A stretch of 64,000 nt of DNA, taken from an uncultured Bacteroidota bacterium (GTDB lineage: Bacteria; Bacteroidota; Bacteroidia; AKYH767-A; JABDAW01). Below the pieces are notes generated by a model. The model was not told the DNA's origin. It did no database searches and worked only from the letters and a program-made list of their open reading frames with translations. The first letter of the stretch is position 1. Each line of letters starts with the position of its first letter. The position numbers and the translations under genes were made by a program. Location: contig CAIMUP010000006.1 in NCBI GenBank assembly GCA_903844645.1, positions 2,055 through 66,054 on the forward strand, in the 5' to 3' direction. Of the stretch, positions 1 through 64,000 are shown in pieces.

Positions 1-626
1 AAGTCTGTGTTTCTGATGCAGGAGGCTGTCATCTTTGCGATTCAGTAACCATAGGCACAGGCAATTGTTCGGCGCATTTTGATCTCTATCCCGACACTAA
101 TATTCTACATCATTACTTCGCTGTGAACATGGCATCGGGCGTGCCTCCATTGACTTATGATTGGAATTGGGGAGATAACAGCACACATGATTTCACGCCC
201 TATCCGAGCCATCAATATGCCAATGCTGGAGCATACAATATCTGCCTGTCTATCACGGATTCGGTAGGGTGTACGAATACTTTTTGTTGTAATTATTATC
301 TGATGCGATTGAAGAATACGATTGTCTCCATCAATGTCGTGCATCCGAATTTCACAACGGGAATTATTGAGAATCCGATGTTGAATTATTGCACGATTGT
401 GCCGAATCCTTTCCATGATAAAACGACGATTATCATTCAAGGAAATACTACGAAAGAGACAGCCTTAATTATTTATGATTTGTTTGGGAGAGAGGTGAAG
501 AGCACGGTTGTTGGAACGAATAAACAATTCACGATTGATGCAGGAGATTTGCAACAGGGGATGTATTTCTATAAACTCGTGGACAATAGTGGGGCTTTGG
601 CAACGGGGAAATTGGTCATTCAATAA
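1..626 (+). CDS. C-terminal fragment of a secreted protein with a PKD domain and a T9SS type-A C-terminal sorting domain. The 5' end lies upstream of the window.
   Basis: The frame is open from the window edge. The PKD-like motif 'YDWNWGDNSTHDF...HQYANAGAYNICLSITDSVGC' is present. The C-terminal ~80 aa 'PNPFHDKTTIIIQG...YFYKLVDNSGALATGKLVIQ' matches the T9SS Por-secretion tail pattern. Confidence 0.6.
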   Translation, partial: VCVSDAGGCHLCDSVTIGTGNCSAHFDLYPDTNILHHYFAVNMASGVPPLTYDWNWGDNSTHDFTPYPSHQYANAGAYNICLSITDSVGCTNTFCCNYYLMRLKNTIVSINVVHPNFTTGIIENPMLNYCTIVPNPFHDKTTIIIQGNTTKETALIIYDLFGREVKSTVVGTNKQFTIDAGDLQQGMYFYKLVDNSGALATGKLVIQ

Positions 627-668
627 TTTAGATTTTCTTTTCTAATTTTGCCGCTCAAAAGAAAAGAA

Positions 669-1664
669 ATGGCTAAGACAAAATTTACAAAAGAAAATTA
701 CCTGCATTGGTACGAAAGCATGCTGCTAATGCGACGTTTTGAGGAGAAGGCAGGGCAATTATATGGCATGCAAAAGATCAAAGGCTTCTGTCATTTATAC
801 ATCGGGCAAGAGGCTGTGGTGGCAGGAGCAATGTCAGTCCTTCGTCCCGAAGATGCAATGATTACGGCTTATCGCGATCATGCACATGCTATCGCAAAAG
901 GCATTCCGGCAAAGGAAGTGATGGCTGAATTGTATGGCAAAGAAACTGGTTGCTCCAAGGGCAAGGGTGGTTCTATGCACATGTTCTCGAAGGAGCATCG
1001 GTTCTTTGGTGGGCATGGGATTGTAGGTGGGCAAATACCTCTTGGAGCAGGGATTGCTTTTGCAGAGAAATATCGTGGTTCGGATTTGGTTTGTGTGTGT
1101 TACATGGGTGATGGAGCGGTGCGCCAGGGAGCATTCCATGAGGCATTAAATATGGCGATGACTTGGAAGTTGCCTGTGATTTTTATCTGTGAAAACAATG
1201 GCTACGCAATGGGAACCTCTGTAGAACGAACCAGCAATGTTGCAGAGCTTTGGAAGTTAGGTTTGGCGTATGAGATGCCCTCTAAGCCTGTGGATGGAAT
1301 GTCTGTCGAAGAGGTTCATTATGCTATGGAAGAAGCTGTGGAACGAGCAAGGAAAGGTAATGGACCAACTTATCTGGAGATAAAGACTTATCGCTATAAA
1401 GGGCATTCCATGTCTGATCCGGCGAAGTATCGTAGCAAAGATGAAGTGGAACATTACAAAGCTTTAGACCCTATTGAAAGTGTATTGAATACTATTATCA
1501 AAAAGAAATACGCTACGAATGAGGAGTTGGAAGCAATCAATAACAGGGTGAAGGATATTGTTGAAGAAGCGGTGAAGTTTGCAGAAGAATCATCCTATCC
1601 GGATCCAAATGAATTGTACAAGGATGTTTATATGCAGGAAGATTATCCATACATACAAGAATAA
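669..1664 (+). CDS. pdhA: pyruvate dehydrogenase E1 component alpha subunit (TPP-dependent)
   Basis: The start is 'MAKTKFTKENYLHWYESMLLMRRFEEKAGQLYGMQKIKGFCHLYIGQEA'. A TPP-binding 'GDGAVRQGAFHEALNMA' motif is present. It is followed immediately by the E2 gene. Confidence 0.9.
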   Translation: MAKTKFTKENYLHWYESMLLMRRFEEKAGQLYGMQKIKGFCHLYIGQEAVVAGAMSVLRPEDAMITAYRDHAHAIAKGIPAKEVMAELYGKETGCSKGKGGSMHMFSKEHRFFGGHGIVGGQIPLGAGIAFAEKYRGSDLVCVCYMGDGAVRQGAFHEALNMAMTWKLPVIFICENNGYAMGTSVERTSNVAELWKLGLAYEMPSKPVDGMSVEEVHYAMEEAVERARKGNGPTYLEIKTYRYKGHSMSDPAKYRSKDEVEHYKALDPIESVLNTIIKKKYATNEELEAINNRVKDIVEEAVKFAEESSYPDPNELYKDVYMQEDYPYIQE

Positions 1665-1673
1665 TTATAAAAT

Positions 1674-2990
1674 ATGGCAGAAGTAATAAGAATGCCCAAG
1701 ATGTCTGACACGATGACAGAGGGCGTTATCTCGAAGTGGTATAAAAAGGTAGGGGACAAAGTAAAGAACGGTGAAGTCCTTGCCGATGTAGAAACAGATA
1801 AAGCAACGATGGAATTGGAATCCTATTCCGAAGGGACCTTGTTGCATATCGGAATCAAGGAAGGACAGGCAGTTCCGGTGGATGGAGTGATTGCCGTTAT
1901 CGGGAAGGAGGGAGAGGATTATAAAGCATTATTGAATGATGCCACTCCTAAAACCGAAGCCAAGAAAGAAGAGCCAGCAAAAGAAGCTGATAAACCAAAA
2001 GAAGAAGCAGCTCCAGCAAAGGAAGAGAAAAAAGATGATAGTAAGGATGCTAAGAAACATGCTGTTGCTGAAGAAAAGAAACCAGTTGAAGTAAAGAAAG
2101 AGCCAGTTGAATCAACCTCTGATGACAGGAAGAAAGCCTCTCCTCTTGCGATTTCATTAGCCAAAGAAAAAGGAATTGATTTGAATAAAGTCATTGGCAC
2201 TGGCGAAGGTGGACGTGTTGTAAAACGTGATATTGACTGGTATAAACCATTCATTGCACCGGCAGGAATGCTTACTCATCATGATAAAGTTGATAAGGAA
2301 AGCTATGACGAAGTTCCAATCTCTCAAATGAGAAAAACGATTGCGAAGCGATTAAGTGAAAGCAAATTCACCGCGCCGCATTTCTATTTGACGATGGAAA
2401 TTAACATGGACAATGCAATGGTAGCGAGAGAGAGCATTAATGCTGTTGCGAATACCAAAATTTCATTCAACGACCTTGTTATTAAAGCCTCGGCAGCGGC
2501 TTTGAGACAGCATCCTAAGGTAAATTCATCGTGGTTGGGGGATAAGATTCGCCATAACCATCATATTCATATCGGGGTGGCGATTGCTGTTGAAGAAGGC
2601 TTGTTGGTTCCTGTTGTTCGCTTCGCGGATAACAAGACATTAACCGAGATAGCAGCCGAAGTAAAGGTATTTGCACAGAAGGCGAAGGATAAAAAACTAC
2701 AACCGACGGATTGGGAAGGCAATACCTTCACCATTTCTAACCTCGGCATGTTTGGCATTGACGAATTCACGGCTATTATCAACACTCCCGATGCTTGTAT
2801 ATTGGCGGTCGGGGCTATTAAGCAGGTGCCGGTGGTGAAAGATGGCATTATCGTTCCTGGGAATGTGATGAAGGTTACCCTTTCATGCGATCACCGCGTG
2901 GTGGATGGTGCTACCGGATCTTCTTTCTTGAAGACGCTGAAATATTTCCTCGAGAACCCTGTTATTCTATTGGGGCAGGCGGCTATTTAA
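1674..2990 (+). CDS. pdhC: dihydrolipoamide acetyltransferase (E2) of the pyruvate dehydrogenase complex
   Basis: An N-terminal lipoyl domain ('VETDKATMELES') is present. It is followed by an Ala/Pro/Lys-rich linker, an E3-binding region and the catalytic 'SCDHRVVDGA' motif. Confidence 0.9.
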   Translation: MAEVIRMPKMSDTMTEGVISKWYKKVGDKVKNGEVLADVETDKATMELESYSEGTLLHIGIKEGQAVPVDGVIAVIGKEGEDYKALLNDATPKTEAKKEEPAKEADKPKEEAAPAKEEKKDDSKDAKKHAVAEEKKPVEVKKEPVESTSDDRKKASPLAISLAKEKGIDLNKVIGTGEGGRVVKRDIDWYKPFIAPAGMLTHHDKVDKESYDEVPISQMRKTIAKRLSESKFTAPHFYLTMEINMDNAMVARESINAVANTKISFNDLVIKASAAALRQHPKVNSSWLGDKIRHNHHIHIGVAIAVEEGLLVPVVRFADNKTLTEIAAEVKVFAQKAKDKKLQPTDWEGNTFTISNLGMFGIDEFTAIINTPDACILAVGAIKQVPVVKDGIIVPGNVMKVTLSCDHRVVDGATGSSFLKTLKYFLENPVILLGQAAI

Positions 2991-3026
2991 TAGCTTCTGC
3001 GTGGATAGGTTCACCCTATTATTCTT

Positions 3027-3722
3027 ATGATCAAGATTCTCATCGTAGTTGCTACCGAAGGCGAGGTAAAGTTGATTACAGAACACCTGGAGGTTATCAA
3101 TATCACCAATAAGTTCTTGAAACAATACCGATTCCAACAGGTGGAGATAGATATTCTGATCACTGGCGTGGGGATGGTGGCTACTGCCTATCATTTAGGT
3201 AAGCAATTGGCGCATTCTTTCTATACGATGACCTATAATATAGGCGTTTGCGGCAGCTTTATAAAGGATATTCCGCTCGGGACGGTGCTGCACGTTTCTT
3301 CTGATGCCTTCCCCGAAACAGGAGCAGAGGATGGCGTCGAGTTTCTATCTATTTTCGATATGAAATTAATAGGCAAGGATCAATTCCCATTCAAAAACGG
3401 CGAATTATTCTCCTATCATCCGCCGCAATTGCATGCTTTGAATAAAATAAAACAGGTGCGGGGAATCACAGTGAATACAGTCCACGGAAAGGAGGACAGT
3501 ATCCAACAAATCATTAACCGAAACCATCCCGAAGTAGAGACGATGGAGGGGGCTGCCTTCCTTTATTCATGCCTGATGGAGCAATTGCCGTGTGCACAAA
3601 TCAGAGCCGTGTCGAACTATGTGGAAAGGCGCAATAAAGACAGTTGGAAATTGGAATTAGCCATCGAAAACCTGTGCCACGTATTCATGGACATCCTTTC
3701 TGAAATCGCTTCGAGCAATTAA
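3027..3722 (+). CDS. mqnB: PNP/UDP-phosphorylase-family nucleosidase, likely futalosine hydrolase of the menaquinone pathway
   Basis: The fold resembles MTA/SAH-nucleosidase ('KILIVVATEGE', 'ILITGVGMVATAYHLGK', 'VETMEGAAF'). The 231-aa size and Bacteroidota context fit MqnB. The assignment is by family resemblance only. Confidence 0.5.
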   Translation: MIKILIVVATEGEVKLITEHLEVINITNKFLKQYRFQQVEIDILITGVGMVATAYHLGKQLAHSFYTMTYNIGVCGSFIKDIPLGTVLHVSSDAFPETGAEDGVEFLSIFDMKLIGKDQFPFKNGELFSYHPPQLHALNKIKQVRGITVNTVHGKEDSIQQIINRNHPEVETMEGAAFLYSCLMEQLPCAQIRAVSNYVERRNKDSWKLELAIENLCHVFMDILSEIASSN

Positions 3723-3762
3723 ATACTTTTATTCGCGATAGCTTTTATCGTATTCATCGTCG

Positions 3763-4367
3763 TATTGTTGCACCGCAAGGGCGGATGCAATCATACCACG
3801 ATGAAATTAGTATTAAGGATGGAATAAAACATGATGATGGCGAAGTTTTTCATCAAAAAGGGCAAACAAGGTATCAGAATCCCGACCAAAGCGATGCTTC
3901 TGAAAGGTTTTTCAATGGAGATGGCACCCATTACTATGGTATAAAAAATCAAAACCATAGTTATTGTTACTAAAAGGTATCTTATTGTTACTAAAAGGTA
4001 TCTTTTTGTTACTAAAACGTAAGTTATTGTTGCTATAAGGTAAGTTATTGTTGTTATAAGGTAAGTTATTGTTGCTATAAGGTAAGTTATTGTTGCTATA
4101 AGGTAAGTTATTGTTGCTATAAGGTAAGTTATTGTTGTTATAAGGTAAGTTATTGTTACTAAAAGGTATCTTATTGTTACTAAAAGATACGTTTGAGTTT
4201 TTTTGGCATATGTTTAAGCTACTATTTGTATCCCAATCACTTCAGCCACCATCGAAAAACCTTCCAGAAGCATTGCCTCGGTCGTGATTGTTAATCCTTG
4301 TTTGCCCTGTTTGATACTTTTTTCATCATCTTATTATGATTGCATCCGCTTTGGCGGTGCAACAATA
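3763..4367. mobile_element. MITE-like non-autonomous element. It has ~33-bp terminal inverted repeats enclosing a 21-bp tandem array.
   Basis: The left TIR 'tattgttgcaccgcaagggcggatgcaatcata' is at 3763-3795. The right end at 4335-4367 is 'tatgattgcatccgctttggcggtgcaacaata', whose reverse complement matches the left TIR except for the central 5 nt. The element exactly fills the gap between two convergent genes. Confidence 0.4.
3959..4192. repeat. tandem array of ~11 copies with a 21-bp unit ('aaggtaagttattgttgctat' and variants)
   Basis: Direct reading of the sequence shows a 21-nt periodicity. Copies diverge at 1-3 positions. Confidence 0.9.
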
Positions 4368-4399
4368 ATAGGATGATGGGTATTCTTATGAATAAGGTA

Positions 4400-5302
4400 T
4401 TAAGGCTGCTTCCGAACCTTCTCTAAAGGGGCACTGACGAGGTAAACGCCTGCGAAAATGAGCATAGATGCCGCGATTTGTACCATCGTAATGCGCTCAT
4501 GGTTCATCGAAAGCGAGAAAATGGTGGCGATAATCGGTTGGAGGTAGATATAAATGCTGACTATCTCGGGGCTGACTTCTTTGAGTGCTATAATATTGAA
4601 TAAATAGGCGATGAAGGTGCTGCCCACGACTACGAAGGCTACGCCGAGCCATATATTCGGGGTGAATGTGCTCCATTGTACGTCCATTAATTCGTCATAA
4701 CCGAAAAAAAGAACTACCGGCAGCCCGAAAATGAATACCCATTTGATAACTGTTAAGGGATGATATTTCAGCATCAATGGTTTGACCAACACAAGATAAA
4801 CGGCATAGAAAAAAGAGTTTAGAAAGATCCAAACATCGCCTGCGATGGCGTGCTTTCCGTCATCAGCATGCTTGGAAAATAAGATAAGAATCACGGCTCC
4901 TGATGCTCCGGCAAGGATACCGCCTACTTTCCACTTCGTAATGCGTTCTTTGATCAGCAAAGCAGCTACGAGTAATACAATCATGGGGTTGGTGGTGATG
5001 ATCAGGGATGCGTTGATGGCTCCTGTTAAGTTTAATCCTTTGAAAAATAATAACTGGTTCACGGCAATGCCTATCACTCCGCAGAAAATCAACATCGGGA
5101 AGTCTTTCCTATCTATTTTCTCGGTCTTAAAGAATGGGCTGATGAGGAAAAACAAGGTCGTCGCGCCCAACACGCGTAGTAATATGAAGCCCATCGGATG
5201 AATATAATCCTTCATCAACGATTTGGCGATGGTATAGTTCGCCCCGTAGATAAAATTGACGATGAGCAGGAAGATATGTGCTCGGAATTTTTTATTCATC
5301 AA
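4400..5302 (-). CDS. EamA/DMT-family transporter (10 TM)
   Basis: The 300-aa polytopic protein has duplicated EamA halves and starts 'MMNKKFRAHIFLLIVNFIYGANYTIAKSLM'. Confidence 0.8.
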   Translation of the reverse strand: MMNKKFRAHIFLLIVNFIYGANYTIAKSLMKDYIHPMGFILLRVLGATTLFFLISPFFKTEKIDRKDFPMLIFCGVIGIAVNQLLFFKGLNLTGAINASLIITTNPMIVLLVAALLIKERITKWKVGGILAGASGAVILILFSKHADDGKHAIAGDVWIFLNSFFYAVYLVLVKPLMLKYHPLTVIKWVFIFGLPVVLFFGYDELMDVQWSTFTPNIWLGVAFVVVGSTFIAYLFNIIALKEVSPEIVSIYIYLQPIIATIFSLSMNHERITMVQIAASMLIFAGVYLVSAPLEKVRKQP

Positions 5303-5320
5303 GACTTTTTCAGGGAAAGG

Positions 5321-5677
5321 TTATAGGTTTTGGAGGGCTTGCTGTGTTTCCTCAAAGGTCTTGGGTGCATTGCCGATGAATATCTGTTTCCCGATGATGA
5401 TCACCGGTCTCTTCAGAAAGGTATAGTCCTCAAGGATGTATTTTTTGTAATCCTTTTCCTGGAGATTCTTTTTCCCCAGCTCCATCGTCCTATACTTCAT
5501 CGCGTTTCGACTGAATAAATTCTCGAAACTGCCTGCAAGGTTCTGCATTTCGTCTAACTGTTGGGGCGTTATCTTTTCTTTTTTAATATCTTGTAAGATA
5601 AAATCCTGCGGCAACCGCAAGTCATCCATAATTCTCTTACACGTGCTGCATGTCGAGAGGTAATATATTTTCTTCAT
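5321..5677 (-). CDS. ArsC/Spx-family redox protein (YffB-like)
   Basis: 'MKKIYYLSTCSTCKRIMDDL' carries the thioredoxin-like CxxC start typical of the ArsC/Spx family. The upstream 29 codons of the listed ORF have no matching signal, so the start is placed at the internal Met. Confidence 0.7.
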   Translation of the reverse strand: MKKIYYLSTCSTCKRIMDDLRLPQDFILQDIKKEKITPQQLDEMQNLAGSFENLFSRNAMKYRTMELGKKNLQEKDYKKYILEDYTFLKRPVIIIGKQIFIGNAPKTFEETQQALQNL

Positions 5678-5834
5678 GCTGCAAAAGTAGGGAAATAACC
5701 GTAGAGGATTCCTGGCAACACCATCTTTCTCTCTAATACTAATGACAAAGGGGACTATCATCATAAGATGATAGTCCCCTTTGAATAGGATTTAAAGGCT
5801 AATGTTATAGGAGCATCAATTTGTTTATACTAAC

Positions 5835-7076
5835 TTAAAGAACTCCTTCGTCGTAGGCACTCTCGCCATGTAATGCTTCGTCCAAGCCTTTATCTTCTTC
5901 ATGATCGGCTACTCTTACAGGCGTAATTTTATTAATCACCGCCAGCATAATATAAGTAAAGATAAAGGCATAAACGGCTGCTCCGGCAGTGGCAGCTACT
6001 TGTTTGATGAAGAAGTTGGTGCCGCCATGAATCAAGCCGTCTGCGCCGTCAGGGTTAATGCCTTTGGCAGCGAATATCCCCAGACAAATCGTTCCGAGAA
6101 CGCCGCCTACGCCGTGCACTCCCCAAACATCGAGCGCATCATCCCATCCTCTGCGGTTCTTGAAATCAACCGCGATATAACATACAATTCCCGATGCGAT
6201 GCCTATTAAAGCAGCATACGGTAAAGAGATATATCCGGCAGCAGGTGTAACAGTGGCAAGCCCTGCTACGGCACCTGTCAGTAAGCCTACAAACTTTGGT
6301 TTCTTCTGTAAACTCCATTCTATTATCAACCAAGTAATCGCTGCGAAGGATGCGGCTACATCGGTGTTTAAAAACGCTAATCCGGTAATGGCATTCACAT
6401 TCAAGGCACTGCCTGCATTAAAGCCATACCAGCCAAACCAAAGCAAGCCGGTACCTAATGCAATCAGCGGAATGGAGTTTGGTTTATGGACAGGGTTTCT
6501 TCGTTTGCCGACATAGATAACGGAGGCAAGGGCAGCGAATCCGGCAGTGGCATGAACAACAATTCCACCAGCAAAATCGAGTACACCATGAGCCGCCAAT
6601 ATCCCTCCACCCCAGATCATGTGGACGAATGGATAGTAAACCAAAAGTTGCCACAGCATCAGGAAAATCAGATAACCTTTGAAGGTTACGCGGTTCATGA
6701 AGGCTCCTGTAATAAGGGCTGGCGTGATGATGGCGAACATCATCTGATAAGCCATAAAAACAAATTCAGGCAGCTTGGCATTACCTGAATAGGGAGTGTT
6801 CAAAGTAACACCGTTCATAAAGACTTTGTTGCAGTTACCGATGATGCCAAAGAGCCAATCGGAATGCGTTGCTACATCGCCACTGAAGCAAAGCGAGTAG
6901 CCGCAGATGAACCACATAATGGTCGTGATTCCCATGGAAACAAAGCTCTGCATCATGATGCCGAGAATGTTTTGTTTGCCGGCAAGACCTCCGTAAAAGA
7001 AGGCGAGTCCGGGTGTCATTAACATGACAAGGCTTGTTGCTAAGAGCATAAAGCCGGTAATACCTGTGTCGAACAT
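5835..7076 (-). CDS. amt: ammonium transporter
   Basis: The Amt/MEP signature is clear ('LLATSLVMLMTPGLAFFYGG', 'DFAGGIVVHATAGFAALA'). The protein is 413 aa with 11 TM. Confidence 0.9.
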   Translation of the reverse strand: MFDTGITGFMLLATSLVMLMTPGLAFFYGGLAGKQNILGIMMQSFVSMGITTIMWFICGYSLCFSGDVATHSDWLFGIIGNCNKVFMNGVTLNTPYSGNAKLPEFVFMAYQMMFAIITPALITGAFMNRVTFKGYLIFLMLWQLLVYYPFVHMIWGGGILAAHGVLDFAGGIVVHATAGFAALASVIYVGKRRNPVHKPNSIPLIALGTGLLWFGWYGFNAGSALNVNAITGLAFLNTDVAASFAAITWLIIEWSLQKKPKFVGLLTGAVAGLATVTPAAGYISLPYAALIGIASGIVCYIAVDFKNRRGWDDALDVWGVHGVGGVLGTICLGIFAAKGINPDGADGLIHGGTNFFIKQVAATAGAAVYAFIFTYIMLAVINKITPVRVADHEEDKGLDEALHGESAYDEGVL

Positions 7077-7118
7077 AATTTTTAGTTTTAGGGTTTAAGT
7101 TTGTTTAAGAATATTTGT

Positions 7119-8216
7119 TTAGAAAGAGATTCCGAGGTTCAATAATACTTCGTGACGGTTGTGTTGAGGCTTGTTATTCCATTGAAATATTTCTTGGTTT
7201 TTATCCATTATTAATTCTCTTGCCTCGAGGCGAATGTAGGCGTTGTCAATGGGTTTTAGCTCCAGTCCGTAAGTGATTCCATAGAGTTTTAAGCCTGTCA
7301 ATTCATTGTTTTTATCCGTAATGATGCCTGCCATAAAACCATTAGGGTCGTTGAATAATTCAAACCGCATATAGTCGGCAAATTTATGGGTAGTCTGGAA
7401 TTTAAAACTCAAGACCCCGCTAAGGCAATCAACAGTTTTATTCTGCTTGATGATGTTTGAGTTTTGTTGCAGAATATAATCCACCCCTACCTGCATCTTC
7501 AGCTTCCCTACCTGATAATTAGCGAAGATATTCTGGAAGATTCTATTGTGAGAAATCGTATCCGCGCCAAGCGGCGTATCATCCCCAATGTAGTTCGTAT
7601 AGCCTATGTTGGCATTATCATTAAAGGCATAAGTCAGGTTTAATCCGAGAGACTTTTTGTCGTTATTGTCTTCATAAATATTATATCCATTCAAGAAATA
7701 TAAATCAATCGAAAGCTTCGAGGAGGGATGATAATCCAACCGGAATCCACTCTCATAATACGGCTCAAAATAAGTCGACACCGACACCGAAGACGTGAAG
7801 TTTTCTTTCGGCAATAATCCCTCTGCACCGGTATGGGTACGGAAAAATCCGGCATCCAACCAGAGCTTGGAACAAAGCCGTACCCCTGCATGGGCTTCCA
7901 TGATTCCATTAAAAGTAGAGGACCATGCGCTGCGAGGAATATCACCATAATGAGCGGTAACGATGCCCCGAAATTTATCGCCATCGTACTGCGCCGTAAT
8001 CATCGCATGATTCAAGCCGAAGGAGTTGCTGCGAGCATCAACGGAAGGAAATTTTTGATAGTTGCCAATGCCGACAGAATCGGTATAGTAGGCATAATAT
8101 GCATCTACATAACCGCTAACTTTGATGGTTGCAGAATCCTTGTTTTCGGCATCAACAATTGCAGAGAAAAGGAGGGAGAAAAGGAGAATTAAAGAAAAAA
8201 GTAATGGTCGCTTCAT
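7119..8216 (-). CDS. outer-membrane porin, co-located with amt
   Basis: The signal peptide is 'MKRPLLFSLILLFSLLFSAIVDA'. An alternating beta-strand pattern rich in Y/G/N follows, and a C-terminal aromatic residue is present. It sits immediately upstream of amt, as in many Bacteroidota. The start was chosen at the internal Met with a signal peptide. Confidence 0.5.
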   Translation of the reverse strand: MKRPLLFSLILLFSLLFSAIVDAENKDSATIKVSGYVDAYYAYYTDSVGIGNYQKFPSVDARSNSFGLNHAMITAQYDGDKFRGIVTAHYGDIPRSAWSSTFNGIMEAHAGVRLCSKLWLDAGFFRTHTGAEGLLPKENFTSSVSVSTYFEPYYESGFRLDYHPSSKLSIDLYFLNGYNIYEDNNDKKSLGLNLTYAFNDNANIGYTNYIGDDTPLGADTISHNRIFQNIFANYQVGKLKMQVGVDYILQQNSNIIKQNKTVDCLSGVLSFKFQTTHKFADYMRFELFNDPNGFMAGIITDKNNELTGLKLYGITYGLELKPIDNAYIRLEARELIMDKNQEIFQWNNKPQHNRHEVLLNLGISF

Positions 8217-8418
8217 ACGGTAGTTTTTGTTTTTTATCGTGGCAAAAATAGAAATTAAAATATCAATAGCCAAAGAATCGGGAATAATAGTTGAGGATTG
8301 GAGAATTATTTTGCCCTTGGTCGGCGACTTCGGAGGAGAGTCGGAATCGAGATTTATCCCTAAAAACCCTCCAAAATGCCCCATTTTCCCAAAAACGACA
8401 TGCTTTTACGTTGTGGCT

Positions 8419-8670
8419 CCATCCGCGCGGATGGAACCCATCTGGAGCATCCGACATCTCCCAGCCACGCGGATGGAACCCATCTGGAGGAAGGAATGCC
8501 TCCCAGCCGTGCGGATGGAAGCCATCTGAAGGAAGGAATGCCTCCCAGCCACGCGGATGGAAGCCATCTAAAGGAAGGAATGCCTCCCAGCCCTGTGGAT
8601 GGAAGTTGTCGGAAGGAAGGAATACCTTCCAGCCACGCGGATGGGAGCTATCGAATGCTCCCTATCGAAT
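8419..8670. repeat. tandem array of ~6 copies with a 42-bp unit ('cccagccacgcggatggaagccatctgaaggaaggaatgcct')
   Basis: It was read directly and lies between the porin start and the nuoL stop. ORF-track entries 8291..8722 and 8376..8672 are stop-free artefacts of this array. Confidence 0.9.
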
Positions 8671-10569
8671 AAAATTATACAATAATATTGCGATGATTCC
8701 GGCTACCATCACGAAGATGTAAAAGCCGATGGCACCAGTCTGGACAAGGCGTAATGTTTTGCCTCCCCAGATAACTGTCTTGCCAATGGAGTTTACGAAA
8801 CCATCTATCATTTGTATCTCGATGATGTTGTTGAATTGCTTTCCAAACCAGTTGATCGGAGCAACAATGATGGCATCGTATAGCTCGTCTATGTAATATT
8901 TGTTGTAGATAAGATTTCTCAATGCGGGAGTCTGTTTATCATCGGCTGGAGGTACAGATGCCTTTTTGATGTAGCGGTTCATTGCCCACAAAACAATCAA
9001 TGCAAGAACTACTACTGCAACAATGATGATGGTATATTCAGCAAATTCGGAAGGGGCTTTTGCTTCGCTTTTTAAATCAGAGAATTCAAATATCGGGGCA
9101 AGATATTGACTTAAGAAATGATGTTCGCTCATGATCCTTGGCATTCCAAGAAAGCCGCCAACAGTGGAAAGGATAGCAAGAATAACTAATGGAATAGTGA
9201 TTGTTGCAGGACTTTCGTGAAGATGATGTTTCTGTTCTTCGGTGCCTCGGAAGGTGCTGTGGAATGTCAGGAAGAAAACGCGGAACATATAAATCGCTGT
9301 CAGAACGGATGTGAAACTTAATACGATGAAGATAATATTGGAGAATGGCCCGATGGTTAATGCAAGGATTTCGTCTTTAGAAAAGAATCCTGCGAATGGA
9401 GGAACGCCTGAAATGGCTAATGTTCCAAGGAGGAAGGTGATGTAGGTAATCGGCAGATATTTCTTTAATCCACCCATCTTTCTTATGTCTTGTTCGCCGC
9501 TCATAGCATGGATTACGCTTCCTGCTCCGAGGAATAATAAGGCTTTGAAAAAGGCATGTGTGGTGAGGTGAAACATTGCAGAACTATATCCTCCAACACC
9601 TAAAGCCACAAACATATATCCTAACTGGCTTACCGTTGAATATGCCAATACTTTCTTGATGTCATTCTGGAATAAACCGATAGTGGCGGCAACAAATGCA
9701 GTAAATAACCCAACAAATAAAACAATTGTTTGTGTGATTGGTGCGAGTGTGTAAAGCACGTTGCTACGAGCAATCATATAGATACCTGCCGTTACCATTG
9801 TCGCTGCATGGATTAATGCAGAAACCGGTGTGGGACCAGCCATTGCATCAGGCAACCATGTGTATAAAGGTATCTGCGCGCTCTTGCCCATTGCTCCAAT
9901 GAAGAGCAATAATGTTATCACAACTAATACTGAATCTCCTGATGCAAATCCTTTAGCTCCTTCAAAAACTTCTGCATAATTTACGCTGCCGAAGGTCATG
10001 TAGATTAAGAATATTCCCAATAAAAATCCTAAGTCGCCGATGCGATTCATGATGAAAGCCTTTTTGGCGGCATCATTGTAATCCTGATTCTTAAACCAGA
10101 ATCCGATTAATAAATAAGAACATAAACCTACGCCTTCCCAACCGATGAACATGATTACATAATTCGATCCTAATACCAACAATAGCATAGAAAAGACAAA
10201 CAAGTTGAGGTATGCAAAGAACCTTGTGAATCCTTCATCGTGAGACATGTATCCAATTGAGTAAACATGTATCAGGAAACCAACTCCGGTAATAATCAAA
10301 ACCATCAGCATAGACAATTGATCTATCAAAAAAGAGAAAGAAATATGTAATGTTCCGGAGTTAATCCAATCGAATAAATTTATGGTTGTTGCCTTATTTT
10401 CTCCGCTTAAAAACCCAAGGAAAATTGTTACAGCAATGATGAATGAACCGAGAACCGTTCCACTGGCAATGATTCCAGACAATGATTTAGTCAGGAATTT
10501 ATTTCCCAATCCTAAAATCAGGAAGCCTATCAAGGGTAATAGTGGTATCAGCCAAGCGTTTTGTATCAT
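8662..10569 (-). CDS. nuoL: NADH-quinone oxidoreductase subunit L
   Basis: The 635-aa antiporter-like subunit starts 'MIQNAWLIPLLPLIGFLILG'. It has the long C-terminal amphipathic helix region typical of NuoL. Confidence 0.9.
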   Translation of the reverse strand: MIQNAWLIPLLPLIGFLILGLGNKFLTKSLSGIIASGTVLGSFIIAVTIFLGFLSGENKATTINLFDWINSGTLHISFSFLIDQLSMLMVLIITGVGFLIHVYSIGYMSHDEGFTRFFAYLNLFVFSMLLLVLGSNYVIMFIGWEGVGLCSYLLIGFWFKNQDYNDAAKKAFIMNRIGDLGFLLGIFLIYMTFGSVNYAEVFEGAKGFASGDSVLVVITLLLFIGAMGKSAQIPLYTWLPDAMAGPTPVSALIHAATMVTAGIYMIARSNVLYTLAPITQTIVLFVGLFTAFVAATIGLFQNDIKKVLAYSTVSQLGYMFVALGVGGYSSAMFHLTTHAFFKALLFLGAGSVIHAMSGEQDIRKMGGLKKYLPITYITFLLGTLAISGVPPFAGFFSKDEILALTIGPFSNIIFIVLSFTSVLTAIYMFRVFFLTFHSTFRGTEEQKHHLHESPATITIPLVILAILSTVGGFLGMPRIMSEHHFLSQYLAPIFEFSDLKSEAKAPSEFAEYTIIIVAVVVLALIVLWAMNRYIKKASVPPADDKQTPALRNLIYNKYYIDELYDAIIVAPINWFGKQFNNIIEIQMIDGFVNSIGKTVIWGGKTLRLVQTGAIGFYIFVMVAGIIAILLYNFIR

Positions 10570-10571
10570 TC

Positions 10572-10898
10572 TTAATTCTCTAAATTTAATGGAATTTCAA
10601 TACCTGTTTTCTTTATTGTTTCAGTAAATGGATCACCATCCTCAAAGTAGGTAGCGTTGTAGGTATGCGGCTCGATTTCGTAAAATCGAGTACAAGCTCT
10701 TGATATTTTGTGAATATCGGCAAGTGAGCCACCATTAAAATCATCTGATACCAAAGCTAAATCAATATCACTCCACTGATTTGCTTGATTTCTTGCATAA
10801 GAACCAAACAAGATTACCTTCTTAAAAGTAACGCCCAAATCATTACATGCTTTGATGTAATCCTTTATATATTGCATTAGAGTTTCTTGCGTAAACAT
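10572..10898 (-). CDS. minimal nucleotidyltransferase (MNT, NTP_transf_2 family; MntA-like)
   Basis: Pol-beta-like motifs 'LFGSYARNQANQWSDIDLALVSDD' (GS...DxD) are present. The protein is 108 aa. Its stop lies 2 bp from the nuoL start. Confidence 0.75.
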   Translation of the reverse strand: MFTQETLMQYIKDYIKACNDLGVTFKKVILFGSYARNQANQWSDIDLALVSDDFNGGSLADIHKISRACTRFYEIEPHTYNATYFEDGDPFTETIKKTGIEIPLNLEN

Positions 10899-10910
10899 GG
10901 GTCAATTGTT

Positions 10911-11138
10911 TTAATTTCTAACACAACTATCTTCAATTATTGGTTCAGTAAAATGTGTTCTATAATATTCTCTCGCAAATTCTAAATCATCAAAGGGGCC
11001 AATCCAAACTCCATGTTTGCCCTTTTCAGCATCCTTTATCATACCTTGTCCATTTTGACAAAATCCACAATCAGACTGGTGAATTTTAGGACCATTAAAA
11101 TCTTTTGCTTGCCAGTTTTCATAGATATAATAACTCAT
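10911..11138 (-). CDS. hypothetical 75-aa protein, possibly metal-binding
   Basis: '...HQSDCGFCQNGQG...KHGVW...AREYYRTHF...DSCVRN' contains a CxxC. The intergenic gaps to both neighbours are only 6 and 12 bp. AT-rich codon usage is shared with the neighbours. No family was recognised. Confidence 0.5.
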   Translation of the reverse strand: MSYYIYENWQAKDFNGPKIHQSDCGFCQNGQGMIKDAEKGKHGVWIGPFDDLEFAREYYRTHFTEPIIEDSCVRN

Positions 11139-11144
11139 AATATT

Positions 11145-12104
11145 TTAATTTTTAATTTTATTTATTTCCCAAACAAGGTCATTAACCCCTGTCCAAACAC
11201 TACTTTCAAGACTTGAAATTGAATCCATAACTCCTATAATATTATTACTTAAATCCCCCATAGCATTGAGCAAATCCTTTTCAAATTTGCTATTAAAAAT
11301 CCCGAGTTTTTCAAATTCATTGTAGATAGTATAAAATAAGATTAACTCATTTCCTATTAAAGCATTTATCATTTTTATTGATATTTCATGGAGCGATTTT
11401 AGGTATTGATTTTGCTTTTCAAAGTTGTCTAATATCATTGAAACATTGTTATCAATATTTATCTCTCTCAACATAATTCTCTGCTTTTCCATTGAATTTT
11501 GTTTTGCTTTCAAATACTCATTTAATTTTACAAAAGGTAGTATATATTCTTTGTCAATTTGTTTTTGATTCTGTAAAAGTATTTCATTAAAACTTCTGAT
11601 TTCAGGTATCGTATTCGCTGTTAGGAATGTACTGACTTGTAATTGCAATTGATCTTCTTTTTCTTTGATTTCTACTAATTCTTTTTTTTCTAAAATGGAT
11701 TCCATTAATTCAAGATTTACTAAATACGATTCCATCATTTCTTCCAATAATACAAATTCATCTGAAGATACAATTCCGTAATGTGTACCATTATACAGGA
11801 ATGAATATTGAATTGAAAAAAGTTTGTTATATTTATGAAATGTTATAGTACTAAATGATTGAAACGGAATACAAATTGGATAATCTACATTTGGCCAACC
11901 AACAAAATATTTATTAGAAATCTGCCATCCAGATTTCTTAAACGAAAAAATATAATTGCCTAATTTGTTTATCCAGCCTTCTCTGTATATTTCAAACTGT
12001 TTCTTTAAATAGACTTCATTATTTTCAAAAAATTTATTAAAGAAAACCTCATTGAATTCATTAATGCTTTTTAGCTTTTCAAAATCAGATTCTTCAAAAT
12101 CCAT
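11145..12104 (-). CDS. hypothetical 319-aa cytoplasmic protein with an aromatic-rich N-domain and an alpha-helical/coiled-coil C-domain
   Basis: The ORF is long and AT-rich, with no TM segment and no signal peptide. No family was recognised. It is the first gene of a tightly packed three-gene unit. Confidence 0.6.
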   Translation of the reverse strand: MDFEESDFEKLKSINEFNEVFFNKFFENNEVYLKKQFEIYREGWINKLGNYIFSFKKSGWQISNKYFVGWPNVDYPICIPFQSFSTITFHKYNKLFSIQYSFLYNGTHYGIVSSDEFVLLEEMMESYLVNLELMESILEKKELVEIKEKEDQLQLQVSTFLTANTIPEIRSFNEILLQNQKQIDKEYILPFVKLNEYLKAKQNSMEKQRIMLREINIDNNVSMILDNFEKQNQYLKSLHEISIKMINALIGNELILFYTIYNEFEKLGIFNSKFEKDLLNAMGDLSNNIIGVMDSISSLESSVWTGVNDLVWEINKIKN

Positions 12105-12181
12105 AACTAATATATTTTTATTTTATGATATTTAAGGCTGCTAAAGTATAAAAAAAGCCATTTATAAGGTAAATCACCTTG

Positions 12182-12575
12182 AAAACACCGTCGCTGGACT
12201 TCCTCCAACGGGCGTTGGAATCATCCCAACGGGCGTTGAAACCGTTCCAATGCCTTTTGGAGCCTCCCAATGAGTCTTGAAACCATTCTAACGTCCGTTG
12301 AAACCATTCCAACGGGCGTTGGAACCGTTCCAACGCCTTTTGTGCCTCTCCAACGGGCGTTGAAACCATTCCAACGGGCGTTGGAGGAAGTCCAACGACG
12401 GTCAAAAACCCTTCAAATCGCATATTCGCACCGCCGAATCCAATATTCTTACCGTCGAATCGCATTCTCACACCGCCGAATCCAATATTCGCACCGTCAA
12501 ATCGCATTCTCGCACCGCCGAATCCAATATTCACACCGTTGAATCGCATTTCTTTATGCCCGAATCCAATATTAT
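12182..12575. repeat. two consecutive 21/42-bp tandem arrays
   Basis: The first unit is 'ccaacgggcgttgaaaccatt', flanked by inverted repeats at 12187-12210 and 12379-12402. The second unit is 'cgcattctcgcaccgccgaatccaatattcgcaccgtcaaat'. ORF-track entries 12118..12585 and 12270..12542 are artefacts of these arrays. Confidence 0.9.
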
Positions 12576-12578
12576 CCA

Positions 12579-12911
12579 TTACCACTTCAATTTATTCAAA
12601 AGATTAATGTCAATAGACTTGATATTCCGGAATATCATCACGATTATCGCTAATCCTACCGCTACTTCTGCTGCCGCTACTACCATGATGAAGAATACAA
12701 AGACCTGTCCTGCGGCATCTGAACGGTAGGTCGAGAAGGCTGTAAGGAGAAGCGTTGCGGCATTCAGCATCAATTCAATGGACATAAAAATAATGATGGC
12801 ATTCCGTCTGATTAATACCCCAAGAACTCCGATAGAAAAAAGTATCGCACTCAAATAAATATAGTGCTCTATCGGGATGGTTTTGGCGATATGTGTAATC
12901 TGGTCTGTCAT
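12579..12911 (-). CDS. nuoK: NADH-quinone oxidoreductase subunit K
   Basis: The 110-aa 3-TM protein ends in '[15 protein letters not shown]...[14 protein letters not shown]'. Confidence 0.9.
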
Positions 12912-12917
12912 GTTTGA

Positions 12918-13445
12918 TTATAATTCAATGGGTTCTTTGTCGCGTTTTCCGAGCATCACTGCGCCTACCATTGCCGAGAGAAATAATATGGATGATAATT
13001 CAAATGGCAGCAAGAAATCGCTGAACAATACCTTCCCCAAATTCTTCACCAATCCCACTTGATTGTTATAAGTCAAACCATCCGATAATCCCGCGCCCAC
13101 CACTTGTTCGGTAGCACCGCGGAAGGTTCCTATTAATGTCAACATTAATATGCCAGAGGCTATTACTCCCGCGAGTTTTAGCAAGGATGATTTATGTGGT
13201 TCTAATTCTTTATTCAAATTCAAAAGCATCACCACGAAGAGGAATAAAACCATAATGGCGCCTGCATAAACGATAATATGTACCACCGCCAAAAACTGTG
13301 CATTCAGCAAAATATATTGCCCGGCGATAGCGAAAAATGTCATCACCAAAAATAAAACACTATAAACAGGATTCTTACTAAACACAACCATCAGCGCGCT
13401 GAAGATGGCGAGGAATGCAAGAAAATAGAAGAAATAAGGTGCCAT
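12918..13445 (-). CDS. nuoJ: NADH-quinone oxidoreductase subunit J
   Basis: The 175-aa membrane protein has a NuoJ-like 'VYAGAIMVLFLFVVMLLN' segment. Confidence 0.9.
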   Translation of the reverse strand: MAPYFFYFLAFLAIFSALMVVFSKNPVYSVLFLVMTFFAIAGQYILLNAQFLAVVHIIVYAGAIMVLFLFVVMLLNLNKELEPHKSSLLKLAGVIASGILMLTLIGTFRGATEQVVGAGLSDGLTYNNQVGLVKNLGKVLFSDFLLPFELSSILFLSAMVGAVMLGKRDKEPIEL

Positions 13446-13452
13446 AAATCAA

Positions 13453-13995
13453 TTAGTCATTAAGATGCACATTAGTATCTTGTCGTTTCGAGACATCAAC
13501 GCGGTTTTCCATAGTCTCGACCAATTTATCTTTTCCATAAATAAAATCTGCACGATTATACATCGAAGGAACGGTTTCGGTGGTGAGGAATATCGCTTCC
13601 TTGGGGCAGGCTTCTTCGCATAATCCGCAGAAAATACATCGCAGCATATTGATTTCATAAACCTTTGCATATTTCTCTTCGCGATACAATTTCTCTTCGC
13701 CAGGCTGGCGTTCTTCGGCAATCATGGTGATGGCTTCTGCGGGACAAGAAACGGCGCAAAGTCCACAAGCAGTGCAGCGTTCAGCACCTTTATCATCACG
13801 TTTGAGGACATGCAATCCACGATAAACGGGAGCAAATTCTCGCGTCACTTCGGGATACCTGATGGTAGGCGATTTCTTGAACATGTGTTTAAAAGTAATG
13901 ATCAAGCCATTAAAAATGGCGGGTAAATACATCCTTTCGATGAGCGTCATCTGCCTTTTCTTCACCTGTACCGACCTGTTTGTTAGTGGTTGCAT
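13453..13995 (-). CDS. nuoI: NADH-quinone oxidoreductase subunit I (2x[4Fe-4S])
   Basis: Two ferredoxin motifs are present, 'CTACGLCAVSCP' and 'CIFCGLCEEACP'. The true start may be the internal Met at 13950. Confidence 0.9.
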   Translation of the reverse strand: MQPLTNRSVQVKKRQMTLIERMYLPAIFNGLIITFKHMFKKSPTIRYPEVTREFAPVYRGLHVLKRDDKGAERCTACGLCAVSCPAEAITMIAEERQPGEEKLYREEKYAKVYEINMLRCIFCGLCEEACPKEAIFLTTETVPSMYNRADFIYGKDKLVETMENRVDVSKRQDTNVHLND

Positions 13996-14235
13996 CTTAT
14001 TTTTTATTTTGAAGCCGCAAATCTAATAAAATCTCTTTAAAAGAAAGATGATATAAATCAGAAAGTCCTCCGTACCGATAGATCGGTTTTACCGAAGGCC
14101 TTTTCATTATTCCCAACATTTCGGGCATTAAATGAAAATAAATCGCGTTTTCAACGGGGAATTGGGAAAAATAAATTTTCATGCCCCCGACTGAAATTTT
14201 TTTATTGGCTATAAAAGAGTCATCATTTTTAAAAA

Positions 14236-14322
14236 AAACATGTTGTCGGCATCAGAAAACATGTTTTCGGCATCGGAAAACATGTTGTCGGCATCGGAAA
14301 ACATGTTGTCGGCATCGAAAGA
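14236..14322. repeat. tandem array of ~4 copies with a 21-bp unit ('aaaacatgttgtcggcatcgg')
   Basis: It was read directly. ORF 14209..14691 (which encodes a 'DADNMFS' heptad repeat) is an artefact of this array. Confidence 0.85.
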
Positions 14323-14412
14323 CACCTGTTTCACTCCTTTATATATAGGCAGCTTTTTGGGGATGCCGGAAACGATTTGGAAAATGTAGCGGAAATGGGG
14401 TATATTTGCGGG

Positions 14413-14874
14413 ATGAAATCTCAAACAATGATTTATAGAGAAGCCACCACCAGCGACATCAAGCAAATTCAAGTCGTTCGGCATTCGGTAAAAGAAAACA
14501 CGTTGTCGAATCCCGATTTGGTAACCGACCAAGATTGCGAAGAATTTCTGACCCTCCGCGGCAAGGGCTGGGTCTGCGAAATGGATGCGCAGATAGTGGG
14601 TTTTGCCATCGCCGATTTGCAGGATCATAATATTTGGGCATTGTTTCTTCGTCCTGAATATGAACATCGCGGCATCGGAAGGCACCTTCAAAACTTAATG
14701 CTGGACTGGTATTTTAATCAAACAAAAGAAACCGTCTGGCTCGGTACATCGCCGAATACGAGAGCAGAAAAATTCTACAGAACATCGGGCTGGCAAGAAA
14801 TCGGCACACATGGAAAAGGAGAAATAAAATTTGAAATGACTTATGAATTGTGGACGAATCTTCATAATGAATGA
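14413..14874 (+). CDS. GNAT-family N-acetyltransferase
   Basis: 'REATTSDIKQIQVVRHSV...FLRPEYEHRGIGRHL' contains the acetyl-CoA-binding R/Q-x-x-G-x-G/A motif. Confidence 0.8.
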   Translation: MKSQTMIYREATTSDIKQIQVVRHSVKENTLSNPDLVTDQDCEEFLTLRGKGWVCEMDAQIVGFAIADLQDHNIWALFLRPEYEHRGIGRHLQNLMLDWYFNQTKETVWLGTSPNTRAEKFYRTSGWQEIGTHGKGEIKFEMTYELWTNLHNE

Positions 14875-14916
14875 TCGTACTATTATCGGTTCAATCAGTC
14901 CCTTTGCATGATGAAA

Positions 14917-14960
14917 ATAAAAAAACCCTCCGAACCATGTGTTTCCTGATGGTCAGAGGG
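14917..14960 (-). terminator. putative rho-independent terminator for the anti-sigma kinase gene
   Basis: The stem 'ccctccgaacc...ggtcagaggg' on the minus strand is followed by a U-run (plus-strand A7 at 14917-14923). Confidence 0.4.
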
Positions 14961-14983
14961 CTTTATTCTCGGTTGAGTGAGAG

Positions 14984-15361
14984 CTACGCAGTGTGAAACA
15001 ACATCTCTACCGTGCTGCCATTGTCGGCAAAAATCAGTTGGTCGGCGAGGTGTTTCATCAAATAAATTCCTCTACCGCTCGGTTTTTCCAAATTCTCCTC
15101 GGCGGTAGGGTCCGGGAGGTTGTAATAATCGAAACCGTTTCCCTCGTCTTTGATGAAGAAAGAGATTTTGTCGGTATCGAAATGATAGGTCAGGACGATG
15201 GTTTTATCCTCGTCGCTGTGGTTGCCATGGTAGATGGCGTTTGTAACGGCTTCGGTTACTCCCATGAGCATCTTACCGTAACAATCTTCTGATATTTTAT
15301 ATTCATCGCAAATATCGTCTATCAGGCGTTCTACTGCATTTATACTTTCGGGTTTTGACAT
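14984..15361 (-). CDS. anti-sigma regulatory factor (RsbW-like Ser/Thr kinase with a HATPase_c domain)
   Basis: 'MSKPESINAVERLIDDICDEY...MGVTEAVTNAIYHGNHSDEDKTIVLTY...DEGNGFD...GRGIYLMKHLAD' shows the N, G1 and G2 boxes of the GHKL ATPase. Confidence 0.75.
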   Translation of the reverse strand: MSKPESINAVERLIDDICDEYKISEDCYGKMLMGVTEAVTNAIYHGNHSDEDKTIVLTYHFDTDKISFFIKDEGNGFDYYNLPDPTAEENLEKPSGRGIYLMKHLADQLIFADNGSTVEMLFHTA

Positions 15362-15412
15362 TAGTACTATTTTTTTAGGTGGATATTGTACAAGCATTAT
15401 AATTATTATTTA

Positions 15413-18400
15413 TTAGTTTTGGATTGACTGGAAATACTGGTCAACCTTTTGTCTGTAATAAGGATTTAATGAAGGGGGCAAAGTTTTTAACAATTCAATT
15501 TCTTTTAATTTGAGCCTTTTATACTCATCTAAATCGAAAGGGTTACGTTTTGCCACATTTTTTCCTTCTTTGCTTTCTCTTTTCTCGTCTTGCTCCCGTT
15601 CTTTTTCGGCTTTTTCGCTCTCTAATAATCTTGTTTTGATTTGGTCAATCCTGTTCAAGGTCTCTTGTGATATTCTATTATTGACCAAGTCCTTCTGTAC
15701 CTCCTCCATCTGTTGCGCCATCTTCCCGAGGTCGCCCAAAGACCCCTTTCCATCCTTATTTTCAGATTTATTCAGTTCATTCACAGCATCGCGGATGGCA
15801 GCCTGTTGAGCAGCCAACTTGGCTAATTGTTCGTTCATTCCGTTAGGTCCGTTTTCTCCATTCTTACCATTTTCTCCAGGCTTCGCACCGTCCTGCCCTT
15901 CTTTGCCATCTTTGCCGCCGGGTTTCTTACCGTTCTCACCCTTCTTTTGTCCTTCTTTTAATTTCTTGATAGCATCCGCCAAGTTATCTTGCATCTTCTT
16001 AATATCCGACATAGAATCTTTCTTTTTCCCCTTTCCAGGCTTCTTACAAGCCCCCGAACCCGGCTTGGCTTGCGATTCAGCCTGCTGCATCTGGCTCAAT
16101 GCCTCGGATAAAATCAGCGCGAGGTTATTCATCGAAGTCATGGCATATTGCTGATTGTTCCTCGCCATACCGGTATTGCGTTCCTCAAAGAAATCAAGCG
16201 ACTTATCTATATTCATGTTGATGGAGTTAATCTCTTTATTTACCGTGGAAGAAATCTGGGTAACCCGTTTGCTCAATGCCGTAAGACTGTCTTCAATCAT
16301 CCGCATATCGTCCTTCAGCTTGCGTTCGTCCTTTCCGATTTTGAGGTATTGAGGATTATTAACATCAAAGTCTTTCAATTGCCCCATCAACTCCTCTTGG
16401 TTGAACGATATGCGAATTAAATTCTCTAACAATGCCCGCAATGCAGCTTCATCCTCACCTTCCTTTTCGGCACCGGCAGCAGCAGCACTGGCAGCCATTT
16501 TATCTGCCATCTTCTTCATTTTGTCGGCGGCTTTCTTTTGAGATTTAGAGGCGTTGCTCTTCTTGTTTTGTTCCAGACTTTCTTTGGATTCCTTCTGCTC
16601 TTGTGAAATATCCTTCTGCTCTTCATCTGTATTCTCCATCTTCTCGGGAGTCGTCAGTTCTTGGTTCTTCTTTTCTATCTCCTTAATATCTTTTTTAATA
16701 TCCTCGAAGCTCTTGTTCAGGTCGTCCTGTTTCTTTTCAAGTTCTTTAGTATCGGCATTCTTCTCTTCAGTTTTGTCCGCGAGCTTCTTTTGTTCTTCCG
16801 CGAGCTTGTTGATCTTCTCCACCGTTTCCGTGAACTTCTTTTCTACTTCCATCTTCTTGAAGATCTCCAGTGTCCGGTCCATCTCCTTCTCGATGTCCTT
16901 ATTCGAATATTTCATCTCCTCCAACTTATCCTGAATCTTCTGTTTGTCCATGTTCTCCATAAGCTTTTTCAGTTCGTCCATCATCTTTTTCATTTCAGGA
17001 TTCATCAGCTTATCCATCAACTTATTCAGTTCCTCCTGCTTCTGCAGAATATCTTTATTGACTTCCTTATATTCCTTTTCGTTCTCTTGTTTCTGTTTGT
17101 TTTCCTTTTGAATTTCGGCAGCTTTGTTCTCCAATTTTTCCTCCCGCTTCATCACATCCTCAATCTTCTTTTTATCCTCCCAATTCAATGATTTCTTATC
17201 AAACATATCCTTGTTTATTTCATTCAAATCCTTCTCTAATTTCTTTGCATCGGCAAGCGCATCCTTCAATTCCTGCTTGATTGCATCACTCTTGGCTCCC
17301 GTGCTTTGCTCGATTTCTTTCAAAGTAGGAGCTTTGAAAATGTATGTCGCCGACCGTGTTGCCTTGCTTCCATTCACGCCGTCATTATCCCAAACTTCGA
17401 AGAAATATTCTATCTCATCTCCTGCCGAAACCTTCAAGTTTCCTGCATCCCAATAATAGAAGAACTGATCTTGCATGGCGTTGTTATGAACCGGAATAGC
17501 CTCGGCAAATTCCTTGCCCTTGTTGGCGGATGAATCATCGGTCTTGAGAAATTTATACACGAAATTCAATTTATTAAAACCATAATCATCCTTCACCAAA
17601 CCCTTGAAAAAATACCGCTTGGTGCTCAATGAATCCTTCTGTTGCTCAACATTTATCGTGGGGTACAAATCAGGAATCACGGTTACGGAATAGCGAATGG
17701 AATCTTTGCTTTTCAATTGAGAATTGGAGGTCGAGATGGCATAGTTGTCGCTTTCCATAAACTTCCGTGAGTAACCGAATTTATTTGCCTCGATGAGATG
17801 AACATCCACGACGGCATTGTCTTTAAAGATCAACTTCAGGGCATCCGTATTTCTCGTCAGGAATTTCCAGTTCACCTTCGTGCCGGCAGGGATATTAAAG
17901 TCGCCTGTATTCTGTAATTTATCGTTCGCCTTGCCGGTGTATGCCGGATATTCAAATGCTGCCTCGAAGGTCAGTACCAAGGGATTCGGGATCGCCACCA
18001 ACTCATATTCTTTGCTTGTTACGCCATTCCCGATGAGGTGGAAGGTGGTATTTTTTTGCACATTTTTAAAGTCGAAATGATAGCTTGCATTGTTCTCTTT
18101 TTCCAACTTAAACTGGTTGCCGCCGATCTCGATGTAGGCGTTCTCGGGGACTTCATTTCCCGCAATCCGAATATCCAACCGATAGTCCTCTTGCTGCACC
18201 GCTTTCAGGTCTTTATTCAAAACCTCGAAGGAGAAAGGCGCAGGTTTCTCGAAGTATGTCCGGTGTTCAATCATCCTTTTGGTGCCGTCTTTGAGAATGC
18301 TGGAATTGATGAAAAACAAGCCCAGGAAAATCATCAGGGGAACCAAGGCAAACTTGAGATATTTCTTATTCTCCGTCAAATCGATTGCGGAAGTGAACGG

Positions 18401-18910
18401 AATGGGCTTCAGTTCACGCGTCTTTTGGTTGATGCTCGCCTCGATCAGTTGCGCTGTATTCGGGTCTATCGTAGCTTGTTGCTGGGCATTCAGTTGCAGG
18501 GTATTAATTAATTTATCCTTGATGTCGCCGAAGTGATTCCCGATGATTTTCGATGCTTGCTCGTACGAAATAATCGTGCCTAACCGATACAAATGGAACA
18601 AAGGCAGGGCGACATAATTCCCTAACACGTAGGCATTCGTCGCGAGGAAGAGATAAAAAAGCGACGTCCGGACGGCGGTATTAAAATGCCCGAAATATTC
18701 GCCAACCGCCACCGTCAGATAAAATAAAAGCGAAATAGTGAACGTATAAAGCGCACCGCGAATAAGCTGATTCTTGTAATATTTCCTGATGAACTCATCC
18801 AACTTGGCGATGAGGGTCTGATAATTTGAATTCTGATTTTCCATAGTCTTAGCCGTCTGTTTCATGTTATTTAATGCTGCAAATTTACTCAAAAACGAAT
18901 ACATCGGCAA
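15413..18910 (-). CDS. large membrane-anchored protein (DUF4175-like, tentative) with N-terminal TM helices, a central beta-rich region and a long Lys/Glu-rich coiled coil
   Basis: The ORF is 1165 aa. Hydrophobic segments 'ALYTFTISLLFYLTVAV' and 'LFYLFLATNAYVLG' lie near the N-terminus. The C-terminal third consists of K/E-rich heptads. Confidence 0.65.
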   Translation of the reverse strand: MPMYSFLSKFAALNNMKQTAKTMENQNSNYQTLIAKLDEFIRKYYKNQLIRGALYTFTISLLFYLTVAVGEYFGHFNTAVRTSLFYLFLATNAYVLGNYVALPLFHLYRLGTIISYEQASKIIGNHFGDIKDKLINTLQLNAQQQATIDPNTAQLIEASINQKTRELKPIPFTSAIDLTENKKYLKFALVPLMIFLGLFFINSSILKDGTKRMIEHRTYFEKPAPFSFEVLNKDLKAVQQEDYRLDIRIAGNEVPENAYIEIGGNQFKLEKENNASYHFDFKNVQKNTTFHLIGNGVTSKEYELVAIPNPLVLTFEAAFEYPAYTGKANDKLQNTGDFNIPAGTKVNWKFLTRNTDALKLIFKDNAVVDVHLIEANKFGYSRKFMESDNYAISTSNSQLKSKDSIRYSVTVIPDLYPTINVEQQKDSLSTKRYFFKGLVKDDYGFNKLNFVYKFLKTDDSSANKGKEFAEAIPVHNNAMQDQFFYYWDAGNLKVSAGDEIEYFFEVWDNDGVNGSKATRSATYIFKAPTLKEIEQSTGAKSDAIKQELKDALADAKKLEKDLNEINKDMFDKKSLNWEDKKKIEDVMKREEKLENKAAEIQKENKQKQENEKEYKEVNKDILQKQEELNKLMDKLMNPEMKKMMDELKKLMENMDKQKIQDKLEEMKYSNKDIEKEMDRTLEIFKKMEVEKKFTETVEKINKLAEEQKKLADKTEEKNADTKELEKKQDDLNKSFEDIKKDIKEIEKKNQELTTPEKMENTDEEQKDISQEQKESKESLEQNKKSNASKSQKKAADKMKKMADKMAASAAAAGAEKEGEDEAALRALLENLIRISFNQEELMGQLKDFDVNNPQYLKIGKDERKLKDDMRMIEDSLTALSKRVTQISSTVNKEINSINMNIDKSLDFFEERNTGMARNNQQYAMTSMNNLALILSEALSQMQQAESQAKPGSGACKKPGKGKKKDSMSDIKKMQDNLADAIKKLKEGQKKGENGKKPGGKDGKEGQDGAKPGENGKNGENGPNGMNEQLAKLAAQQAAIRDAVNELNKSENKDGKGSLGDLGKMAQQMEEVQKDLVNNRISQETLNRIDQIKTRLLESEKAEKEREQDEKRESKEGKNVAKRNPFDLDEYKRLKLKEIELLKTLPPSLNPYYRQKVDQYFQSIQN

Positions 18911-18941
18911 AAAGTTCCTTAAATGTTGGTTAAATTATTTT

Positions 18942-19026
18942 GAAAACGGGTTGTCCTTTTCAGAAAACGGGTTGCCGTTTTTTGAAAACGGGTTGCCGTT
19001 TTTGGAAAACGGGTTGCCGTTTTTAA
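18942..19026. repeat. tandem array of ~4 copies with a 21-bp unit ('gaaaacgggttgccgtttttt'), each unit a 7-bp-stem hairpin
   Basis: It was read directly. It lies 30 bp upstream of the start codon at 18910. Confidence 0.85.
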
Positions 19027-19206
19027 GGTTTTGAGGGTCCAAAATGACACTTTTATAACTTAAAATGATAGTCAATCCCAACGGACACGTGGGTTTCTAT
19101 TAGTAATTTTGGAATTTATGGGAAAAGTAAAAGGTCTAAAGTTCAAAGTTGGGATGCTCCACAACTTCAAACCTTAGACCTTCCACTTTAAGCCCTTCGG
19201 GAGGGA

Positions 19207-21879
19207 TTATTTTATAAATATTTTGTCGGTAAAGGTAGTGCCCTGCCCCTTGATATTTAACCAATAGATGCCTGCCGGCAGCGTCCCGACATGAATCGTT
19301 TTCGTGAAGGACGATAGCGGCGGCAGCACAGCTTCATGATATACCACCTGCCCCAAAAGATCTATCAGTTCGATAGTTAATTCCTCATGTTTCACGTCCT
19401 TGAAATCCAGATAAAAGTTGCCGTCGCTCGGATTAGGATATACCTGAATATTCAGGGCGGTAGCCTTCAGTTCATGGATGCCGGACAACCCCACCGTGAG
19501 CGAATGGGTATTAATTATCGAGGTACAGCCGCTATCGTAAACCGTCAGGCTGACATGCCGCTGCCCGATGGTCGTCCAGTAGATATGTTGCGGACCTTGT
19601 ACCGTCCCTCCCGGGGTTGCCGTTCCTAAAGGATAGGTCCAATTGTAAGTAGCATTAATCGGGGCGTTGCCCGTGTAAGTCGCGGTAATCTGTTGCCCTT
19701 GTACGGGGCTGGCATTGTTAATGCTGAAGTTGGAGGTATAAATCGGTCTCGGAACCATGTTCGGACGGGCAGCTGCTGGACCGGCACCGCAGCCGTTTAC
19801 TCCGGCAACCGTGAGGGTTAAGGACGTAGAACCAACGAATAGTGGGATGGAATCAACCGTACTCGTACCCGCCCATCCTGTTCCTGCAACGATTGTCCAG
19901 ACATAGTCTGTAATGCCGGAGATCGGCGTGGTTTTAAACCAAACAATGGTTCCCTGGCATAATGCCGAATCATACGTAATGGTACCTGGCGAAACGGTGA
20001 TGGGGCTTGCATTCGCGGTAATGGTTATTGAATCAGCAATGCTGGATCCGCAAGGATTGTTCACGGTTACTTTTAATACCGCAGAGCCAGTGCCGGCAGT
20101 AATATATATGGAATCGGTAGTGCTCGATCCGCTCCATCCCGTTCCGGTGATGGTCCAGGTATAGGAGGTAGCCCATGGCGCAGGATTGACGTAGAATAAG
20201 GTAGTGCCGCTGGTGCAGGCATCAGAGGGACCCATGATCGGGGCAGGTGGTGGTACGTTGCATTGGTATATCTTGGCGAATTCGGTATTCCATAGGGTAT
20301 TTCCGGTGCAATATTCCTGAAGGGTGAAGAATGTCTGGTTGTCCGAAGGATCTACGCAGGTGGCGGAATAATCTCCCCATCGGTTTTTCGGACCTCCCAA
20401 TGTTTGATAATAATAAGCCGTTCCGCCCTTGTACATATACGGGTTTCTCATGGTATTAATAGCATCGGCTGCGCCACGATAAGAGAAGGCACAACTGGGG
20501 TGCATGTTTGATGCTAACATAGAATACCCGACAACCATATCATTTGCCTGATTCACGGCAACCGAAGGATAGACGTAGTTAGTATCTATCGCGGTAGCAT
20601 CATCTATCAAATTGTTTTGAATAATATTCCCCACAGTATCTACTTGCCACCATGCTACCGAGACCCGTGTCGGGTTGCCCACAGGAAGATACGCATTGTG
20701 AGCAAACCAAAGATAGTTATTCCGATAAACACAACTGGAGATCCGGTCATCGCCCACCGCTATTTTATGAGTCGTTCCTGATTGCGGACCAGTATCTGCG
20801 CCTGTTGCGCTACCATTATTCTCCCAAGGGATAGTCCCTGTGTAAGAGGTAACAGTCGAAAATACCGGAGCGGTAGGTGTTCCTGATATTTTGAATAACG
20901 TAACGGCGGCACTCGGACCATCGGCGGTTTCGAGGCAAAACAAATCATTCATCGTCGCATCATAGGTGAAGGCTGGACAAATGCAAAAGTTGCTTGTCAG
21001 ACCTGATATTAAAGTATGTTGAGCATTGGTGCCGGCAAGGATATTCGCTTTGTTGAATATAAAAATCTGGTCTTCGGCAAACGCACCCGAAGCATTGTTA
21101 AAGAGATTTCCATTCACCACAATCCAATTTTTATTAAACCCTAATTCAGGATAATCCAACCAATTCGCACCCGTAGCATCTATCAGGATACGGAACAAGT
21201 GCCACGTCCCAGTCGGATCGTTCGTTGCCGAAGCTCCTATTAGTAAATACGAAACCGTTTGTGCAGCATTCAGCGACAAAGCCGTAACGATATACCTATT
21301 AGTATAAGGATCGTAAACACATTTCGGGTCGAAGCAGCTCATCCCGCCGCCTAAGGAAGACCAAAAGCTGGTCAGCGAAACGGGGGCTTGCGATTGAACT
21401 CCTGTTTTGCTCGTAATTTTAACTTGCGTGTTAAAAGTCTGCAAGATATGGTTCGGTCCGACGGCACAAAAGATGTCGGGAGGAATAATCTGCCCCGATT
21501 GTGTTAATCCTGCGAAGATGGTATCAGGCGTGGGCGAGGCAATGTTACTACTTTTCATCCTTTTGCTCAAGGTTTTCGATTTAGTGTTATCCGTCCCGTA
21601 ATTCGGAATAGGCGGTATTTCGCTGTGATTAAATTCCGATTCCGGAATGTTATGTTTCATCGGGTTCAAGGGGTTTTTCGGGTCCGTATCGGGATGCGTC
21701 GCATCGTATAATAGCATATCCGAGTAGCTTACGGTACTGCTATTTTGTTCGTAGCCCGTCGTACCCGGGTGGGTAGTTTGAGAATATTGGGCTGCGAGGT
21801 TATTATTAAGGAATAATAAAGCTCCTATTATAAGGAGTGCAAAAATCGGGAGGCGGCGCATGTGATTCATAAATTTCAT
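19207..21879 (-). CDS. secreted 890-aa protein with C-terminal Ig/PKD-like domains and a T9SS type-A sorting domain
   Basis: The signal peptide is 'MKFMNHMRRLPIFALLIIGALLFLNNNLAAQ'. The C-terminus 'IQVYPNPSDGNFYLDF...GIYWLNIKGQGTTFTDKIFIK' is a typical T9SS tail. Confidence 0.75.
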   Translation of the reverse strand: MKFMNHMRRLPIFALLIIGALLFLNNNLAAQYSQTTHPGTTGYEQNSSTVSYSDMLLYDATHPDTDPKNPLNPMKHNIPESEFNHSEIPPIPNYGTDNTKSKTLSKRMKSSNIASPTPDTIFAGLTQSGQIIPPDIFCAVGPNHILQTFNTQVKITSKTGVQSQAPVSLTSFWSSLGGGMSCFDPKCVYDPYTNRYIVTALSLNAAQTVSYLLIGASATNDPTGTWHLFRILIDATGANWLDYPELGFNKNWIVVNGNLFNNASGAFAEDQIFIFNKANILAGTNAQHTLISGLTSNFCICPAFTYDATMNDLFCLETADGPSAAVTLFKISGTPTAPVFSTVTSYTGTIPWENNGSATGADTGPQSGTTHKIAVGDDRISSCVYRNNYLWFAHNAYLPVGNPTRVSVAWWQVDTVGNIIQNNLIDDATAIDTNYVYPSVAVNQANDMVVGYSMLASNMHPSCAFSYRGAADAINTMRNPYMYKGGTAYYYQTLGGPKNRWGDYSATCVDPSDNQTFFTLQEYCTGNTLWNTEFAKIYQCNVPPPAPIMGPSDACTSGTTLFYVNPAPWATSYTWTITGTGWSGSSTTDSIYITAGTGSAVLKVTVNNPCGSSIADSITITANASPITVSPGTITYDSALCQGTIVWFKTTPISGITDYVWTIVAGTGWAGTSTVDSIPLFVGSTSLTLTVAGVNGCGAGPAAARPNMVPRPIYTSNFSINNASPVQGQQITATYTGNAPINATYNWTYPLGTATPGGTVQGPQHIYWTTIGQRHVSLTVYDSGCTSIINTHSLTVGLSGIHELKATALNIQVYPNPSDGNFYLDFKDVKHEELTIELIDLLGQVVYHEAVLPPLSSFTKTIHVGTLPAGIYWLNIKGQGTTFTDKIFIK

Positions 21880-22103
21880 CTAAATTTTAAGGTATAGTAA
21901 CAGTTTATTTTATTAATTTCGAGGGGCAAAATTAGCAATAAGTTTTGAGATAGCCACCATTCGGCAAGAAATCCTTCAAAAAATCCAAATCATAAAACCG
22001 AGGGAGGGAGGGAATTATTCTCCGAAAAACGCCCTTTCCTTCCCCGAAAACCTTTTATCAAACCATAATGCCCTGATATTCATCGAAAAGAGAATTGTTT
22101 GCC

Positions 22104-22355
22104 ATCCCCTGAAACATGTTTGAAGGGCTTTGAAACATGTTTGAAGGGCTTTGAAACTATTCTTGAGGGCTTCAAGAATAGTATGTGGAGAGCAAATACT
22201 ATTATGTGGAGAGGAAATACTATTATGGGGAGAGGAAATACTATTATGTGGAGAGCAAATACTATTATGGGGAGAGCAAATACTATTATGTGGAGAGGAA
22301 ATACTATTATGTGGAGAGGAAATAATAGTATGTGGAGAGGAAATACTATTCTTGC
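22104..22355. repeat. two abutting 21-bp tandem arrays joined by a palindrome ('catgtttgaagggctttgaaa' x3, then 'tatgtggagaggaaatactat' x9)
   Basis: It was read directly. The junction 'ctattcttgagggcttcaagaatag' is palindromic. ORFs 22099..22392 and 22151..22399 are artefacts of these arrays. Confidence 0.9.
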
Positions 22356-22528
22356 GGAGCGAAAGAATCTTTTTGCCCCTTTCGGGGGATAAAATTTGAA
22401 TTGATAAAATGGAAGGCGGCGGCGGTTTTTGGGTTTGAGATCAGGGAAAAAGAAGGGGTGGCGAAAGAATCGGATAATTTATTTAGTTTTGACCCGTTCA
22501 CAAATCGTAAATTCTTATTCTTAATTTC

Positions 22529-24493
22529 ATGAAAAATGTCTTGGCAAATCGCCGATTAAACTTTCTCCTCGGGATGCTGATTTTGGGTGCCGTCCTGATT
22601 CTTATACCCAAAAATAATTCCGCCCAAAGCCCTCTGAAATACGAAGCTCTGAAGCTCGGATTCCCCGATAATAACGCTGTAATTACCGAGATTAAAGAGG
22701 AAATGATGATTGATATCAAGGACTCGGGCTTGGCGATGACCGGGCTGAATAGTTTTGAAATAGTGTATCTCAACGACCGCGTAAAAGACCTCGCGGGCAA
22801 GGAAATTTATTGTTCCGATTTCTGCGAAGTAAGCAATATCAAAGCCCAAACCATCACCTCCGATAAAAATGGCGGCAGGGTAATGATGGTACGCGATTTT
22901 TTTAAGAAAGATGACTTCGGCAAAGGGATTTTTTATGGCAGCGGCAAGAAAATAGAATTCTTGTTTCCCGGCGTAACAGAGGGTGCACGGTCGTTTGTAA
23001 CTTATAAACAAAAAATTCGGGACCCGCATTTTCTCACACCGTTTTACTTTGGGAGTTATGCTCCCGTCGTCAGCTCCGAATACTCCATCACCTTCCCCAA
23101 AGAAGTAAAGATAAAGGCGAAACTATACGGCAGCGACACATCAAATATTAAGTTTACCGTAACACATAAAAATAAATATACCACCTACACCTGGAAAGCG
23201 AACTTAGTCCCCGAGTACGATTTCGAAGAAGATGCTCCGCCATACAGTTCCTTCGCCCCACATGTAATAATCTCTATCGAAGAATATATTTACGACGGCA
23301 AAACGATTAAAGTGTTGGGCGATATTGATGATTTATACTCCTGGTATTCCACACTCACCGCCAAGGTGAATGTAAAGGAAGACTCTGTCCTGAAAGCCGT
23401 CGTAGATTCGCTCTGCAAAGGCGTGAGTGATGATAAAGAAAAAGCTCGCCGTATCTTTTACTGGGTTCAGGATAAAATAAAATACGTCGCCTTCGAGGCA
23501 GGATTAGAGGGCTTTGTACCACGCAATGCCGCCTTGGTATGTTCACGCCGCTACGGCGATTGTAAGGATATGGCAAGCATCTTAACGAACATGATGAAGT
23601 TCGCAGGAATCAAGACCCACCTGACTTGGATCGGCACGCGGGATATTCCTTATTCCTATTACGATGTGCCTTTACCGATAACCGATAATCACATGATCGC
23701 CTGTGCCGAAATTCATGGGGAGAAACTCTTTTTCGATGCCACCGGCAGATGTACTCCCTACGGTTTCCCCACAGCAATGATTCAAGGAAAGGAAGCCTTG
23801 GTCGGCAGTCCGGAAGGACATTGGGAAGTGATAAAAATACCCATCGTTGAACAAGAAAAAAACCGTATGACCGACACAATCAATGTTGCTATTGAGAATA
23901 AAATTATGAAAGGAACCGGAAAAGCCGTGTTCTCCGGCTATCGCAAATTGGATGTCTATTATCGCAAATTTAATAAGTCGAAAGACGAAGCCGATGATGC
24001 TATAAAATCATTCATAAGCAAAGGAAATAATAAGTTCAACGTTACAAATTTTTCCTACACCGGTTTAGAGGACAGGGATCAGGATTTAACGATAAACTAT
24101 GAATACACTTTACCCGATTATGCCCAAGTAGTCAATGATGCCATCTACATAAATCTGAATCTGAACAAGAGTTATAAGGACAATGAAATCAATCTCGTAA
24201 AGCGGAAGAATGATTTGGAATCAGAGTATAAATATATGAGCAGTTATGTTACGAAACTGGAGATACCGAAGGGATATTCTATCAAGTACCTGCCTCCAAA
24301 CAATTCTTTCAAGGATGATGAATTCGGGTATGATATAACCTACATCCAGAAGGGTGATTTTATCTATTGCGATAAGAAAATTTATATGAATCATCTGCTA
24401 CTAAAGAAATCGAAGTTCGAAACATGGAACAAGATGACAAAACAATTGAGCAAGGACTACAAGGAAGTAGTCGTGCTTACTAATTCGAAATAA
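22529..24493 (+). CDS. DUF3857 plus transglutaminase-like cysteine-protease-fold protein (catalytic Cys present)
   Basis: A signal peptide is present. The core 'RRYGDCKDMASILTNMMKFAGIKTHLTWIGT...DNHMIACAEIHGEKLFFDATG' carries the Cys...His...Asp spacing of the transglutaminase-like superfamily. Confidence 0.7.
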   Translation: MKNVLANRRLNFLLGMLILGAVLILIPKNNSAQSPLKYEALKLGFPDNNAVITEIKEEMMIDIKDSGLAMTGLNSFEIVYLNDRVKDLAGKEIYCSDFCEVSNIKAQTITSDKNGGRVMMVRDFFKKDDFGKGIFYGSGKKIEFLFPGVTEGARSFVTYKQKIRDPHFLTPFYFGSYAPVVSSEYSITFPKEVKIKAKLYGSDTSNIKFTVTHKNKYTTYTWKANLVPEYDFEEDAPPYSSFAPHVIISIEEYIYDGKTIKVLGDIDDLYSWYSTLTAKVNVKEDSVLKAVVDSLCKGVSDDKEKARRIFYWVQDKIKYVAFEAGLEGFVPRNAALVCSRRYGDCKDMASILTNMMKFAGIKTHLTWIGTRDIPYSYYDVPLPITDNHMIACAEIHGEKLFFDATGRCTPYGFPTAMIQGKEALVGSPEGHWEVIKIPIVEQEKNRMTDTINVAIENKIMKGTGKAVFSGYRKLDVYYRKFNKSKDEADDAIKSFISKGNNKFNVTNFSYTGLEDRDQDLTINYEYTLPDYAQVVNDAIYINLNLNKSYKDNEINLVKRKNDLESEYKYMSSYVTKLEIPKGYSIKYLPPNNSFKDDEFGYDITYIQKGDFIYCDKKIYMNHLLLKKSKFETWNKMTKQLSKDYKEVVVLTNSK

Positions 24494-24508
24494 TTTTAAT
24501 TAAATATT

Positions 24509-26470
24509 ATGAACATTAAACTAAAAATTCTATGTCTTCTTTTCATCCTTCCCGCCTGCTTGTTTTCAAAACAAATCTTGCGTTTTAAGTGGGAGGAAAA
24601 TCCCGTCCCTCATAAACTCACTGCCGAATTGGATAAAGAATCCGCAGTGATTATAGACAACTTTGTTCGGGAAGAATATTACTACAACCACAACAATAAT
24701 ATTGACCTTTATCGTACAGTTCATAAGATCATCAAGCTGAATGACGATAAGGCTATCGAACGATATAATAAGATTTATGTTTCCATGCACAATGTGGACT
24801 TGGTGGTAGAGATAAAAGGTCGGTCAATATCCAAGAACGGAGTCGTGAAAGAGGTGGAGAAAAGTGCCATGAAGGTATTGGATCAAAATGATAACAACGG
24901 GTCCTATAAAATATTTGCCATTGATGGTTTGGAGATTGGGTCGGAGGTGGAATATTATTACATCGTGAAAAAATACCCTGTGTTTTTTGCCAGAGAATTC
25001 ATGCAGCATGAAAACCCTACCTTACATTCTCGGATAGAAATTATTTCTCCCGAAAAAATCCTTTTTAAATCGAAATGTTATAACCAGTTCCCTCCTTTGA
25101 AAGACACGGTTATCGAGGAACGCAATTATCTGATAGGGGAAGCCACAAATATCCCTGAATTGCGGCAGGAGGAGTATTCCGCTTCGTCTGCTAACCTGAT
25201 GAGGGTAGAGATAAAAATCAGTAAGAGCACCGAAAAGGAGGATAAAGATTTATTGACCTGGCAAGATGCAGCGAGGACTATCTACGAACGTATTTATCTT
25301 GCTGAACATGCTTCAAATTACAGAGACCGGCTCGATAGAATCCTTAAAGATATGCACATGAAAAACATGGATGAAACAGCCCAGGTATGCGCTATCGAAA
25401 ACTATATCAAAACTAACTTCGCATTGAAGGGTGTGAGTGGTGATGAATTCAATAATTTCAACAACATCCTAAAGAACAGATATACCGGCGAGGCGGGCAT
25501 GGTCAAGCTCTTTGCAGGTATGTTGACGGAGGCAAATATTAAGCACGAAATAGTCTTAACTACCGACCGGAAAGAGATTCGGTTCGATGGCGAGTTCGAG
25601 TCCTGGAATTACCTCGACAATTACCTCATCTTCTTCCCCGATTTAAACAAATATATTGCCCCGGCAGAGATGGCTTTTCGCTTCCCGATGTTCCCCGCGT
25701 TGTGGTCCGACAACGACGGTTTGTTTATTAAAACCATCACCCTCTCAAAGAAAGAAATGGGCTACGGAGAGATCAAACACATCCCTACTTTCGATGCCGA
25801 CATCAGCTACGATGACCACGATATATCCATAAAATTCAATGACGATTTGAGCGATGCCACCATGCACGTAAAGCGAAGCATGTCGGGCTTCAACGCCATG
25901 AACATCCAGCCCTATATTAAGTTGATAACCGAAGAAAAAAGGAACGACGAAGTCATCAGATTATTAAAGGACAGCGAGAAAGAATCGAAGGCGAAGAATA
26001 CAAGATTAGAGAACGACGATTATACAATCTCCCCTTTTTACAAACCCTTCATTGTGGAGGGAGACCTGGTCGGGACGGGCTTTTTGGAGCAGGCAGGCAA
26101 GGATTATTTATTCAAGATAGGCACCGTCATCGGTCCGCAAGGGCAACTCTATGCCGAGAAGAAAAGGGAGAACGCCGTGGAGCTGGAAAACAAGCATCGG
26201 TACAACAGAAATATCTCTTTTAACATCCCGAAGGGCTATAAAATCAAGAACCTGGCAGACCTCAACCTCGATGTCTCGCATAGCAGCAACGGAGTTCGCG
26301 ATTTCAGCTTCACATCCTCCTATAAAATGGATGGCGACCGCGTCATAATCAAGGTCGAGGAGTTCTACAAATCCATCGCCGCACCGCTCACCGAGTTTGA
26401 AACCTTCCGAAAGGTAATCAATGCCTCCGCCGACTTCAATAAAGTAACCTTGGTCATCGAAAAGGAATAA
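24509..26470 (+). CDS. DUF3857/transglutaminase-like paralogue lacking the nucleophile Cys (probable pseudoenzyme)
   Basis: The 653-aa protein has the same architecture as its upstream neighbour. The equivalent core reads 'YTGEAGMVKLFAGMLTEANIKHEIVLTTD', with the Cys replaced. Confidence 0.65.
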   Translation: MNIKLKILCLLFILPACLFSKQILRFKWEENPVPHKLTAELDKESAVIIDNFVREEYYYNHNNNIDLYRTVHKIIKLNDDKAIERYNKIYVSMHNVDLVVEIKGRSISKNGVVKEVEKSAMKVLDQNDNNGSYKIFAIDGLEIGSEVEYYYIVKKYPVFFAREFMQHENPTLHSRIEIISPEKILFKSKCYNQFPPLKDTVIEERNYLIGEATNIPELRQEEYSASSANLMRVEIKISKSTEKEDKDLLTWQDAARTIYERIYLAEHASNYRDRLDRILKDMHMKNMDETAQVCAIENYIKTNFALKGVSGDEFNNFNNILKNRYTGEAGMVKLFAGMLTEANIKHEIVLTTDRKEIRFDGEFESWNYLDNYLIFFPDLNKYIAPAEMAFRFPMFPALWSDNDGLFIKTITLSKKEMGYGEIKHIPTFDADISYDDHDISIKFNDDLSDATMHVKRSMSGFNAMNIQPYIKLITEEKRNDEVIRLLKDSEKESKAKNTRLENDDYTISPFYKPFIVEGDLVGTGFLEQAGKDYLFKIGTVIGPQGQLYAEKKRENAVELENKHRYNRNISFNIPKGYKIKNLADLNLDVSHSSNGVRDFSFTSSYKMDGDRVIIKVEEFYKSIAAPLTEFETFRKVINASADFNKVTLVIEKE

Positions 26471-26603
26471 TTGCTCTTTTCATAGTCCAAATCGGACTCG
26501 GAAATTCTTCCTTTTTTAGAAGCGATTGTTGAGTTTTGGGAGGATGAAAGGGGGTAATGACGGAATAAGCGGTGATAATGAGAGATTTAAACTGAATCGA
26601 GCT

Positions 26604-26770
26604 TGAGATTTCCTGAGTGAAACCCCATATTTCCTGAGTGAAACCCCATATTTCCTGAGTGAAACCTGAGATTTCCTGAGTGAAACCCGAGATTTCCTGA
26701 GTCAAAACCGAGATTTCCTGAGTCGAAAATCGTCTTTTATCAAAGCAAAAAGGGTTTCGACTCAGGAAAT
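26604..26770. repeat. tandem array of ~6 copies with a 21-bp unit ('atttcctgagtgaaaccccat') and a terminal inverted copy
   Basis: It was read directly. The cap pair is 'tttcctgagtcgaaa' at 26714-26728 and 'tttcgactcaggaaa' at 26755-26769. ORF 26454..26807 is an artefact of this array. Confidence 0.9.
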
Positions 26771-26922
26771 TGGGAATCCGAATCAGCATTTTTTTGATCT
26801 CGTTCATGAAATTTTTGAAGGCTCTTTTGGTAATTTTTAATGATGATACCGTTTCAAGATTTTATTTACAGATAATTCGCGGCGTATTATATATCTTTGC
26901 CGCCGAATTAAATAATTGAGAT

Positions 26923-28143
26923 ATGGGATGTGGAACGTGTTCAACTGGCGGAGGAGTTTCCTCGGGTTGTAAAAATAATGGAACTTGCGGCACCAGCGGC
27001 TGCAACAAATTGAATGTGCATAACTGGCTTAGCGATATTAAACTGCCCCAAGGATATCCTACTTTCGACATTGTCGAGGTACGGTTTAAGGGCAGTCGCA
27101 AAGAGTTTTATAAGAACTCCAACAAGCTCGACTTTAAGGTCGGCGATGTCGTCGCGGTAGATACCAATCCCGGGCACGATATTGGGATTATCTCGATGGT
27201 AGGCGAGTTGGTACGGTTTCAATTACGCAAAAAAGGCGTTGCCGAAACCTCTCCCGACATTGGGAATATCTTACGCATGGCGCATGAAACGGATCTTAAG
27301 AAATGGAACGAGATGAAATCTTTGGAATTCGATACGATGCACAAGACCCGCACCATTGCCTTGGAATTAAGGCTCGAGATGAAGGTCAGCGATGTCGAAT
27401 TTCAGGGCGACGGCAGGAAAGCAGTATTTTATTACACTGCCGATGGGCGGGTTGACTTCCGTGAATTAATCAAACGATTAGCGGTCGCATTTAAGGTCAA
27501 GATCGAGATGAAACAAATCGGGATGCGCCAAGAAGCGAGCCGGTTAGGAGGCATCGGATCCTGCGGTCGGGAATTGTGTTGCTCCACGTGGCTCACCGAT
27601 TTCAAATCCGTTTCGACCAGTGCCGGCAGGTATCAAAACCTGGCGTTGAACCCCGTAAAACTTGCCGGGCAGTGCGGCAAATTAAAATGTTGCCTCAACT
27701 ATGAATTGGATAGTTATCTGGATGCTTTAAAAGATTTCCCGGATACCAATATCTCTTTACAAACCGAGAAGGGATGGGCGAATCATATCAAAACAGACAT
27801 CTTCAAAAGAACCATTTGGTATGCGTATTCTCGCAATAAAAACAGGAAGGATGACGAAGATTCCATTCAGGTTGATGAAGCATGGCAACCCTTGAGCGTG
27901 GAGCGGGTGAAGGAGATATTGGAGATGAATAAAAAAGGTGTCAAGCCGCCTGATTTGAAGGACTATACCCGCATAGAGGATGAACCCGTTAAGCAAGTGG
28001 ACTATGCCGATGCCGCAGCACAGGACAGCATCACGAGGCTCGACCATTTGAAGCGGAGCAAGAAAAAGAAAAAGAGAAGCAACAACAATAATAAACCGAA
28101 GCCAAACCCGAATGCAAAGCCGAACGCGGTAGCTAAAAGTTAG
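26923..28143 (+). CDS. PSP1 C-terminal domain protein (RicT/YaaT-like) with a Cys-rich N-terminus and a Lys-rich tail
   Basis: The conserved PSP1 block 'CGRELCCSTWLTDFKSVSTSAGRYQNLALNPVKLAGQCGKLKCCLNYELD' is present. The N-terminus is 'MGCGTCSTGGGVSSGCKNNGTCGTSGC'. Confidence 0.75.
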   Translation: MGCGTCSTGGGVSSGCKNNGTCGTSGCNKLNVHNWLSDIKLPQGYPTFDIVEVRFKGSRKEFYKNSNKLDFKVGDVVAVDTNPGHDIGIISMVGELVRFQLRKKGVAETSPDIGNILRMAHETDLKKWNEMKSLEFDTMHKTRTIALELRLEMKVSDVEFQGDGRKAVFYYTADGRVDFRELIKRLAVAFKVKIEMKQIGMRQEASRLGGIGSCGRELCCSTWLTDFKSVSTSAGRYQNLALNPVKLAGQCGKLKCCLNYELDSYLDALKDFPDTNISLQTEKGWANHIKTDIFKRTIWYAYSRNKNRKDDEDSIQVDEAWQPLSVERVKEILEMNKKGVKPPDLKDYTRIEDEPVKQVDYADAAAQDSITRLDHLKRSKKKKKRSNNNNKPKPNPNAKPNAVAKS

Positions 28144-28152
28144 TGCGGTGCG

Positions 28153-28623
28153 ATGAAGAGATTAAGTGGTATCGGCGTCGCGGTTTTCATAATATTATTT
28201 CTGACTTCGTGCGATAAAAACAGGGTCTTCGAAGAATATAAAACCATCCCCGAAAGCCTTTGGTATATCAACAACAAGGTGTCGTTTCAGGTGGCTATTA
28301 CTGACACGGTTTCTGCTAATAATTTGTACATCAATATCCGCAATTCAGGGTCGTACGGGTACAGTAATTTGTTCGTTTTCCTAACGACCTACCTCCCCGA
28401 TAATTCTGTTTCAAAAGATACTTTGGAATGCCCCCTTGCCGATGCTTCTGGCAAATGGCTCGGCAGCGGATTGGGCGATATTTGGGATAATAAAATCCTG
28501 TTTAAACGCAATTTCCGGTTTCCGCATTCGGGCACTTATCGGTTCGAGATGGTTCAAGGAATGCGGCTGAATCCGTTGCCGATGATTGCCGATGTGGGTC
28601 TGCGAATCGAAAAGGCGAAGTAA
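28153..28623 (+). CDS. gldH: gliding-motility lipoprotein GldH
   Basis: The lipoprotein signal is 'MKRLSGIGVAVFIILFLTSC'. The protein is 156 aa and lies immediately downstream of a PSP1 gene, the conserved Bacteroidota gldH context. Internal 'NLFVFLTTYLP' and 'GTYRFEMVQGMR' motifs resemble GldH. Confidence 0.55.
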   Translation: MKRLSGIGVAVFIILFLTSCDKNRVFEEYKTIPESLWYINNKVSFQVAITDTVSANNLYINIRNSGSYGYSNLFVFLTTYLPDNSVSKDTLECPLADASGKWLGSGLGDIWDNKILFKRNFRFPHSGTYRFEMVQGMRLNPLPMIADVGLRIEKAK

Positions 28624-28631
28624 GTCAGGAT

Positions 28632-28725
28632 CTCTTATTAAATACCCCGAAACGCAGTTTTTATTCCCCGAAACAATGGCTTTTCAACGGTAAGAGAAGG
28701 GTTTTGGCATATTTAATGGCTTTTA
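28632..28725. repeat. dispersed ~95-bp intergenic element, copy A of a family also found at 47920-48012
   Basis: 'ctcttattaaatacCCCGAAACgcagtttttattccCCGAAACaatggcttttcaacggtaagagaagggttttgg' has ~75% identity to copy B. It contains the duplicated motif 'ccc(c/t)gaaac'. Confidence 0.7.
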
Positions 28726-28924
28726 AAAAGTCATTATTAATTGAAATTGGCAGCAACCAACTACCGGTTGGCAGCGCAGGAACTTCTAATTTTTGGTTTC
28801 GAGGAATCGGTACTAGGGGTGGAATTTTTTTATTGTCAGGATATTTTTTACTTTTGCCCCCGTAGATAAATCGGGGATGCCGAAAACCGAATAGAGTAAG
28901 CGCAAAAAATTAAAGAATAATACA

Positions 28925-31900
28925 ATGAATAAAATGAAACAAGCAACCATGAACCTAAGAACAGTCGGGAAAAGCGTTCTTCAGATGTTACTTATTATCG
29001 GCTTCACGCTGGGGATTAATACCATGGCGAATGCGATGAAATTAAGCAGCAGCATTGCCGCGACCATGTCCGCAATGAGAACACCCTGCCCTCCGCCAGA
29101 TCAGCCGGATGTGATCACCGGGAATGTTGTAATCTGTCCTCCCGGATCGCCGCAAACGTACTCTATTCCAGTCGTTACCGGAGCGACGGATTATACCTGG
29201 ACCTTGCCTTCGGGATGGACCGGAACTTCCACAATAACGACCATTGATGCTACCGCAGGAACGGTTGGCGGAACCATTACCGTTACCGCGAATAACGCTT
29301 GCGGAAGCAGTATTCCGCGAACCTTGGATGTGGTAGTGAATACGGAATTATTTCCGGTAATCACCGCGATGGGTCCTACTTCTTTTTGCTTTGGTGGTTC
29401 CGTCATCTTGGATGCAGGGGCAGGCTACGCTTCCTATACCTGGAATACAGCTGGGACGGATGAAACCATCACGGCAACTGCCAGCGGCACCAGCTCTGTT
29501 ACCGTTACCGATAATTATGGATGCCTTGGCGTGGCTACGCAAGATATTTTTGCGAATGCATTGCCGACACCGCATATACTTACCTTCGCCGATTCGACAT
29601 TTTGTTTAGGCGATTCTGTTCAATTGGAATCAGGGAATTTTAATTTGAATGCACTCGTTCCTTATACCAATTGGAGTTGGAGTTCGGGAGAAATCACAGA
29701 GGTTGTTACCGAGCATGCACAAGGAATTTATACCGTTACCGTTACCGATATGAATGGCTGCACGGGAAGCAAATCGGTACATGTTACGGTAAATCCACAT
29801 CCTACTCCGACGATTACCTCGGCAAGTCCTTTTACCTCTTGTTTAGGCGGTTCCATTGTTTTGGATGCAGGAGTTTTTCCGCAATATCATTGGAGCACTT
29901 CTAACATCGGAGAAACCATTACTGTATCAGCTACAAATACCTATTCGGTAACCGTAACGAATAGTAATGGATGTACCGGAACGGCTTCGGTGAATGTGAA
30001 TTTATTAGCAGGACCAGCACCTACGATTACTGGGATTTTATCTTTCTGCTCCAATACCCCAGGCACCACGTTGGATGCAGGAACTTATACTTTATACTCC
30101 TGGAGTAATGGCGGAACAGACGAGACAACAACGGCTACCACTGCGGGAACATATACCGTTACTGTAACAGATAATGTGGGCTGTACAGGAACGAATTCCG
30201 TAACCGTAACGATGAATACATCGCCTACACCAAGTATCACCCCAAGTGGTGCTACCAGTTTCTGTGCTGGAGGATCAGTATCCTTAGATGCGGGGATTTT
30301 TGCCTCCTATCTTTGGAGCAGTACCGCCACAGGAGAAGCAATAACAGCTACCGCAAATGGAACTTACATTGTTACCGTTACCGATATGAATGGATGTACC
30401 GGTTCGGCATCTCAAATGGTTATTGTCAGTCCAGCTATTAATGCTGTTATCACTGCAAGTGGGGCTACCACTTTTTGTGCGGGAGGCTCTGTAACATTAG
30501 ATGCAGGGACTTATACATCATACTCTTGGAGTAATACTGCCACCGATCAAACAATCATGGTTGCTGCTTCGGGAATTTATTCGGTAACGGTTACTGATAA
30601 TATCGGATGTACAGGAATAGCTTCGCAGATTGTTACCGCAAATACCAATCCTACACCGACCATTACTCCGAGTGGTTCTACCACTTTTTGTAGCAATACC
30701 TCAATTACTTTAGATGCCGGAGTTTACTCTTCTTATTTATGGAGCAATGCGGCAACAGATGAAATAGTAACTGCCTCGTCCAGTGCAATGTGGACAGTAA
30801 CGGTTACCGATGCGAATGGATGTACCGGAACAACTTCTGTTACCACCACATTCAATGCAGCACCATCACCAGTAATTACTCCAAGCGGACCGACCACATT
30901 TTGTAGTGGAGGATCAGTAACATTGGATGCTGGAGTTTATTTATCTTATATCTGGAGTAATACCGAAACTAATGAAATGACAACAGTAAATACAAGTAGT
31001 AATTTTATGGTTACTGTTACCGCCGCCAACGGATGTACCGGAGCGACTTCGCAAATGGTTACAGCTAACCAAAATCTCAATGTAAATATATCCGCAAGCG
31101 GTCCAACTTCATTTTGTGCCGGGGGGACGGTTATCTTAAGTCCTGGATTTTATTTGAGTTATCTTTGGAGTGATGCAAGTACCGATGCAACATTAATGGT
31201 TAATACCGCAGGGACTTATTCTGTAACTGTTACCGATGGGAATGGATGTACAGGTGTAGCTTCACAAGGAGTCATTATTAATTCAAATCCAACACCAACA
31301 ATTACCCCAAGCGGTTCAACAACATTCTGTAGTAATAACTCTATAATGTTAGATGCAGGGGTTTATGCTTCGTTCATCTGGAATACTTCCGAAACTAATG
31401 AAACAATTACCGCATCAACAGCTAATACATTCAGTGTTACCATTACTGATAATAATGGATGTACCGGAATAGCTTCTATCATAACAACGGTGAATATTGC
31501 CCCTTCTATTTCAATCGCAGCGAGTGGTTCAACAACCTTCTGTAATGGAGGTTCGGTAACTTTAGATGCAGGATCAGGTTTTACTATTTATACTTGGAAC
31601 AATACAGGGACTGATCAAACAACAATTGTAATGACTGGAGGAAATTATATTATAACTGTTACAGATGCAAACGGATGTACCGGAGCAGCAAGCCTCATGG
31701 TTACTGTTAATGCAAGTCCTACCCCTTTGATTACACCGAGTATTTCTGCCAATATCTGTGCAGGCACTTCTGAAACATTGGATGCTGGGGTTTATGCAAC
31801 ATACCTTTGGAGTACAACTGGAACAGATGAGATGATTTCAGTTAATGCATCAGGGAATAACAGTGTAACTGTTACTGATATGAATGGATGTACAGGATCT

Positions 31901-34900
31901 GCTTCATTGATAATTACGGTAAATACAAACCCAACTCCTTCAATAACTCCAAGTGGATTTACAACATTTTGTGATGGAGGTTCTATAACCTTGGATGCAG
32001 GAGTTTATGTTTCCTACATTTGGAGCAATACAAGCACCAATCAAATGACTACAGTAATGACAAGCAGTAATTACATAGTAACTGTTACAGACATTAATGG
32101 CTGCACTGGAATTGCTTCTCAAATGGTTGCCGTTAATTCTAATCCTATTACTATAATAACCGCTTCTAGTTCCACTACTTTCTGCATTGGGGGCTCTGTA
32201 ACTTTAGATGCCGGTGTATTTGCATCTTACATGTGGAGCAATGCTGGAACAGATGAAACAACAATAGTAACAACGGGTGGCATCTATTCTCTAACAATAA
32301 CTGATATGAATGGTTGCACTGGAATAGCTTCACAAACAGTTACAGTAAATCAATTACCATTACCAACCATTACCTCAAGCAACTCAACTACGTTCTGTGC
32401 CAACGGTTCAATCATATTGGATGCTGGAATGTATTCGACTTATCTGTGGAGTAACACAGAAACGGATGAAACTATTATTGTTAATTTATCGGGTACTTTT
32501 TTAGTAACTGTAGCTGATGGAAATGGTTGTACAGGTATAGCTTCAATAACAACAACAGTTAATGCAAATCCAACTCCTTCCATAACACAAAATGGAGCTA
32601 TTCTTAATACAGGTATTTATTCTTCCTACTTATGGAGTACCGGAGCCACTACAGACTCTATTAATGTCTTGGTAAATGGTACTTATACCGTTACTGTTAC
32701 TGATGCGAACGGATGTACTGGTTTAGCTTCAATGGTAGTTTCGAGTACGGCTTGTGCAGATGTTGGTGCTGGTGCAGCTTATATAACAAATCAGCTTGAC
32801 AATACCGTATCAGTTATTAATATTGCAACAAACACTGTTACAGCTACAATCCCTGTTGGTAATCATCCTGTTGGAGTATCAGTTAGTCCAGATGGAACTA
32901 AGGCATATATTGCGAATGAATTTGGTCCTTCAATAAGTGTAATAAATACTGCTACAAATACTGTTTCGGCTACAATTAGTGTTAGTGGTGCTCCTTATGG
33001 TATAGTAGTAAGCCCAGATGGAAGTAAAGTATATGTTGCAAATGTCAGTGCCAATTCAGTAAATGTAATAAATACGGTTTCAAACATTGTTTCTACTACA
33101 ATTCCAGTTGGTCTTTCTCCTGAAGGAATAGCGGTGAGCCCTGATGGGACAAATGTATATGTTGCGAATCAAAGTGATAATGCAGTAAGCGTAATAACTG
33201 CTGCAACAAATACAGTATCAGTTACAGTACCAGTTGGTGCTGATCCTTTTGGTTTAGTTGTCAGCCCTGATGGAAGTAAGGTATATGTTACTAATGAAAC
33301 CGGAGGTACAGTAAGTGTAATAACCACTGCTACGAATACTGTTTCAGCTACAATTAATGTTGGTATTGCTCCGCAGGGTATATCCATGAGTCCTGATGGG
33401 AGTAAGGCGTACGTTGTGAATGGAAATTCTAATTCAGTAAGTGTAATAAATACAGTTACCAATACTGTTTCAGCTACGATTCCGGTTGGTAGCGACCCTT
33501 GGGGTATATCTGTAAACTCAGATGGAAACATGGTATATGTCGTAAATGATAACTTTACTGGTACGGTAAGTGTAATAGACACTTTAACCAATACTGTTAC
33601 AGCAACAATTACTGTTGGTTCTGGTCCTGCTGGGTTTGGTAATTTCATTTCTGCTTCCACATCCCTTACCCCTGTTATCACTGCTAATGGTAATACAACT
33701 TTCTGTCAAGGTGGTTCTGTTACTTTAGACGCAGGAAGTTATACTTTTTACCTTTGGAGTAATGGTGCAACAACAGAAACAATCACAGCCATTGACAGTT
33801 CCAATTATTCTGTAACTGTTACTAATGTAAATGGTTGTACGGGAGTTGCCTTGCAATTGGTTACTGTTCATGCAAACCCAATTCCATCAATAGCTGCCAA
33901 TGGACCGACAAGTTTCTGTAATGGAGGTTCTGTTACTTTGGATGCAGGAAACTATACATCATACAATTGGGATGATGGGGACTTTACAGAAACAACAATT
34001 ATAATGAATAATGGATTATCATCTGTTACAGTAACAGATGGAAATGGGTGTACTGGAGTTAGTTCTCAAATGGTAACAGTAAATCCTAGTCCCACTCCAA
34101 CTATAAGTCACTCCACTCCAACAACATTCTGTAGTGGAGATTCTGTAGTGTTAGATGCTAATGTTTACCTTTCTTACATATGGAGTACTTACGCTACAAC
34201 AAGAAAGGTTACTGCTACAACAGGTGGCACTTTTTCAGTTACCGTTACTGATGTTGACGGATGCACAGGGGTTACTTCAATAAATGTAATTGTACATAAT
34301 AACCCTAATCCAATAATTACAAATACGGGGAGTCTTACTTTTTGTGACGGTGGATCAGTAATATTAGATGCTGGTATTTCTTATACCTCATACTTATGGA
34401 ACACTGGGGAAACCGATCAAATGGAAACTGAATTCTCTGGAGGTACTTATTTCGTTATTGTTACTAATGGTAATAACTGTACGGGTAGTGCATCAATAGA
34501 TGTTGTAAATAATCCATTACCTAATCCAGTCATAACACCCAATGGTCCGGTGAACTTCTGCGTAGGAGGTTCTGTTACTCTTGATGCAGGTATTTTTAAC
34601 TCTTATATTTGGAGTACTACTGAAACAACCCAATCAATTGCAACAACAAATAGCGGAACATATGATGTTACGGTAACTGATATTAATGGTTGTACAGCCA
34701 CTGCTTCACAGGTAGTAGTAGTTTCATTAAATATTACATTCAGCATTACACCAACTGGTCCGACTACCTTCTGTAGTGGTGGTTCTGTAACTCTTGATGC
34801 AGGTGTTTACAATTCCTATAATTGGAGTACATCTGAAACAACAGAAACAATTTCCGTTTCAACTTCAGGAACATATACTGTAACTATTACTGGCAATAAT

Positions 34901-37900
34901 GGCTGCTCGGGTACATCTTCAATAACAACAGTGGCTAATCCTTTACCAACACCTTTAATTACAGCAAGTGGTCCGATTAGTTTTTGTGCGGGAGGCTCTG
35001 TAACATTAGATGCGGGAATATACACTAACTATATTTGGAGTACTACAGCAACAACCCAGACAATTAATTCTAATAATAATGGGAATTATTCGGTGACAGT
35101 TACTGACGCAAATGGTTGCACCGGAAGTACATCTCAAACTATTTCAGTTTATGCTAATCCTATTCCTTCAATAATCTCAAATAATCCGACCACATTCTGT
35201 ATCGGAAGTTCAACGACCTTGGATGCTGGATCTTTTTCTTCTTATGTATGGAGTTCTTCTGAAACTTCTGAAACAGTAACTGTATCTACTGCTGGAACTT
35301 TCATGGTTACTGTTACCGATTCTCATGGCTGCACAGGATCAGCTTCCCAATCTATAATTGTAAACACATTACCAACTCCAATAATAACGGCGATTGGTCC
35401 GACTAGTTTTTGCAATGGTGGTTCAGTTAATTTGGATGCCGGTACTTTTGTTTTTTATAATTGGAGTTCTGCTGCTACTACTGAAATTATTACTGCCGCT
35501 ACCAATGGAGTCTTTGGTGTTACTGTTACGGACAACAACGGATGCACTGGAATCACATCGCAAGCTGTAACAGTCTATAGTAACCCTAATCCTACAATTA
35601 CACCTAATGGTCCTACGAGTTTCTGTGATGGAGGAATGGTTGATTTGAATGCAGGTTCTTTTGTTTCGTTTGCTTGGAATACCGGTGAAACAGATCAAAT
35701 CGTTACCGAGTATTCTAATGGTACTTATCTGGTAACTGTTACTGATAGTCATGGATGTACGGGAGAAGGTTCAATACTTGTAACTGTTTATTCGCTTCCG
35801 AGTCCGACAATTACTCCAAGTGGACCAACAGTATTTTGTAATGGAGGTTCTGTTACGCTTAATCCAGGAAGCTATGCGAGTTATTTATGGAGTACTGGTG
35901 CTACAACTGCTTCTATTTCTGCTACTATAGCAGGCACTTATTCTGTAACCATTACAGACAATCATGGTTGTACAGGATCTGCTTCACAAACGGTTACCGT
36001 TAATCCATTACCGATAGCATCTATTACTCCAAACGGACCAACTTCATTCTGTCAGGGTGGATCTGTAGTATTGGATGCCGGAAATGCGCTTACCTATCAT
36101 TGGAATACAGCAGCGACAACCGAATCTATCACAGTTACCGTTAATGGTGTATATTATGTAACCATATCGAATGGTTTCAATTGCACTTCCGTTACTTCGC
36201 AAGTGGTTACTGTAACGACCAATCCTATTCCTGTAATATTTGCTAATGGTCCCGTAACATTCTGTGCCGGAGATACGGTAAGTTTAGATGCCGGTGTATG
36301 GTCTTCTTACCTTTGGAGTACAGGAGCAACTACTGAAACGATAACTGAAACGATTTCCGGGACATATACTGTAACCGTTACCAATATCGGGGGGTGTACG
36401 GGTTCTACATCGAGCATTGTTACTGTAAATACAAATCCTACTGCTGCTATTACTCCAAGTAGTACTACTACATTCTGTCAGGGTGGTTCTGTATTCTTAA
36501 ATGTGGGTGCTTATGCTTCATTCATTTGGAATACGGGGGCTACCACGGGAATAATTTTGGCAACAAACAACGGTACTTATTCAGTAACGGTTACTGATGT
36601 GAATGGATGTACTGCTATCGCTTCAATCAATGTTACTGTGAATGCAAACTCTACTCCTGTGATTACGCCAAGCGGTCCTATTTCCTTTTGTGCGGGTGGT
36701 TCGGTGAATCTTGATGCTGGTTCTTATGCTTCTTACCTTTGGAATACGGGGTCAACGATTCAAACGCTTTCAAACATTAATTCGGGCGGCACATATATGG
36801 TTACTGTTACGAATGGAAACGGTTGTACAGGGACAGCATCCATACTTATTACCGTAACGGTGATTCCTACTCCGAACATTATTGTTAATGGTCCGCTGAC
36901 ATTCTGTAGTGGTACCGATTCTGTTCAATTTGATGCCGGAAACTTTGCCTCTTATTCCTGGAGTACGGGTGCTACTACCCGAAGAATTGTTGTATTCACC
37001 AGCGGAACGTACATTGTTACGGTAACGAATGCCGGTGGATGTACAGGATCATCAAATCGGGTGGTAACGGTGAATCCTACCCCGAATCCTACCATCGTTC
37101 CGAACGGATCGGTTACCTTTTGTATCGGAGGTTCCGTCAATCTGGATGCAGGAGTCTATCCTACTTATCATTGGAGCACAGGTGCGACGACAGAAACCAT
37201 TAATAATATCAATACATCCGGTACTTACATGGTAACAGTAACCTCGGCTGCCGGATGTTCTGCCACGGCATCACAAGTAGTTACCGTTAATGCTTTACCG
37301 ACACCGATTATCACGGCGAATGGACCGATCATGTTCTGCATCGGGGGAAGCGTAACGCTTAATGCGGGAGTAGGATATACTAACTACATTTGGAGCACCG
37401 GAGCGACGACCAATACCATTAATGTATCGGCAGCAGGAACGTATCATGTAACGGTTACGAACAACAATGGCTGTACTGGGTTTACATCGCAAACAATTAC
37501 CGTCAATCCGCTTCCTAATCCAACGATTACGGCTAACGGTCCCCTGACATTCTGTAGTGGCGGCAACATCATCTTAGATGCCGGCAATTGGTCCACTTAT
37601 CTTTGGAATACAACGGCTACAACGGAGACCATTACGGCTTCTTCTTCAGGAACATACAGTGTTACCATTACGAATAACAACGGTTGTTCAGCCTCCACGG
37701 CTCAAACGGTTACCGTCAATCCTCTTCCGACCGTTACCGATACTTCTACCCTCTCAAATGTATGTATTCAGTGGGCTATCTTCAATCTTAACGGCGGCAT
37801 TCCGGCAGGCGGAACGTATTCAGGAATAGGAGTGGTTTTAAATCAGTTCAATCCGAACCTTGCGGGGCTTGGAACGAGAACGATTACCTATATTTATACC

Positions 37901-38227
37901 GATGGAAACGGTTGTACGAACTCGGCGACGCACAATCTGATCGTGAATCCTTGTACCGACGTGCCAACGATTACCGATGCCGATTTCGTAACGCTATTCC
38001 CGAATCCTAACGACGGTAATTTCACCGTTAAGTATTCTGTTTCGACTGCCGTTACGGCAATCCGAGTAGTGGATATTACCGGAAGGATCGTCCTTATCCA
38101 CACCTTATCCGGCATTGAGGGAAGCCAGGAAATCAATGCCTCCGACCTTGCGAAAGGAGTGTATTATTACGAAGTGATGACCACCGATGCCATCCTTGCG
38201 AAAGGCAAAATGGTGATCGTAAAATAA
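28925..38227 (+). CDS. giant 3100-aa T9SS-secreted adhesin-like protein. It has ~35 tandem ~80-aa Ig-like (HYR/SprB-like) repeats, an embedded YVTN-type beta-propeller, a distinct penultimate domain and a T9SS type-A sorting domain.
   Basis: A signal peptide is present. Repeats follow the pattern '[24 protein letters not shown]...ITA...GTY.VTVTD.NGCTG..S'. The propeller region at 32750-33650 carries '...[25 protein letters not shown]...SPDGSKVYV' about 8 times. The C-terminus is '[15 protein letters not shown]...[11 protein letters not shown]...KMVIVK'. Confidence 0.85.
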
Positions 38228-38255
38228 CGTTCCTCCCGAATAATTTCTCATTCCA

Positions 38256-38288
38256 AGAGCCGCTACCATCGTAGCGGCTCTTTTTTTG
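38256..38288 (+). terminator. rho-independent terminator of the giant adhesin gene
   Basis: 'agagccgcta ccatcg tagcggctct ttttttt' gives a 10-bp perfect stem, a 6-nt loop and a T7 run. Confidence 0.75.
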
Positions 38289-38319
38289 TTGGTTCTTTTT
38301 TACCTTCCCGTTTTTCTTT

Positions 38320-38900
38320 GGAGATGATGGGTGAAATCAGGTTTGATACCCGATATTTTCCTGAAATCATTCGTTTTTTTCCTGAAATCACTCCTATTTT
38401 CGGGAATTTGAGGCGTGATTTTGGGAATTTGATGCATCATTCCAAAACCGTTACTCGTCTATTACACGCATTATCAAGTCATTTTCACGAAACAGGTCGT
38501 CATAAAAAGTAAACACATCGTCTTTTCGATGAAACTTATCGTAGTTTCGATGAAACTGGGTGCAGTTTCAATGCAACTGGGTGCAGTTACGATTAAACTG
38601 GGTGCAGTTTCAATCAAACTGGGTGCAGTTTCATTGCAACTGGGTGCAGTTGCATTGAAACTGCACCCAGTTTCATCGAAACTACGATAAGTTTCATCGA
38701 AAAGACGACAAGATGCATTTAAAAGACGATAAGATGCATCGGAATGACGAATAAAAAACTTGGAATGACGAATCATTTAAGAGGAATGACGAGTCTTTTT
38801 CTTGGAATGATTCGTAGTTTTCTTGGAATGATGTGTCTTTTCTTTGGAATGATTCGTATTTGATTTGGAATGACGAATAGATGGATCAGAATGACTTATA
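38320..38900. repeat. compound region of at least three different 21-bp tandem arrays, with an orientation flip through a perfect palindrome
   Basis: The unit families are 'cctgaaatcattcgttttttt', 'tcgatgaaactgggtgcagtt' and 'cttggaatgacgaatcattta'. The perfect inverted repeat 'aactgggtgcagtt/gcattgaa/aactgcacccagtt' lies at 38638-38673. ORFs 38318..38512 and 38474..38776 are artefacts of these arrays. Confidence 0.9.
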
Positions 38901-38972
38901 AAAATCTTTTTTTTATGAATCTTATTCCACGAAAGATGCAACAAAAGAGGCGGATGACTCCTCGTTTTCTTT

Positions 38973-41900
38973 TTATCTGATCAAAGTAATATACCCGCTT
39001 CTGCCTACGGGTTTATCAGTCGGGCTAACCGCCCCGAAGATGTAATAATAAGTACCATCAGGGACTTCATTGCCGGCAGCATCATAACCATTCCATCGGT
39101 ATTGCGGCTGATAACTTTCAAATAATAACTGTCCCCAGCGGTTGAATATCTCGAGGTGATAATGGCTGTATCCTTCGGCATCAATCGTGAAATAATCGTT
39201 GATGCCATCGCCATTCGGCGTAAAAGTATTGGAGCCGATGATGAGGCAGCTATCAGCGGTAATATCAAGGAACATTGTATCGGCAGGGGCAGCACATTTT
39301 GCATTGGGATTGGTCGTGATGAAAGAAATTTTATACGTTCCGGCAACATCATAAATAATATTAGTCGGAATAGCATCGGTACTGGTTTGCCCATTGCCAA
39401 AGTTCCAATAATAATTGCTGCCATTAGTGCTGGTATTGGATATTGTAATCGCCAAAGGGATGCAACCCGTGAGCGGAGTACCAGAGAAATTGCTGGTAAT
39501 CTTCATCGAATCCTGAATATAAATATAATCTTTCTGGATGCTTGAATCCATTACCCTCCCGCAAATGGAAGTATCGTTGATGGTGATTAATTTAATAGTG
39601 AATAACCCCGAATCAGTGAAGGTATGTGTAGGATTCGTCGCGAAGCTGATGGTACTATCGCCAAAACTCCAGAGATAAGACGTTCCGTTGGTACTGGCAT
39701 TGGTAAAAGTAACGGTCAGCGGGTTGCATCCAAACAAAGTATCGGCAGCGAATGCAGATAAAATAACAGGGGGACTAACGATTGATAGATAGGTTAGATG
39801 AGAGGTGTCATTACATCCCCCTGTATTGCTTGCCACCAAGGTAATGGTGTAGATTCCGGCTTGTGTGTATGTTGTCGTAGGATTCATTAAGTTGCTGGTA
39901 TCGAGGTTGCCAAAGTTCCAGTGATAATAGATTGCATTGGAGCTTGTATTTGTAAAATTCACGGTGAATGGAACGCATCCTATCATAGTATCAGCGGTGA
40001 ATGCCGCGATAGGTTTCGGATAGATGGTAATGTAATTCGTCATGATAACCGTGTCGCTGAATGTGCCACAGGGATTGGTGTTGAACGTAATCAGCTTTAC
40101 AGAATAAGAGCCGGAAGCGGTGTAGATATGGCTTGGATTTTGAAGGTTGCTAAAGCCATTATCTCCAAAAGACCATTGATAAGAAGTCCCATTGATACTT
40201 GTATTGTTGAAGGTTACGGTAAGCGGCTCACATCCCACCAATGGTGCAGCATCAAAGGCACTCGTAACCGCATTGGTAGCAGTAGTAACCACCACGCTAT
40301 CCATTGCCGAGCATCCTGAAGAGTCCGTAATCATCAAGCGATACACGCCTGGTTGCGCAACAGTATCATTAATAAAATTACTACCACCGGGAAGCCAATG
40401 ATAAGTCATCATTCCTGCATTCCCGAAGAGTACCAAAGAATCGCCAGCACAAAGGACTTGGTTGTTAGATATAATCATCGCTGATGGATTGGATTCAAGT
40501 ACCGTAGCAGTAGCCGTCGTAGTGATACCGCACGAAGTGATGGAACAAGTATAGGTTCCACTTGCATGAACATACTCCGTTAAACCATTTCCAGACAAAG
40601 GAGCATTCCAAAGAACAGTACTATTTGGATTGGTAACAATGGTTAATAAAACCGAATCTCCTGTGCAGAAAGTGGTATTCGGAGGGAGTTGCAAATACGG
40701 GGTAGTATATTGTGCGATTTCTATTTCATTCGTTACGAGAAGGCAACCATTGTTATCAAGAACGATACAATAATAAATCCCAGGTTCGGCAGCGTACATA
40801 GTGCTGGTATTTCCACCGATAGGACCTCCCGGACCTTGCCAAAGATAGTTTCCGGCACCAGTACAGATTAGTTCTGCCGAATCATTAGGGCAGATAAACC
40901 CGCTGGAAGGAATACTATTGATGATGGGTTGGATATTGGTAGTAACAATGGTAGATGTAATGGCTGAACAGCCACCTACATTGGTAACGGTTAACGAATA
41001 AAGTCCCTCTGTTGATACCCACAGGCTGTCGAGATGAATTGAATTGGTAATAGGGGTGCTCCAAGTGTAAATATCTCCACTGGATGCGGTAAGTAAGGTC
41101 GAATCGCCAAGACAATAAAAAGGATTACCACTAATAGCAGCCGTAGGAATGGGCACGACCCTCACATAGATGCTTCGGGAAATAACAACAGTATCTGAAT
41201 CGCAAGCCGTAGCCCGAAGTATCATTGCAGTGATGGTATATAACGATGATTGATTCGGGACGAAATTATTACCATCGGGTGGGTTGCTAAAACAATTGGA
41301 GGTGATGTCGTTGTAGGTGAAAGTATTGGGCGTAACCGTCCAATAGATTAAGGGATTATCAGGATTGGAGCTTAGGGCATAGGGATCATAAGCGAGATAA
41401 GGTGAGCAAAGAACCGAGGCATTGGGATTAGTCAATGTATCGAAGACAAACATAGCAAACGGAAGCCCTTGGCAAATGGAAATAGTATCGCTCCCCAATG
41501 TATCCTGAATACATAGCATACCGGGAATAATTGGGACAAGCGCACTATCCATAATGACTTGTACATAGTTCGAATTATTGCATCCAAAGGAATCGGTAAC
41601 GGTGAACGTATATTGCCCGGAGTAATTCACAACCAACGTGGAATCATTCAGCGGACCTCCATTCCATTGATATTGATTCATGATGGAATCCCTGCCTGTG
41701 AGAAGCACAGGACCAGCCGGACAAAGCACTATCGGACTCGGGTTGATTGCATTTGTATTAATAACGTGGTCGTCAGTAATGGTGGGCTTCGGGGGTGTGG
41801 GATGAATCATTACATACATGCTATCTGATGAGACAAAACAACCGTCTTCAGTGGTTTGCCGAACCCAATAAGAGCCGGAAACAGTTACCGAATATAAGTT

Positions 41901-43550
41901 AGCATTTGTAGCACCGGTGGACCAAAGGTAGGTGAAGGTGGGTCCGATTGCGCCACAGGTATTGCTGTTGGTGTAGAGCGTTCCTGAATTACAGAAATGC
42001 ACGGTATCCTGATTGCTGGGAATGATATACACCTTCTTCATATCGCGGTTGCAGGCAGAATCGGTGCGGATATAATAATCATAGGGCTGGCGGGCTGTAT
42101 CTATTGCTCGGGCAATAAAAATATCGCTGCTGCCATGCGATAGCCAATGTTCATAGTTATCATAATTAGTATCGTTACAGTACCCGCTTACACAGCCATC
42201 AACCAATGAATAATTATAGCCGATAAGTTTTGAATGCTGCACCGGAAAATTAATCTTCTTATAAAATCCGCCAGTTATCAATATCTGTCCGGTGGTATCT
42301 ATCGCGATGCCGGTTCCGTTATCGTTATATTGTCCTCCTGTTTGACGACTCCAGAGCCACGTGCCGGAAGGATTCCACTTCGATACATAGATATCCCAAT
42401 ACCCTATGCTATTAAAAGTTCCTTGTCCGTAATGGTCGGCATATTCTGCGAGGCGACACTGAAAGTTGCCGAGTACGCACAGGTTGTTCGAGCGATCTAC
42501 CGCCATATTTTTTACTGTAAAACCAGCATCGGAGCCTGATGTAGTATTCCAAATCATATTCCCTGCGCCATTAAACTTTGCCAAGAAGATTCGGTTGGAA
42601 TATGTATTCGTCAGCGTAGTGTTATTAGGGCAGGAGTAGAAGGTGAGATCGCCCTGGAAATCGCCTGCGACAATCATATTCCCGATATTATCCACTGCGA
42701 TGGCTCGTGGAATTTCCAAGCCGCCACCGCCAGCCTTTCGGAACCATAATTCGTTGCCACTGGCATCGTATTTAAGAATGAACAAAGCATTATACATTTG
42801 GTTATCGTGCTGCACATCGAAGGTGATGGTATCGCTGAATTGCCCCGTTACATAAGCATTCCCCCATGCATCGCAAGCGATGGCAAGTCCGCGGTCATCG
42901 GCGGGTCCAGAGCCTTTCTTAGCCCATAGAAAATTGCCATTGGCATCTAATTTGGTCGTGAAAACATCCACGCTGCCATTCATGCTGATTAAATTAATAC
43001 TCCCAAACATCGCCGAGCCGGAAAACTGCCCAGTAACGATGACATTCCCCGAAAAATCTACCGCGATTCCATTCCCAATATCGCCACCGGTGCCGCCACA
43101 ACTCTTTGCCCATTGGCAGATGCCCCCACTGTCATATTTCGCTATGAAAATATCTTGCAATCCGGCAGCAGTAACCGTGTATGCCCCGAAATGCGCCGTC
43201 CCATAAAAATACCCCGTAACGTAACTATTCCCAATCGCATCTACCTTGATGGCGGTGGGGCGGTCAATGCCCGTTCCACCCGCTTTTATTGCCCAATCAT
43301 ATTCCCCGGAATGGTTCAGCTTGACGATATAAATATCCGTGTTGCCGGCAGCATGCAAGGTCGTCGTTCCGAAGGTGGCATAGGTCGTGAAATACCCCGT
43401 CGAATACGAATTTCCGTTCGCATCGGTCGCAATATCCACCCCCTCATCAATGGTGATGCCGCCAGCCCGTTGCACCCAATATTGCTGGGCGATGCAAGTG
43501 AAAAACGTAACGTGAAGAATGAAAAGAATCAGCACTAATTTTTTGGTCAT
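38973..43550 (-). CDS. giant 1525-aa secreted protein with SBBP beta-propeller repeats, multiple PKD/Ig domains and a T9SS type-B (gliding-motility-associated) C-terminal domain
   Basis: The signal peptide is 'MTKKLVLILFILHVTFFTCIAQ'. It is followed by repeated 'D..GN.YVTG.F.G...FG' SBBP units. The C-terminus 'FTPNGDGINDYFTID...YHLEIFNRWGQLLFES...WNGYDAAGNEVPDGTYYYIF' is the type-B sorting-domain pattern. Confidence 0.85.
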   Translation of the reverse strand: MTKKLVLILFILHVTFFTCIAQQYWVQRAGGITIDEGVDIATDANGNSYSTGYFTTYATFGTTTLHAAGNTDIYIVKLNHSGEYDWAIKAGGTGIDRPTAIKVDAIGNSYVTGYFYGTAHFGAYTVTAAGLQDIFIAKYDSGGICQWAKSCGGTGGDIGNGIAVDFSGNVIVTGQFSGSAMFGSINLISMNGSVDVFTTKLDANGNFLWAKKGSGPADDRGLAIACDAWGNAYVTGQFSDTITFDVQHDNQMYNALFILKYDASGNELWFRKAGGGGLEIPRAIAVDNIGNMIVAGDFQGDLTFYSCPNNTTLTNTYSNRIFLAKFNGAGNMIWNTTSGSDAGFTVKNMAVDRSNNLCVLGNFQCRLAEYADHYGQGTFNSIGYWDIYVSKWNPSGTWLWSRQTGGQYNDNGTGIAIDTTGQILITGGFYKKINFPVQHSKLIGYNYSLVDGCVSGYCNDTNYDNYEHWLSHGSSDIFIARAIDTARQPYDYYIRTDSACNRDMKKVYIIPSNQDTVHFCNSGTLYTNSNTCGAIGPTFTYLWSTGATNANLYSVTVSGSYWVRQTTEDGCFVSSDSMYVMIHPTPPKPTITDDHVINTNAINPSPIVLCPAGPVLLTGRDSIMNQYQWNGGPLNDSTLVVNYSGQYTFTVTDSFGCNNSNYVQVIMDSALVPIIPGMLCIQDTLGSDTISICQGLPFAMFVFDTLTNPNASVLCSPYLAYDPYALSSNPDNPLIYWTVTPNTFTYNDITSNCFSNPPDGNNFVPNQSSLYTITAMILRATACDSDTVVISRSIYVRVVPIPTAAISGNPFYCLGDSTLLTASSGDIYTWSTPITNSIHLDSLWVSTEGLYSLTVTNVGGCSAITSTIVTTNIQPIINSIPSSGFICPNDSAELICTGAGNYLWQGPGGPIGGNTSTMYAAEPGIYYCIVLDNNGCLLVTNEIEIAQYTTPYLQLPPNTTFCTGDSVLLTIVTNPNSTVLWNAPLSGNGLTEYVHASGTYTCSITSCGITTTATATVLESNPSAMIISNNQVLCAGDSLVLFGNAGMMTYHWLPGGSNFINDTVAQPGVYRLMITDSSGCSAMDSVVVTTATNAVTSAFDAAPLVGCEPLTVTFNNTSINGTSYQWSFGDNGFSNLQNPSHIYTASGSYSVKLITFNTNPCGTFSDTVIMTNYITIYPKPIAAFTADTMIGCVPFTVNFTNTSSNAIYYHWNFGNLDTSNLMNPTTTYTQAGIYTITLVASNTGGCNDTSHLTYLSIVSPPVILSAFAADTLFGCNPLTVTFTNASTNGTSYLWSFGDSTISFATNPTHTFTDSGLFTIKLITINDTSICGRVMDSSIQKDYIYIQDSMKITSNFSGTPLTGCIPLAITISNTSTNGSNYYWNFGNGQTSTDAIPTNIIYDVAGTYKISFITTNPNAKCAAPADTMFLDITADSCLIIGSNTFTPNGDGINDYFTIDAEGYSHYHLEIFNRWGQLLFESYQPQYRWNGYDAAGNEVPDGTYYYIFGAVSPTDKPVGRSGYITLIR

Positions 43551-43699
43551 CGGGGATAAATGGGCGATTAAAAAGCGATTATTCGAAGAAGGGGTTGAAT
43601 TATAAAACGCAACTTTTACGAGAAGTCCCCGATTTTGGTTGCATAGAATGGAATAAGAGGGTTTTTCAATAGGAAAACGCTTCTCTTGGCGACCGAGAG

Positions 43700-43835
43700 C
43701 GTTCTCTTGGTGTCCCCCGCGATGGCGGTGGTGCCCAAAAAAGTGGCGGTGGCGTTCCCCGCGATGGCGGCGGTGTCCAAAAAAGTGGCGGTGGCGTCCA
43801 CCGCCACTTTTTTGGACGCCACCGCCAAGGTATTT
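43700..43835. repeat. 42-bp tandem array ('ccccgcgatggcggtggtgcccaaaaaagtggcggtggcgtt') ending in a 16-bp-stem palindrome
   Basis: It was read directly. The palindrome 'aaaaaagtggcggtgg cgt ccaccgccactttttt' lies at 43779-43813. It sits in the divergent promoter region between the 1525-aa gene and the 43889 gene. ORFs 43616..43828, 43666..44016 and 43686..43880 are artefacts of this array. Confidence 0.9.
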
Positions 43836-43888
43836 TCGCTAATAATTTTCCCATCCGTTTATTTTCTTTGCCCTGTATGAACTTAAAA

Positions 43889-45019
43889 ATGGGTATAACG
43901 AATAAAATCTTCCGCCTGCTGCTATTGTTGTCCGCCGTTTTGGTGAATAACAACCTCGTTTTAGGGCAAGATTTTATCAATTCCGATGGCAAGGAAGAGC
44001 TTATTGTCGGAGCCAATGCCCATTACGGATGGGTCATTGTGCATCATGCCAGCTTCCGGAATTTAATAACAGGGCATACCCGCGCTTTTGAAGTCAATAT
44101 TGGGAAACAAACCATCCACAAGAACAGTTGGAACGAGTATTATCGCTACCCGACCGTCGGCATCAGTTATTACTTCGCCGACATCGGCAATCCTGCCCAG
44201 TTAGGCTATGTTGATGCCCTATACTCCTGGATAAACTTCCCCTTGGTTCGTAGTAAAGCCCAGACTTTCAGCTTTCGCCTCGGAACCGGTTTGGGATACA
44301 TCACGAAGAAGTTTGATCGCGTAGAAAACTACAAGAATGAGGTCATTGGATCGCACATTAACGGAGTCATGCACTTCAATTTTATGAATGCCTTTAACCT
44401 TACGCGGCAGTTGGCATTTTATACCAATATCGGCATTACCCATTTGAGTAACGGGGCTTACAAAACGCCTAACCTGGGCATCAATATTTGTACTGGCAGT
44501 GCCGGTTTCAGCTACCGGTTCGGCAAAGATACGCTGCACTTCCCGAAGCACCGCGAACGGCTTCCTTTTATCAATAAAAAGTGGCATTACAACCTCCTGA
44601 TTGCTGGCGGCGCGAAGGAAGTAGTGCCCCCTGATGGTCAAAAATTCTTCGTTTATACCGTTTCTGCCCTCGCTTTGCGGAAAATGGGGTATAAAAGCAG
44701 CCTCGGATTGGGGCTGGATTACTTCCACGATGCTTCTTTGCAAGCCCTCCACCTCGGCGATAGCAATAACATCGGGAAACCGTTTACTACGGGGCGGGTG
44801 GGCATCTATGCGGCGCATGAATTGCAGATTAATAAGGTCAATATCGTTATGAATATCGGGTATTATCTCCTCGATGATTACAAAGCGAATGGAGCGATCT
44901 ACAACCGGCTTGGTTTCAAGTATTATTTCCTTCAAAACCTGTGTGCAAATGTTACTTTAAAGACCCACTGGGCGAAGGCTGATTTCCTGGAGCTGGGCAT
45001 TGGTTATAAAATTAAATAA
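43889..45019 (+). CDS. putative outer-membrane beta-barrel protein, possibly a lipid-A acyloxyacyl-hydrolase-like protein
   Basis: The signal peptide is 'MGITNKIFRLLLLLSAVLVNNNLVLGQ'. Amphipathic beta-strands with aromatic girdle residues are present, and the protein ends in 'LGIGYKIK'. The family assignment is tentative. Confidence 0.4.
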   Translation: MGITNKIFRLLLLLSAVLVNNNLVLGQDFINSDGKEELIVGANAHYGWVIVHHASFRNLITGHTRAFEVNIGKQTIHKNSWNEYYRYPTVGISYYFADIGNPAQLGYVDALYSWINFPLVRSKAQTFSFRLGTGLGYITKKFDRVENYKNEVIGSHINGVMHFNFMNAFNLTRQLAFYTNIGITHLSNGAYKTPNLGINICTGSAGFSYRFGKDTLHFPKHRERLPFINKKWHYNLLIAGGAKEVVPPDGQKFFVYTVSALALRKMGYKSSLGLGLDYFHDASLQALHLGDSNNIGKPFTTGRVGIYAAHELQINKVNIVMNIGYYLLDDYKANGAIYNRLGFKYYFLQNLCANVTLKTHWAKADFLELGIGYKIK

Positions 45020-45022
45020 ATC

Positions 45023-45760
45023 ATGAAGAAGAACATCCTTTTGCCTCTCCTTTCGTTCCTTTTAGTCCTCCAATTCAGTTGTAAAAACGACCCCTTGGCA
45101 GATTGTTTTTACAGTACGGGTAAGATTACTTCCGAAAGCCGCGAGTGCAGCCAGAACTTCAGTACCATCACGGTTTATGACAACATTAATTTGATCTATA
45201 CCGATGATTCCGTTGCCAGTATCCGCGTGGAAGCCGGCAACAATCTGCTGTCCGACATTACATCCGACATTACCGATGGCAACCTGATCCTGCACAACAA
45301 TAATCGCTGCAATTGGGTCCGCCGATTCGATATTCCGGTGAACATTTATGTCCATTCCAATACGGTTACGAAACTGGTCGGTCGCAATTCCGGAAATATC
45401 ACTTCTGCGAATATTATTCATCGCCTCGTTTTTGAATTCCAGGGCTGGAGTTCGACCCATTTCGACCTCTCGATGGAGGTCAATGAACTCGATTGCAGCC
45501 TCAACCTCGATGCCTGCGATGCTACCGTTCGCGGACATGCTAATACTTGCTTTTTGTGGAGTGCCGGCAATGGCGAATTCCATGGCGAAAGCCTCGTATG
45601 CGACTTTCTTTCGCTCACCAATATGAGCACGGGGGATGTTTTCGTCAATACCCCCTCGGTTTTGTGGGTAAATATTCTCGATGAAGGCAATGTTTATTAC
45701 AAGGGCAACCCTTCTATAGCTGCCGTGGTTAAAGGCGTTGGGCGATTAATCAAGGAATAG
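45023..45760 (+). CDS. DUF2807-like lipoprotein (putative adhesin head 'GIN' domain)
   Basis: The lipoprotein signal is 'MKKNILLPLLSFLLVLQFSC'. Repetitive 'V.V.G.G.L' beta-solenoid-like segments follow. It overlaps the upstream stop by 4 bp, which suggests an operon. Confidence 0.5.
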   Translation: MKKNILLPLLSFLLVLQFSCKNDPLADCFYSTGKITSESRECSQNFSTITVYDNINLIYTDDSVASIRVEAGNNLLSDITSDITDGNLILHNNNRCNWVRRFDIPVNIYVHSNTVTKLVGRNSGNITSANIIHRLVFEFQGWSSTHFDLSMEVNELDCSLNLDACDATVRGHANTCFLWSAGNGEFHGESLVCDFLSLTNMSTGDVFVNTPSVLWVNILDEGNVYYKGNPSIAAVVKGVGRLIKE

Positions 45761-45828
45761 GTTTTTAATGGAAATCGGGGTTGAAATTAGCGTAATTGAC
45801 CTCCATAAAACAAAAGTTTAAGCCTACT

Positions 45829-45965
45829 ATCTTACGCTAATTGCCTGCTCACTTACGCTAATTGCCTGTTCACTTACGCTAATTCTGACCTCACTTACGC
45901 TAATTGCCTGCTCACTTACGCAAACTATCAGCCCACTTACGCAAATGCTGACCTCGGTTACGCTT
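45829..45965. repeat. tandem array of ~6 copies with a 21-bp unit ('cacttacgctaattgcctgct')
   Basis: It was read directly. Confidence 0.9.
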
Positions 45966-46048
45966 TTTATTGGATTCATAGCGGCTATTTTCAGGGATAT
46001 AATCTTTTCCTTGGCGATGCGTTCTTATGCCATAAAGAATATTATAAA

Positions 46049-46564
46049 ATGAAAACCGCAACGTACATTTTCCTCGCCATTTTTCTTTCTAATTTAATGG
46101 CATGTGCCCAAAATAAAGGCAAAGAAGGAGCTACTAATCCGAACACTAATTCAAATACTAAAACTATGAATGATACCGTCGTAAAAACCGATGAAGAATG
46201 GAAGAAAATCCTCACTCCCGAGCAGTATCGGGTAACGCGGGAAGCCGGCACCGAGCGGGCTTTCAGCGGTGCACTCTGGGATAATAAAAAGAAAGGAACG
46301 TACTATTGCATCTGTTGCGATAATCCGCTATTTTCATCCGATACCAAGTTTGAATCGAGCTGTGGCTGGCCCAGTTTTTTCGCTCCGCTGAACAAAGAAC
46401 ATGTGAAAGAAAACGTGGATCGCGGCTTCGGCATGGTGCGTACCGAGGTGGTCTGCAATCGTTGCGGAGCACACCTCGGGCATGTCTTTGAAGACGGTCC
46501 GAAACCTACGGGATTGCGCTATTGCATGAATTCTGCTTCGATGAAGTTCAAGGAAGACAAATAG
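46049..46564 (+). CDS. msrB: peptide-methionine (R)-S-oxide reductase, exported lipoprotein form
   Basis: '[25 protein letters not shown]...[16 protein letters not shown]' carries the MsrB zinc and catalytic Cys signature. The N-terminal '[19 protein letters not shown]' is a lipobox. Confidence 0.9.
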
Positions 46565-46670
46565 TTCGTCGGAATCGGGGAATAGAATATCCCGCCCTGC
46601 CATCCGTCATAAGGAATATGACCTTTAATTGGAAATTTTTCCTATCTTTGCACCGCAAATAATAAAAACT

Positions 46671-47738
46671 ATGGCAAAAGTAACATTTAATAATAAGATT
46701 TCCCCCTTCTTCGATACCCTTCGGGAGCGGGTGGATGCCTATTTCGCGACGAATAATATCAAACAAACGGGGAATTATAAGCTATACACCAAAACTATTG
46801 TCCTCGCGGTGGGGGTACTGGCGACTTATGCCGTGTTGGTGTTTCTGAATCCGCCTGTTTGGTTGGCAATTATCCTTTGTTGTATCTTCGGGCTGAACCT
46901 CGCTGCTATCGGCTTCAACGTGATGCACGACGGGGCACACGGAAGTTTCAGTTCTCGCAAATGGGTGAATAATTTCGGGGCATTTACCCTGAATATGATG
47001 GGCGGAAGTTCCTATATCTGGAAGATAAAACACAATATCAACCACCATACTTTCACTAATATCGAGGGGATGGACAGCGATATTGACATTAAGTTCTGGA
47101 TGCGCCTCCACAAGGAACAAAAGCACTATTGGTTTCATAAATTCCAGTATCTTTATTTCATTATTTTCTACGGCAGCTCCTATTTGATGTGGGTTTATTA
47201 CCTCGATTTCGCGAAATACTTCTCCTCCAAGATCAGCACCACCAGTTTCCGCAGGATGGAGCTTAAAGACCACTTTTCGTTCTGGATTTCCAAGGTCGTT
47301 TATACTGGTTTTTTCATCGTCATTCCCATCATTTTGGTCGGCTTAATCCCAACCCTCATCGGTTATTCCATCACGGTCATTGTTTGCGGCATCACCATCA
47401 GCATCGTATTCCAATTAGCCCACATTGTGGAACATACCGAGTTCCCGATGCCTGATTTAATCACCAATAAAATCGAAACCGAGTGGGCGATTCATCAAGT
47501 AATTACCACTGCCGATTTTGCTACGCACAACAAGTTCATCAGTTGGTATGTCGGGGGTCTGAATTTCCAGGTCATCCACCATTTATTCCCGAAAGTGAGT
47601 CACATTCATTACCCGAATATCTATCAAATAGTGAAGGATACCTGCGAACAATATAACGTCCCTTACAAGGAATATCCGACTATTTTCAGCGCGATTAAAT
47701 CTCACGTTTCGCAGTTGAAAGAACTCGGCGTTCAGTAA
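46671..47738 (+). CDS. membrane fatty-acid desaturase
   Basis: Three His boxes are present: 'HDGAHGS', 'HNINHH' and 'QVIHHLFP'. Four TM segments are present. Confidence 0.85.
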   Translation: MAKVTFNNKISPFFDTLRERVDAYFATNNIKQTGNYKLYTKTIVLAVGVLATYAVLVFLNPPVWLAIILCCIFGLNLAAIGFNVMHDGAHGSFSSRKWVNNFGAFTLNMMGGSSYIWKIKHNINHHTFTNIEGMDSDIDIKFWMRLHKEQKHYWFHKFQYLYFIIFYGSSYLMWVYYLDFAKYFSSKISTTSFRRMELKDHFSFWISKVVYTGFFIVIPIILVGLIPTLIGYSITVIVCGITISIVFQLAHIVEHTEFPMPDLITNKIETEWAIHQVITTADFATHNKFISWYVGGLNFQVIHHLFPKVSHIHYPNIYQIVKDTCEQYNVPYKEYPTIFSAIKSHVSQLKELGVQ

Positions 47739-47919
47739 AATTATTCACCCTTTTCCTTGAATTAAATCATCGTTGTTCTTCTGCTTCCCAAAACATTCCG
47801 CAATTTCGCGCCATGTTAATAGCTGATTCCGATACCGCTAAATTTCAATCCCCGAAGATATTCTCGATGAAAATCGGGCTTCGCCTATTGGCAGCCAAAA
47901 ATTTCATCTCGAGATGCAA

Positions 47920-48012
47920 CTCTTATTAAATACCAAAAATCACAGTTTTTATTCCCTGAAACACCCGTTTTGTAACGGTAATGGAGGGGTTTTGGAGGAG
48001 TTAATGAGGATT
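47920..48012. repeat. dispersed ~95-bp intergenic element, copy B of the family at 28632-28725; it directly precedes a 21-bp array
   Basis: 'ctcttattaaataccaaaaatcacagtttttattccctgaaacacccgttttgtaacggtaatggaggggttttgg' aligns with copy A over its full length. Confidence 0.7.
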
Positions 48013-48035
48013 AATTTCTCTTTAATTTTGGAAAT

Positions 48036-48168
48036 CGCTTACCTGCCCATGCCGCTGTCTCACTTGCCCGTACCGCTGTCTCACTTGCCCGTGCCGCTGT
48101 CTCACTTGCCCGTTCCGCTGTCTCACTTGCCCGTGCCGCTGTCTCACTTGCCCGTGCCGTTGTCTCAC
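48036..48168. repeat. tandem array of ~6 copies with a 21-bp unit ('cttgcccgtgccgctgtctca')
   Basis: It was read directly. ORFs 47914..48183 (which encodes an 'LPVPLSH' heptad repeat) and 48022..48225 are artefacts of this array. Confidence 0.9.
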
Positions 48169-48349
48169 ATGTTTTTCAAATAAAATAAAATTTAAATATA
48201 CTATTAACTTACTAAAATTAAACAATGGAAACTTTACAACAGAGAATTAACAGATGGTTTTTTAAACCTTAAACTTTTTTTGTTGGAGATGTATTGCCAT
48301 GTAAAAAACTTTGTTTAACTTTGTAGTCTAATAATTATAAAATAATAAG

Positions 48350-50233
48350 ATGAAACAAAAATTACATTCCACCAAAATCTTTGCAGCAGCCCTCGCGATG
48401 CTGCTCCTAATCCTCACCGGCAGCGTCGCCAATGCCTGCAATGCCAACTTTACCCACACCAATGTCTGTGTCGGCGACACTATCTGGTTTTATGCAGCCG
48501 ACCAATACGCAGTCTATACTTGGGACTTCGGCGACTCGACCTCGATGACCAACATTAATCATGACACCGCCACGTTTCATGTCTATCAAAACACGGGTAC
48601 CTATTACGTTACTCTTTTCGTGAATATCGGGGCAGAATGGGATTATCTGACGCAGATAATTACGGTTGGCACGACCTGTTTTAATGCAGGCTTCACCACC
48701 GTTTGTGGCGGTTCTTACATGGAAACATTTAACGATGTCAGCATCGGGAATATGACCTATCGTCGCTGGACTTTTGGGGAGCCTTCATCAGGACCAGACG
48801 ATACTTCCTTTCTTTGGAATCCGTACCATACCTATGCCGCAGCAGGGAATTACAGCGTTACCTTAATCGTATCCGATGGAGTAAATACAGACACCTTGAC
48901 GCAGGTCGTGGTCGTTCCCGCAAACTGCATCTCGGCAAATATCGGGACGAATATCATGGGTAATTGCTACAACGATTCTACGCATTACAATGTTTATTAT
49001 ACCGGCACTATCACGTCCTATTCCTGGGACTTTGGCGACCCGAACAGCGGAGCAGATAATTATTCTACGCTTGCCATTCCGGCACATCTTTACACCGCCA
49101 TCGGGACGTATGTCGTTCGATTAATTATCACGGATGGCACGAGTACCGATACGATATATAGCGTTCAGATAGTGGCAGATTGTACCTGCTGGGCAGGCGA
49201 TTGCAACCGCGATGGCGAAGTGAATGGCGAAGATATTTTCGCTATCGGCATCTATTATGGAAGCCACGGCTTGACACGACCAAATGCCAGCAACAGCTTC
49301 ACTTCGCAGCCTTCTACCGATTGGAGTTCGGTGATGTGGAACTATATGTACCTGCAAGTTTTGGCTGATAAAAAATATGCCGATTGCAATGGCGACAGCA
49401 CCATCAATTCCTTGGATATGATCGCGATTAATAACAACTATGGCATGCACCATAATACCCACAACAACCGCTCCGCAATGCCCGAAGCTTTACCAACCGA
49501 TCCTGCGATGTATCTTCAGTTTCCGGTAAGTTCCACACCCGATGGCAGTGTGATTACCGCAACGATAAATTTGGGTACATCGGCTATTCCGTTTACGTAT
49601 CTTTATGGCTATTCATTTACTATTAATTTTGATACCGCGTTGGTGATTCCAAACTCCACAACCGTTGATGTCAGCGGAAATTGGTTAGGTAATGCAACTA
49701 ATGAATTAAGCATTTCTCATGCCTATACCGACAGGATTGAGGAAGCAGTTGTTCGGTACGACCAAGTTCAGATAGCCGCAGGATACGGACAAATAGGAAC
49801 GGTTACTTTTCACATTCGCCCAAATGTTTTTGGTACGCTGCATGCCACGATTAACCCTACGGCAAAGGCTATCACAACGACCATGTTTAATAATACCGTA
49901 GCGAGTAATCAAGAAATTTTTAAACCTGTGAATTTAATGGGCAGCGACTTGGATATTTTTATCCCTGTAGGCATTAATGAAGCTGCGAGTAGTTACGATG
50001 GTATCTCTGTCTTCCCAAATCCTACGAATGAATTGTTGACCATCAGTCTTAATAAAACGGAAGCTACTGAAATTAAAATTACCAATACCTTGGGCAAGGT
50101 GGTTTACAGTGATAACGGGCAGTTCAAGACTACCCTTCAGGTAAATACATCTAATCTTTCGACAGGTATTTACTCCTTATCTTTAGTAACGAAGGACGGA
50201 ATACTTGTAAAGAAATTAAACATCATTAAATAA
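48350..50233 (+). CDS. secreted 627-aa protein with PKD domains, two dockerin-like Ca-binding repeats and a T9SS type-A sorting domain
   Basis: PKD motifs 'YTWDFGDSTSMTN' and 'YSWDFGDPNSGADN' are present. Dockerin-like 'DCNRDGEVNGEDIFAI' and 'DCNGDSTINSLDMIAI' repeats follow. The C-terminus is 'ISVFPNPTNELLTISL...GIYSLSLVTKDG...KKLNIIK'. Confidence 0.75.
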   Translation: MKQKLHSTKIFAAALAMLLLILTGSVANACNANFTHTNVCVGDTIWFYAADQYAVYTWDFGDSTSMTNINHDTATFHVYQNTGTYYVTLFVNIGAEWDYLTQIITVGTTCFNAGFTTVCGGSYMETFNDVSIGNMTYRRWTFGEPSSGPDDTSFLWNPYHTYAAAGNYSVTLIVSDGVNTDTLTQVVVVPANCISANIGTNIMGNCYNDSTHYNVYYTGTITSYSWDFGDPNSGADNYSTLAIPAHLYTAIGTYVVRLIITDGTSTDTIYSVQIVADCTCWAGDCNRDGEVNGEDIFAIGIYYGSHGLTRPNASNSFTSQPSTDWSSVMWNYMYLQVLADKKYADCNGDSTINSLDMIAINNNYGMHHNTHNNRSAMPEALPTDPAMYLQFPVSSTPDGSVITATINLGTSAIPFTYLYGYSFTINFDTALVIPNSTTVDVSGNWLGNATNELSISHAYTDRIEEAVVRYDQVQIAAGYGQIGTVTFHIRPNVFGTLHATINPTAKAITTTMFNNTVASNQEIFKPVNLMGSDLDIFIPVGINEAASSYDGISVFPNPTNELLTISLNKTEATEIKITNTLGKVVYSDNGQFKTTLQVNTSNLSTGIYSLSLVTKDGILVKKLNIIK

Positions 50234-50254
50234 AGGCATACCTTTTAATGTAAA

Positions 50255-50291
50255 CAAAAAAGCGGCACACTATGTACCGCTTTTTTGTTTT
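50255..50291. terminator. bidirectional rho-independent terminator between convergent genes
   Basis: 'aaaaaa gcggcac acta gtaccgc tttttt gtttt' forms a stem with one mismatch. An A-run lies 5' and a T-run lies 3', so it can serve both strands. Confidence 0.55.
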
Positions 50292-50310
50292 ATGATTCAG
50301 GAAGTATGCT

Positions 50311-52032
50311 TTACTTCTGCACCACAAACTTCCCTCTCACGCTCACTCCCTCTCCATTGGAGAGGGCTGGGGTGAGGCAATAGAAATAAATGCCTGCGCC
50401 CCAGGTGGAAATAGAGATGGTATTATCAATGCCGCAGAGCTTTTCTTTATAAACTACAGCACCCAGAAGGTCGGTAATAAGTAATGTTTCATTGGGGGTG
50501 TAGGATGCGTGGTGAATGTTGAGAATGGTGGAGGCAGGGTTGGGGTAAATAAAAAATTCACTTATATTCTTAGATAGTTCTTTAATACCAACCGCGCTCG
50601 GACTAACCATAAATTGCCCCATCATTCCTGCATCCTCGTGCATCAGAATATGACAATGGTACATATAAGGAACTACTGTATCTGCAAAGTCAGTGAACTT
50701 AGTAATAAATCGAACCGAGTCATAAGGTGGTACAAGAATGACATCCTTTTTTCCTTGTTCTTCAGGAGTGGCAGATATTCCATTTCTATCAAGAATATAA
50801 AAATACTCATCGTGCAGATGGAAGGGATGTGCGACCATTGTTTTATTAACCAATGTCCAGACTTCAACGCTGTTTAGTGGAATCACATAATCTATTCGCA
50901 TCATATCAAAAGTGCTATCATTAAAATAAAACGGACCGTCCATAACGGTATCGTTATCGGCTGTAAAATTAATTTGTCTGTAAGCGTTTACCTGATTTTC
51001 TTGATAAGGATTATTTGCAATTAGTGTTGAAGGAATTGTTGTTACAGGATTTGTCGTTGGTGGTACAACATTAAACTTCAGGATATTAAAATTAATGCCA
51101 TTCAAAGGACTATCCATAGGTGGTCCTCCGCTCATTGGCATCGTTGGTCCGCCTTGTATTCCCATTGGTAATTCAGCACCATAAGACATCAAATAAAAAG
51201 TCTGCCCGTTCATACCATTTAAGTTTAAAAGAATTTCAGCACGCTCACCTGGCGCAATGCGAATTCTTGTGGTATCATGTGGAAGGTCAAGCAAACCGCC
51301 ATCAGTTGCTATCTGATAAAAATGTAAAGGTGATGTAAAACCAAAATTAAAAGCTCGTTCGCCGGAAGCATTCAATAATCGTAACCGGATAACCTGTGCG
51401 GGGACATCTAAATATGTTGAATCACTATTATTTGCACGTGTTCCATTGACAAGCAAAGTGCTATCTTGCATTCCAAGTTGCATTGCCTGATTTAAGGAAT
51501 CATATTGTTGGCATTGAACAATTATTGGAAAATCATCTATGCCATATTTTCTTGGTAAAGTCAAAGTTGCTTCCGCGCTATCTCTGACAATAATTAATCC
51601 CGCAGCACCCTTGATTGCCTGAACCGCCGTTTTCATATCAAGGTGAGGATGATACCAGTATGTTGCAGCATCATTCATAACTGTAAATTGAGGATTCCAA
51701 GAAGCATTATTCAGGATAGGAGAATGTGGTCCACCATCCCACTTTGCGGGTACATGTAAGCCATGCCAATGAATAGTTGTGGTATCTCCTATTTGGTTAT
51801 TAACGGTGATATTTACATTGGTTCCATTGTTTAATATCAGGGTTGGTCCTAAGTAATGGTTTGCATTAAAGGCATAGGTTTGGGAAATCATTCCAGAGAA
51901 AAACTGAACGCTATCTTTATGCATCGTAAGGTTATAATTAGGTCCTGTTAATGTATCTGGAATGAACAATGGAGTTTGTGCAATTGTTCTTATTGCAATT
52001 AATAAAAAAATAAAGATGGTTGTTTGTCTCAT
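50311..52032 (-). CDS. multicopper oxidase (three-domain, laccase/CueO-like) with a T9SS type-A sorting domain
   Basis: The copper ligand motifs 'IHWHGLHVP', 'HPFHLHDE' and 'YMYHCHILMHEDAGMMGQF' are present. A signal peptide is present. The C-terminus 'FFIYPNPASTILNIHH...GIYFYCL...GKFVVQK' is a T9SS tail. Confidence 0.85.
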   Translation of the reverse strand: MRQTTIFIFLLIAIRTIAQTPLFIPDTLTGPNYNLTMHKDSVQFFSGMISQTYAFNANHYLGPTLILNNGTNVNITVNNQIGDTTTIHWHGLHVPAKWDGGPHSPILNNASWNPQFTVMNDAATYWYHPHLDMKTAVQAIKGAAGLIIVRDSAEATLTLPRKYGIDDFPIIVQCQQYDSLNQAMQLGMQDSTLLVNGTRANNSDSTYLDVPAQVIRLRLLNASGERAFNFGFTSPLHFYQIATDGGLLDLPHDTTRIRIAPGERAEILLNLNGMNGQTFYLMSYGAELPMGIQGGPTMPMSGGPPMDSPLNGINFNILKFNVVPPTTNPVTTIPSTLIANNPYQENQVNAYRQINFTADNDTVMDGPFYFNDSTFDMMRIDYVIPLNSVEVWTLVNKTMVAHPFHLHDEYFYILDRNGISATPEEQGKKDVILVPPYDSVRFITKFTDFADTVVPYMYHCHILMHEDAGMMGQFMVSPSAVGIKELSKNISEFFIYPNPASTILNIHHASYTPNETLLITDLLGAVVYKEKLCGIDNTISISTWGAGIYFYCLTPALSNGEGVSVRGKFVVQK

Positions 52033-52101
52033 ACTATTAGTTAAAAAAAACGGGCAGCAAACTTTTCTTGAATGCTGCCTGTCTTATCGAAGTAATGATA
52101 A

Positions 52102-52983
52102 TTATTGTTTAATAAATTTTTTGCTTATTGTTCCTTCATTGGTAATCACTTTCAATATATAATTTCCTTGTGGTAGGTTCGCAACATCAAGCGATGTAGT
52201 AGCTGTAGGATGAATCTGTTGAAAGGACTTAACCATTTTTCCACTGATGTCACTAATTTCTATGTTAACATTCTTTCCATTAATGGTACTCAAATCAACT
52301 GTCATGGTGGTTGCTACCGGATTAGGAAGAATGCTGATTGGTGTAGTCAAAGCAACTTCATTAATTCCGGCGACAGATCCTGTAAAGGCAAGCATATCTA
52401 CCCACAAATAATCATTGGCTGTAGGTGTCATACCACTTGCTCTCAAAACAATTACACAAGTATCAGGATAACCTCCATCAGCATAAACAAAATTAATGGT
52501 GAACGCTGCCCAGCTCATTGCCATACCAGACAATGTTTGATTAGCTGCTGCAACAGTAACACGTTGTCCTAATCCAGCATCCCAACGGGTAAGTAAACAG
52601 GAAACAGAACCTTGGCTACTTCCATAAATCATGTGTTGCCATTTTCCGGTTAAGCTAACGGGGCGCACTGTGCATGGCAGACCTGAATTTGGTAACATGG
52701 AAGTTGTATCCAATGTTCCGCTTACTGCAATTCCATTAACTACATTTGCCCCAATAGTTTTAGAAGTTAGTTTTAAATAAGATGCTCCAGGGCTGCCTGG
52801 TGTACCTTTCTCGCAAGTGTAAACCATAGCTGCACTTGTCATTGAATTAAGATTGCCCCAACTATCGGGCACACTGTAAGAACCCATACTGGTCCAGGTT
52901 TCAAAGCCCCCATTAGGAACTTGTGCTTTGGAAATCGTTACTACGAACATCAAAGCGAATAAAATTGTGTAAATTCTTTTCAT
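52102..52983 (-). CDS. secreted 293-aa protein of unknown function with a T9SS type-A sorting domain
   Basis: The signal peptide is 'MKRIYTILFALMFVVTISKAQ'. The mature protein begins 'VPNGGFETW'. The C-terminus is 'ILPNPVATTMTVDL...GNYILKVITNEGTISKKFIKQ'. Confidence 0.7.
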   Translation of the reverse strand: MKRIYTILFALMFVVTISKAQVPNGGFETWTSMGSYSVPDSWGNLNSMTSAAMVYTCEKGTPGSPGASYLKLTSKTIGANVVNGIAVSGTLDTTSMLPNSGLPCTVRPVSLTGKWQHMIYGSSQGSVSCLLTRWDAGLGQRVTVAAANQTLSGMAMSWAAFTINFVYADGGYPDTCVIVLRASGMTPTANDYLWVDMLAFTGSVAGINEVALTTPISILPNPVATTMTVDLSTINGKNVNIEISDISGKMVKSFQQIHPTATTSLDVANLPQGNYILKVITNEGTISKKFIKQ

Positions 52984-53014
52984 CGTTTTATTTTTTTTAA
53001 TTTATTTAAGTTTC

Positions 53015-53476
53015 TTATTTTTTATTAATCTTCTCCAAGTCCATTCCACACTTTGGACATTTACCAGCTTTATCACTTGTAACTTCGGGGTGCATTGGGC
53101 AAGCGTAGGTCATTGCAACATTCATTTTCTCGGTTTTCTTTTTACTGTCTTTTTCCATCATTGAGCATTTGTCCATCTTACCGCTCATGTCCATACATTC
53201 ACCTTCTTTCATTTGCATTTTCTTTCCGTCTTTCATAATACATTCGCCATTGGTCATACACTTAGTTCCATTTTTCATGGTCATGTCTTTTTCCATTGGT
53301 GTGGATTTTCCGTCTTTCATGCACCTCATTTTTCCGTTTTTCATCATGCAACAATCTTTCATTGCTGTAGAATCGGATTTGGTTTGTGCAAAAGAATTAG
53401 TTGCTGTAAAGCATACAACCAGCATGAGCATTGAAGCAATCATGGTGGCAATCATTTTTTTGTTTTTCATTTTCAT
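53015..53476 (-). CDS. Met/Lys/Cys-rich periplasmic metal-binding protein with a C-terminal heavy-metal-binding domain (HMBD, YxCPMHPxV...CPKCGM)
   Basis: After the signal peptide the sequence is dominated by 'MKDGK/MKNGK/MKEGEC/MMEKD' motifs, about 25% Met. It ends 'YACPMHPEVTSDKAGKCPKCGMDLEKINKK', which matches the HMBD found on Cu/Ag efflux adaptors and P-type ATPases. Confidence 0.7.
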   Translation of the reverse strand: MKMKNKKMIATMIASMLMLVVCFTATNSFAQTKSDSTAMKDCCMMKNGKMRCMKDGKSTPMEKDMTMKNGTKCMTNGECIMKDGKKMQMKEGECMDMSGKMDKCSMMEKDSKKKTEKMNVAMTYACPMHPEVTSDKAGKCPKCGMDLEKINKK

Positions 53477-53479
53477 TAT

Positions 53480-54577
53480 TTATTTCATTATCTTTTGTGT
53501 GATTATAGAATTATCCGTTTTTATTTGGATAACATAAATTCCACTTTGAAACTTAGACATATCAATGATCTTACTGGTAGCATCCAATGTTTCTTTGTAA
53601 ATAGTTTGCCCTAATACATCTGCAATAGAAATTTCCTTGAACGATTCGCCATTGGATTGAATGGTAACTTTATCGGTAACAGGGTTTGGATAGATACCAA
53701 ATAATTGACCGTTAGTAGGATTATCAATGCCTGTAGTAATAGCATCTACAACATCTACCGAAAGGATAGAAGCTGATGCCATTCTGTTTAACTGATGAGA
53801 GATACACATACTATCTATACATCCATGTCCATCAGAAATGTATAAGCAAATGGTATAATATCCAGCGGCAGCATATCCATGTCCGGGATGAGAAATAGTA
53901 TCAGAACTGTTGTCTCCCCAAGTCCATAAATAAGAGATAGGTGCTGCACCAGATGATGCGTCAACTGCCCAATAATGATGTGGATGCGTGGTATCCGCGT
54001 GAAGCGAAAAATTAGCATGGCAAGTACCGCTGTAATGATGATTCCCTACATGGAATGTATCGCAAGAATGGCAGTTATTAGAATCGGTTACGCAAACCCA
54101 ATACGTTCCGGGTGCTAAATGATCACGATAATGATTCGTCGAACCATCATTCCAAAGGAAGGTATATGGAGGCGTTCCGTTGGTAAGCGAAAGCGAAATC
54201 CAGCCATCATGACAAGTATCGCAAGTAGCGATTTGTGTGGTTCCATGAACTTCCAAATGACAATGATGGATTCCGGTAACGACAACCGAATCGCAATAGG
54301 TGTCGCAGGCATGATGATTGTCATCATACATCGTAACGCATACCCAATACGTTCCCGGGTAGTCAAAAACATGGGTAGGATTGGTAACATGGTCGTTGTC
54401 GCCATCGCCAAAATGCCAGTAAAATGTCGGAGTTGTAGGTCCGGTACTGGTGTTGGTGAAGGCGATGGTGTTGTTGGCAGTTTGATGCCAAGTGAAGCCT
54501 GAAGTGCAGGTTGCTGTAGCTTCGGAAATCGTTAAAACGAACATCAAAGCAATTAAAATGGTGTAAATTTTTTTCAT
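53480..54577 (-). CDS. His/Cys-rich PKD-domain protein with a T9SS type-A sorting domain
   Basis: PKD-like 'FYWHFGDGDNDHVTNPTHVFDYPGTYWVCVT' and 'YLWTWGDNSSDTISHPGHGYAAAGYYTICL' segments are present. Very His/Cys-dense segments include 'HHCHLEVHG', 'CDTCHDGW', 'NNCHSCDTFHVGNHHYSGTCH' and 'THPHHYW'. The T9SS tail is 'GIYPNPVTDKVTIQ...GIYVIQIKTDNSIITQKIMK'. Confidence 0.75.
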   Translation of the reverse strand: MKKIYTILIALMFVLTISEATATCTSGFTWHQTANNTIAFTNTSTGPTTPTFYWHFGDGDNDHVTNPTHVFDYPGTYWVCVTMYDDNHHACDTYCDSVVVTGIHHCHLEVHGTTQIATCDTCHDGWISLSLTNGTPPYTFLWNDGSTNHYRDHLAPGTYWVCVTDSNNCHSCDTFHVGNHHYSGTCHANFSLHADTTHPHHYWAVDASSGAAPISYLWTWGDNSSDTISHPGHGYAAAGYYTICLYISDGHGCIDSMCISHQLNRMASASILSVDVVDAITTGIDNPTNGQLFGIYPNPVTDKVTIQSNGESFKEISIADVLGQTIYKETLDATSKIIDMSKFQSGIYVIQIKTDNSIITQKIMK

Positions 54578-54604
54578 CTTTTTATTTATTAAATTATTAA
54601 TTTT

Positions 54605-56065
54605 TTATTTTTCTACCGAAAACTTTCCTTGATAAGCTTCCTTGTTATTTTTTAGCTGATAAAAATAAATTCCATTGCTCCAACGCGAGACATCAATCGA
54701 AGTATTTATACCATTAATTAATTGCTGATGAACCTCTCTGCCCGCAACATCGGTGATCAATAATTCTTGATTATCCGTCTTGGAATTGATGAAGAAATTT
54801 ACCGATGTATTCGCGGGATTAGGATAAACAACACAGCTTAAATTGCTTGACAAATTATCCGAAGCATTTGTAATAACAGCATTAAATGTTCCCTTTCTAT
54901 ATCTCACAACTCCTGCGCCATCATCTTCCCAAACCACATGAATGGTATTTATTCCAAGCACAACATCGGCATTGGTAATGTTATTCAAATCAACGGTATC
55001 ATACATTGTAGGAAACCCATTGGCAATATTATTTGTGAATAAAACAGGTAGCTGGTCATTGTTACTTACAGTTTGTTTCCAAACTATTGCTGCGGCATTT
55101 CCATTGTTTGCCATGCGGGGATAATTCTGGAGGGTTAAGCCGGAAATCGAGCCGGTCAATGCCACTGTAGGTCCTGCTGTTAAATTACTAACAGAGGATT
55201 TGCTATAATAACATCTATCCATTCCACTTGCGCCACTCATAAAAGCCGAATACAAAGTATCACCGATAATAAATCCATCAGGTCCGCTGGATGGGCAGGA
55301 CATCAACATCCAATTATTTTGATCAACCCTCATTCCATTCGTAAAAGCCGAGCCGCCATTGGTAGAAATCCCTGCCCAGGTATTACGATAATTCGCATTA
55401 GCATCGCGATAAGACATGGCAACGTTATTGCCGGAACTGATAATAGCACCCGGACAGCAATCGCAAATATATCCGCCTGACCAACCGCTTGCTAACACAC
55501 TTGGCGAAAAAGTCATTCCATAATCATTGGATTTTGCAACCGTCCAACGGGCATTGCCAAATGAAGAATTAAATCTCATAAATCCAACCAAAGGATTGCC
55601 TGAACTATTAGTGGTAACAGTCGGGAAGCGGGTAAGGCTATCATTAAAATCTACCTGAACAGGCATCGAAAAAGTCATGCCGCCATTGTAGGAATGAACC
55701 ATGAAAATATGATTGGTATCCGAACCTTCCGGCTCTCTTTTATAGACCATGTACACCGTATCGCCATGCGAAGCAATATCGGGACCAGCCCATGTTTCAG
55801 CCATTACATCATGTGTTCCGGGATTAACAGCCATAGGCGTGACAAACATACTCCCGTTCCAGCGAGTAAAATAGGCTTTCCCGCTATTATTGTCCCCCCA
55901 TAAAACCAATGGGTTTCCGGCAGCATCGAGCGTGATACGCGGATGATGGTTCTGATAACCTGCAATGGCAACAGTTATCGGAGCAGACCATGTGATTCCG
56001 CTTTGAGCTTTGGAAATCGTAACCACGAACATCAAAGCAATTAAAATGGTGTAAATTTTTTTCAT
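54605..56065 (-). CDS. BNR/sialidase-like beta-propeller protein with a T9SS type-A sorting domain
   Basis: The signal peptide 'MKKIYTILIALMFVVTISKAQ' is identical at the DNA level to the start of the 53480..54577 gene. The repeated 'S.D.G.TW' BNR-like motifs are weak. The C-terminus is 'VVYPNPANTSVNFFIN...GIYFYQLKNNKEAYQGKFSVEK'. Confidence 0.65.
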   Translation of the reverse strand: MKKIYTILIALMFVVTISKAQSGITWSAPITVAIAGYQNHHPRITLDAAGNPLVLWGDNNSGKAYFTRWNGSMFVTPMAVNPGTHDVMAETWAGPDIASHGDTVYMVYKREPEGSDTNHIFMVHSYNGGMTFSMPVQVDFNDSLTRFPTVTTNSSGNPLVGFMRFNSSFGNARWTVAKSNDYGMTFSPSVLASGWSGGYICDCCPGAIISSGNNVAMSYRDANANYRNTWAGISTNGGSAFTNGMRVDQNNWMLMSCPSSGPDGFIIGDTLYSAFMSGASGMDRCYYSKSSVSNLTAGPTVALTGSISGLTLQNYPRMANNGNAAAIVWKQTVSNNDQLPVLFTNNIANGFPTMYDTVDLNNITNADVVLGINTIHVVWEDDGAGVVRYRKGTFNAVITNASDNLSSNLSCVVYPNPANTSVNFFINSKTDNQELLITDVAGREVHQQLINGINTSIDVSRWSNGIYFYQLKNNKEAYQGKFSVEK

Positions 56066-56098
56066 CTTTTTATTTTTTTAATTAATTAGAGTGCAAAG

Positions 56099-56257
56099 TT
56101 ACAAATAATATTTGAGATAACCAAAATCCCTCCCCATTTCTTCTGTATAATTCTCGCTTTCCAAAATCTTTTTGCCTAATGCACGAAATCGAATTTCGAA
56201 CTTTGAATCAATCGCTTTTGGCATCTTTTTGTAACGTGGTTTCTTCGGTATTTTCAT
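56099..56257 (-). CDS. possible small basic protein (52 aa) between the 308-aa orphan gene and the BNR gene
   Basis: I translated this by hand. It is below the ORF-track cutoff. The sequence is 'MKIPKKPRYKKMPKAIDSKFEIRFRALGKKILESENYTEEMGRDFGYLKYYL'. There is no homology support. Confidence 0.25.
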   Translation of the reverse strand: MKIPKKPRYKKMPKAIDSKFEIRFRALGKKILESENYTEEMGRDFGYLKYYL

Positions 56258-56270
56258 TGTTATTTATTTA

Positions 56271-56303
56271 AGACCTTCAAGGATTTAAAAACCTTGAAGG
56301 TCT
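56271..56303 (-). terminator. perfect 12-bp-stem hairpin downstream of the 308-aa gene
   Basis: 'agaccttcaagg atttaaaaa ccttgaaggtct' is followed on the minus strand by an A/T-rich tract. Confidence 0.5.
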
Positions 56304-56339
56304 GGTTTCTGATTTCTAATTTTTAATTCCTAATTGACT

Positions 56340-57266
56340 TTAGATTCCTTTCACCGTTATCCATACTACATCGCAGAAACTGCCGGTGCGTTTATCGTCT
56401 AACAGATAGATTGCCTGATAGCCCCACAATGCACTTGCGCCTACTGCGGGCAATGCGCTCATGTCAGTAAAATGCGGCAATTTGGGTTTATCCAAAGCTA
56501 CCATGCCGCTTCCATTCGATGAATTTTTCTGCAATTCAACACCATCATAAATACTTTTTACATATTTGATTTCGGGATGACCACCCGCCACCAATTCCCA
56601 ACGCAGATGTGGCTTTGCCGTCAAAGGGTTAATGGAGGAATGTCCTATCTCGAAGCCCAAAGTCTCGCCATCGGTAACGCTATAAATACTCTTTTGGACT
56701 TTGATTCGCTGCACTTTCTCGCGATAGCGGGCAACGATTCCCGGAGCAACAGAAGTGGGCGGCGTGGAAACATCAACGCCCACGGGCCACGCTGATACAG
56801 AAGTACCAGTTCCGAACAACAATTCATCCCCCTTTGAGGTCCACTTTTTGGCATAAATAGGACCTTCGGTGTGCTTGGTGGCATAAAACCGAACATACGC
56901 AGCATCATTCACCACTTCGGTCACATCGGAAGCGATAAATTTGTACTTCGTGGCAAGGGTTCCCGGAAGGTTCAGAGCAAATTTATCCAACTGGTTTGCC
57001 AGCAACGGAATTTCTTGTTCAACATAATCCTTTGGCTTAACGATCGTCGCAAGAGCAATCAAGAAAGGTCTGCCCTCTATCATGATTACAGTACCCTCGT
57101 TTCTTTCCTTTTCCATCAATTCCGGCATAAGAAATTTTCCTTCCTTTCGGAGGGCAATCTCTTCAATGATTCTACGGTTTTTCATTTCTCTTTCCAGCAA
57201 TTCGTGGAAAGGAAGCATCACCCCGTTTTGGAGTGGTAAAATTTCTTTAATGTTTAAATTTTTCAT
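56340..57266 (-). CDS. hypothetical 308-aa cytoplasmic protein of unknown function (orphan)
   Basis: It is a long ORF starting 'MKNLNIKEILPLQNGVMLPFHELLEREMKNRR'. It has no signal peptide, no TM segment and no recognisable family. Its GC content is visibly higher than that of the flanking T9SS genes. Confidence 0.6.
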   Translation of the reverse strand: MKNLNIKEILPLQNGVMLPFHELLEREMKNRRIIEEIALRKEGKFLMPELMEKERNEGTVIMIEGRPFLIALATIVKPKDYVEQEIPLLANQLDKFALNLPGTLATKYKFIASDVTEVVNDAAYVRFYATKHTEGPIYAKKWTSKGDELLFGTGTSVSAWPVGVDVSTPPTSVAPGIVARYREKVQRIKVQKSIYSVTDGETLGFEIGHSSINPLTAKPHLRWELVAGGHPEIKYVKSIYDGVELQKNSSNGSGMVALDKPKLPHFTDMSALPAVGASALWGYQAIYLLDDKRTGSFCDVVWITVKGI

Positions 57267-57332
57267 TCGTTTTATTATTTAATTTTCGTTAATTGTATTA
57301 TAAATCAGTGTATTGTTGCATGAGAAAGCATA

Positions 57333-57545
57333 TTATCTACGCCAGATAATGTATAATCTAAGCCAGCGGGACGCCCCGCTGACCGTGAAGGGAGCCCCGC
57401 TGACGCAAAAGGTATCCCCGCCGACCGCGAAGGGAGCCCCGCTGGCGTAAAAGGTATCCCCGCTGACCGCGAAGGTATCCCCGCTGACCGCGAAGGTATC
57501 CCCGCTGGCGCAGATAATATCCCCGCTGGCGTAAATAATCCGGAA
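57333..57545. repeat. TIR-flanked tandem array of ~8 copies with a 21-bp unit ('ccgctgaccgcgaaggtatcc')
   Basis: The TIRs are 'attatctacgccag' at 57333-57346 and 'ctggcgcagataat' at 57505-57518. ORFs 57305..57622 and 57358..57588 are artefacts of this array. Confidence 0.9.
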
Positions 57546-57656
57546 ATCGCTGCGGAAAATGGATCAGCATATCCTGACAATAGTCCAAACCACACCCCTA
57601 AACTTCCCAGCAAGTTTTTCATCTTGCAGATAAATTTGGAAATATTTGAGAAACTA

Positions 57657-57742
57657 CTAGTAGAGTAGAGTATAGTAGAGTAGAGTATAGTATAGTAGAG
57701 TAGAGTAGAGTAGAGTAGAGTAGAGTAGAGTAGAGTAGAGTT
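57657..57742. repeat. simple hexanucleotide repeat (tagagt)n of about 14 copies
   Basis: It was read directly. ORF 57657..57896 is an artefact of this repeat. Confidence 0.9.
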
Positions 57743-57927
57743 TCGCCGGGCGAAAATTATCAGAAAAATTTCCTAAAATGCAAACTCCGCCCAAGTTTTT
57801 TTGAGAGCCGTTTGCGAGCTTCTGATATGTGTTTTGAATGTTCATTTTTCTGTTTGAGAGTGCAATATTACTAAAAGTTTTTATTCTTCCAAACATTTGT
57901 GCAAATATTTTTGGTGAGCGAATGGTA

Positions 57928-58917
57928 TTAAACCAACTTATTCATCACCAGATACTCTGCAATCTGAACAGCATTGGTGGCAGCTCCCTTTCGCAAATTA
58001 TCAGCAACAATCCACAGGTTTAAGGTATTAGGATTCGATTCATCGCGCCGGATTCTTCCTACAAAAACATCGTCCTTACCGAAGGCAAAAAGAGGCATCG
58101 GATAGTTGTAATTCGCAGGGTCGTCCTGAACAATAATTCCTTTGGTAGATGAAAGAAGATTTCGGACTTCATCCACTTCAAAATCATTTTCAAATTCAAT
58201 ATTCACCGTCTCGGAATGCCCGCCAGTAACCGGAATACGAACCGCGGTAGCTGTAATTCGGATAGAATTATCGCCCAGAATCTTTCGGGTTTCATTCACC
58301 ATTTTCATCTCCTCTTTGGTGTATCCATTATCTGTAAATACATCGCATTGAGGAATACAATTTCTATCTATCTGATAGGGATAAGCCATCTCCCCTACGA
58401 TTCCATTCCGTTCATTTTCCATTTGGCTGACCGCTTTCGCACCTGTCCCGCTTACGGATTGATACGTTGAAATCACTAACCTTTTTATCTTATATTTCTT
58501 ATGAAGCGGATTCAAAACCATCGCCATCTGGATGGTCGAACAATTAGGATTGGCAATGATTTTGTCTTCGCGACTCAATACATTTGCATTGATTTCAGGA
58601 ACGATTAATTTCTTGCCCGGATCCATTCTCCATGCCGAAGAATTATCAATAACAACTGTACCCACTTCAGCAAATTTAGGAGCATACTCCAAGGAGGTAT
58701 TTCCACCCGCAGAGAACAGCGCAATAGCAGGCTTTTGAGTAATGGCATCAGCCATACTTATTACCTTATATTCCTTAGAATTAAAAGTAATATTCTTACC
58801 AACAGACTTCTCTGTTGCTACAAGAATCAACTCTGAAACTGGGAAGTTCCTTTCTTCTAAAACCTTTAACATCATGCCTCCAACCAAGCCGGTTGCGCCT
58901 ACTACAGCTACTTTCAT
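57928..58917 (-). CDS. asd: aspartate-semialdehyde dehydrogenase
   Basis: The Rossmann motif 'MKVAVVGATGLVGGMMLKVL' is present. The catalytic 'NPNCSTIQM' segment and the 329-aa size fit Asd. Confidence 0.9.
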   Translation of the reverse strand: MKVAVVGATGLVGGMMLKVLEERNFPVSELILVATEKSVGKNITFNSKEYKVISMADAITQKPAIALFSAGGNTSLEYAPKFAEVGTVVIDNSSAWRMDPGKKLIVPEINANVLSREDKIIANPNCSTIQMAMVLNPLHKKYKIKRLVISTYQSVSGTGAKAVSQMENERNGIVGEMAYPYQIDRNCIPQCDVFTDNGYTKEEMKMVNETRKILGDNSIRITATAVRIPVTGGHSETVNIEFENDFEVDEVRNLLSSTKGIIVQDDPANYNYPMPLFAFGKDDVFVGRIRRDESNPNTLNLWIVADNLRKGAATNAVQIAEYLVMNKLV

Positions 58918-59004
58918 ATTCTTATTTTTTAATATTTTTTAACGATTGTAAATCCATGTCCGCGATTAATTGTACTTTTAAATTTTCAAACTAAATTTAT
59001 TCTT

Positions 59005-60564
59005 ATGAAAACGCAAATATACAGATTCAAAAGTTTTGCTGCATTGCTGCCGAAACTATGCCTGCTTATTCTTATTCTATTTACCTTCTCTATGCCTGCA
59101 AATGGACAGATTGCTGATGATTTTTCGGATGGTGATTTCAATAATAATCCAACATGGAGCGGCGATGTCGGAAGCTTTAAAATCAACACCTCAAAAGAAT
59201 TGCAATTGAACGGGGTTGCTGCAGATACTTCCTATTTATCCACCCCAAATACTTCTATCAATAATACGGAATGGGACATCTGGTTGAAGATTTCTTTAGC
59301 TCCTACGGCAGGGAATAACGAACGTATTTATTTAGTCTCCGATCAGGCGAATCTGAAAGGAAGTCTCAATGGATATTTTATCTATTTGGGGGCTAATAAA
59401 AATATTGCCATGATAAAACAAACAGGCAATGTAACAGTAAATATTTTTACAGGCATCGCGCAGCATGTCAACAAAACAGTAAATAGTATTGGTCTGAAAA
59501 TTACCAGAGACAGCCTTGGGCTATGGACAATATATTCCGATACAACCGGTGGAATCAATTATATTCCTGAAGGCAATCCATTTATGGATAGCACCTTTAC
59601 CACAACAAATTATTTCGGGGTCGTTTGCCAATATACTGTCAGTAATGCAACCAAGTTTTACTTCGATAATATTTATGTAGGTGGGATTAAAACCAATGCC
59701 CTTCCGAGTCTTATTCCCGATAGTTTCGACATTGTGGTGAATGAAATTATGTACGACCCCATATCAGGAGGTAGTGATTTTGTGGAGCTTTATAATCGTT
59801 CCGATAAAACTTTTGATTTGAAAGATATATCCATAGCCAATGTGGGCTTTACTTCTGGTATTGTGATGGATACTGTTCCCATTACCGGAACCAGTCGTTT
59901 GTTCCTTCCTGGTGAATATATTGTGCTAACGGCGAGTATCGCAAATGTCCTGTTTCAATACCCTAAATCAATCCCAAATAGCTTTATCGAACTACCTGTT
60001 ATGCCCCAGTTCTATGCCGATAGCGGAGGGGTTGCTATCATTAGCTCGAATAAAATCATTGACCAGTTTCAATATTCCAATGCTATGCAATTCCCGATGC
60101 TAAACGACTTACATGATGTAAGTTTGGAGCGACTGAATTTCGATAGAATGACGCAGGATAATACCAATTGGCATTCTGCTTCGGAGGGGGTTGGGTTTGG
60201 GACTCCGGGGTATAAGAATTCTCAATTTGAATCCAACGAAAGTGTTCAAAACAACTTCTATTTAGAGCCTGAAATATTCTCTCCGGATAATAATGCTTAC
60301 GAGGATGTGGTGAACCTTCACTATCATTTTAAGACTGCTGGAAATGTTGGAACGATCACTATCTTTGATGCCAAAGGAAGGTTGGTTAGAAATCTTGTTT
60401 CTAACGAGTTATTGGGGACTGATGGCGCGTATAGTTGGGATGGGATTAATAATCAAAATACCAAGGCGGGTGTAGGAATTTATGTGGCTTATCTTTCTGT
60501 TTTCGATTTAAAGGGTGTTACGAATTCTTTCAAAAAGACGTGCGTACTTGCGGCGAATTTATAG
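59005..60564 (+). CDS. secreted lamin-tail-domain (LTD) protein
   Basis: A signal peptide is present. The LTD signature 'VVNEIMYDPISGGSDFVELYNRSDKTFDLKDISIAN' is present. A C-terminal beta-sandwich follows. Confidence 0.65.
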   Translation: MKTQIYRFKSFAALLPKLCLLILILFTFSMPANGQIADDFSDGDFNNNPTWSGDVGSFKINTSKELQLNGVAADTSYLSTPNTSINNTEWDIWLKISLAPTAGNNERIYLVSDQANLKGSLNGYFIYLGANKNIAMIKQTGNVTVNIFTGIAQHVNKTVNSIGLKITRDSLGLWTIYSDTTGGINYIPEGNPFMDSTFTTTNYFGVVCQYTVSNATKFYFDNIYVGGIKTNALPSLIPDSFDIVVNEIMYDPISGGSDFVELYNRSDKTFDLKDISIANVGFTSGIVMDTVPITGTSRLFLPGEYIVLTASIANVLFQYPKSIPNSFIELPVMPQFYADSGGVAIISSNKIIDQFQYSNAMQFPMLNDLHDVSLERLNFDRMTQDNTNWHSASEGVGFGTPGYKNSQFESNESVQNNFYLEPEIFSPDNNAYEDVVNLHYHFKTAGNVGTITIFDAKGRLVRNLVSNELLGTDGAYSWDGINNQNTKAGVGIYVAYLSVFDLKGVTNSFKKTCVLAANL

Positions 60565-60639
60565 GGAATAAGTTGTAGGTGAAATAGGGTGGGGGAGGTG
60601 GATAAAAACTTTCTCTTGGGGTGTTGGGGAGTCTTCGGT

Positions 60640-60890
60640 TCGACACTAATTTTATGCCATTGGAAAAGGAATTTATACTATTGGAAAAGGAACTTTGTCG
60701 GGGTTTGATTTACTTTATTCGATGCCTATTTTATTATTCACTATGGTTGTTTTAATTTCTACGATTCCGTTTTGAATTTCTACGAGGGTTGTTTTAGTTT
60801 CTAAGGTTTCGTTTTGAATTTCTACCATGGGTTTTGGAACTTATACGATGGCTGTGGCGGTTTATACGTCCTGCACCCGTGTTTTAATAT
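60640..60890. repeat. degenerate 21-bp tandem arrays ('ccattggaaaaggaatttata' x2, then 'gttttgaatttctacgagggt'-like x6)
   Basis: It was read directly. It is more diverged than the other arrays. Confidence 0.7.
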
Positions 60891-61017
60891 AGCTATATAG
60901 ATATTATTATTATCAGCGTATTACATGGTGGTAATAATTCAATTAATCGAGAATTTGGAATTTTGGAGTTTTCGGGAAAGGGGTTGAAATTGGGGAGGAA
61001 ATAAATAGGATTTTGCC

Positions 61018-62553
61018 TTATTTTATTCGTTCGATTGCGGCTTGTAATCTTTTTAATACCTCTTGTTTTCCTAATAATTCTGCCATTTCCCAGAGGACGG
61101 GACCGCCTCCTAAACCGCTTAAACAGACTCTGAAAACTTGCATGACAGAGCCTGGATTTACTCCTTCGCTTTCGCAAGATTGTTTGAATGATTTTTCTAA
61201 TTCTGGGGCATTCCAATTTTCTATTTTATCAAAATCAGCACTTGCTTTTGCGATGGCTGTTTTTGCATTTTCGTTCCACTTTTTCTTGATCACTTCTTCG
61301 TCATATTTATCGGGAGCGATGAAAAAGAAACTTCCGAGATTCCAAAATTCTTTGATGAAATGCGCCTTCTCTTTTATTAAACGGCAGACGTTTTCTACAT
61401 AAATTTCATCAGGATTAAAACCTCTTTTATTAAGGTCTGTGAGAAACTCTTTTGCCAGTTCTTTATCATCTTTTTTGCGGAGATATTGTTGGTTAAACCA
61501 CTTGGCTTTGTCGGGATCGAACTTGGCTCCGGACTTGCTTACTTTCTCAAAAGAAAACTGTGCAATGAGTTCTTCCATGCTCATCATTTCGGTATTATGT
61601 CCGGGATTCCAACCGAGCAATGCGATGATATTTATCATGGCTTCGGGGAAATATCCTTGCTCGCGATAGCCTGATGAAATCTCGCCACTTGCAGGGTCTT
61701 TCCACTCCAAGGGGAACACCGGAAAGCCGAGTTTATCGCCATCGCGTTTGCTTAATTTTCCGTTGCCATCGGGCTTTAATAAAAGAGGGAGATGGGCGTA
61801 TTTAGGCATCGCATCTTCCCAACCGAGGTAGCGGTAAATAAGCAGATGAGCGGGGGCAGAGGGCAGCCATTCTTCGCCGCGAACGGCATGGGTGATTTCC
61901 ATTAAAATATCGTCCACAATGTGGGCAAGATGATAGGTGGGCATGCCATCGGATTTCAACAAAACTTTGTCATCAACTTGGGAAGAATGTACGACGACCC
62001 AGCCACGAATAATGTCATGCAAACGTATCTCTTCGTTGCGCGGCACCTTGAGGCGAATGACATAAGGTTCGTTGTTTTCGAGACGTCTTTTTACTTCGTC
62101 TTCAGGGAGGGTCAAAGAGTTTTTGAGGGTTTGACGAGTGATGGAATTGTATTGAAAAGGCTTGTCTTTCGCCTTTGATAAACGCTCACGGATGGCATCT
62201 AATTCTTCTGTGGTATCGAAGGCGTAATAGGCATGACCGCTTGCGATTAGTTGCTCGGCATATTTTTTATAAACGCCTTGTTCTTTCCTTTCTGATTGAC
62301 GATAAGGTTCATGTTTTCCTCCTACGGAAACGCCTTCATCAATAGTAATTCCGCACCATTTCAAGGACTCGATAATATACTCTTCGGCACCCGGAACGTA
62401 ACGGGTTTGGTCGGTATCTTCGATCCTCAACAAGAAGTCGCCACCGTGATGTTTTGCGAAAAGATAATTGTATAAAGCTGTTCGCACACCCCCGATATGT
62501 AAGGGACCTGTGGGCGAGGGGGCAAATCTTAATCTGACTTTTTTATTCTCCAT
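61018..62553 (-). CDS. gltX: glutamate--tRNA ligase
   Basis: 'RLRFAPSPTGPLHIGGVRTALYNYLFAK' carries the HIGH motif. The 'KLSKR' motif (KMSKS) is present. The protein is 511 aa. Confidence 0.9.
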   Translation of the reverse strand: MENKKVRLRFAPSPTGPLHIGGVRTALYNYLFAKHHGGDFLLRIEDTDQTRYVPGAEEYIIESLKWCGITIDEGVSVGGKHEPYRQSERKEQGVYKKYAEQLIASGHAYYAFDTTEELDAIRERLSKAKDKPFQYNSITRQTLKNSLTLPEDEVKRRLENNEPYVIRLKVPRNEEIRLHDIIRGWVVVHSSQVDDKVLLKSDGMPTYHLAHIVDDILMEITHAVRGEEWLPSAPAHLLIYRYLGWEDAMPKYAHLPLLLKPDGNGKLSKRDGDKLGFPVFPLEWKDPASGEISSGYREQGYFPEAMINIIALLGWNPGHNTEMMSMEELIAQFSFEKVSKSGAKFDPDKAKWFNQQYLRKKDDKELAKEFLTDLNKRGFNPDEIYVENVCRLIKEKAHFIKEFWNLGSFFFIAPDKYDEEVIKKKWNENAKTAIAKASADFDKIENWNAPELEKSFKQSCESEGVNPGSVMQVFRVCLSGLGGGPVLWEMAELLGKQEVLKRLQAAIERIK

Positions 62554-62599
62554 AATATGTATTTAATTGGGGGCAAAGATAGGATTCTAAGGTATGATT

Positions 62600-62650
62600 T
62601 ATTGCAAACAAAATTGGCAGATAAAAAGCGTTATGCTTTCTATCTGCCAA
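62600..62650 (-). terminator. putative terminator of metK
   Basis: The 10-bp inverted repeat 'ttggcagata...tatctgccaa' at 62614-62650 is followed on the minus strand by 'attttgtttg'. The loop is long, 17 nt. Confidence 0.4.
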
Positions 62651-62673
62651 TTATTAATTGCTTTATAAATTTA

Positions 62674-64000
62674 TTATTGTTGCGGCGTATCGGTAGCAGG
62701 TGTAGAAGGGGTTTCTACACTTGGAGTATCTACTGAAGGAACAACTTTTCTTGGTCTTCCTCTTTTGCCTGGACCGCTGGAAGATTTTGGTTGATAATTG
62801 GAATAAGAACGAACTCCTTTTTCGCTTGTTGGATAAATTTCTCCACTAACATTGGGAGCAAATTCTTTCTTTACATAGCCTTTGTATCCATGACGAAATC
62901 CAAAAACTTCCTTGATTTTTTCTACATAATCTAATTTCTCCCAAGTGAAAGTTTCAAATTCTTTAAATAGTTTTCCACCGCGATCTCCTTTATATTCTAC
63001 TTTCAACATCTCTGGCTTTCTGCCCATGTGTCCGTAAGAAGCAGAAGGTAAAAAGATAGGATTCTTCAAGCCGAAACGCTTCACAATAGCTCCCGGACGC
63101 ATATCGAAAATACCTTTTACAATATTTGAAATCTCGGTATCGCTGTATTTCTTTCCGTTTGATTTTTTCACCTTGCAGGAGTAAAAAGTATTTACATACA
63201 AGCCTACCGGTTCTGCAACTCCGATAGCATAAGCTACCTGAACCAAACATTCGCTGGCAAGCCCTGACGCAACAATATTCTTCGCAATATGACGACAAGC
63301 ATACGCCGCAGAACGATCTACCTTCGAGGAATCTTTTCCAGAGAAAGCACCGCCTCCATGAGGAGCACGACCACCATAAGTATCAACAATAATCTTACGC
63401 CCAGTCAAGCCTGTATCGCCATGAGGACCGCCAATTACAAAGCTACCGGTCGGGTTGATATGAAACTTAATATTCGTCTTGAAATACTTCTTCATTTTAT
63501 AAGGAAACCTCGCACGAACCTTCGGCATGATGTATTCAATCATATCTTGGGTAATCTGTTTCGTCATCATCATATTCGCCATCTCACGACTTTGATCGGT
63601 ATCTTTTTCAGGTTTAATCCAATCATCATGTTGGGTAGAAATAACAACCGAATCAATCCTCACTGGCTTGCCGCGATCATTATATTCAATCGTAACCTGC
63701 GACTTCGCATCAGGACGAAGATAGTGCATTTTCTTTGGAAGACCCGTCCTCCGAACCTTCTGCAACTCCTTCAATATCATGTGCGAAATTTCAAGAGCCA
63801 ACGGCATAAAGTTACGGGTTTCATTCACCGCATACCCAAACATCATCCCCTGATCTCCCGCACCTTGTTCTTCATCCTTGCCACGTTCCACGCCACGGTT
63901 AATATCCGCCGATTGTTCATGCAAAGTAGTGATCACTCCGCAGGAATCACCATCGAATTTATACTCCGATTTCGTATAGCCGATGTCATTAATAACCCGA
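62674..64000 (-). CDS. metK: S-adenosylmethionine synthase; the N-terminus lies beyond the window end. It carries an unusual ~65-aa low-complexity C-terminal extension.
   Basis: MetK signatures 'GAGDQGMMFGYA' and 'GGPHGDTGLTGRKIIVDTYGG.APHGGGAFSGKD' are present. The frame stays open to the window edge. The canonical C-terminus '...FTWEKLDYVEKIKE' is followed by 'YKGYVKKEF...SSGPGKRGRPRKVVPSVDTPSVETPSTPATDTPQQ'. Confidence 0.9.
   Translation of the reverse strand, partial: RVINDIGYTKSEYKFDGDSCGVITTLHEQSADINRGVERGKDEEQGAGDQGMMFGYAVNETRNFMPLALEISHMILKELQKVRRTGLPKKMHYLRPDAKSQVTIEYNDRGKPVRIDSVVISTQHDDWIKPEKDTDQSREMANMMMTKQITQDMIEYIMPKVRARFPYKMKKYFKTNIKFHINPTGSFVIGGPHGDTGLTGRKIIVDTYGGRAPHGGGAFSGKDSSKVDRSAAYACRHIAKNIVASGLASECLVQVAYAIGVAEPVGLYVNTFYSCKVKKSNGKKYSDTEISNIVKGIFDMRPGAIVKRFGLKNPIFLPSASYGHMGRKPEMLKVEYKGDRGGKLFKEFETFTWEKLDYVEKIKEVFGFRHGYKGYVKKEFAPNVSGEIYPTSEKGVRSYSNYQPKSSSGPGKRGRPRKVVPSVDTPSVETPSTPATDTPQQ

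What the first reader, a model, noticed from the sequence alone, without database searches (positions are those of the whole stretch)
3959..60890. Fourteen sequence-unrelated intergenic tandem arrays that all share an exact 21-bp (or 42-bp) unit length
Nearly every intergenic gap in the window carries a tandem array. The arrays are at 3959-4192, 8419-8670, 12182-12575, 14236-14322, 18942-19026, 22104-22355, 26604-26770, 38320-38900, 43700-43835, 45829-45965, 48036-48168, 57333-57545 and 60640-60890. There is also a hexamer repeat at 57657-57742. Unit sequences are unrelated to one another. Examples are 'aaggtaagttattgttgctat', 'ccaacgggcgttgaaaccatt', 'gaaaacgggttgccgtttttt', 'atttcctgagtgaaaccccat', 'cacttacgctaattgcctgct' and 'cttgcccgtgccgctgtctca'. 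Every unit I counted is 21 nt or exactly 42 nt. A length of 21 bp equals two turns of B-DNA, so successive units present the same helical face. That is expected for arrays that recruit a DNA-binding protein or phase local DNA structure. Conserved period with free sequence also points to a dedicated generating mechanism rather than random slippage. I cannot match this to a named repeat family. Because 21 is a multiple of 3, each array yields stop-free heptad-repeat ORFs on both strands, and these pollute the ORF track.
Basis: seen in the sequence. Interest (0 to 1): 0.85.

Follow-up and report, generated by a model that had tools for sequence, protein, structure and literature searches.

The report
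Uniform 21-bp intergenic minisatellites, one Bacteroidota clade
In an uncultured Bacteroidota bacterium and its close relatives, almost every long gap between genes is filled with non-coding tandem repeats whose unit is always 21 bp (or 42/63 bp) although the unit sequence differs from gap to gap, a regularity that I did not find described in four full-text literature searches and that implies something holds the repeat length fixed.

Summary
Tandem Repeats Finder finds 18 period-21 and 2 period-42 arrays in the window. Thirteen of the 15 intergenic gaps of at least 270 bp carry one. About 34% of intergenic bases are lag-21 periodic, against 0.24% of coding bases.

The trait extends to flanking DNA of the same genome and to relatives (NuoL at least 82% identical, Asd at least 79%). 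In 187 kb of this clade, 35 of 39 arrays have periods of 21, 42 or 63 bp. In 2.4 Mb of other Bacteroidota, 3 of 63 do.

The arrays are not genes: they show no codon-position signal and no continuous ORFs. They are not CRISPR, REP or iterons.

- Units are not all unrelated. One family occupies at least 6 loci.
- About half the arrays abut an inverted copy of their own unit, including a 270-bp palindrome built of 21-bp units.
- Copy number differs by 4 units between two assemblies.
- Orthologous gaps in related species keep an array with the same period but unrelated units.

Best reading: fast-evolving, hairpin-associated non-coding minisatellites that change by slippage and fold-back, with a constrained period. 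Whether the constraint is mechanical or selected for helical phasing is unresolved.

The parts
3754..4376 (.). Foldback-like element between convergent genes. It has an imperfect inverted arm at 3754-3918, a 21-bp array at 3959-4193 (11.2 copies of AGTTATTGTTGCTATAAGGTA), and an inverted arm at 4249-4376.
   Evidence: TRF. Inverted repeats (67 nt at 84% and 51 nt at 82% complementary). The array is 4 units (84 bp) shorter in the ERZ27313597 assembly.
8419..8652 (.). 42-bp (2x21) array, 5.4 copies. It fills the gap between the nuoL stop (8662) and the porin start (8384), at the point where the nuo operon is broken.
   Evidence: TRF, register print, synteny. A 42-bp array sits just downstream of the nuoL stop in relative L173.
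12204..12397 (.). 21-bp array of palindrome-bearing units (TCCAACGGGCGTTGGAACCAT), about 9 copies with two 1-nt register shifts.
   Evidence: TRF. Dyad of 8 bp, p=0.01. Fold z = -2.4.
12413..12573 (.). 21/42-bp array directly after the nuoK stop (12579), inside the nuo operon next to an inserted low-GC island.
   Evidence: TRF. Relative L172 has a 21-bp array x10.8 just downstream of the nuoK stop, upstream of its inserted island.
14235..14324 (.). 21-bp array, 4.3 copies (AAAACATGTTGTCGGCATCGG), in a divergent gap.
   Evidence: TRF.
18938..19025 (.). 21-bp array, 4.2 copies. The unit contains a 7-bp dyad (CCGTTTT/AAAACGG). It lies 28 nt upstream of the start of the 1165-aa gene.
   Evidence: TRF.
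22110..22361 (.). Two adjacent arrays in one 21-bp register: 22110-22172 x3 and 22182-22350 x8. They are joined through an intermediate unit and a 10-nt inverted junction.
   Evidence: TRF, register print.
26605..26770 (.). 21-bp array x5.9 (GAGATTTCCTGAGTGAAACCC), then a 21-nt spacer, then one inverted unit at 26752-26770, all in register. It belongs to a dispersed unit family.
   Evidence: It is about 82% identical, flank and inverted unit included, to L001 19030-19262, and there the inverted copy co-varies with the unit.
38314..38964 (.). Whole convergent gap as one continuous 21-bp register of about 31 units that drift through 5-6 sub-families. Positions 38478-38748 form a 270-bp imperfect palindrome built of these units.
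   Evidence: Register print. Inverted arms of 133 nt, 77% complementary, 5 nt apart. The array lies downstream of the terminator-like hairpin at 38255-38282.
43708..43833 (.). 42-bp array x2.3 that ends in an inverted copy of itself (43798-43827, 30 nt, 93% complementary, 3-nt loop). The junction looks like a terminator-type hairpin.
45785..45964 (.). 21/63-bp array at 45831-45964 (CTTACGCTAATTGCCTGCTCA), preceded by an 11-nt inverted copy of the unit at 45785-45795.
   Evidence: (p<0.005).
48044..48168 (.). 21-bp array x6.0, 94% matches, GC-rich (TGCCCGTGCCGCTGTCTCACT) within AT-rich flanks.
57326..57539 (.). 21/42-bp GC-rich array at 57368-57539, preceded by two inverted units at 57326-57367.
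   Evidence: (39-nt arms, 74% complementary). The only difference between two assemblies over 15 kb is 3 nt inside this array, at 57490-57492.
60651..60881 (.). Eleven 21-bp units in one register. TRF sees only 60651-60692 and 60745-60833. It lies between convergent genes.

Best explanation
These are non-coding 21-bp minisatellites, a kind of bacterial 'satellite DNA', specific to one uncultured Bacteroidota clade. They sit wherever there is dispensable DNA: convergent, divergent and tandem gaps, operon break points and insertion scars.

Shown:
- Arrays gain and lose whole units.
- They form 42-, 63- and 84-bp higher-order units.
- Parts of them become inverted in place, so that many arrays end in, or are flanked by, an inverted copy of their own unit (hairpin or foldback architecture).
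- At least one unit family has been copied to several gaps.
- Unit sequence turns over quickly, while the array, its position and its 21-bp period persist between species.

Inferred:
- Growth and shrinkage occur by replication slippage or unequal recombination in register.
- The inversions arise by fold-back (quasi-palindrome) template switching, which changes the sequence without changing the length.
- The period is actively constrained rather than merely inherited. Within arrays, indels occur at roughly 1 per 20 substitutions (my estimate from TRF percentages). If units drifted neutrally to unrelatedness, many arrays should have moved to 20 or 22 bp, and they have not.

I think the likeliest source of the constraint is the expansion and homogenisation process itself: register-locked slippage plus length-preserving inversion. 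Selection for two-helical-turn phasing is the main alternative.
For: Period and distribution:
- In-clade, 35 of 39 arrays have period 21, 42 or 63 bp; out-clade, 3 of 63 do.
- Arrays are intergenic only and occur in all three gene orientations.

Non-coding:
- Within-array variation is spread evenly over codon positions.
- The synonymous fraction rarely exceeds about 40% and no single frame stands out consistently.
- Array 26605 is closed in all gene-strand frames.
- The 650-bp periodic gap at 38314-38964 has no long ORF.

Unit-wise dynamics:
- There is an 84-bp (4-unit) difference between assemblies.
- The only other variant in 15 kb lies inside an array.
- Higher-order periods occur.
- Whole gaps are in-register gradients of related units.

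Fold-back:
- A significant inverted copy of the unit lies next to 10 of 27 arrays in the flank scan. Arrays 3959 and 57368 add longer inverted arms.
- A 270-bp palindrome is built of units, and array 43708 has a 30-nt, 93%-complementary inverted end.
- The inverted copy co-varies with the unit between two related loci.

Dispersal:
- One unit family occurs at w26605, w38356 and L001 15716, 15988, 18799 and 19083 (13-16 of 21 matches, above the shuffle null).
- Its homology includes flanks.

Turnover with a retained period:
- L086 and L167 genes are 78-83% identical. The same gap with the same boundaries holds 10-11 units in both, yet consensus units match at 9 of 21, which is chance level.
- An array lies downstream of nuoK in both the window and L172. 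A 42-bp array lies downstream of nuoL in both the window and L173.
Against: - No slippage model I know predicts a 21-bp step, so the 'process-locked period' is an inference, not a demonstrated mechanism.
- Positional persistence of arrays across species with complete sequence turnover is also what selection for a sequence-independent function would give.
- Copy-number differences between short-read assemblies could be assembly collapse.
- Only about 79 kb of this genome and about 108 kb of relatives were examined, not whole genomes.
- About half the arrays show no inverted copy, and most units have no hairpin potential. Hairpins therefore cannot be the whole story.
Confidence: 0.45

Rival explanations
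1. The arrays are functional DNA-level elements selected for their period, not their sequence. Units of exactly two helical turns would present one face of the helix. They would act as phased scaffolds or insulators for an abundant, sequence-tolerant nucleoid protein, or as phased DNA structure between transcription units.
For: - The exact 21/42/63 periods persist despite sequence turnover.
- Arrays persist at the same gap with similar length in species whose genes are about 80% identical, while the units are unrelated.
- Arrays occupy 13 of 15 long gaps.
- Several arrays are GC-rich in AT-rich gaps, which is unexpected for decaying junk.
Against: - Units share no motif beyond the intergenic background.
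- There is no specific 10.5-bp A-tract harmonic, and several arrays have no A-tracts at all.
- Relative L168 and the closest NuoL relative L171 show no arrays in the stretches available, so the arrays look dispensable.
- Arrays coincide with operon breaks and insertion scars. That fits filler DNA better than regulatory design.
- No candidate protein is known.
Confidence: 0.25
2. A clade-specific enzyme with a 21-bp molecular ruler makes or extends the arrays. One candidate is an integrase or transposase that leaves 21-bp target-site duplications after insertion and excision cycles. Another is a polymerase or repair activity that slips by a fixed 21 nt at hairpins.
For: - The uniform period with diverse sequence is restricted to one clade. 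Relatives at 82% NuoL identity or more have the trait, and the nearest outgroup at 69% shows none in 13 kb.
- The other periods are exact multiples of 21.
- Arrays are associated with hairpins, which could be recognition structures.
Against: - There are no nascent two-copy 21-bp duplications in unique or coding sequence.
- Adjacent arrays derive from one another by divergence, not from local unique sequence.
- Some arrays are copies of arrays elsewhere.
- No candidate gene is in the window. No element with a 21-bp target duplication is known to me (own knowledge).
Confidence: 0.15
3. The arrays are real small genes, or parts of genes, that encode heptad-repeat peptides.
For: - The unit is 7 codons, and every array has at least one open frame.
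- Public gene callers call ORFs over many of them.
- ORF 12118-12585 runs from the nuoK stop almost to the next start codon.
Against: - There is no third-position excess, and no frame stands out for synonymous changes.
- The number of open frames is about what chance gives, by my rough estimate.
- Array 26605 is closed on the gene strand.
- The 650-bp periodic gap is interrupted by stops in every frame.
- The orthologous arrays in L086 and L167 encode unrelated peptides, and only one of them is called as a gene.
Confidence: 0.04
4. The arrays are an assembly or chimera artefact.
For: Short-read assemblers mishandle repeats, and the copy number differs between assemblies.
Against: - The same arrays occur base-for-base in independent ENA and Logan assemblies from different samples.
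- Arrays with the same period but different sequence occur in JGI, ENA and Logan contigs of related species.
Confidence: 0.01

Closest known systems
Tandem repeats of Borg extrachromosomal elements (PMC9879509)
   Same: Both are pervasive tandem direct repeats scattered through a prokaryotic replicon. In both, the unit sequence is essentially unique to each locus. Both evolve fast, vary in unit number within populations, and are nearly absent from related genomes.
   Different: Borg repeats are perfect copies, and about half lie inside ORFs. Their intergenic unit lengths are broad: only 14-38% are divisible by three (PMC9879509). Here the units are imperfect (63-94% matches) with higher-order structure. 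They are intergenic only and have a single period of 21 bp with its multiples.
REP/BIME and REPIN elements of Proteobacteria (PMC3116915)
   Same: Both are short extragenic elements that fill intergenic space. Both are often hairpin-forming, are arranged in clusters with inverted partners, and lie after genes and inside operons.
   Different: REPs of one genome share one conserved palindromic sequence that is mobilised by a RAYT transposase. Here each locus has its own unit. Most units are not palindromic, and the copies are head-to-tail with a fixed period.
MIRU-type intergenic minisatellites of Mycobacterium (own knowledge)
   Same: Both are dispersed intergenic minisatellites, some of them inside operons, with variable copy number.
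   Different: MIRU units are about 40-100 bp and are related in sequence across loci. They are oriented with the operon and carry small coupling ORFs. None of that holds generally here.
Foldback (FB) transposable elements of Drosophila (own knowledge)
   Same: Both have long inverted arms composed of short tandem repeats. The 270-bp palindrome at 38478-38748 and the inverted ends of arrays 43708, 57368 and 26605 have this anatomy.
   Different: FB elements are eukaryotic, kilobase-sized and demonstrably mobile, and some copies are associated with coding sequences thought to supply transposition functions. Here no transposase, target duplication or mobility has been shown, and many arrays lack inverted arms.
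Heptamer (TAACTGA-type) intergenic direct repeats of Beggiatoaceae, Cyanobacteria and some Bacteroidetes (PMC4679880)
   Same: Both are lineage-restricted, abundant intergenic short direct repeats of unexplained origin. Heptamer arrays also occur in this clade and in the Bacteroidota background.
   Different: Those repeats are one specific 7-nt sequence near start codons. The 21-bp units here have no 7-bp sub-period and no common sequence.

Membership tests
CRISPR array | Identical repeats separated by unique spacers of similar length. | tested here: not met
   Units are contiguous. In the 42-bp arrays both halves recur, so there are no unique spacers.
CRISPR array | Adjacent cas genes or a leader. 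| tested here: not met
   Pfam scans of 20 window proteins gave no Cas family. Called genes of the loci show none either. Not every ORF of the window was scanned.
REP/REPIN (RAYT-mobilised) | One conserved imperfect palindrome present in many copies across the genome. | tested here: not met
   Units differ between loci. Only 3-4 of 27 have a significant dyad, and only 4 of 35 have fold z < -2.
REP/REPIN (RAYT-mobilised) | Inverted doublets that form hairpins. | tested here: inconclusive
   An inverted copy of the unit lies next to 10 of 27 arrays, and two more arrays have longer inverted arms. These are array ends, not the canonical doublets.
REP/REPIN (RAYT-mobilised) | A cognate RAYT (IS200/IS605-like) gene in the genome. 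| not testable with these tools
   Only about 79 kb of the genome is available.
MIRU-type minisatellite | Units of about 40-100 bp that are related in sequence across loci. | tested here: not met
   The unit is 21 bp, and most loci are unrelated.
MIRU-type minisatellite | An ORF on the operon strand that bridges the stop and start codons of the flanking genes. | tested here: not met
   This holds for 12118-12585. However, array 26605 is closed in all gene-strand frames, and arrays also occur in convergent and divergent gaps.
Borg-type tandem repeats | Perfect units, in both ORFs and intergenic DNA, with a broad range of unit lengths. | tested here: not met
   Matches are 63-94%, the arrays are intergenic only, and there is a single period. 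PMC9879509 is the comparison.
Iterons or partition-site repeats | The same about 20-bp repeat recognised by one Rep or Par protein encoded next to it. | tested here: not met
   Each locus has a different unit. There are no rep or par genes among the scanned neighbours.
Heptad-repeat protein genes | A continuous ORF with a start codon, and substitutions concentrated at synonymous or third positions. | tested here: not met
   Orthologous arrays encode unrelated peptides.
Type III toxin-antitoxin RNA repeats (ToxI-like) | A short tandem-repeat array followed by a terminator and a toxN-type endoribonuclease gene. | tested here: not met
   Arrays lie next to housekeeping and secreted-protein genes in every orientation. 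The Rfam gathering search found no such RNA.
Foldback-type element | Inverted arms made of short tandem repeats. | tested here: met
   The arms at 38478-38610 and 38616-38748 are 133 nt long, 77% complementary and built of 21-bp units. The inverted ends at 43798-43827 and 57332-57370 add to this.
Foldback-type element | Mobility: target-site duplication, presence and absence at otherwise identical sites, and a transposase. | tested here: inconclusive
   Two loci share about 82% identity including flank. No target duplication or transposase was identified.

The most novel reading that the evidence does not exclude
The 21-bp period is set by something dedicated. One possibility is a clade-specific enzyme or replication or repair quirk with a two-helical-turn ruler that builds and homogenises arrays from any sequence. 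The other is a sequence-blind chromatin or insulator system that needs arrays phased at exactly two turns. Under the second, bacteria would keep the position and period of the arrays while the sequence runs free. Either would be a new principle of bacterial genome architecture, analogous to the length constraint on eukaryotic satellite DNA.
Probability: 0.35. Interest if true: 0.85.

Novelty: new variant of a known kind. Interest (0 to 1): 0.68.

Why it matters
Bacterial intergenic repeats normally fall into two kinds. Some share a sequence, as REP, MIRU and CRISPR repeats do. Others have arbitrary unit lengths, as VNTRs and Borg repeats do. Here a whole clade devotes about a third of its intergenic DNA to arrays that share only a length.

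If the length is enforced by a mechanism, it points to an unknown property of this clade's replication or repair machinery, or to a mobile element. If it is enforced by selection, it is evidence for sequence-independent, helix-phased DNA elements in bacteria.

There are also practical consequences:
- The arrays create many spurious 'hypothetical protein' calls in metagenome annotations of this clade.
- They are likely points of assembly collapse.
- They would be ready-made strain-typing (VNTR) markers.

Tried and rejected
- **Coding hypothesis.** I tried six-frame translation, codon-position variation, and synonymous versus non-synonymous counts. No signal appeared.
- **Small ORFs in the inverted arms flanking array 3959.** They resembled an AbrB/MazE N-terminus by eye. 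The right-arm copy has in-frame stops, and the synonymous fraction is what neutral change gives. I dropped this.
- **Internal dyad symmetry as a universal unit feature.** Only 3-4 of 27 units show it. Folding z-scores are heterogeneous, with a mean of -0.44.
- **7-bp sub-structure of the units (3x7).** None was found.
- **A-tract or 10.5-bp curvature design.** It is not specific. The 7-bp and 10.5-bp harmonics rise equally against a null that breaks tracts, and the GC-rich arrays have no A-tracts.
- **A shared motif.** GAAA and GGAA looked enriched against mononucleotide shuffles, but GAAA is not enriched against the real intergenic background and GGAA only mildly.
- **De novo 21-bp duplications in coding DNA.** There is no excess.
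- **Known RNA families.** Only an unrelated DUF805b motif was found in the window, and nothing in gap 47739-48349 at E<=1.
- **Collection scans for close relatives.** These served as background controls.
- **Viral scan.** I searched for ATTTCCTGA at 21-nt spacing. It returned unrelated giant-virus and phage repeats with many different periods.
- **Literature.** Four full-text searches found no description of uniform 21-bp arrays in Bacteroidota.
- **Taxonomy.** The cluster look-up gave no names.

Full report
**1. The observation**

Tandem Repeats Finder on the window returns 80 rows, which collapse to 22 non-overlapping arrays. Eighteen have period 21 and two have period 42. One is a 126-bp coding repeat inside the 3100-aa ORF, and one is an AGTAG pentamer.

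Several of them hold more than one array. The 'hexamer' at 57657-57742 is a pentamer.

Matches at lags 21, 42, 63, 84, 105 and 126 stand out even in the autocorrelation of the whole 64 kb.

I built a manual gene model from ORFs, Pfam hits and public gene calls. With it:
- 13 of the 15 gaps of at least 270 bp carry a 21- or 42-bp array.
- None of the 8 gaps shorter than 125 bp does.
- 34% of intergenic bases are lag-21 periodic, against 0.24% of coding bases.
- No other lag between 10 and 34 gives more than the pentamer array.

A direct duplication scan at 86% identity or more gives 15 intergenic loci at period 21 and 11 at period 42. Every other period from 11 to 48 gives essentially none, and coding DNA gives none.

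**2. The organism, and how far the trait extends**

The genes are those of a Bacteroidota bacterium. They include GldH, many T9SS Por_Secre_tail proteins, nuo genes, Asd, GltX and MetK.

The same sequence is present in independent ENA and Logan assemblies at 99.98-100% identity, so the arrays are not an assembly accident.

The same contig continues beyond both ends of the window. There are four more 21-bp arrays in the 8.3 kb upstream (L170) and four more in the 6.6 kb downstream (L001).

Protein searches define a small clade. NuoL relatives sit at 91, 88, 82 and 82% identity and then drop to 69%. Asd relatives sit at 87-79%. Contigs of these relatives carry 21-, 42- and 63-bp arrays with other unit sequences.

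| Data set | Size | Arrays with at least 2.9 copies |
|---|---|---|
| This clade | 187 kb | 21 bp x31, 42 bp x3, 63 bp x1, 7 bp x2, 5 bp x1, 126 bp x1 (coding) |
| Other Bacteroidota (160 loci around nuoL or asd) | 2.41 Mb | 21 bp for 3 of 63; the commonest period is 7 bp (30) |

That is a roughly 150-fold difference in density of 21-multiple arrays. The nearest outgroup available (NuoL 69%) has none in 13 kb.

**3. The arrays are not genes**

Every array has some open frame, but the number of open frames is about what chance gives. Array 26605 is closed in all three frames of the strand on which both neighbouring genes lie.

Variation between units is spread evenly over positions modulo 3. 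The fraction of synonymous changes rarely exceeds about 40%, and no single frame stands out consistently.

The 650-bp periodic gap at 38314-38964 has stops in every frame.

Orthologous arrays in two relatives would encode unrelated peptides, and only one of them was called as a gene.

Public gene callers do call ORFs over many arrays, so they do pollute annotation.

**4.

(a) *Relatedness.* Units are not all unrelated. In an all-against-all cyclic, two-strand comparison, the arrays at 26605 and 38356 match the four arrays just beyond the window (L001 15716, 15988, 18799, 19083) at 13-16 of 21 positions, above the shuffle distribution. The elements at 26605 and at L001 19030-19262 align at about 82%, including non-repeat flank.

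(b) *Continuity.* When the gaps are printed in a 21-nt register, whole gaps turn out to be one array. Thirty-one consecutive units at 38314-38964 and eleven at 60651-60881 stay in phase while the unit drifts from one sub-family to the next. Neighbouring 'different' arrays are therefore diverged, re-amplified parts of one array.

(c) *Inverted copies.* In a flank scan, 10 of 27 arrays have a significant inverted copy of their own unit beside them, against shuffled flanks.
- Arrays 3959 and 57368 add longer inverted arms.
- 38478-38748 is a 270-bp imperfect palindrome built of units.
- Array 43708 ends in a 30-nt, 93%-complementary inverted copy with a 3-nt loop.
- Array 57368 is preceded by two inverted units.
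- Array 3959 lies between imperfect inverted arms: matched segments of 67 and 51 nt within two regions of roughly 130-165 bp.
- In 26605 the order is units, then a 21-nt spacer, then an inverted unit, all in register.
- Between 26605 and its relative in L001, the inverted copy has changed in step with the unit.

(d) *Heterogeneity.* Only a minority of units are themselves hairpin-forming. There is no 7-bp sub-period. There is no specific 10.5-bp A-tract design. There is no shared 4-mer beyond the intergenic background. Unit GC content ranges from roughly 30% to nearly 70% by inspection of the consensus units.

**5. Dynamics**

The ERZ27313597 assembly lacks exactly four central units (84 bp) of array 3959. 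It is otherwise identical in the aligned flanks.

Over another 15 kb, the only difference between that assembly and the window is a 3-nt change inside array 57368. It converts one unit variant into the other.

Higher-order periods of 42, 63 and 84 bp are common.

Relatives L086 and L167 have flanking genes that are 78-83% identical in DNA. Both hold 10-11 units of 21 bp between the same conserved boundaries in the FA-desaturase/YebC gap. Their consensus units match at 9 of 21 positions, which is chance level.

In other Bacteroidota, nuoI-J-K-L-M-N are contiguous. In this clade the picture differs by genome:
- The window has arrays after nuoK, after nuoL and before nuoI. It also has an inserted low-GC island between nuoK and nuoL.
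- L172 (NuoL 88%) has a similar island: nuoK, then a 21-bp array x10.8, then Mrr, HEPN and MNT, then nuoL. Its array sequence is hardly alignable with the window's.
- L173 (82%) has a 42-bp array x5 just downstream of nuoL, in the gap where the window has its own 42-bp array.
- L171 (91%) has the intact operon and no arrays.

Arrays thus sit at rearrangement and insertion scars. They persist there and change sequence quickly, but they keep their period.

**6. Interpretation**

Shown: these are non-coding, intergenic, clade-restricted minisatellites. They change by whole units, become partly inverted, are occasionally copied to new gaps, and turn over in sequence while retaining a 21-bp period.

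Inferred: the unit-wise changes are replication slippage or unequal recombination. The inversions are fold-back (quasi-palindrome) template switches, which alter the sequence without altering the length.

The uniform period cannot be simple inheritance plus neutral drift. From the TRF percentages, I estimate that indels occur within arrays at roughly one per twenty substitutions (mismatch about 15%, indel about 0.7% at the best period). Consensus units that have diverged to chance-level similarity should on that ratio have fixed one or two indels each. Yet 41 of the 42 arrays with periods near 21 bp or its multiples are exact multiples of 21. This is a rough argument from my own estimate, not a formal test.

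Three sources of the constraint remain possible:
- The process that expands and homogenises the arrays is locked to 21 bp.
- Length-preserving inversions, not point drift, do most of the scrambling.
- Selection keeps two-helical-turn phasing.

I give the process-based, non-adaptive reading 0.45, the functional phasing or scaffold reading 0.25 and a dedicated ruler enzyme 0.15. No nascent 21-bp duplications in coding or unique sequence were found. That weighs against an enzyme that duplicates arbitrary DNA.

**7. Comparison with known systems**

- *CRISPR:* there are no spacers.
- *REP/REPIN:* there is no common sequence, and most units are not palindromic.
- *MIRU:* the unit size is wrong, there is no common sequence, and there is no consistent coupling ORF.
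- *Iterons:* there is no common sequence and no rep gene.
- *ToxI-type RNA repeats:* the gene context is wrong.

The nearest parallels are the following:
- Borg tandem repeats are pervasive, locus-unique and fast-evolving, but they are perfect, often genic and of many lengths (PMC9879509).
- Drosophila foldback elements have inverted arms made of short tandem repeats (own knowledge).
- The unexplained lineage-restricted heptamer repeats of Beggiatoaceae, Cyanobacteria and some Bacteroidetes are the third (PMC4679880).

Four full-text searches found no report of uniform-period 21-bp arrays in Bacteroidota. The library does not cover all journals.

**8. Verdict**

The phenomenon is a new variant of bacterial intergenic minisatellites, and its fixed period is unexplained. 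I score interest at 0.68. The pattern is robust, clade-wide and unexpected. It makes the question of what sets repeat length in bacteria directly testable. Its function and mechanism remain inferred.

Noticed in passing
window 57659-57741: AGTAG pentamer array, 16.6 copies, 94% matches. It lies in the same gap as a 21-bp array, downstream of asd. It is the only long non-21 intergenic repeat in the window.
   Followed up: no
window 10572-12104: A low-GC (31%) island is inserted between nuoK and nuoL. It holds a 319-aa ORF with no Pfam hit, a 75-aa ORF and a 108-aa MNT-type nucleotidyltransferase (a toxin-antitoxin-like pair). Relative L172 has Mrr, HEPN and MNT at the same site. In this genome nuoM/N and nuoA-H are detached from nuoI-L.
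   Followed up: partly
L170 6712-6743; L084 6526-6559 and 6608-6641; L167 3756-3803 and 7996-8019; L086 5031-5071: Heptamer tandem repeats, mostly of the form AATTnnn (AATTCTC, AATTGAC, AATTATA, AATTAGG, AAATGGC). One lies about 30 nt inside the 5' end of a T9SS/SprB-like gene, where unit changes would shift the reading frame. Heptamer arrays are also the commonest tandem repeat in the 2.4 Mb Bacteroidota background (30 of 63).
   Followed up: partly
window 28632-28715 and 47920-48005: An about 85-nt sequence, about 85% identical between the two copies, lies upstream of two large secreted-protein genes (the 3100-aa ORF at 28925 and the 627-aa ORF at 48350). It may be a shared promoter or leader. 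There is no Rfam match at E<=1 in the second gap.
   Followed up: partly
window 28870-28902: Rfam DUF805b RNA motif (37.9 bits, above the gathering score), just upstream of the 3100-aa ORF.
   Followed up: no
window 54518-54599 and 56006-56088: An 83-nt sequence repeated at 91.6% identity, at the junctions of neighbouring Por_Secre_tail genes.
   Followed up: no
window 32819-33490: A 126-bp (42-aa) coding repeat, 5.3 copies, inside the 3100-aa ORF. The peptide motif resembles a YVTN-type beta-propeller repeat by eye. 126 is also a multiple of 21, which is probably coincidental.
   Followed up: no
window 3753-3805 (and its inverted copy 4326-4376); L172 12470-12520: Similar strong hairpins beginning TTCATCGTC..TTGTTGCA occur after genes in two different genomes of the clade. 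This may be a separate terminator-like or REP-like element family.
   Followed up: no
window 16764-16807 and 16952-16996; L173 11774-11825: Weak two-copy 21-bp repeats (76-84% matches) lie inside coding genes (the 1165-aa DUF4175 protein and nuoL of L173). There are too few of them, and they are too diverged, to indicate ongoing 21-bp duplication in genes.
   Followed up: partly

What the first reader, a model, noticed from the sequence alone, without database searches (positions are those of the whole stretch)
3763..4367. 605-bp MITE-like element with ~33-bp terminal inverted repeats enclosing a 21-bp array, filling a convergent intergenic gap
The left terminus 'tattgttgcaccgcaagggcggatgcaatcata' is at 3763-3795. 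The right terminus 'tatgattgcatccgctttggcggtgcaacaata' at 4335-4367 is its reverse complement except for the central 5 nt. Each TIR is also internally near-palindromic. The interior holds the array 3959-4192, whose unit 'ttattgttgct...' echoes the TIR core 'tattgttgc'. The element sits exactly between the stop of the nucleosidase gene (3722) and the stop of the EamA gene (4400). This is the clearest case in the window where an array looks like cargo of a discrete non-autonomous element.
Basis: seen in the sequence. Interest (0 to 1): 0.65.

Follow-up and report, generated by a model that had tools for sequence, protein, structure and literature searches.

The report
Hairpin-ended repeat module carrying 21-bp array
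The "miniature transposon" is real sequence, but it is better read as two copies of a conserved DNA hairpin plus an adjacent block, facing each other across a variable 21-bp repeat array; the same hairpin-block-array module occurs once more elsewhere, there with only one hairpin.

Summary
3763-3795 and 4335-4367 are inverted copies, identical over 14+14 nt, and they enclose 11 x 21-bp units (3959-4193).

The structure is larger and different from a TIR-bounded MITE:
- Each "TIR" is the invariant core of its own ~53-nt imperfect hairpin (about -28 kcal/mol).
- A second inverted block lies inside the arms (3852-3918 / 4249-4315, 84%).
- A second locus, L018, comes from the same samples and has the same GC. 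It carries one hairpin 100% identical to the left one, the same block, and a homologous 14-unit array in the opposite orientation. It has no second hairpin.
- The hairpin recurs in two other metagenomic genomes, once beside an unrelated 21-bp array and once alone. The 33-nt core is invariant, the loops vary and the outer stem covaries.
- I found no target-site duplication, no transposase in 64 kb and no match in Rfam, plasmids or phages.
- The array varies in length between assemblies (7 versus 11 or more units).
- Twelve other intergenic gaps in the window hold unrelated 21-bp arrays without this hairpin.

Best reading: a low-copy, dispersed, modular extragenic repeat (hairpin + block + variable array), here as a head-to-head pair. 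How it moves is inferred, not shown. The MITE reading is partly supported. Interest is moderate.

The parts
3027..3722 (+). Left flanking gene, futalosine hydrolase (mqnB, PNP_UDP_1). Its stop is 30 nt before the left hairpin.
   Evidence: source names: futalosine hydrolase.
3753..3805 (+). Left hairpin, top strand on +.
   Evidence: I4; -28.5 kcal/mol, z -5.1; covariation; model R1: 88 bits on +, 41.6 on -.
3806..3958 (+). Left block. It is homologous to L018 along its whole length. It contains a 37-aa ORF (3831-3944, +) and a 55-aa ORF on the other strand (3791-3958, -). The sub-block 3852-3918 is shared with the right arm.
   Evidence: 85% over 209 nt vs L018; P0123, 36 aa, 67% identity.
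3959..4193 (+). Tandem array of 11 x 21 bp. Unit variants run in the order A A A' B B' B B B B' A A. The unit is GTTAT-N7-ATAA(G/C) plus a 4-nt linker. The array is length-polymorphic.
   Evidence: D1; a 7-unit allele in ERZ27313596/7, and a longer allele in ERZ18667900 and the window; the unit is the reverse complement of the L018 unit, 19/21.
4194..4323 (-). Right block, decayed. Only 4249-4315 (67 nt, 84%) matches the left block and L018. About 35 nt between hairpin and block are deleted, and the small reading frame is broken.
   Evidence: (I1).
4324..4378 (-). Right hairpin, top strand on -. Loop is CAAAG, and the outer stem differs from the left hairpin through compensating changes.
   Evidence: I3; -28.1 kcal/mol, z -8.6; (84.3 bits on -, 49.6 on +).
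4400..5302 (-). Right flanking gene, an EamA-family transporter. Its stop is 21 nt before the base of the right hairpin.

Best explanation
The 605-bp structure is a head-to-head pair of arms from a low-copy, dispersed, modular extragenic repeat. It is not a classical TIR-bounded MITE.

The module has a polarity:
1. a ~55-nt imperfect hairpin with a 33-nt invariant core;
2. a ~110-150-nt non-coding block;
3. a length-variable array of 21-bp units.

In the window, two hairpin+block arms flank a single array. Each arm starts 21-30 nt after the stop codon of one of the two convergent genes, with the hairpin's top strand in the sense of that gene. This is why the hairpins look like terminal inverted repeats.

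Shown:
- The module recurs at a second locus with one arm only.
- The hairpin alone is conserved across at least three genomes, with a covarying outer stem.
- The array changes copy number between assemblies.

Inferred:
- The hairpin is the unit that matters, and it acts in folded single-stranded form.
- Most likely it is the cis-site of a hairpin-recognising DNA enzyme, following REP/RAYT or IS200/IS605 logic. Such an enzyme would copy or move the hairpin and sometimes the DNA 3' of it, including block and array.
- The array itself grows and shrinks by slippage, like the other 21-bp arrays of this genome.

I put about 0.5 on the structural reading (dispersed hairpin-block-array module, window locus an inverted pair). 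I put only about 0.25 on the specific mobilisation mechanism.
For: **Second locus, L018**
- The hairpin at 5922-5976 is identical to the left hairpin, loop included. The block with a 36-aa ORF lies at 6001-6111. The 14 x 21-bp array lies at 6127-6423.
- Homology with the window starts 3 nt before the hairpin base and nowhere upstream.
- The arm is 85% identical to the left arm over 209 nt. The distal side has no match, and there is no second hairpin.
- L018 comes from the same samples as the window species. Its GC is 0.420, as in the window, and tetranucleotide r is 0.90.

**Hairpin family**
- Five copies at four loci: window left, window right, L018, L019=L022 and L024.
- The 33-nt core is invariant, including the mismatch, the wobble and the bulge.
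- Three different loops are seen.
- Three outer-stem pairs change on both sides. 0 of 500 shuffles reached the observed covariation score or the percentage of cells paired.
- The strand is unambiguous: 84-88 bits on the top strand against 42-50 on the other.

**Polarity**
- In all four arms that have an array, the array lies 3' of the hairpin's top strand.
- In L022 a different array starts directly at the hairpin base.

**Array variation**
- Alleles of 7, 11 or more, and 14 units.

**Low copy number**
- No other copy in the 64-kb window with filters off.
- Only two distinct loci in the JGI metagenome scan.
Against: - No enzyme candidate was seen. None of the window ORFs scanned against Pfam matched a transposase, integrase or HUH family, and the full genome could not be searched.
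- Copy number looks far lower than in typical REP/REPIN families.
- No insertion polymorphism or empty site was found. Every contig with the identical flanking genes carries the structure.
- Four of five hairpins lie sense-oriented just behind a gene. This fits an RNA-level role at least as well as a DNA-level one.
- That L018 belongs to the same genome is inferred, not proven.
- With arrays in about 13 of 42 gaps, the association of hairpin and array in 3 of 4 loci could be chance (about p 0.08 by my estimate).
Confidence: 0.5

Rival explanations
1. It is a classical non-autonomous TIR transposon (MITE), 3754-4376, with a tandem array as cargo. L018 is a truncated or one-ended copy. L022 and L024 are solo ends.
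For: - Inverted ends of 51 nt at 82%, with a 28/33 core.
- Small, AT-rich (GC 0.27-0.35) and strongly self-pairing.
- A homologous copy exists at a second, non-homologous convergent gap.
- The array is reversed relative to the homologous arm between the two loci. This would be expected if a two-armed ancestor could flip its centre by recombination between its arms.
Against: - The only other copy of the module has one end, and its far side is unrelated DNA.
- The best target-site duplication is GTATTC at 3750-3755 / 4380-4385. It is placed asymmetrically to the repeat ends. I estimate p about 0.2 by chance over the boundaries tried. Five of its six left-hand bases are shared with the L018 copy, so they belong to the element.
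- The ends fold on themselves and covary, which a duplex transposase site does not require.
- No transposase in the window.
Confidence: 0.15
2. The hairpins are RNA elements of the 3' untranslated regions of the two convergent genes. They would protect against 3' exonucleases or act as U-tract-less terminators or insulators. Block and array are linked spacer DNA that was copied between loci by recombination.
For: - In the window (both arms) and in L018, the hairpin's top strand is in the sense of the upstream gene and starts 21-30 nt after its stop.
- L024 is also sense-oriented.
- Covariation shows that pairing matters.
- The hairpins are stable as RNA.
Against: - No U-tract follows either hairpin, and the terminator scan did not call them. 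Canonical hairpin+T-run terminators do exist in this genome, for example at 38256-38290 and 50251-50290.
- In L024 the hairpin lies after a canonical terminator and before the next gene's TAnnTTTG box, so probably outside the mRNA.
- In L022 it is antisense to both neighbours.
- A 33-nt core invariant down to its mismatch and bulge is more than a generic stabiliser needs.
Confidence: 0.15
3. It is a protein-binding locus of the iteron or centromere type. Eleven phased sites (TTATTGTTGC every 21 bp, two helical turns) would be flanked by two palindromic operators built from the same half-site.
For: - The 9-10-nt half-site is shared between array units and both hairpin arms (sequence).
- The spacing is exactly 21 bp.
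- The L022 array keeps an 11-nt motif (AAAATCAGACT) while the other 10 nt of each unit vary. This looks like phased binding sites.
Against: - The L022 hairpin has the same core, but its array motif is unrelated to it. One protein therefore cannot explain both.
- Compensatory changes in the outer stem are not needed for duplex binding.
- No replication or partition gene is nearby.
- No plasmid or phage similarity.
- Twelve other arrays have other units.
Confidence: 0.1
4. The arms are small protein genes: the 37-aa ORF at 3831-3944, or the hydrophobic 55-aa ORF on the other strand. This would resemble type I toxin-antitoxin loci, with the hairpin as a regulatory structure.
For: - A 36-aa homologue with the same start and stop exists in L018 (67% identity, E 7.6e-06 against 1.84 billion proteins).
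- The opposite-strand ORF is also open in both loci, at 55 and 54 aa.
Against: - The right-arm copy has no start codon and is frame-shifted.
- My hand count from the alignment gives 12 non-synonymous against 5 synonymous codon differences. These include K>P, R>E, P>R and three K>E. Net charge goes from about +7 to about -1.
- The third codon positions of the two strands coincide, so the mild excess of third-position changes cannot pick a frame.
- No Pfam match.
- No other relatives in 1.84 billion representatives.
Confidence: 0.05
5. It is an invertible segment (inverton). A site-specific recombinase would flip the ~540 bp between the 33-nt inverted repeats.
For: - The size and repeat length are typical of Bacteroidota invertons (my own knowledge).
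- The array has opposite orientation relative to the homologous arm in the window and in L018.
Against: - All assemblies that span or enter the region show the same orientation: L001, L002, L017, L025, L026 and L027.
- The only TAnnTTTG box inside the segment, at the array's right edge (4188), has no -33 TTTG partner.
- The segment lies between two gene ends, where a promoter switch has nothing to drive.
- No recombinase gene in the window.
Confidence: 0.05

Closest known systems
Pneumococcal BOX elements, boxA-(boxB)n-boxC (PMC3049150)
   Same: - A composite intergenic repeat.
- Two end modules that pair with each other enclose a tandem array of an internal module.
- The copy number of the internal module differs between loci and strains.
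- Non-coding and strongly folding.
   Different: - No sequence relation.
- BOX has over 100 copies per genome and is streptococcal.
- boxB is 45 nt, not 21.
- Here each end is itself a complete hairpin and can occur singly, with another array, or alone.
- Here the arms are two copies of the same module, not distinct A and C modules.
REP / REPIN elements with RAYT transposases (RAREFAN preprint 10.1101/2022.05.22.493013, listed; otherwise my own knowledge)
   Same: - Extragenic imperfect palindromes.
- A conserved sequence with structure maintained.
- Often behind gene ends and between convergent genes.
- Can occur singly or as inverted pairs.
   Different: - REPs are usually tens to hundreds per genome. 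Here there are two in 64 kb, at one locus.
- REPIN pairs lie close together, whereas these are 518 nt apart.
- The GTAG-type 5' motif is absent.
- No RAYT has been identified.
- REPs do not carry a block plus array.
TIR-type bacterial MITEs, such as Correia and Nezha (features as listed in PMC3049150)
   Same: Small, AT-rich, non-coding, with inverted ends, highly base-paired and intergenic.
   Different: - No target-site duplication.
- The ends are self-complementary.
- The second copy is one-ended.
- No cognate transposase is known.
Iteron arrays of plasmid origins and sopC-type centromeres (my own knowledge)
   Same: - Direct repeats of about 21 bp in phase with the DNA helix.
- Flanking inverted repeats reuse the repeat's half-site.
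   Different: - Chromosomal, and present at several loci.
- No rep or par gene.
- No plasmid similarity.
- The same genome has many arrays with unrelated units.

Membership tests
TIR-type MITE | Terminal inverted repeats at both ends of every copy | tested here: not met
   Met in the window. The only other copy of the module, L018, has one hairpin and no second arm. L024 is a lone hairpin.
TIR-type MITE | Target-site duplication directly outside the ends | tested here: not met
   No duplication at 3763/4367 or at 3754/4376. The best match over 960 boundary pairs is the 6-mer GTATTC. It is asymmetric, I estimate it is expected by chance at about p 0.2, and it is partly shared with L018.
TIR-type MITE | Multiple dispersed copies with the same boundaries | tested here: inconclusive
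   One further locus shares the hairpin-side boundary exactly. No other copy in 64 kb. The genome collection lacks the species.
TIR-type MITE | Cognate transposase whose element has matching ends | not testable with these tools
   None of the window ORFs scanned against Pfam matched a transposase family. The rest of the genome is not available.
REP / REPIN | Extragenic imperfect palindrome with conserved sequence and maintained pairing | tested here: met
   Five copies. The 33-nt core is invariant, and three pairs carry compensating double changes. All copies are intergenic.
REP / REPIN | High copy number (tens to hundreds per genome) | tested here: inconclusive
   Two copies at one locus in 64 kb. 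Two distinct loci in the JGI scan. This points to low copy number, but no complete genome was searched.
REP / REPIN | A RAYT (Y1 HUH) gene flanked by the repeats | not testable with these tools
   No such gene in the window. The genome is unavailable.
BOX-like composite repeat | End modules enclosing a variable number of tandem internal modules | tested here: met
   The arms enclose 7, 11 or more, or 14 units in different assemblies and loci.
BOX-like composite repeat | Sequence homology to boxA/B/C, and occurrence in streptococci | tested here: not met
   The organism is a gliding Bacteroidota (GldH, SprB, Por_Secre_tail, CHU_C). No Rfam match of any kind. The resemblance is one of organisation only.
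Intrinsic terminator | GC-rich hairpin followed by a U-tract | tested here: not met
   No T-run follows either hairpin, and the scan does not call them. Canonical terminators exist elsewhere in the window.
Inverton (invertible promoter) | Both orientations present in the population, with a promoter inside | tested here: not met
   Six assemblies show one orientation. The only TAnnTTTG box, at 4188, has no -33 partner.
Iteron-type origin or centromere | Phased direct repeats next to a rep or par gene or on a replicon | tested here: not met
   The phased repeats are present. The neighbours are mqnB and eamA. No plasmid or phage similarity.

The most novel reading that the evidence does not exclude
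The conserved hairpin could be a cis-acting start site for building 21-bp arrays. This Bacteroidota lineage fills about a third of its intergenic gaps with arrays that share a strict period of 21 bp or a multiple of it. On this reading a dedicated, still unknown mechanism with a two-helical-turn ruler lays down or amplifies units 3' of a structured site. The window locus would then be two such sites working toward each other.
Probability: 0.08. Interest if true: 0.85.

Novelty: new variant of a known kind. Interest (0 to 1): 0.45.

Why it matters
- **For annotation.** An apparent MITE can arise when two oriented hairpin elements sit behind convergent genes. Calling it a transposon would misannotate it.
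- **A new family.** The hairpin has a 33-nt invariant core, a conserved mismatch and bulge, and a covarying outer stem. It occurs in several genomes at non-homologous sites. It is uncatalogued and small enough for direct tests of what binds or cuts it.
- **Arrays can move.** The array is not purely made in place. A whole array with its flank exists at two loci, so arrays in this lineage can be copied between loci.
- **The wider puzzle.** This gives a handle on why this lineage carries so many 21-bp arrays.

Tried and rejected
- **Genome collection scan.** I scanned for the hairpin core. There were eight hits, about the number I expected by chance. The two Bacteroidota hits lie in what reads as coding DNA. 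The window's own locus was not found, so the species is not in that collection.
- **Orthologous empty site.** The closest MqnB relatives (64-70% identity) have other neighbours, or no DNA is held.
- **Paralogues in protein space.** The exact 55-aa ORF occurs only at this locus. A search with it returned only itself.
- **Searches that failed.** The last protein search, with the 119-aa array ORF of L018, returned nothing, not even itself; a search of such a repetitive query is uninformative.
- **Known collections.** Rfam at gathering and at E<=10 gave nothing relevant. Plasmid, phage and viral-contig collections gave nothing.
- **Structure in the block.** No supported pairs beyond the hairpin.
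- **Promoter boxes.** No conserved box in the module.
- **Contig breaks.** I considered whether contig breaks at the left hairpin (L003, L005) marked an inversion junction. The break points (3792, 3780) do not match the expected crossover points, so I dropped this.
- **Other sites.** From memory only, I compared the core with parS, dif and integron attC consensus sequences. None fits.
- **Literature.** Searches for 21-bp intergenic arrays in Bacteroidota found nothing relevant.

Full report
**1. The observation**

The sequence is as described.
- The pattern TATTGTTGCACCGC-N5-CGGATGCAATCATA matches at 3763-3795 (+) and 4335-4367 (-) and nowhere else in 64 kb. One hundred shuffles gave no match.
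- Tandem Repeats Finder reports 3959-4193, period 21, 11.2 copies, 90% matches.
- The structure fills the 677-nt gap between a futalosine hydrolase gene (3027-3722, +) and an EamA transporter gene (4400-5302, -).
- The 9-mer TATTGTTGC occurs 9 times in the window against 0.84 expected. Four are in the array and two in the termini.

**2. The structure is larger than reported**

Each terminus is the core of its own long hairpin: 3753-3805 and 4324-4378 (I3 and I4). As RNA these fold at -28.5 and -28.1 kcal/mol, with z -5.1 and -8.6.

A second inverted block lies further in: 3852-3918 vs 4249-4315, 67 nt, 84% (I1; alignment). The right arm lacks about 35 nt between hairpin and block.

The gap therefore reads hairpin - block - array - block' - hairpin'.

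The array's unit variants run A A A' B B' B B B B' A A. The first and last 39 nt of the array are identical.

**3. Context**

The window is ordinary chromosome of a gliding Bacteroidota. Pfam matches include GldH, SprB repeats, Por_Secre_tail, CHU_C and the nuo genes. None of the ORFs scanned against Pfam matched a transposase, integrase or HUH family.

Thirteen intergenic gaps carry arrays of period 21, or multiples 42, 63 and 84, each with a different unit. Several of these arrays flip orientation internally and form very long perfect hairpins.

Related genomes, with MqnB about 65% identical, have 21/42-bp arrays of their own. Arrays in this lineage therefore do not need these termini.

**4. 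Related sequences**

*Same strain.* Contigs from other assemblies (L001, L002, L017, L025) are identical to the window except that the array has 7 units instead of 11. A contig from a third sample, L026, carries the longer allele. The length difference is therefore probably real. All are in the same orientation.

*Second locus.* A search of the left arm's 37-aa ORF against 1.84 billion representatives found one real relative: P0123, 36 aa, 67% identity. It is encoded on L018, a 20-kb contig from the same samples as the window species. L018 has GC 0.420, as does the window. It lies in another convergent gap, between an epimerase gene (+) and a polyprenyl synthase gene (-). L018 contains:
- a hairpin at 5922-5976, identical to the window's left hairpin, loop included;
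- the block;
- a 14-unit 21-bp array at 6127-6423.

The L018 unit, GTTATAGCAACAATAACTTAT, is the reverse complement of the window unit at 19 of 21 positions. Relative to the homologous arm, the array is therefore reversed. Homology with the window begins 3 nt before the hairpin base. L018 has no second hairpin and no second arm.

*Other genomes.* A scan of JGI metagenomes for the core found two more distinct loci.
- L019=L022 (GC 0.37): the hairpin is followed at once by an unrelated, degenerate 21-bp array of AAAATCAGACT plus 10 variable nt. It lies between a DUF3226 gene and hisS, antisense to both.
- L024 (GC 0.35): the hairpin stands alone. It follows a canonical terminator and precedes the next gene's TAnnTTTG box.

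**5. The hairpin family**

The five copies were aligned as A4.
- The 33-nt core is invariant, including a U.C mismatch, a G.U wobble and a bulged A.
- Three loops occur: AAGGG three times, CAAAG and CACAA.
- The four pairs outside the core vary. Three of them carry changes on both sides.
- No shuffle out of 500 reached the observed covariation score or the percentage of cells paired.

A covariance model, R1, separates the strands clearly: 84-88 bits against 42-50. It finds no further copy in the window with filters off, nor in the relatives' contigs.

**6. What this means**

The repeated unit is not TIR-cargo-TIR. It is a polar module of hairpin, then block, then array. The hairpin is its most conserved and most widely distributed part.

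In the window, two arms face each other. Each sits 21-30 nt behind the stop of one of the convergent genes, in that gene's sense, which makes them inverted relative to each other.

The transposon model is not supported, for these reasons:
- The second copy is one-ended.
- There is no target-site duplication. The best candidate is GTATTC at 3750-3755 / 4380-4385. It is asymmetric, I estimate it would arise by chance at about p 0.2, and it is partly shared with L018.
- No transposase was found in the window.
- The ends fold on themselves and covary.

**7. Mechanism**

Compensating changes in the outer stem mean the folded, single-stranded form is under selection. The core is conserved down to its mismatch and bulge, which points to recognition by a specific protein.

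The hairpin occurs at non-homologous sites in genomes of different GC content. It has a sharp boundary on the hairpin side and a variable extent on the other side. This fits copying that starts at the hairpin. I therefore favour a REP/RAYT-like or IS200/IS605-like logic that sometimes carries the DNA 3' of the hairpin along. This is inference, at about 0.25.

The array then changes length by slippage; alleles of 7, 11 or more, and 14 units are seen.

The RNA-element rival fits four of five orientations. It does not fit L022, nor L024, where a canonical terminator already precedes the hairpin.

Coding is unlikely, for these reasons:
- The right-arm copy is frame-broken.
- The two intact copies differ by 12 non-synonymous and 5 synonymous codons with radical charge changes (my count).
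- The wobble positions of the two strands coincide.
- There is no Pfam match.

**8. Comparison with known families**

In organisation it is closest to pneumococcal BOX elements, in which end modules enclose a variable tandem array (PMC3049150). The hairpin's behaviour is closest to REP elements. It is a member of neither:
- there is no sequence relation to either family;
- copy number is apparently low;
- no RAYT is known.

No Rfam family, plasmid or phage matches it.

**9. Verdict**

- The MITE interpretation is partly supported.
- It is a new variant of a known kind: a modular extragenic hairpin/array repeat.
- Interest is moderate.

The more surprising matter is the lineage-wide set of arrays with a period of 21 bp or a multiple of it, of which this is the one case with a recognisable, portable flank.

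Noticed in passing
window 8419-8652, 12204-12573, 14235-14324, 18938-19025, 22110-22350, 26605-26728, 38356-38876, 43708-43804, 45831-45964, 48044-48168, 57374-57539, 60651-60833: Twelve further intergenic gaps hold tandem arrays with a period of 21 bp, or 42, 63 or 84 bp. Each has a different unit. They occur in convergent, divergent and tandem gaps alike. Relatives' contigs L014, L016, L018 and L022 show the same habit. I found no literature on it.
   Followed up: partly
window 43761-43830, 38606-38675, 26706-26775, 57332-57539: Several arrays end in, or switch to, inverted copies of their own unit. This gives very long near-perfect hairpins, for example -57.9 kcal/mol at 43761-43830 and -45.6 at 38606-38675.
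   Followed up: no
window 12204-12573: Two adjacent 21-bp arrays lie inside the nuo gene cluster, between nuoK (12579-12911) and an unannotated 319-aa ORF (11145-12104). A nucleotidyltransferase-domain ORF (10572-10898) sits next to nuoL. The arrays are therefore probably co-transcribed with an operon.
   Followed up: no
L022 6100-6417 (- strand): This array is half conserved. About 13 units of 21 nt keep AAAATCAGACT while the other 10 nt of each unit differ. It looks like phased sites rather than a young duplication.
   Followed up: no
window 3959-4193 vs L001/L002/L025 and L026: The array has at least two alleles in public assemblies. The 7-unit allele is in ERZ27313596/7. The allele of 11 or more units is in the window and in ERZ18667900. 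Many short-read contigs break inside the array or at the left hairpin.
   Followed up: yes
window 28870-28902: The only Rfam match above gathering score in the window is DUF805b RNA (RF02914, 37.9 bits). It ends 22 nt upstream of the start (28925) of a 3100-aa ORF at 28925-38227.
   Followed up: no
window 57659-57741: A pentanucleotide microsatellite, (AGTAG) x 16.6 at 94% matches, lies in the gap after the array at 57374-57539.
   Followed up: no
window 32819-33490: A 126-bp (42-aa) repeat, 5.3 copies, lies inside the 3100-aa ORF. It is the only strong tandem repeat in the window that is clearly coding, and its period is again a multiple of 21.
   Followed up: no
L022 4292-6025: The hairpin-plus-array gap in L022 follows a gene pair: an AAA_15/AAA_21 ATPase and a DUF3226 protein. 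The pair looks like a defence-type two-gene module.
   Followed up: no
window 3724-3735 and 4388-4399: Directly after both stop codons the two strands read alike: TAA-A-TACTTTTATTC and TAA-TACCTTATTC. The inverted symmetry of the gap may therefore reach the gene ends. This could also be chance.
   Followed up: partly

Follow-up and report, generated by a model that had tools for sequence, protein, structure and literature searches.

A probably layered accessory island in the nuoK-nuoL spacer of an uncultured Bacteroidota bacterium, with an apparently orphaned MNT-type nucleotidyltransferase

In the 64,000-nt stretch of Bacteroidota DNA analysed here (referred to as the window), the respiratory genes nuoK and nuoL are separated by 21-bp tandem arrays and three further genes, which encode proteins of 319 aa (p319), 75 aa (p75) and 108 aa, the last being an MNT-type nucleotidyltransferase (MNT). 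The order is nuoK, arrays, p319, p75, MNT, nuoL, and all genes lie on the minus strand. The features of the locus are as follows:

12579-12911, minus strand: nuoK (110 aa), the left conserved flank (PF00420, E=2e-28)
12413-12573, no strand assigned: 21/42-bp tandem array A, about 3.2 copies at period 42 or about 6 at period 21 (TRF)
12204-12397, no strand assigned: 21-bp tandem array B, whose units contain the palindromic core CCAACGGGCGTTGG (TRF and inverted-repeat search)
12117-12153, minus strand: conserved 37-nt segment TTTTATACTTTAGCAGCCTTAAATATCATAAAATAAA, which marks the variable slot on its left side (matches L090, positions 2431-2468, at 30 of 37 nt)
11145-12104, minus strand: p319 (ORF; predicted PH-like domain and helical bundle)
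10911-11138, minus strand: p75 (ORF; homologue alignment)
10880-10917, minus strand: 3'-end remnant of a HEPN gene, reading ...IKTIDPCLRKKL and then a stop in the HEPN frame, the right slot edge (tblastn)
10572-10898, minus strand: MNT-type minimal nucleotidyltransferase, now without a HEPN partner (PF01909, PF18765)
8662-10569, minus strand: nuoL (635 aa), the right conserved flank (PF00361 and PF00662; 87-93% aa identity to relatives in the clade)

The ORF positions reproduce the gene coordinates, the co-directional order and the spacing (6 nt between p319 and p75, 12 nt between p75 and MNT, 2 nt between MNT and nuoL) given in an earlier reading made from the letters of the window alone (the sequence-only reading). 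That the cassette is more AT-rich than its surroundings was likewise confirmed: measured against the 37 other window ORFs taken as genes (42.9 +/- 2.5% GC), the genes for p319 (25.8% GC; z=-6.8), p75 (32.5%; z=-4.1) and MNT (33.6%; z=-3.7) all deviate. As 960 nt stay open in DNA of 26% GC, the p319 ORF is far beyond chance (by our own estimate about 3e-13 per single reading frame). No transposase, integrase or recombinase domain was found among the cassette ORFs by Pfam scan, and Rfam gave no match in or near the cassette. Scans for sigma-70 promoters and terminators, with models not built for Bacteroidota promoters, gave signals no higher than shuffled controls.

The 108-aa protein matches PF01909 (E=4.9e-10) and PF18765 (E=1.7e-7), its catalytic GS...DxD motif (GSYARN...DIDLAL) is intact and HEPN genes accompany its closest relatives, in agreement with its previous assignment as a minimal nucleotidyltransferase of the HEPN-MNT kind. 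With the NCBIfam equivalog MntA_antitoxin it scores 32.4 bits (cut-off 60) with only residues 26-54 aligned, and with HalB of the Hailong system 20.3 bits (cut-off 190). A full-length match (E=6.1e-11; residues 6-101 on profile positions 9-107 of 108) was obtained with the PADLOC phage-defence candidate PDC-S09 (PDLC04903), a candidate family without a curated cut-off for which we know of no tested function. Judging from dN/dS values of 0.036-0.092 against its relatives (0.055 between two HEPN-less lineages), MNT is under strong purifying selection; by our own reading of the alignment, only about 3 residue changes are specific to the window. A HEPN gene adjoins the MNT loci in L094, L095/L098 and L099, as type VII systems have it, and none does so in the window. 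The HEPN partners encoded by relatives belong to PF05168 (HEPN-T type) and the Rx4-6H RNase motif is found in 0 of 5 of them; their status as toxins is assumed here. In such pairs MNT lies "almost always" 5' of HEPN (PMC3710099), the reverse of the order HEPN then MNT seen in these relatives. Both points count against the reading favoured below.

For p319 an alignment-based model (single-sequence AlphaFold2 gave a pLDDT of 37) predicts that a PH-like beta domain at the N-terminal end (residues 50-112 or so, with one additional helix) is followed by a long helix and then by a bundle of helices in the C-terminal part (about 165-318); Foldseek matches to PH-like structures reached E values of only about 0.02-0.05, and no Pfam bPH family matched. 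The statement that the two upstream proteins belong to no recognisable family holds for curated libraries, with no meaningful match in Pfam, NCBIfam, PADLOC or PHROGs for p319, p75 or the p319 family, but not for the full HMMER scan, in which 354 unannotated proteins match p319 at E<=0.001, mostly via the C-terminal bundle. A word-indexed homology search with p319 returned only p319 itself, and PDB sequence searches gave coiled-coil or chance matches only. Baculo_PEP_C matches in 16 members of the p319 family, none of them p319 itself, look like helical-repeat noise and were discarded. In p75, an alignment of three family members shows invariant H20, C24 and C27, a conserved GPFD motif and a C-terminal Cys. 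One of its homologues (P0003) is 50% identical and a second is an interrupted ORF on a Mesorhizobium plasmid, which is also the only match to either family in IMG/VR, INPHARED and PLSDB. DUF6233 (PF19746) matches one of the three p75-family members weakly (E=0.0046) and p75 itself not at all.

Both upstream proteins thus have relatives elsewhere, all in unrelated neighbourhoods: MNT is absent from the four inspected for the p319 family (loci L104 and L106-L110) and from the two inspected for p75 (L087, L105), which speaks against a novel MNT-linked toxin module as proposed from the sequence. Nor do relatives of p319 and p75 accompany each other in any context seen; a gene next to the best p319 homologue (L104) also encodes 75 aa and was considered as a p75 relative, but it was rejected, the sequences being unrelated. 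The protein sequences of p319 and p75 themselves recur identically in several independent metagenome assemblies. Probably p319 is a helical-bundle protein without enzymatic activity that associates with a membrane or a ligand, and p75 a small metal-binding protein; their roles would be independent of MNT.

To place the insert, the nuoK-nuoL gap was counted in those of 80 fetched GTDB Bacteroidota loci in which both genes are present. It measures 3-260 bp in all but L080 (2002 bp) and L081 (467 bp), so that contiguity is indeed normal, and no MNT match was found among the 80 loci. In the closest relative found (L112/L113; nuoL 92.9% aa identical) nuoK and nuoL are only 7 nt apart and the insert is absent; the insertion is therefore real, as the sequence-only reading had it, and this empty site, the lineage-specific occurrence and the foreign composition support a horizontal origin of the segment. 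The closest MNT homologues (78-92% identity) occupy the same site in related metagenome contigs (L094, L095/L098, L090-93/L097 and L096), always just upstream of nuoL wherever nuoL is visible, and in several of them a HEPN gene (PF05168) followed by an MNT gene (PF01909) lies inside the nuoK-nuoL spacer. What precedes MNT differs: HEPN by itself, HEPN together with an Mrr-type restriction enzyme (which matches PF04471 and the PADLOC model for type IV restriction), a pair of 224-aa and 149-aa genes with a HEPN stump of 29 codons, or, in the present genome, p319 and p75 with about 12 HEPN codons left. In L096 the HEPN gene is frameshifted. Relatives therefore do not share the same three genes, and the idea that these were acquired as one module fails, MNT being an older resident of the site across the clade that predates p319 and p75. 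Between the window and L090 the nuo genes are 80-83% and MNT 81.6% identical (nt), and between the window and L094 75-78% and 79%; the divergences of nuo genes and MNT are thus broadly parallel. Against this stands L095, whose MNT is 81% identical (nt) to that of L090, yet its nuo genes 87-91%, so that MNT is more diverged there than nuo predicts. Members of this HEPN-MNT family also lie next to gatA (L099) and, as pairs in tandem, in L111; a toxin-antitoxin pair that is mobile would be expected to occur in such different places. In other Bacteroidota some nuoJ/K/L spacers hold a DUF433-DUF5615 pair, PF05635 proteins or a Y1-transposase-like gene (L080); small selfish inserts recur there.

Both edges of the variable slot can be located. 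Homology to all relatives breaks off at the stop codon of nuoK, and the breakpoints of the insert are 12579 and about 10917. Inside the left one, the 37-nt segment is unique within the window and recurs in L095 (38 of 41 nt are shared between L090 and L095); within it lies a sequence close to the Bacteroidota -7 box TAnnTTTG, which L090 matches perfectly, and the segment may act as a promoter. On the right, about 18 nt before the MNT gene begins, the DNA becomes homologous to L090, L094, L095 and L096 again (from 10914-10917 on). The HEPN remnant found there is identical in 10 of 12 residues to HEPN residues 119-130 of L095 (tblastn); it overlaps the p75 stop and the MNT start, with most of its about 12 codons in the latter overlap. 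Homology thus resumes inside the 3' end of the relatives' HEPN gene, and p319 and p75 have therefore displaced HEPN. The stump in L090 comprises residues 102-130, that in the window residues 119-130, and beyond this 12-residue C-terminal remnant the 64-kb window holds no other HEPN match. By this comparison MNT is an orphaned antitoxin-type enzyme which lost its HEPN partner.

The tandem arrays had been read as bounding the cassette with terminal inverted repeats (TIRs), and a transposon-like or MITE-bounded element would fit the AT-rich DNA, the inverted repeats detectable in 12204-12402 and the Y1-transposase-like gene in the nuoK-nuoL spacer of L080, another Bacteroidota genome. The arrays are real and abut each other. 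However, the inverted repeats (I1-I3) sit inside array B, where they arise from its palindromic repeat units; no repeat pairs the two cassette ends, and the arrays were rejected as TIRs or a transposon end. Neither TIRs at both ends nor a transposase, integrase or recombinase, by which a transposon or MITE would be recognised, are present. Of the 15 intergenic regions in the window that measure 150 bp or more, moreover, 13 are filled by such arrays, which are thus not specific to the cassette; they occur in relatives with other cargo as well, array A being about 78% identical to an array at the equivalent place in L090/L097, and in a strain variant (L004) the nuoK-p319 spacer is 62 nt shorter. 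A mobile element of this kind is already contradicted, and we regard it as hardly credible. Literature searches on genome-wide 21-bp arrays gave nothing relevant, and these arrays may be the organism's more unusual feature.

Taken together, we favour, with a probability of roughly 65%, the reading that what this clade carries between nuoK and nuoL is a layered accessory island of variable content and not a three-gene module. Since MNT occupies the same site in relatives with differing upstream genes, and homologues of p319 and p75 occur without MNT, the insert is best described as a patchwork of an old antitoxin-type gene minus its partner and two newer foreign genes, in a fairly ordinary accessory-gene hotspot. 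The HEPN-MNT pair would have behaved as a toxin-antitoxin-like selfish pair in which destruction of HEPN was tolerated and loss of MNT alone was not, so that MNT would survive as an orphan. It presumably still works as a nucleotidyltransferase, and from what is generally known of toxin-antitoxin systems its likely role would be immunity against related HEPN proteins in trans, or it may act on some other target. p319 and p75 would be later, AT-rich, horizontally acquired cargo, transcribed with the operon and perhaps from the candidate promoter in the 37-nt segment. Cargo is probably gained, lost and swapped when the highly conserved nuoK and nuoL genes on either side recombine homologously. 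Against this reading, the nearest nuo relative is without the insert. An ancestral pair with later loss therefore requires that the insert was deleted cleanly; alternatively, recombination moves the island between relatives, and the five or six contigs available do not distinguish the two.

A re-partnered system, too, would show a strongly conserved orphan MNT right behind new genes, which also counts against the layered island. Close to the original proposal, p319 and/or p75 could be a new toxin or defence effector in the HEPN slot, controlled by MNT through nucleotidylylation or a nucleotide signal as in type VII toxin-antitoxin or Hailong-like systems. The tight co-directional packing with spacers of 6 and 12 nt, p75 at the exact former HEPN position, the PDC-S09 match, the restriction enzyme in another allele of the slot and an MNT kept intact under strong purifying selection despite the loss of HEPN would all suit such a swap. 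Yet MNT predates the cargo, a second lineage (L090) retains it after HEPN truncation with entirely different cargo, relatives of p319 and p75 lack both MNT and each other in every context seen, neither protein has a PADLOC match and the HalB score stays at 20 bits against a cut-off of 190. We therefore consider the swap unlikely, and slightly less likely still that HEPN was replaced by a hitherto undescribed toxin or membrane-active effector, formed by p319 and/or p75, which the retained MNT keeps in check. Because the slot contents of relatives differ and no housekeeping family could be assigned to p319 or p75, the sequence-only reading is weakened, not formally refuted.

Two further explanations give MNT a cellular role or none. 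HEPN-MNT might be a two-subunit nucleotidyltransferase (cf. kanamycin nucleotidyltransferase) whose MNT has been domesticated, possibly for NADH dehydrogenase expression or modification; this would explain its fixed place before nuoL, where its stop lies 2-8 nt from the nuoL start, and would accord with its conserved position, its strong purifying selection, the absence of Rx4-6H from the HEPN partners and a gene order opposite to the usual MNT-then-HEPN (PMC3710099). It is difficult to reconcile with a nearest relative and 80 GTDB loci without MNT, with the same pair beside gatA and in tandem copies, and with an AT-richness that persists in all relatives; MNT remains below the NCBIfam MntA cut-off, yet it matches no housekeeping family either, and we give this explanation long odds. 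That MNT and both upstream genes are decaying leftovers heading for deletion seems very improbable. HEPN is indeed lost in the window and L090 and frameshifted in L096, and the nearest relative is without the whole insert, but a 319-codon ORF is intact in DNA of 26% GC, MNT has a dN/dS of 0.04-0.09 with about 3 window-specific changes, and p319 and p75 are identical among independent assemblies.

Among known systems, type VII HepT/MntA resembles the locus in its minimal Pol-beta-type nucleotidyltransferase with GS...DxD, in that the closest MNT relatives are encoded beside, and overlapping, a HEPN gene, and in a small, AT-rich pair found in more than one chromosomal context. It differs in that the HEPN gene is gone from the window, the relatives' partner is PF05168 (HEPN-T) without Rx4-6H and not DUF86, the order is HEPN then MNT (PMC3710099), and the MntA match reaches 32 bits where the cut-off is 60. 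Orphan (solo) antitoxins or anti-addiction modules are comparable in an antitoxin-type gene kept intact and conserved after loss of the toxin gene, here in two or three lineages, whereas no HEPN target acting in trans was found within the 64-kb window. With defence hotspots between core genes the locus shares conserved flanks (nuoK/nuoL), an empty-site allele and cargoes including a type IV restriction enzyme and a toxin-antitoxin-type pair, and exchange by way of homology in the flanks would do without an integrase; this hotspot, however, lies inside a co-directional respiratory operon and not between operons, and the window's cargo has no match to known defence proteins (PADLOC). As in Hailong (HalA effector and HalB), a nucleotidyltransferase adjoins a helical protein whose nearest homologues are membrane-anchored, but besides the low HalB score MNT is half the size of HalB, and association with MNT is not conserved in the inspected p319 homologues. 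From bPH proteins p319 differs in its missing Pfam bPH match, its Foldseek E values and a C-terminal bundle without a named counterpart. The small inserts in nuo operons of Rufibacter and several MAGs (the DUF433-DUF5615 pair and PF05635 four-helix-bundle proteins) are likewise short same-strand accessory genes in nuoJ-nuoK or nuoK-nuoL spacers; they belong to other gene families, and none carries MNT or a relative of p319 or p75.

Read as a layered island, the locus would be a clean natural example of a toxin-antitoxin-type pair between core genes that becomes a landing pad for swapped cargo, with the toxin-side gene repeatedly destroyed and the antitoxin-type gene kept. Two uncharacterised protein families come to light as well, the helical-bundle family of p319 and the small His/Cys family of p75. 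Should p319 and/or p75 prove to be an effector in the HEPN slot, this would be a natural toxin swap, with MNT antitoxins that can be re-partnered with unrelated effectors. Thus, if the orphan MNT acts on its new neighbours, the locus would document partner-switching in MNT systems; otherwise it is an ordinary accessory island.

The sequence-only reading had placed an AT-rich cassette of three co-directional genes between nuoK and nuoL, and its positions and layout are right: ORF coordinates, spacers, Pfam matches and GC content all agree.

Features from nuoI to nuoL (window positions)
13453-13995, reverse strand: nuoI
12918-13445, reverse strand: nuoJ
12579-12911, reverse strand: nuoK (Pfam match)
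12413-12573: tandem array, period 21/42, abutting the second array
12204-12397: tandem array, period 21/42, abutting the first array
12117-12153: 37-nt segment at the array end, common to the related contigs L090 and L095
11145-12104, reverse strand: p319, 319-aa ORF
10911-11138, reverse strand: p75, 75-aa ORF
10572-10898, reverse strand: MNT, 108-aa ORF (PF01909/PF18765)
8662-10569, reverse strand: nuoL (Pfam match)

The 474-nt spacer between nuoK and p319 is nearly all taken up by the two arrays, and the spacers p319/p75, p75/MNT and MNT/nuoL measure 6, 12 and 2 nt. According to Pfam, the 108-aa protein is a minimal nucleotidyltransferase (PF01909/PF18765) with an intact GS...DxD motif. All three genes are compositional outliers (25.8% GC for p319, 32.5% for p75 and 33.6% for MNT, versus 42.9 ± 2.5% for the 37 other window ORFs taken as genes). 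The insertion itself is real, as the synteny check bears out: among 80 GTDB Bacteroidota loci retrieved via nuoL (57-65% identity), the nuoK-nuoL gap is 3-260 bp wherever both genes are present, with two exceptions (L080, 2002 bp; L081, 467 bp), and the closest relative found (contigs L112/L113; nuoL 92.9% and nuoK 98.2% identical in amino acids, ~83% nucleotide identity) has a clean empty site, nuoK-TAA-GAGGAAT-ATG-nuoL.

Inserts in this operon region are not rare across the phylum. They include a DUF433-DUF5615 pair in the nuoJ-nuoK spacer of a Rufibacter genome, PF05635 '23S rRNA intervening sequence' four-helix-bundle proteins in the nuoJ-nuoK or nuoK-nuoL spacers of four MAGs, an ECF sigma factor with a MaoC-like gene in Hymenobacter genomes (nuoJ-nuoK gap listed for L030/L039), and, in one Spirosomataceae MAG, a nuoK-nuoL spacer that holds a Y1-transposase-like gene and two unknowns; such inserts lie at L024 4691-5286, L081 5577-5957, L051 5302-5670, L065 5192-5566, L072 5223-5594 and L080 4218-5496. 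The neighbourhood of the nuoIJKL fragment is rearranged inside the clade. It stands isolated in the window (8662-13995): nuoH is missing upstream, and downstream, instead of nuoM and nuoN, come genes for a BBP2 porin and an ammonium transporter; nuoM- and nuoN-like genes follow nuoL in L098 (7351-9969), and T9SS-tail genes in L090 (6157-6813) and L112 (2018-4378, 8006-9880), the latter with feoAB upstream.

The array had been taken, with its terminal inverted repeats, as the boundary of the cassette, a claim that did not hold. The window has 21 period-21 arrays, together 3.2 kb or 5% of its sequence, and this is one of them; the inverted repeats are the palindromic cores found in some of the units, whose sequence differs from array to array. 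In 43 of 45 TRF rows the period is a multiple of 21. Of the 15 intergenic regions no shorter than 150 bp, 13 are taken up by arrays, whether the flanking genes converge, diverge or run in tandem.

Arrays of period 21 (or 42/63/84), window positions
3959-4193, 8419-8652, 12204-12573, 14235-14324, 18938-19025
22110-22350, 26605-26728, 38356-38876, 43708-43804, 45831-45964
48044-48168, 57368-57539, 60651-60833

Relatives also carry arrays 3' of nuoK, partly homologous, and strains differ by 62 nt in the length of the nuoK-p319 spacer that holds them. The trait recurs in the metagenomic relatives L087, L090-L099 and L103 and is rare in ~1 Mb of loci from other Bacteroidota. The arrays, being window-wide, shared with relatives and variable in length, therefore characterise the genomes of the lineage and are not cassette ends. 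Twenty-one bp corresponds to two helical turns or seven codons; no description of genome-wide 21-bp arrays was found in the searchable literature. Gene callers set probably spurious ORFs on the arrays. Elsewhere in the window, a DUF805b RNA motif (28870-28902, forward strand; Rfam RF02914, with 37.9 bits exceeding the gathering score) lies immediately 5' of a 3100-aa ORF (28925-38227) with an internal 126-bp repeat (32819-33490).

A search of 5.8 billion proteins returned closest MNT homologues of 73-91% identity, and those with sufficient flanking DNA sit at the same site as in the window, next to different genes. L094 has nuoI-J-K, HEPN (130 aa) and MNT; L095/L098 have nuoJ-K, array, an Mrr-type restriction enzyme (300 aa; match to the PADLOC type IV restriction model), HEPN, MNT and nuoL; L090-93/L097 have nuoI-J-K, arrays, a 224-aa gene, a 149-aa gene, a 51-aa ORF, MNT and nuoL. 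The HEPN genes belong to PF05168, and the 51-aa ORF of L090 represents the last 29 residues of HEPN. The 224-aa and 149-aa products (L090 2634-3763, also L091-93 and L097) match no Pfam or PADLOC family; judged by eye, the former has a lipoprotein-like N-terminus and the latter a GxxxxGKS-like motif. Beside the MNT nearest to that of the window (91%), HEPN is split over two frames (L096 281-669): in this single contig it may be a frameshift pseudogene or may reflect a sequencing error. The 1.1-kb contig L111 (1-1096, same sample as locus L002) carries MNT, HEPN2 and MNT2 in tandem, reading in order a HEPN 3' end, MNT (92% identical to the window MNT), another HEPN (30% to that of L095), another MNT (30% to the window MNT) and a HEPN start (94% match to the first 18 residues of L095 HEPN); either the pairs are piled up in tandem or the assembly has looped. 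In L099, a pair of the HEPN-MNT family adjoins gatA.

DNA homology between the window and L090, L094, L095 and L096 ends at the nuoK stop codon and restarts at 10914-10917, ~18 nt 5' of the MNT start. At the restart the HEPN frame can still be read as ...IKTIDPCLRKKL*, which agrees with HEPN residues 119-130 at 10 of 12 positions. On the other side, the 37-nt segment shares 30 of 37 nt with L090 and is also present in L095. From these homology edges, the swapped cargo therefore spans ~12116 to 10918, exactly p319 and p75, which displaced HEPN; MNT is the old resident.

p319 has 354 matches at E<=0.001 and 26 at E<=1e-10 (HMMER, 1.84 billion representative proteins), mostly on residues 165-315; a subset of ~400-aa proteins aligns over nearly its full length, and one of these, from a Bacteroidota MAG, is annotated just as hypothetical. 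The family has no name in any curated library searched. An AlphaFold2 model built with the alignment (pLDDT 80.8) predicts an N-terminal domain rich in beta structure, a helix of 50 residues and a helical bundle, with PH-like Foldseek matches (E ~0.02-0.05); in the nearest homologues, 1-3 N-terminal transmembrane helices replace the PH-like domain. Conserved positions are mainly hydrophobic, the charged or polar ones being K193, K201, Q231, S242, D265 and E275, with no His or Cys, a pattern that fits a binding or structural protein better than an enzyme. The unannotated family (P0124-P0272) has a ~150-aa helical domain in common, its consensus including ...YIQKFVKIS.YLK...LKNQIHTY.LLVFHS..MI...DLITFYEIYE.FD.LGVFNS.WENE..., and varied N-termini (transmembrane helices, PH-like domain or EF-hand-like DxDGNG loop); the three members with known source or context are Bacteroidota. 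p75 has two detectable relatives, one 50% identical at another locus (L087), in a related organism whose DNA likewise carries 21-bp arrays, the other an interrupted ORF on a Mesorhizobium plasmid. Invariant His20, Cys24, Cys27 and GPFD and a retained C-terminal Cys suggest a candidate metal binder. Apart from that plasmid ORF, neither family was found in the phage and plasmid collections searched.

MNT is still constrained: compared with relatives it has a dN/dS of 0.036-0.092 (dS saturated), the two HEPN-less lineages giving 0.055 (nuoK, 0.037), and ~3 residues are specific to the window versus ~6 to HEPN-linked L096, as read by eye from the alignment. That MNT has been re-partnered with p319 and p75 as new genes seems improbable; in the four p319 homologue neighbourhoods inspected (L104, L106-108, L109, L110) the neighbours are unrelated, at least three have recognisably Bacteroidota or housekeeping genes, and neither an MNT nor a p75 relative is near. 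The nuo genes group as ((window, L112), (L090, L095)) with L094 outside, and MNT divergence roughly follows (window versus L090, MNT 81.6% and nuo 80-83% nucleotide identity; versus L094, 79% and 75-78%), L095 MNT being more diverged than the grouping predicts. The simplest reading is an ancestral HEPN-MNT insertion, then cargo turnover, with loss in the L112 lineage; whole-allele exchange by homologous recombination via the conserved nuoK/nuoL flanks would give the same pattern from these few contigs.

MNT is a full-length match to the PADLOC defence-candidate family PDC-S09 and scores below the cut-off for NCBIfam MntA (32 bits; cut-off 60). A published census lists PF05168 as HEPN-T type and finds MNT 'almost always' 5' (PMC3710099), whereas in the relatives examined the order is reversed, HEPN lying 5' of MNT. 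Because the HEPN partners also lack the Rx4-6H motif, we regard the ancestral pair as a putative toxin-antitoxin system. The foreign origin of the DNA and the HEPN-MNT kind of the last gene stand; a novel three-gene MNT-associated module is the less likely reading. The locus is better explained by an orphaned, still-constrained MNT in a swap-prone slot: a resident HEPN-MNT pair would have lost HEPN, leaving MNT orphaned, and unrelated cargo, p319 and p75, would later have been taken in. As such, it would be a toxin-antitoxin-anchored accessory hotspot, a known kind of arrangement.
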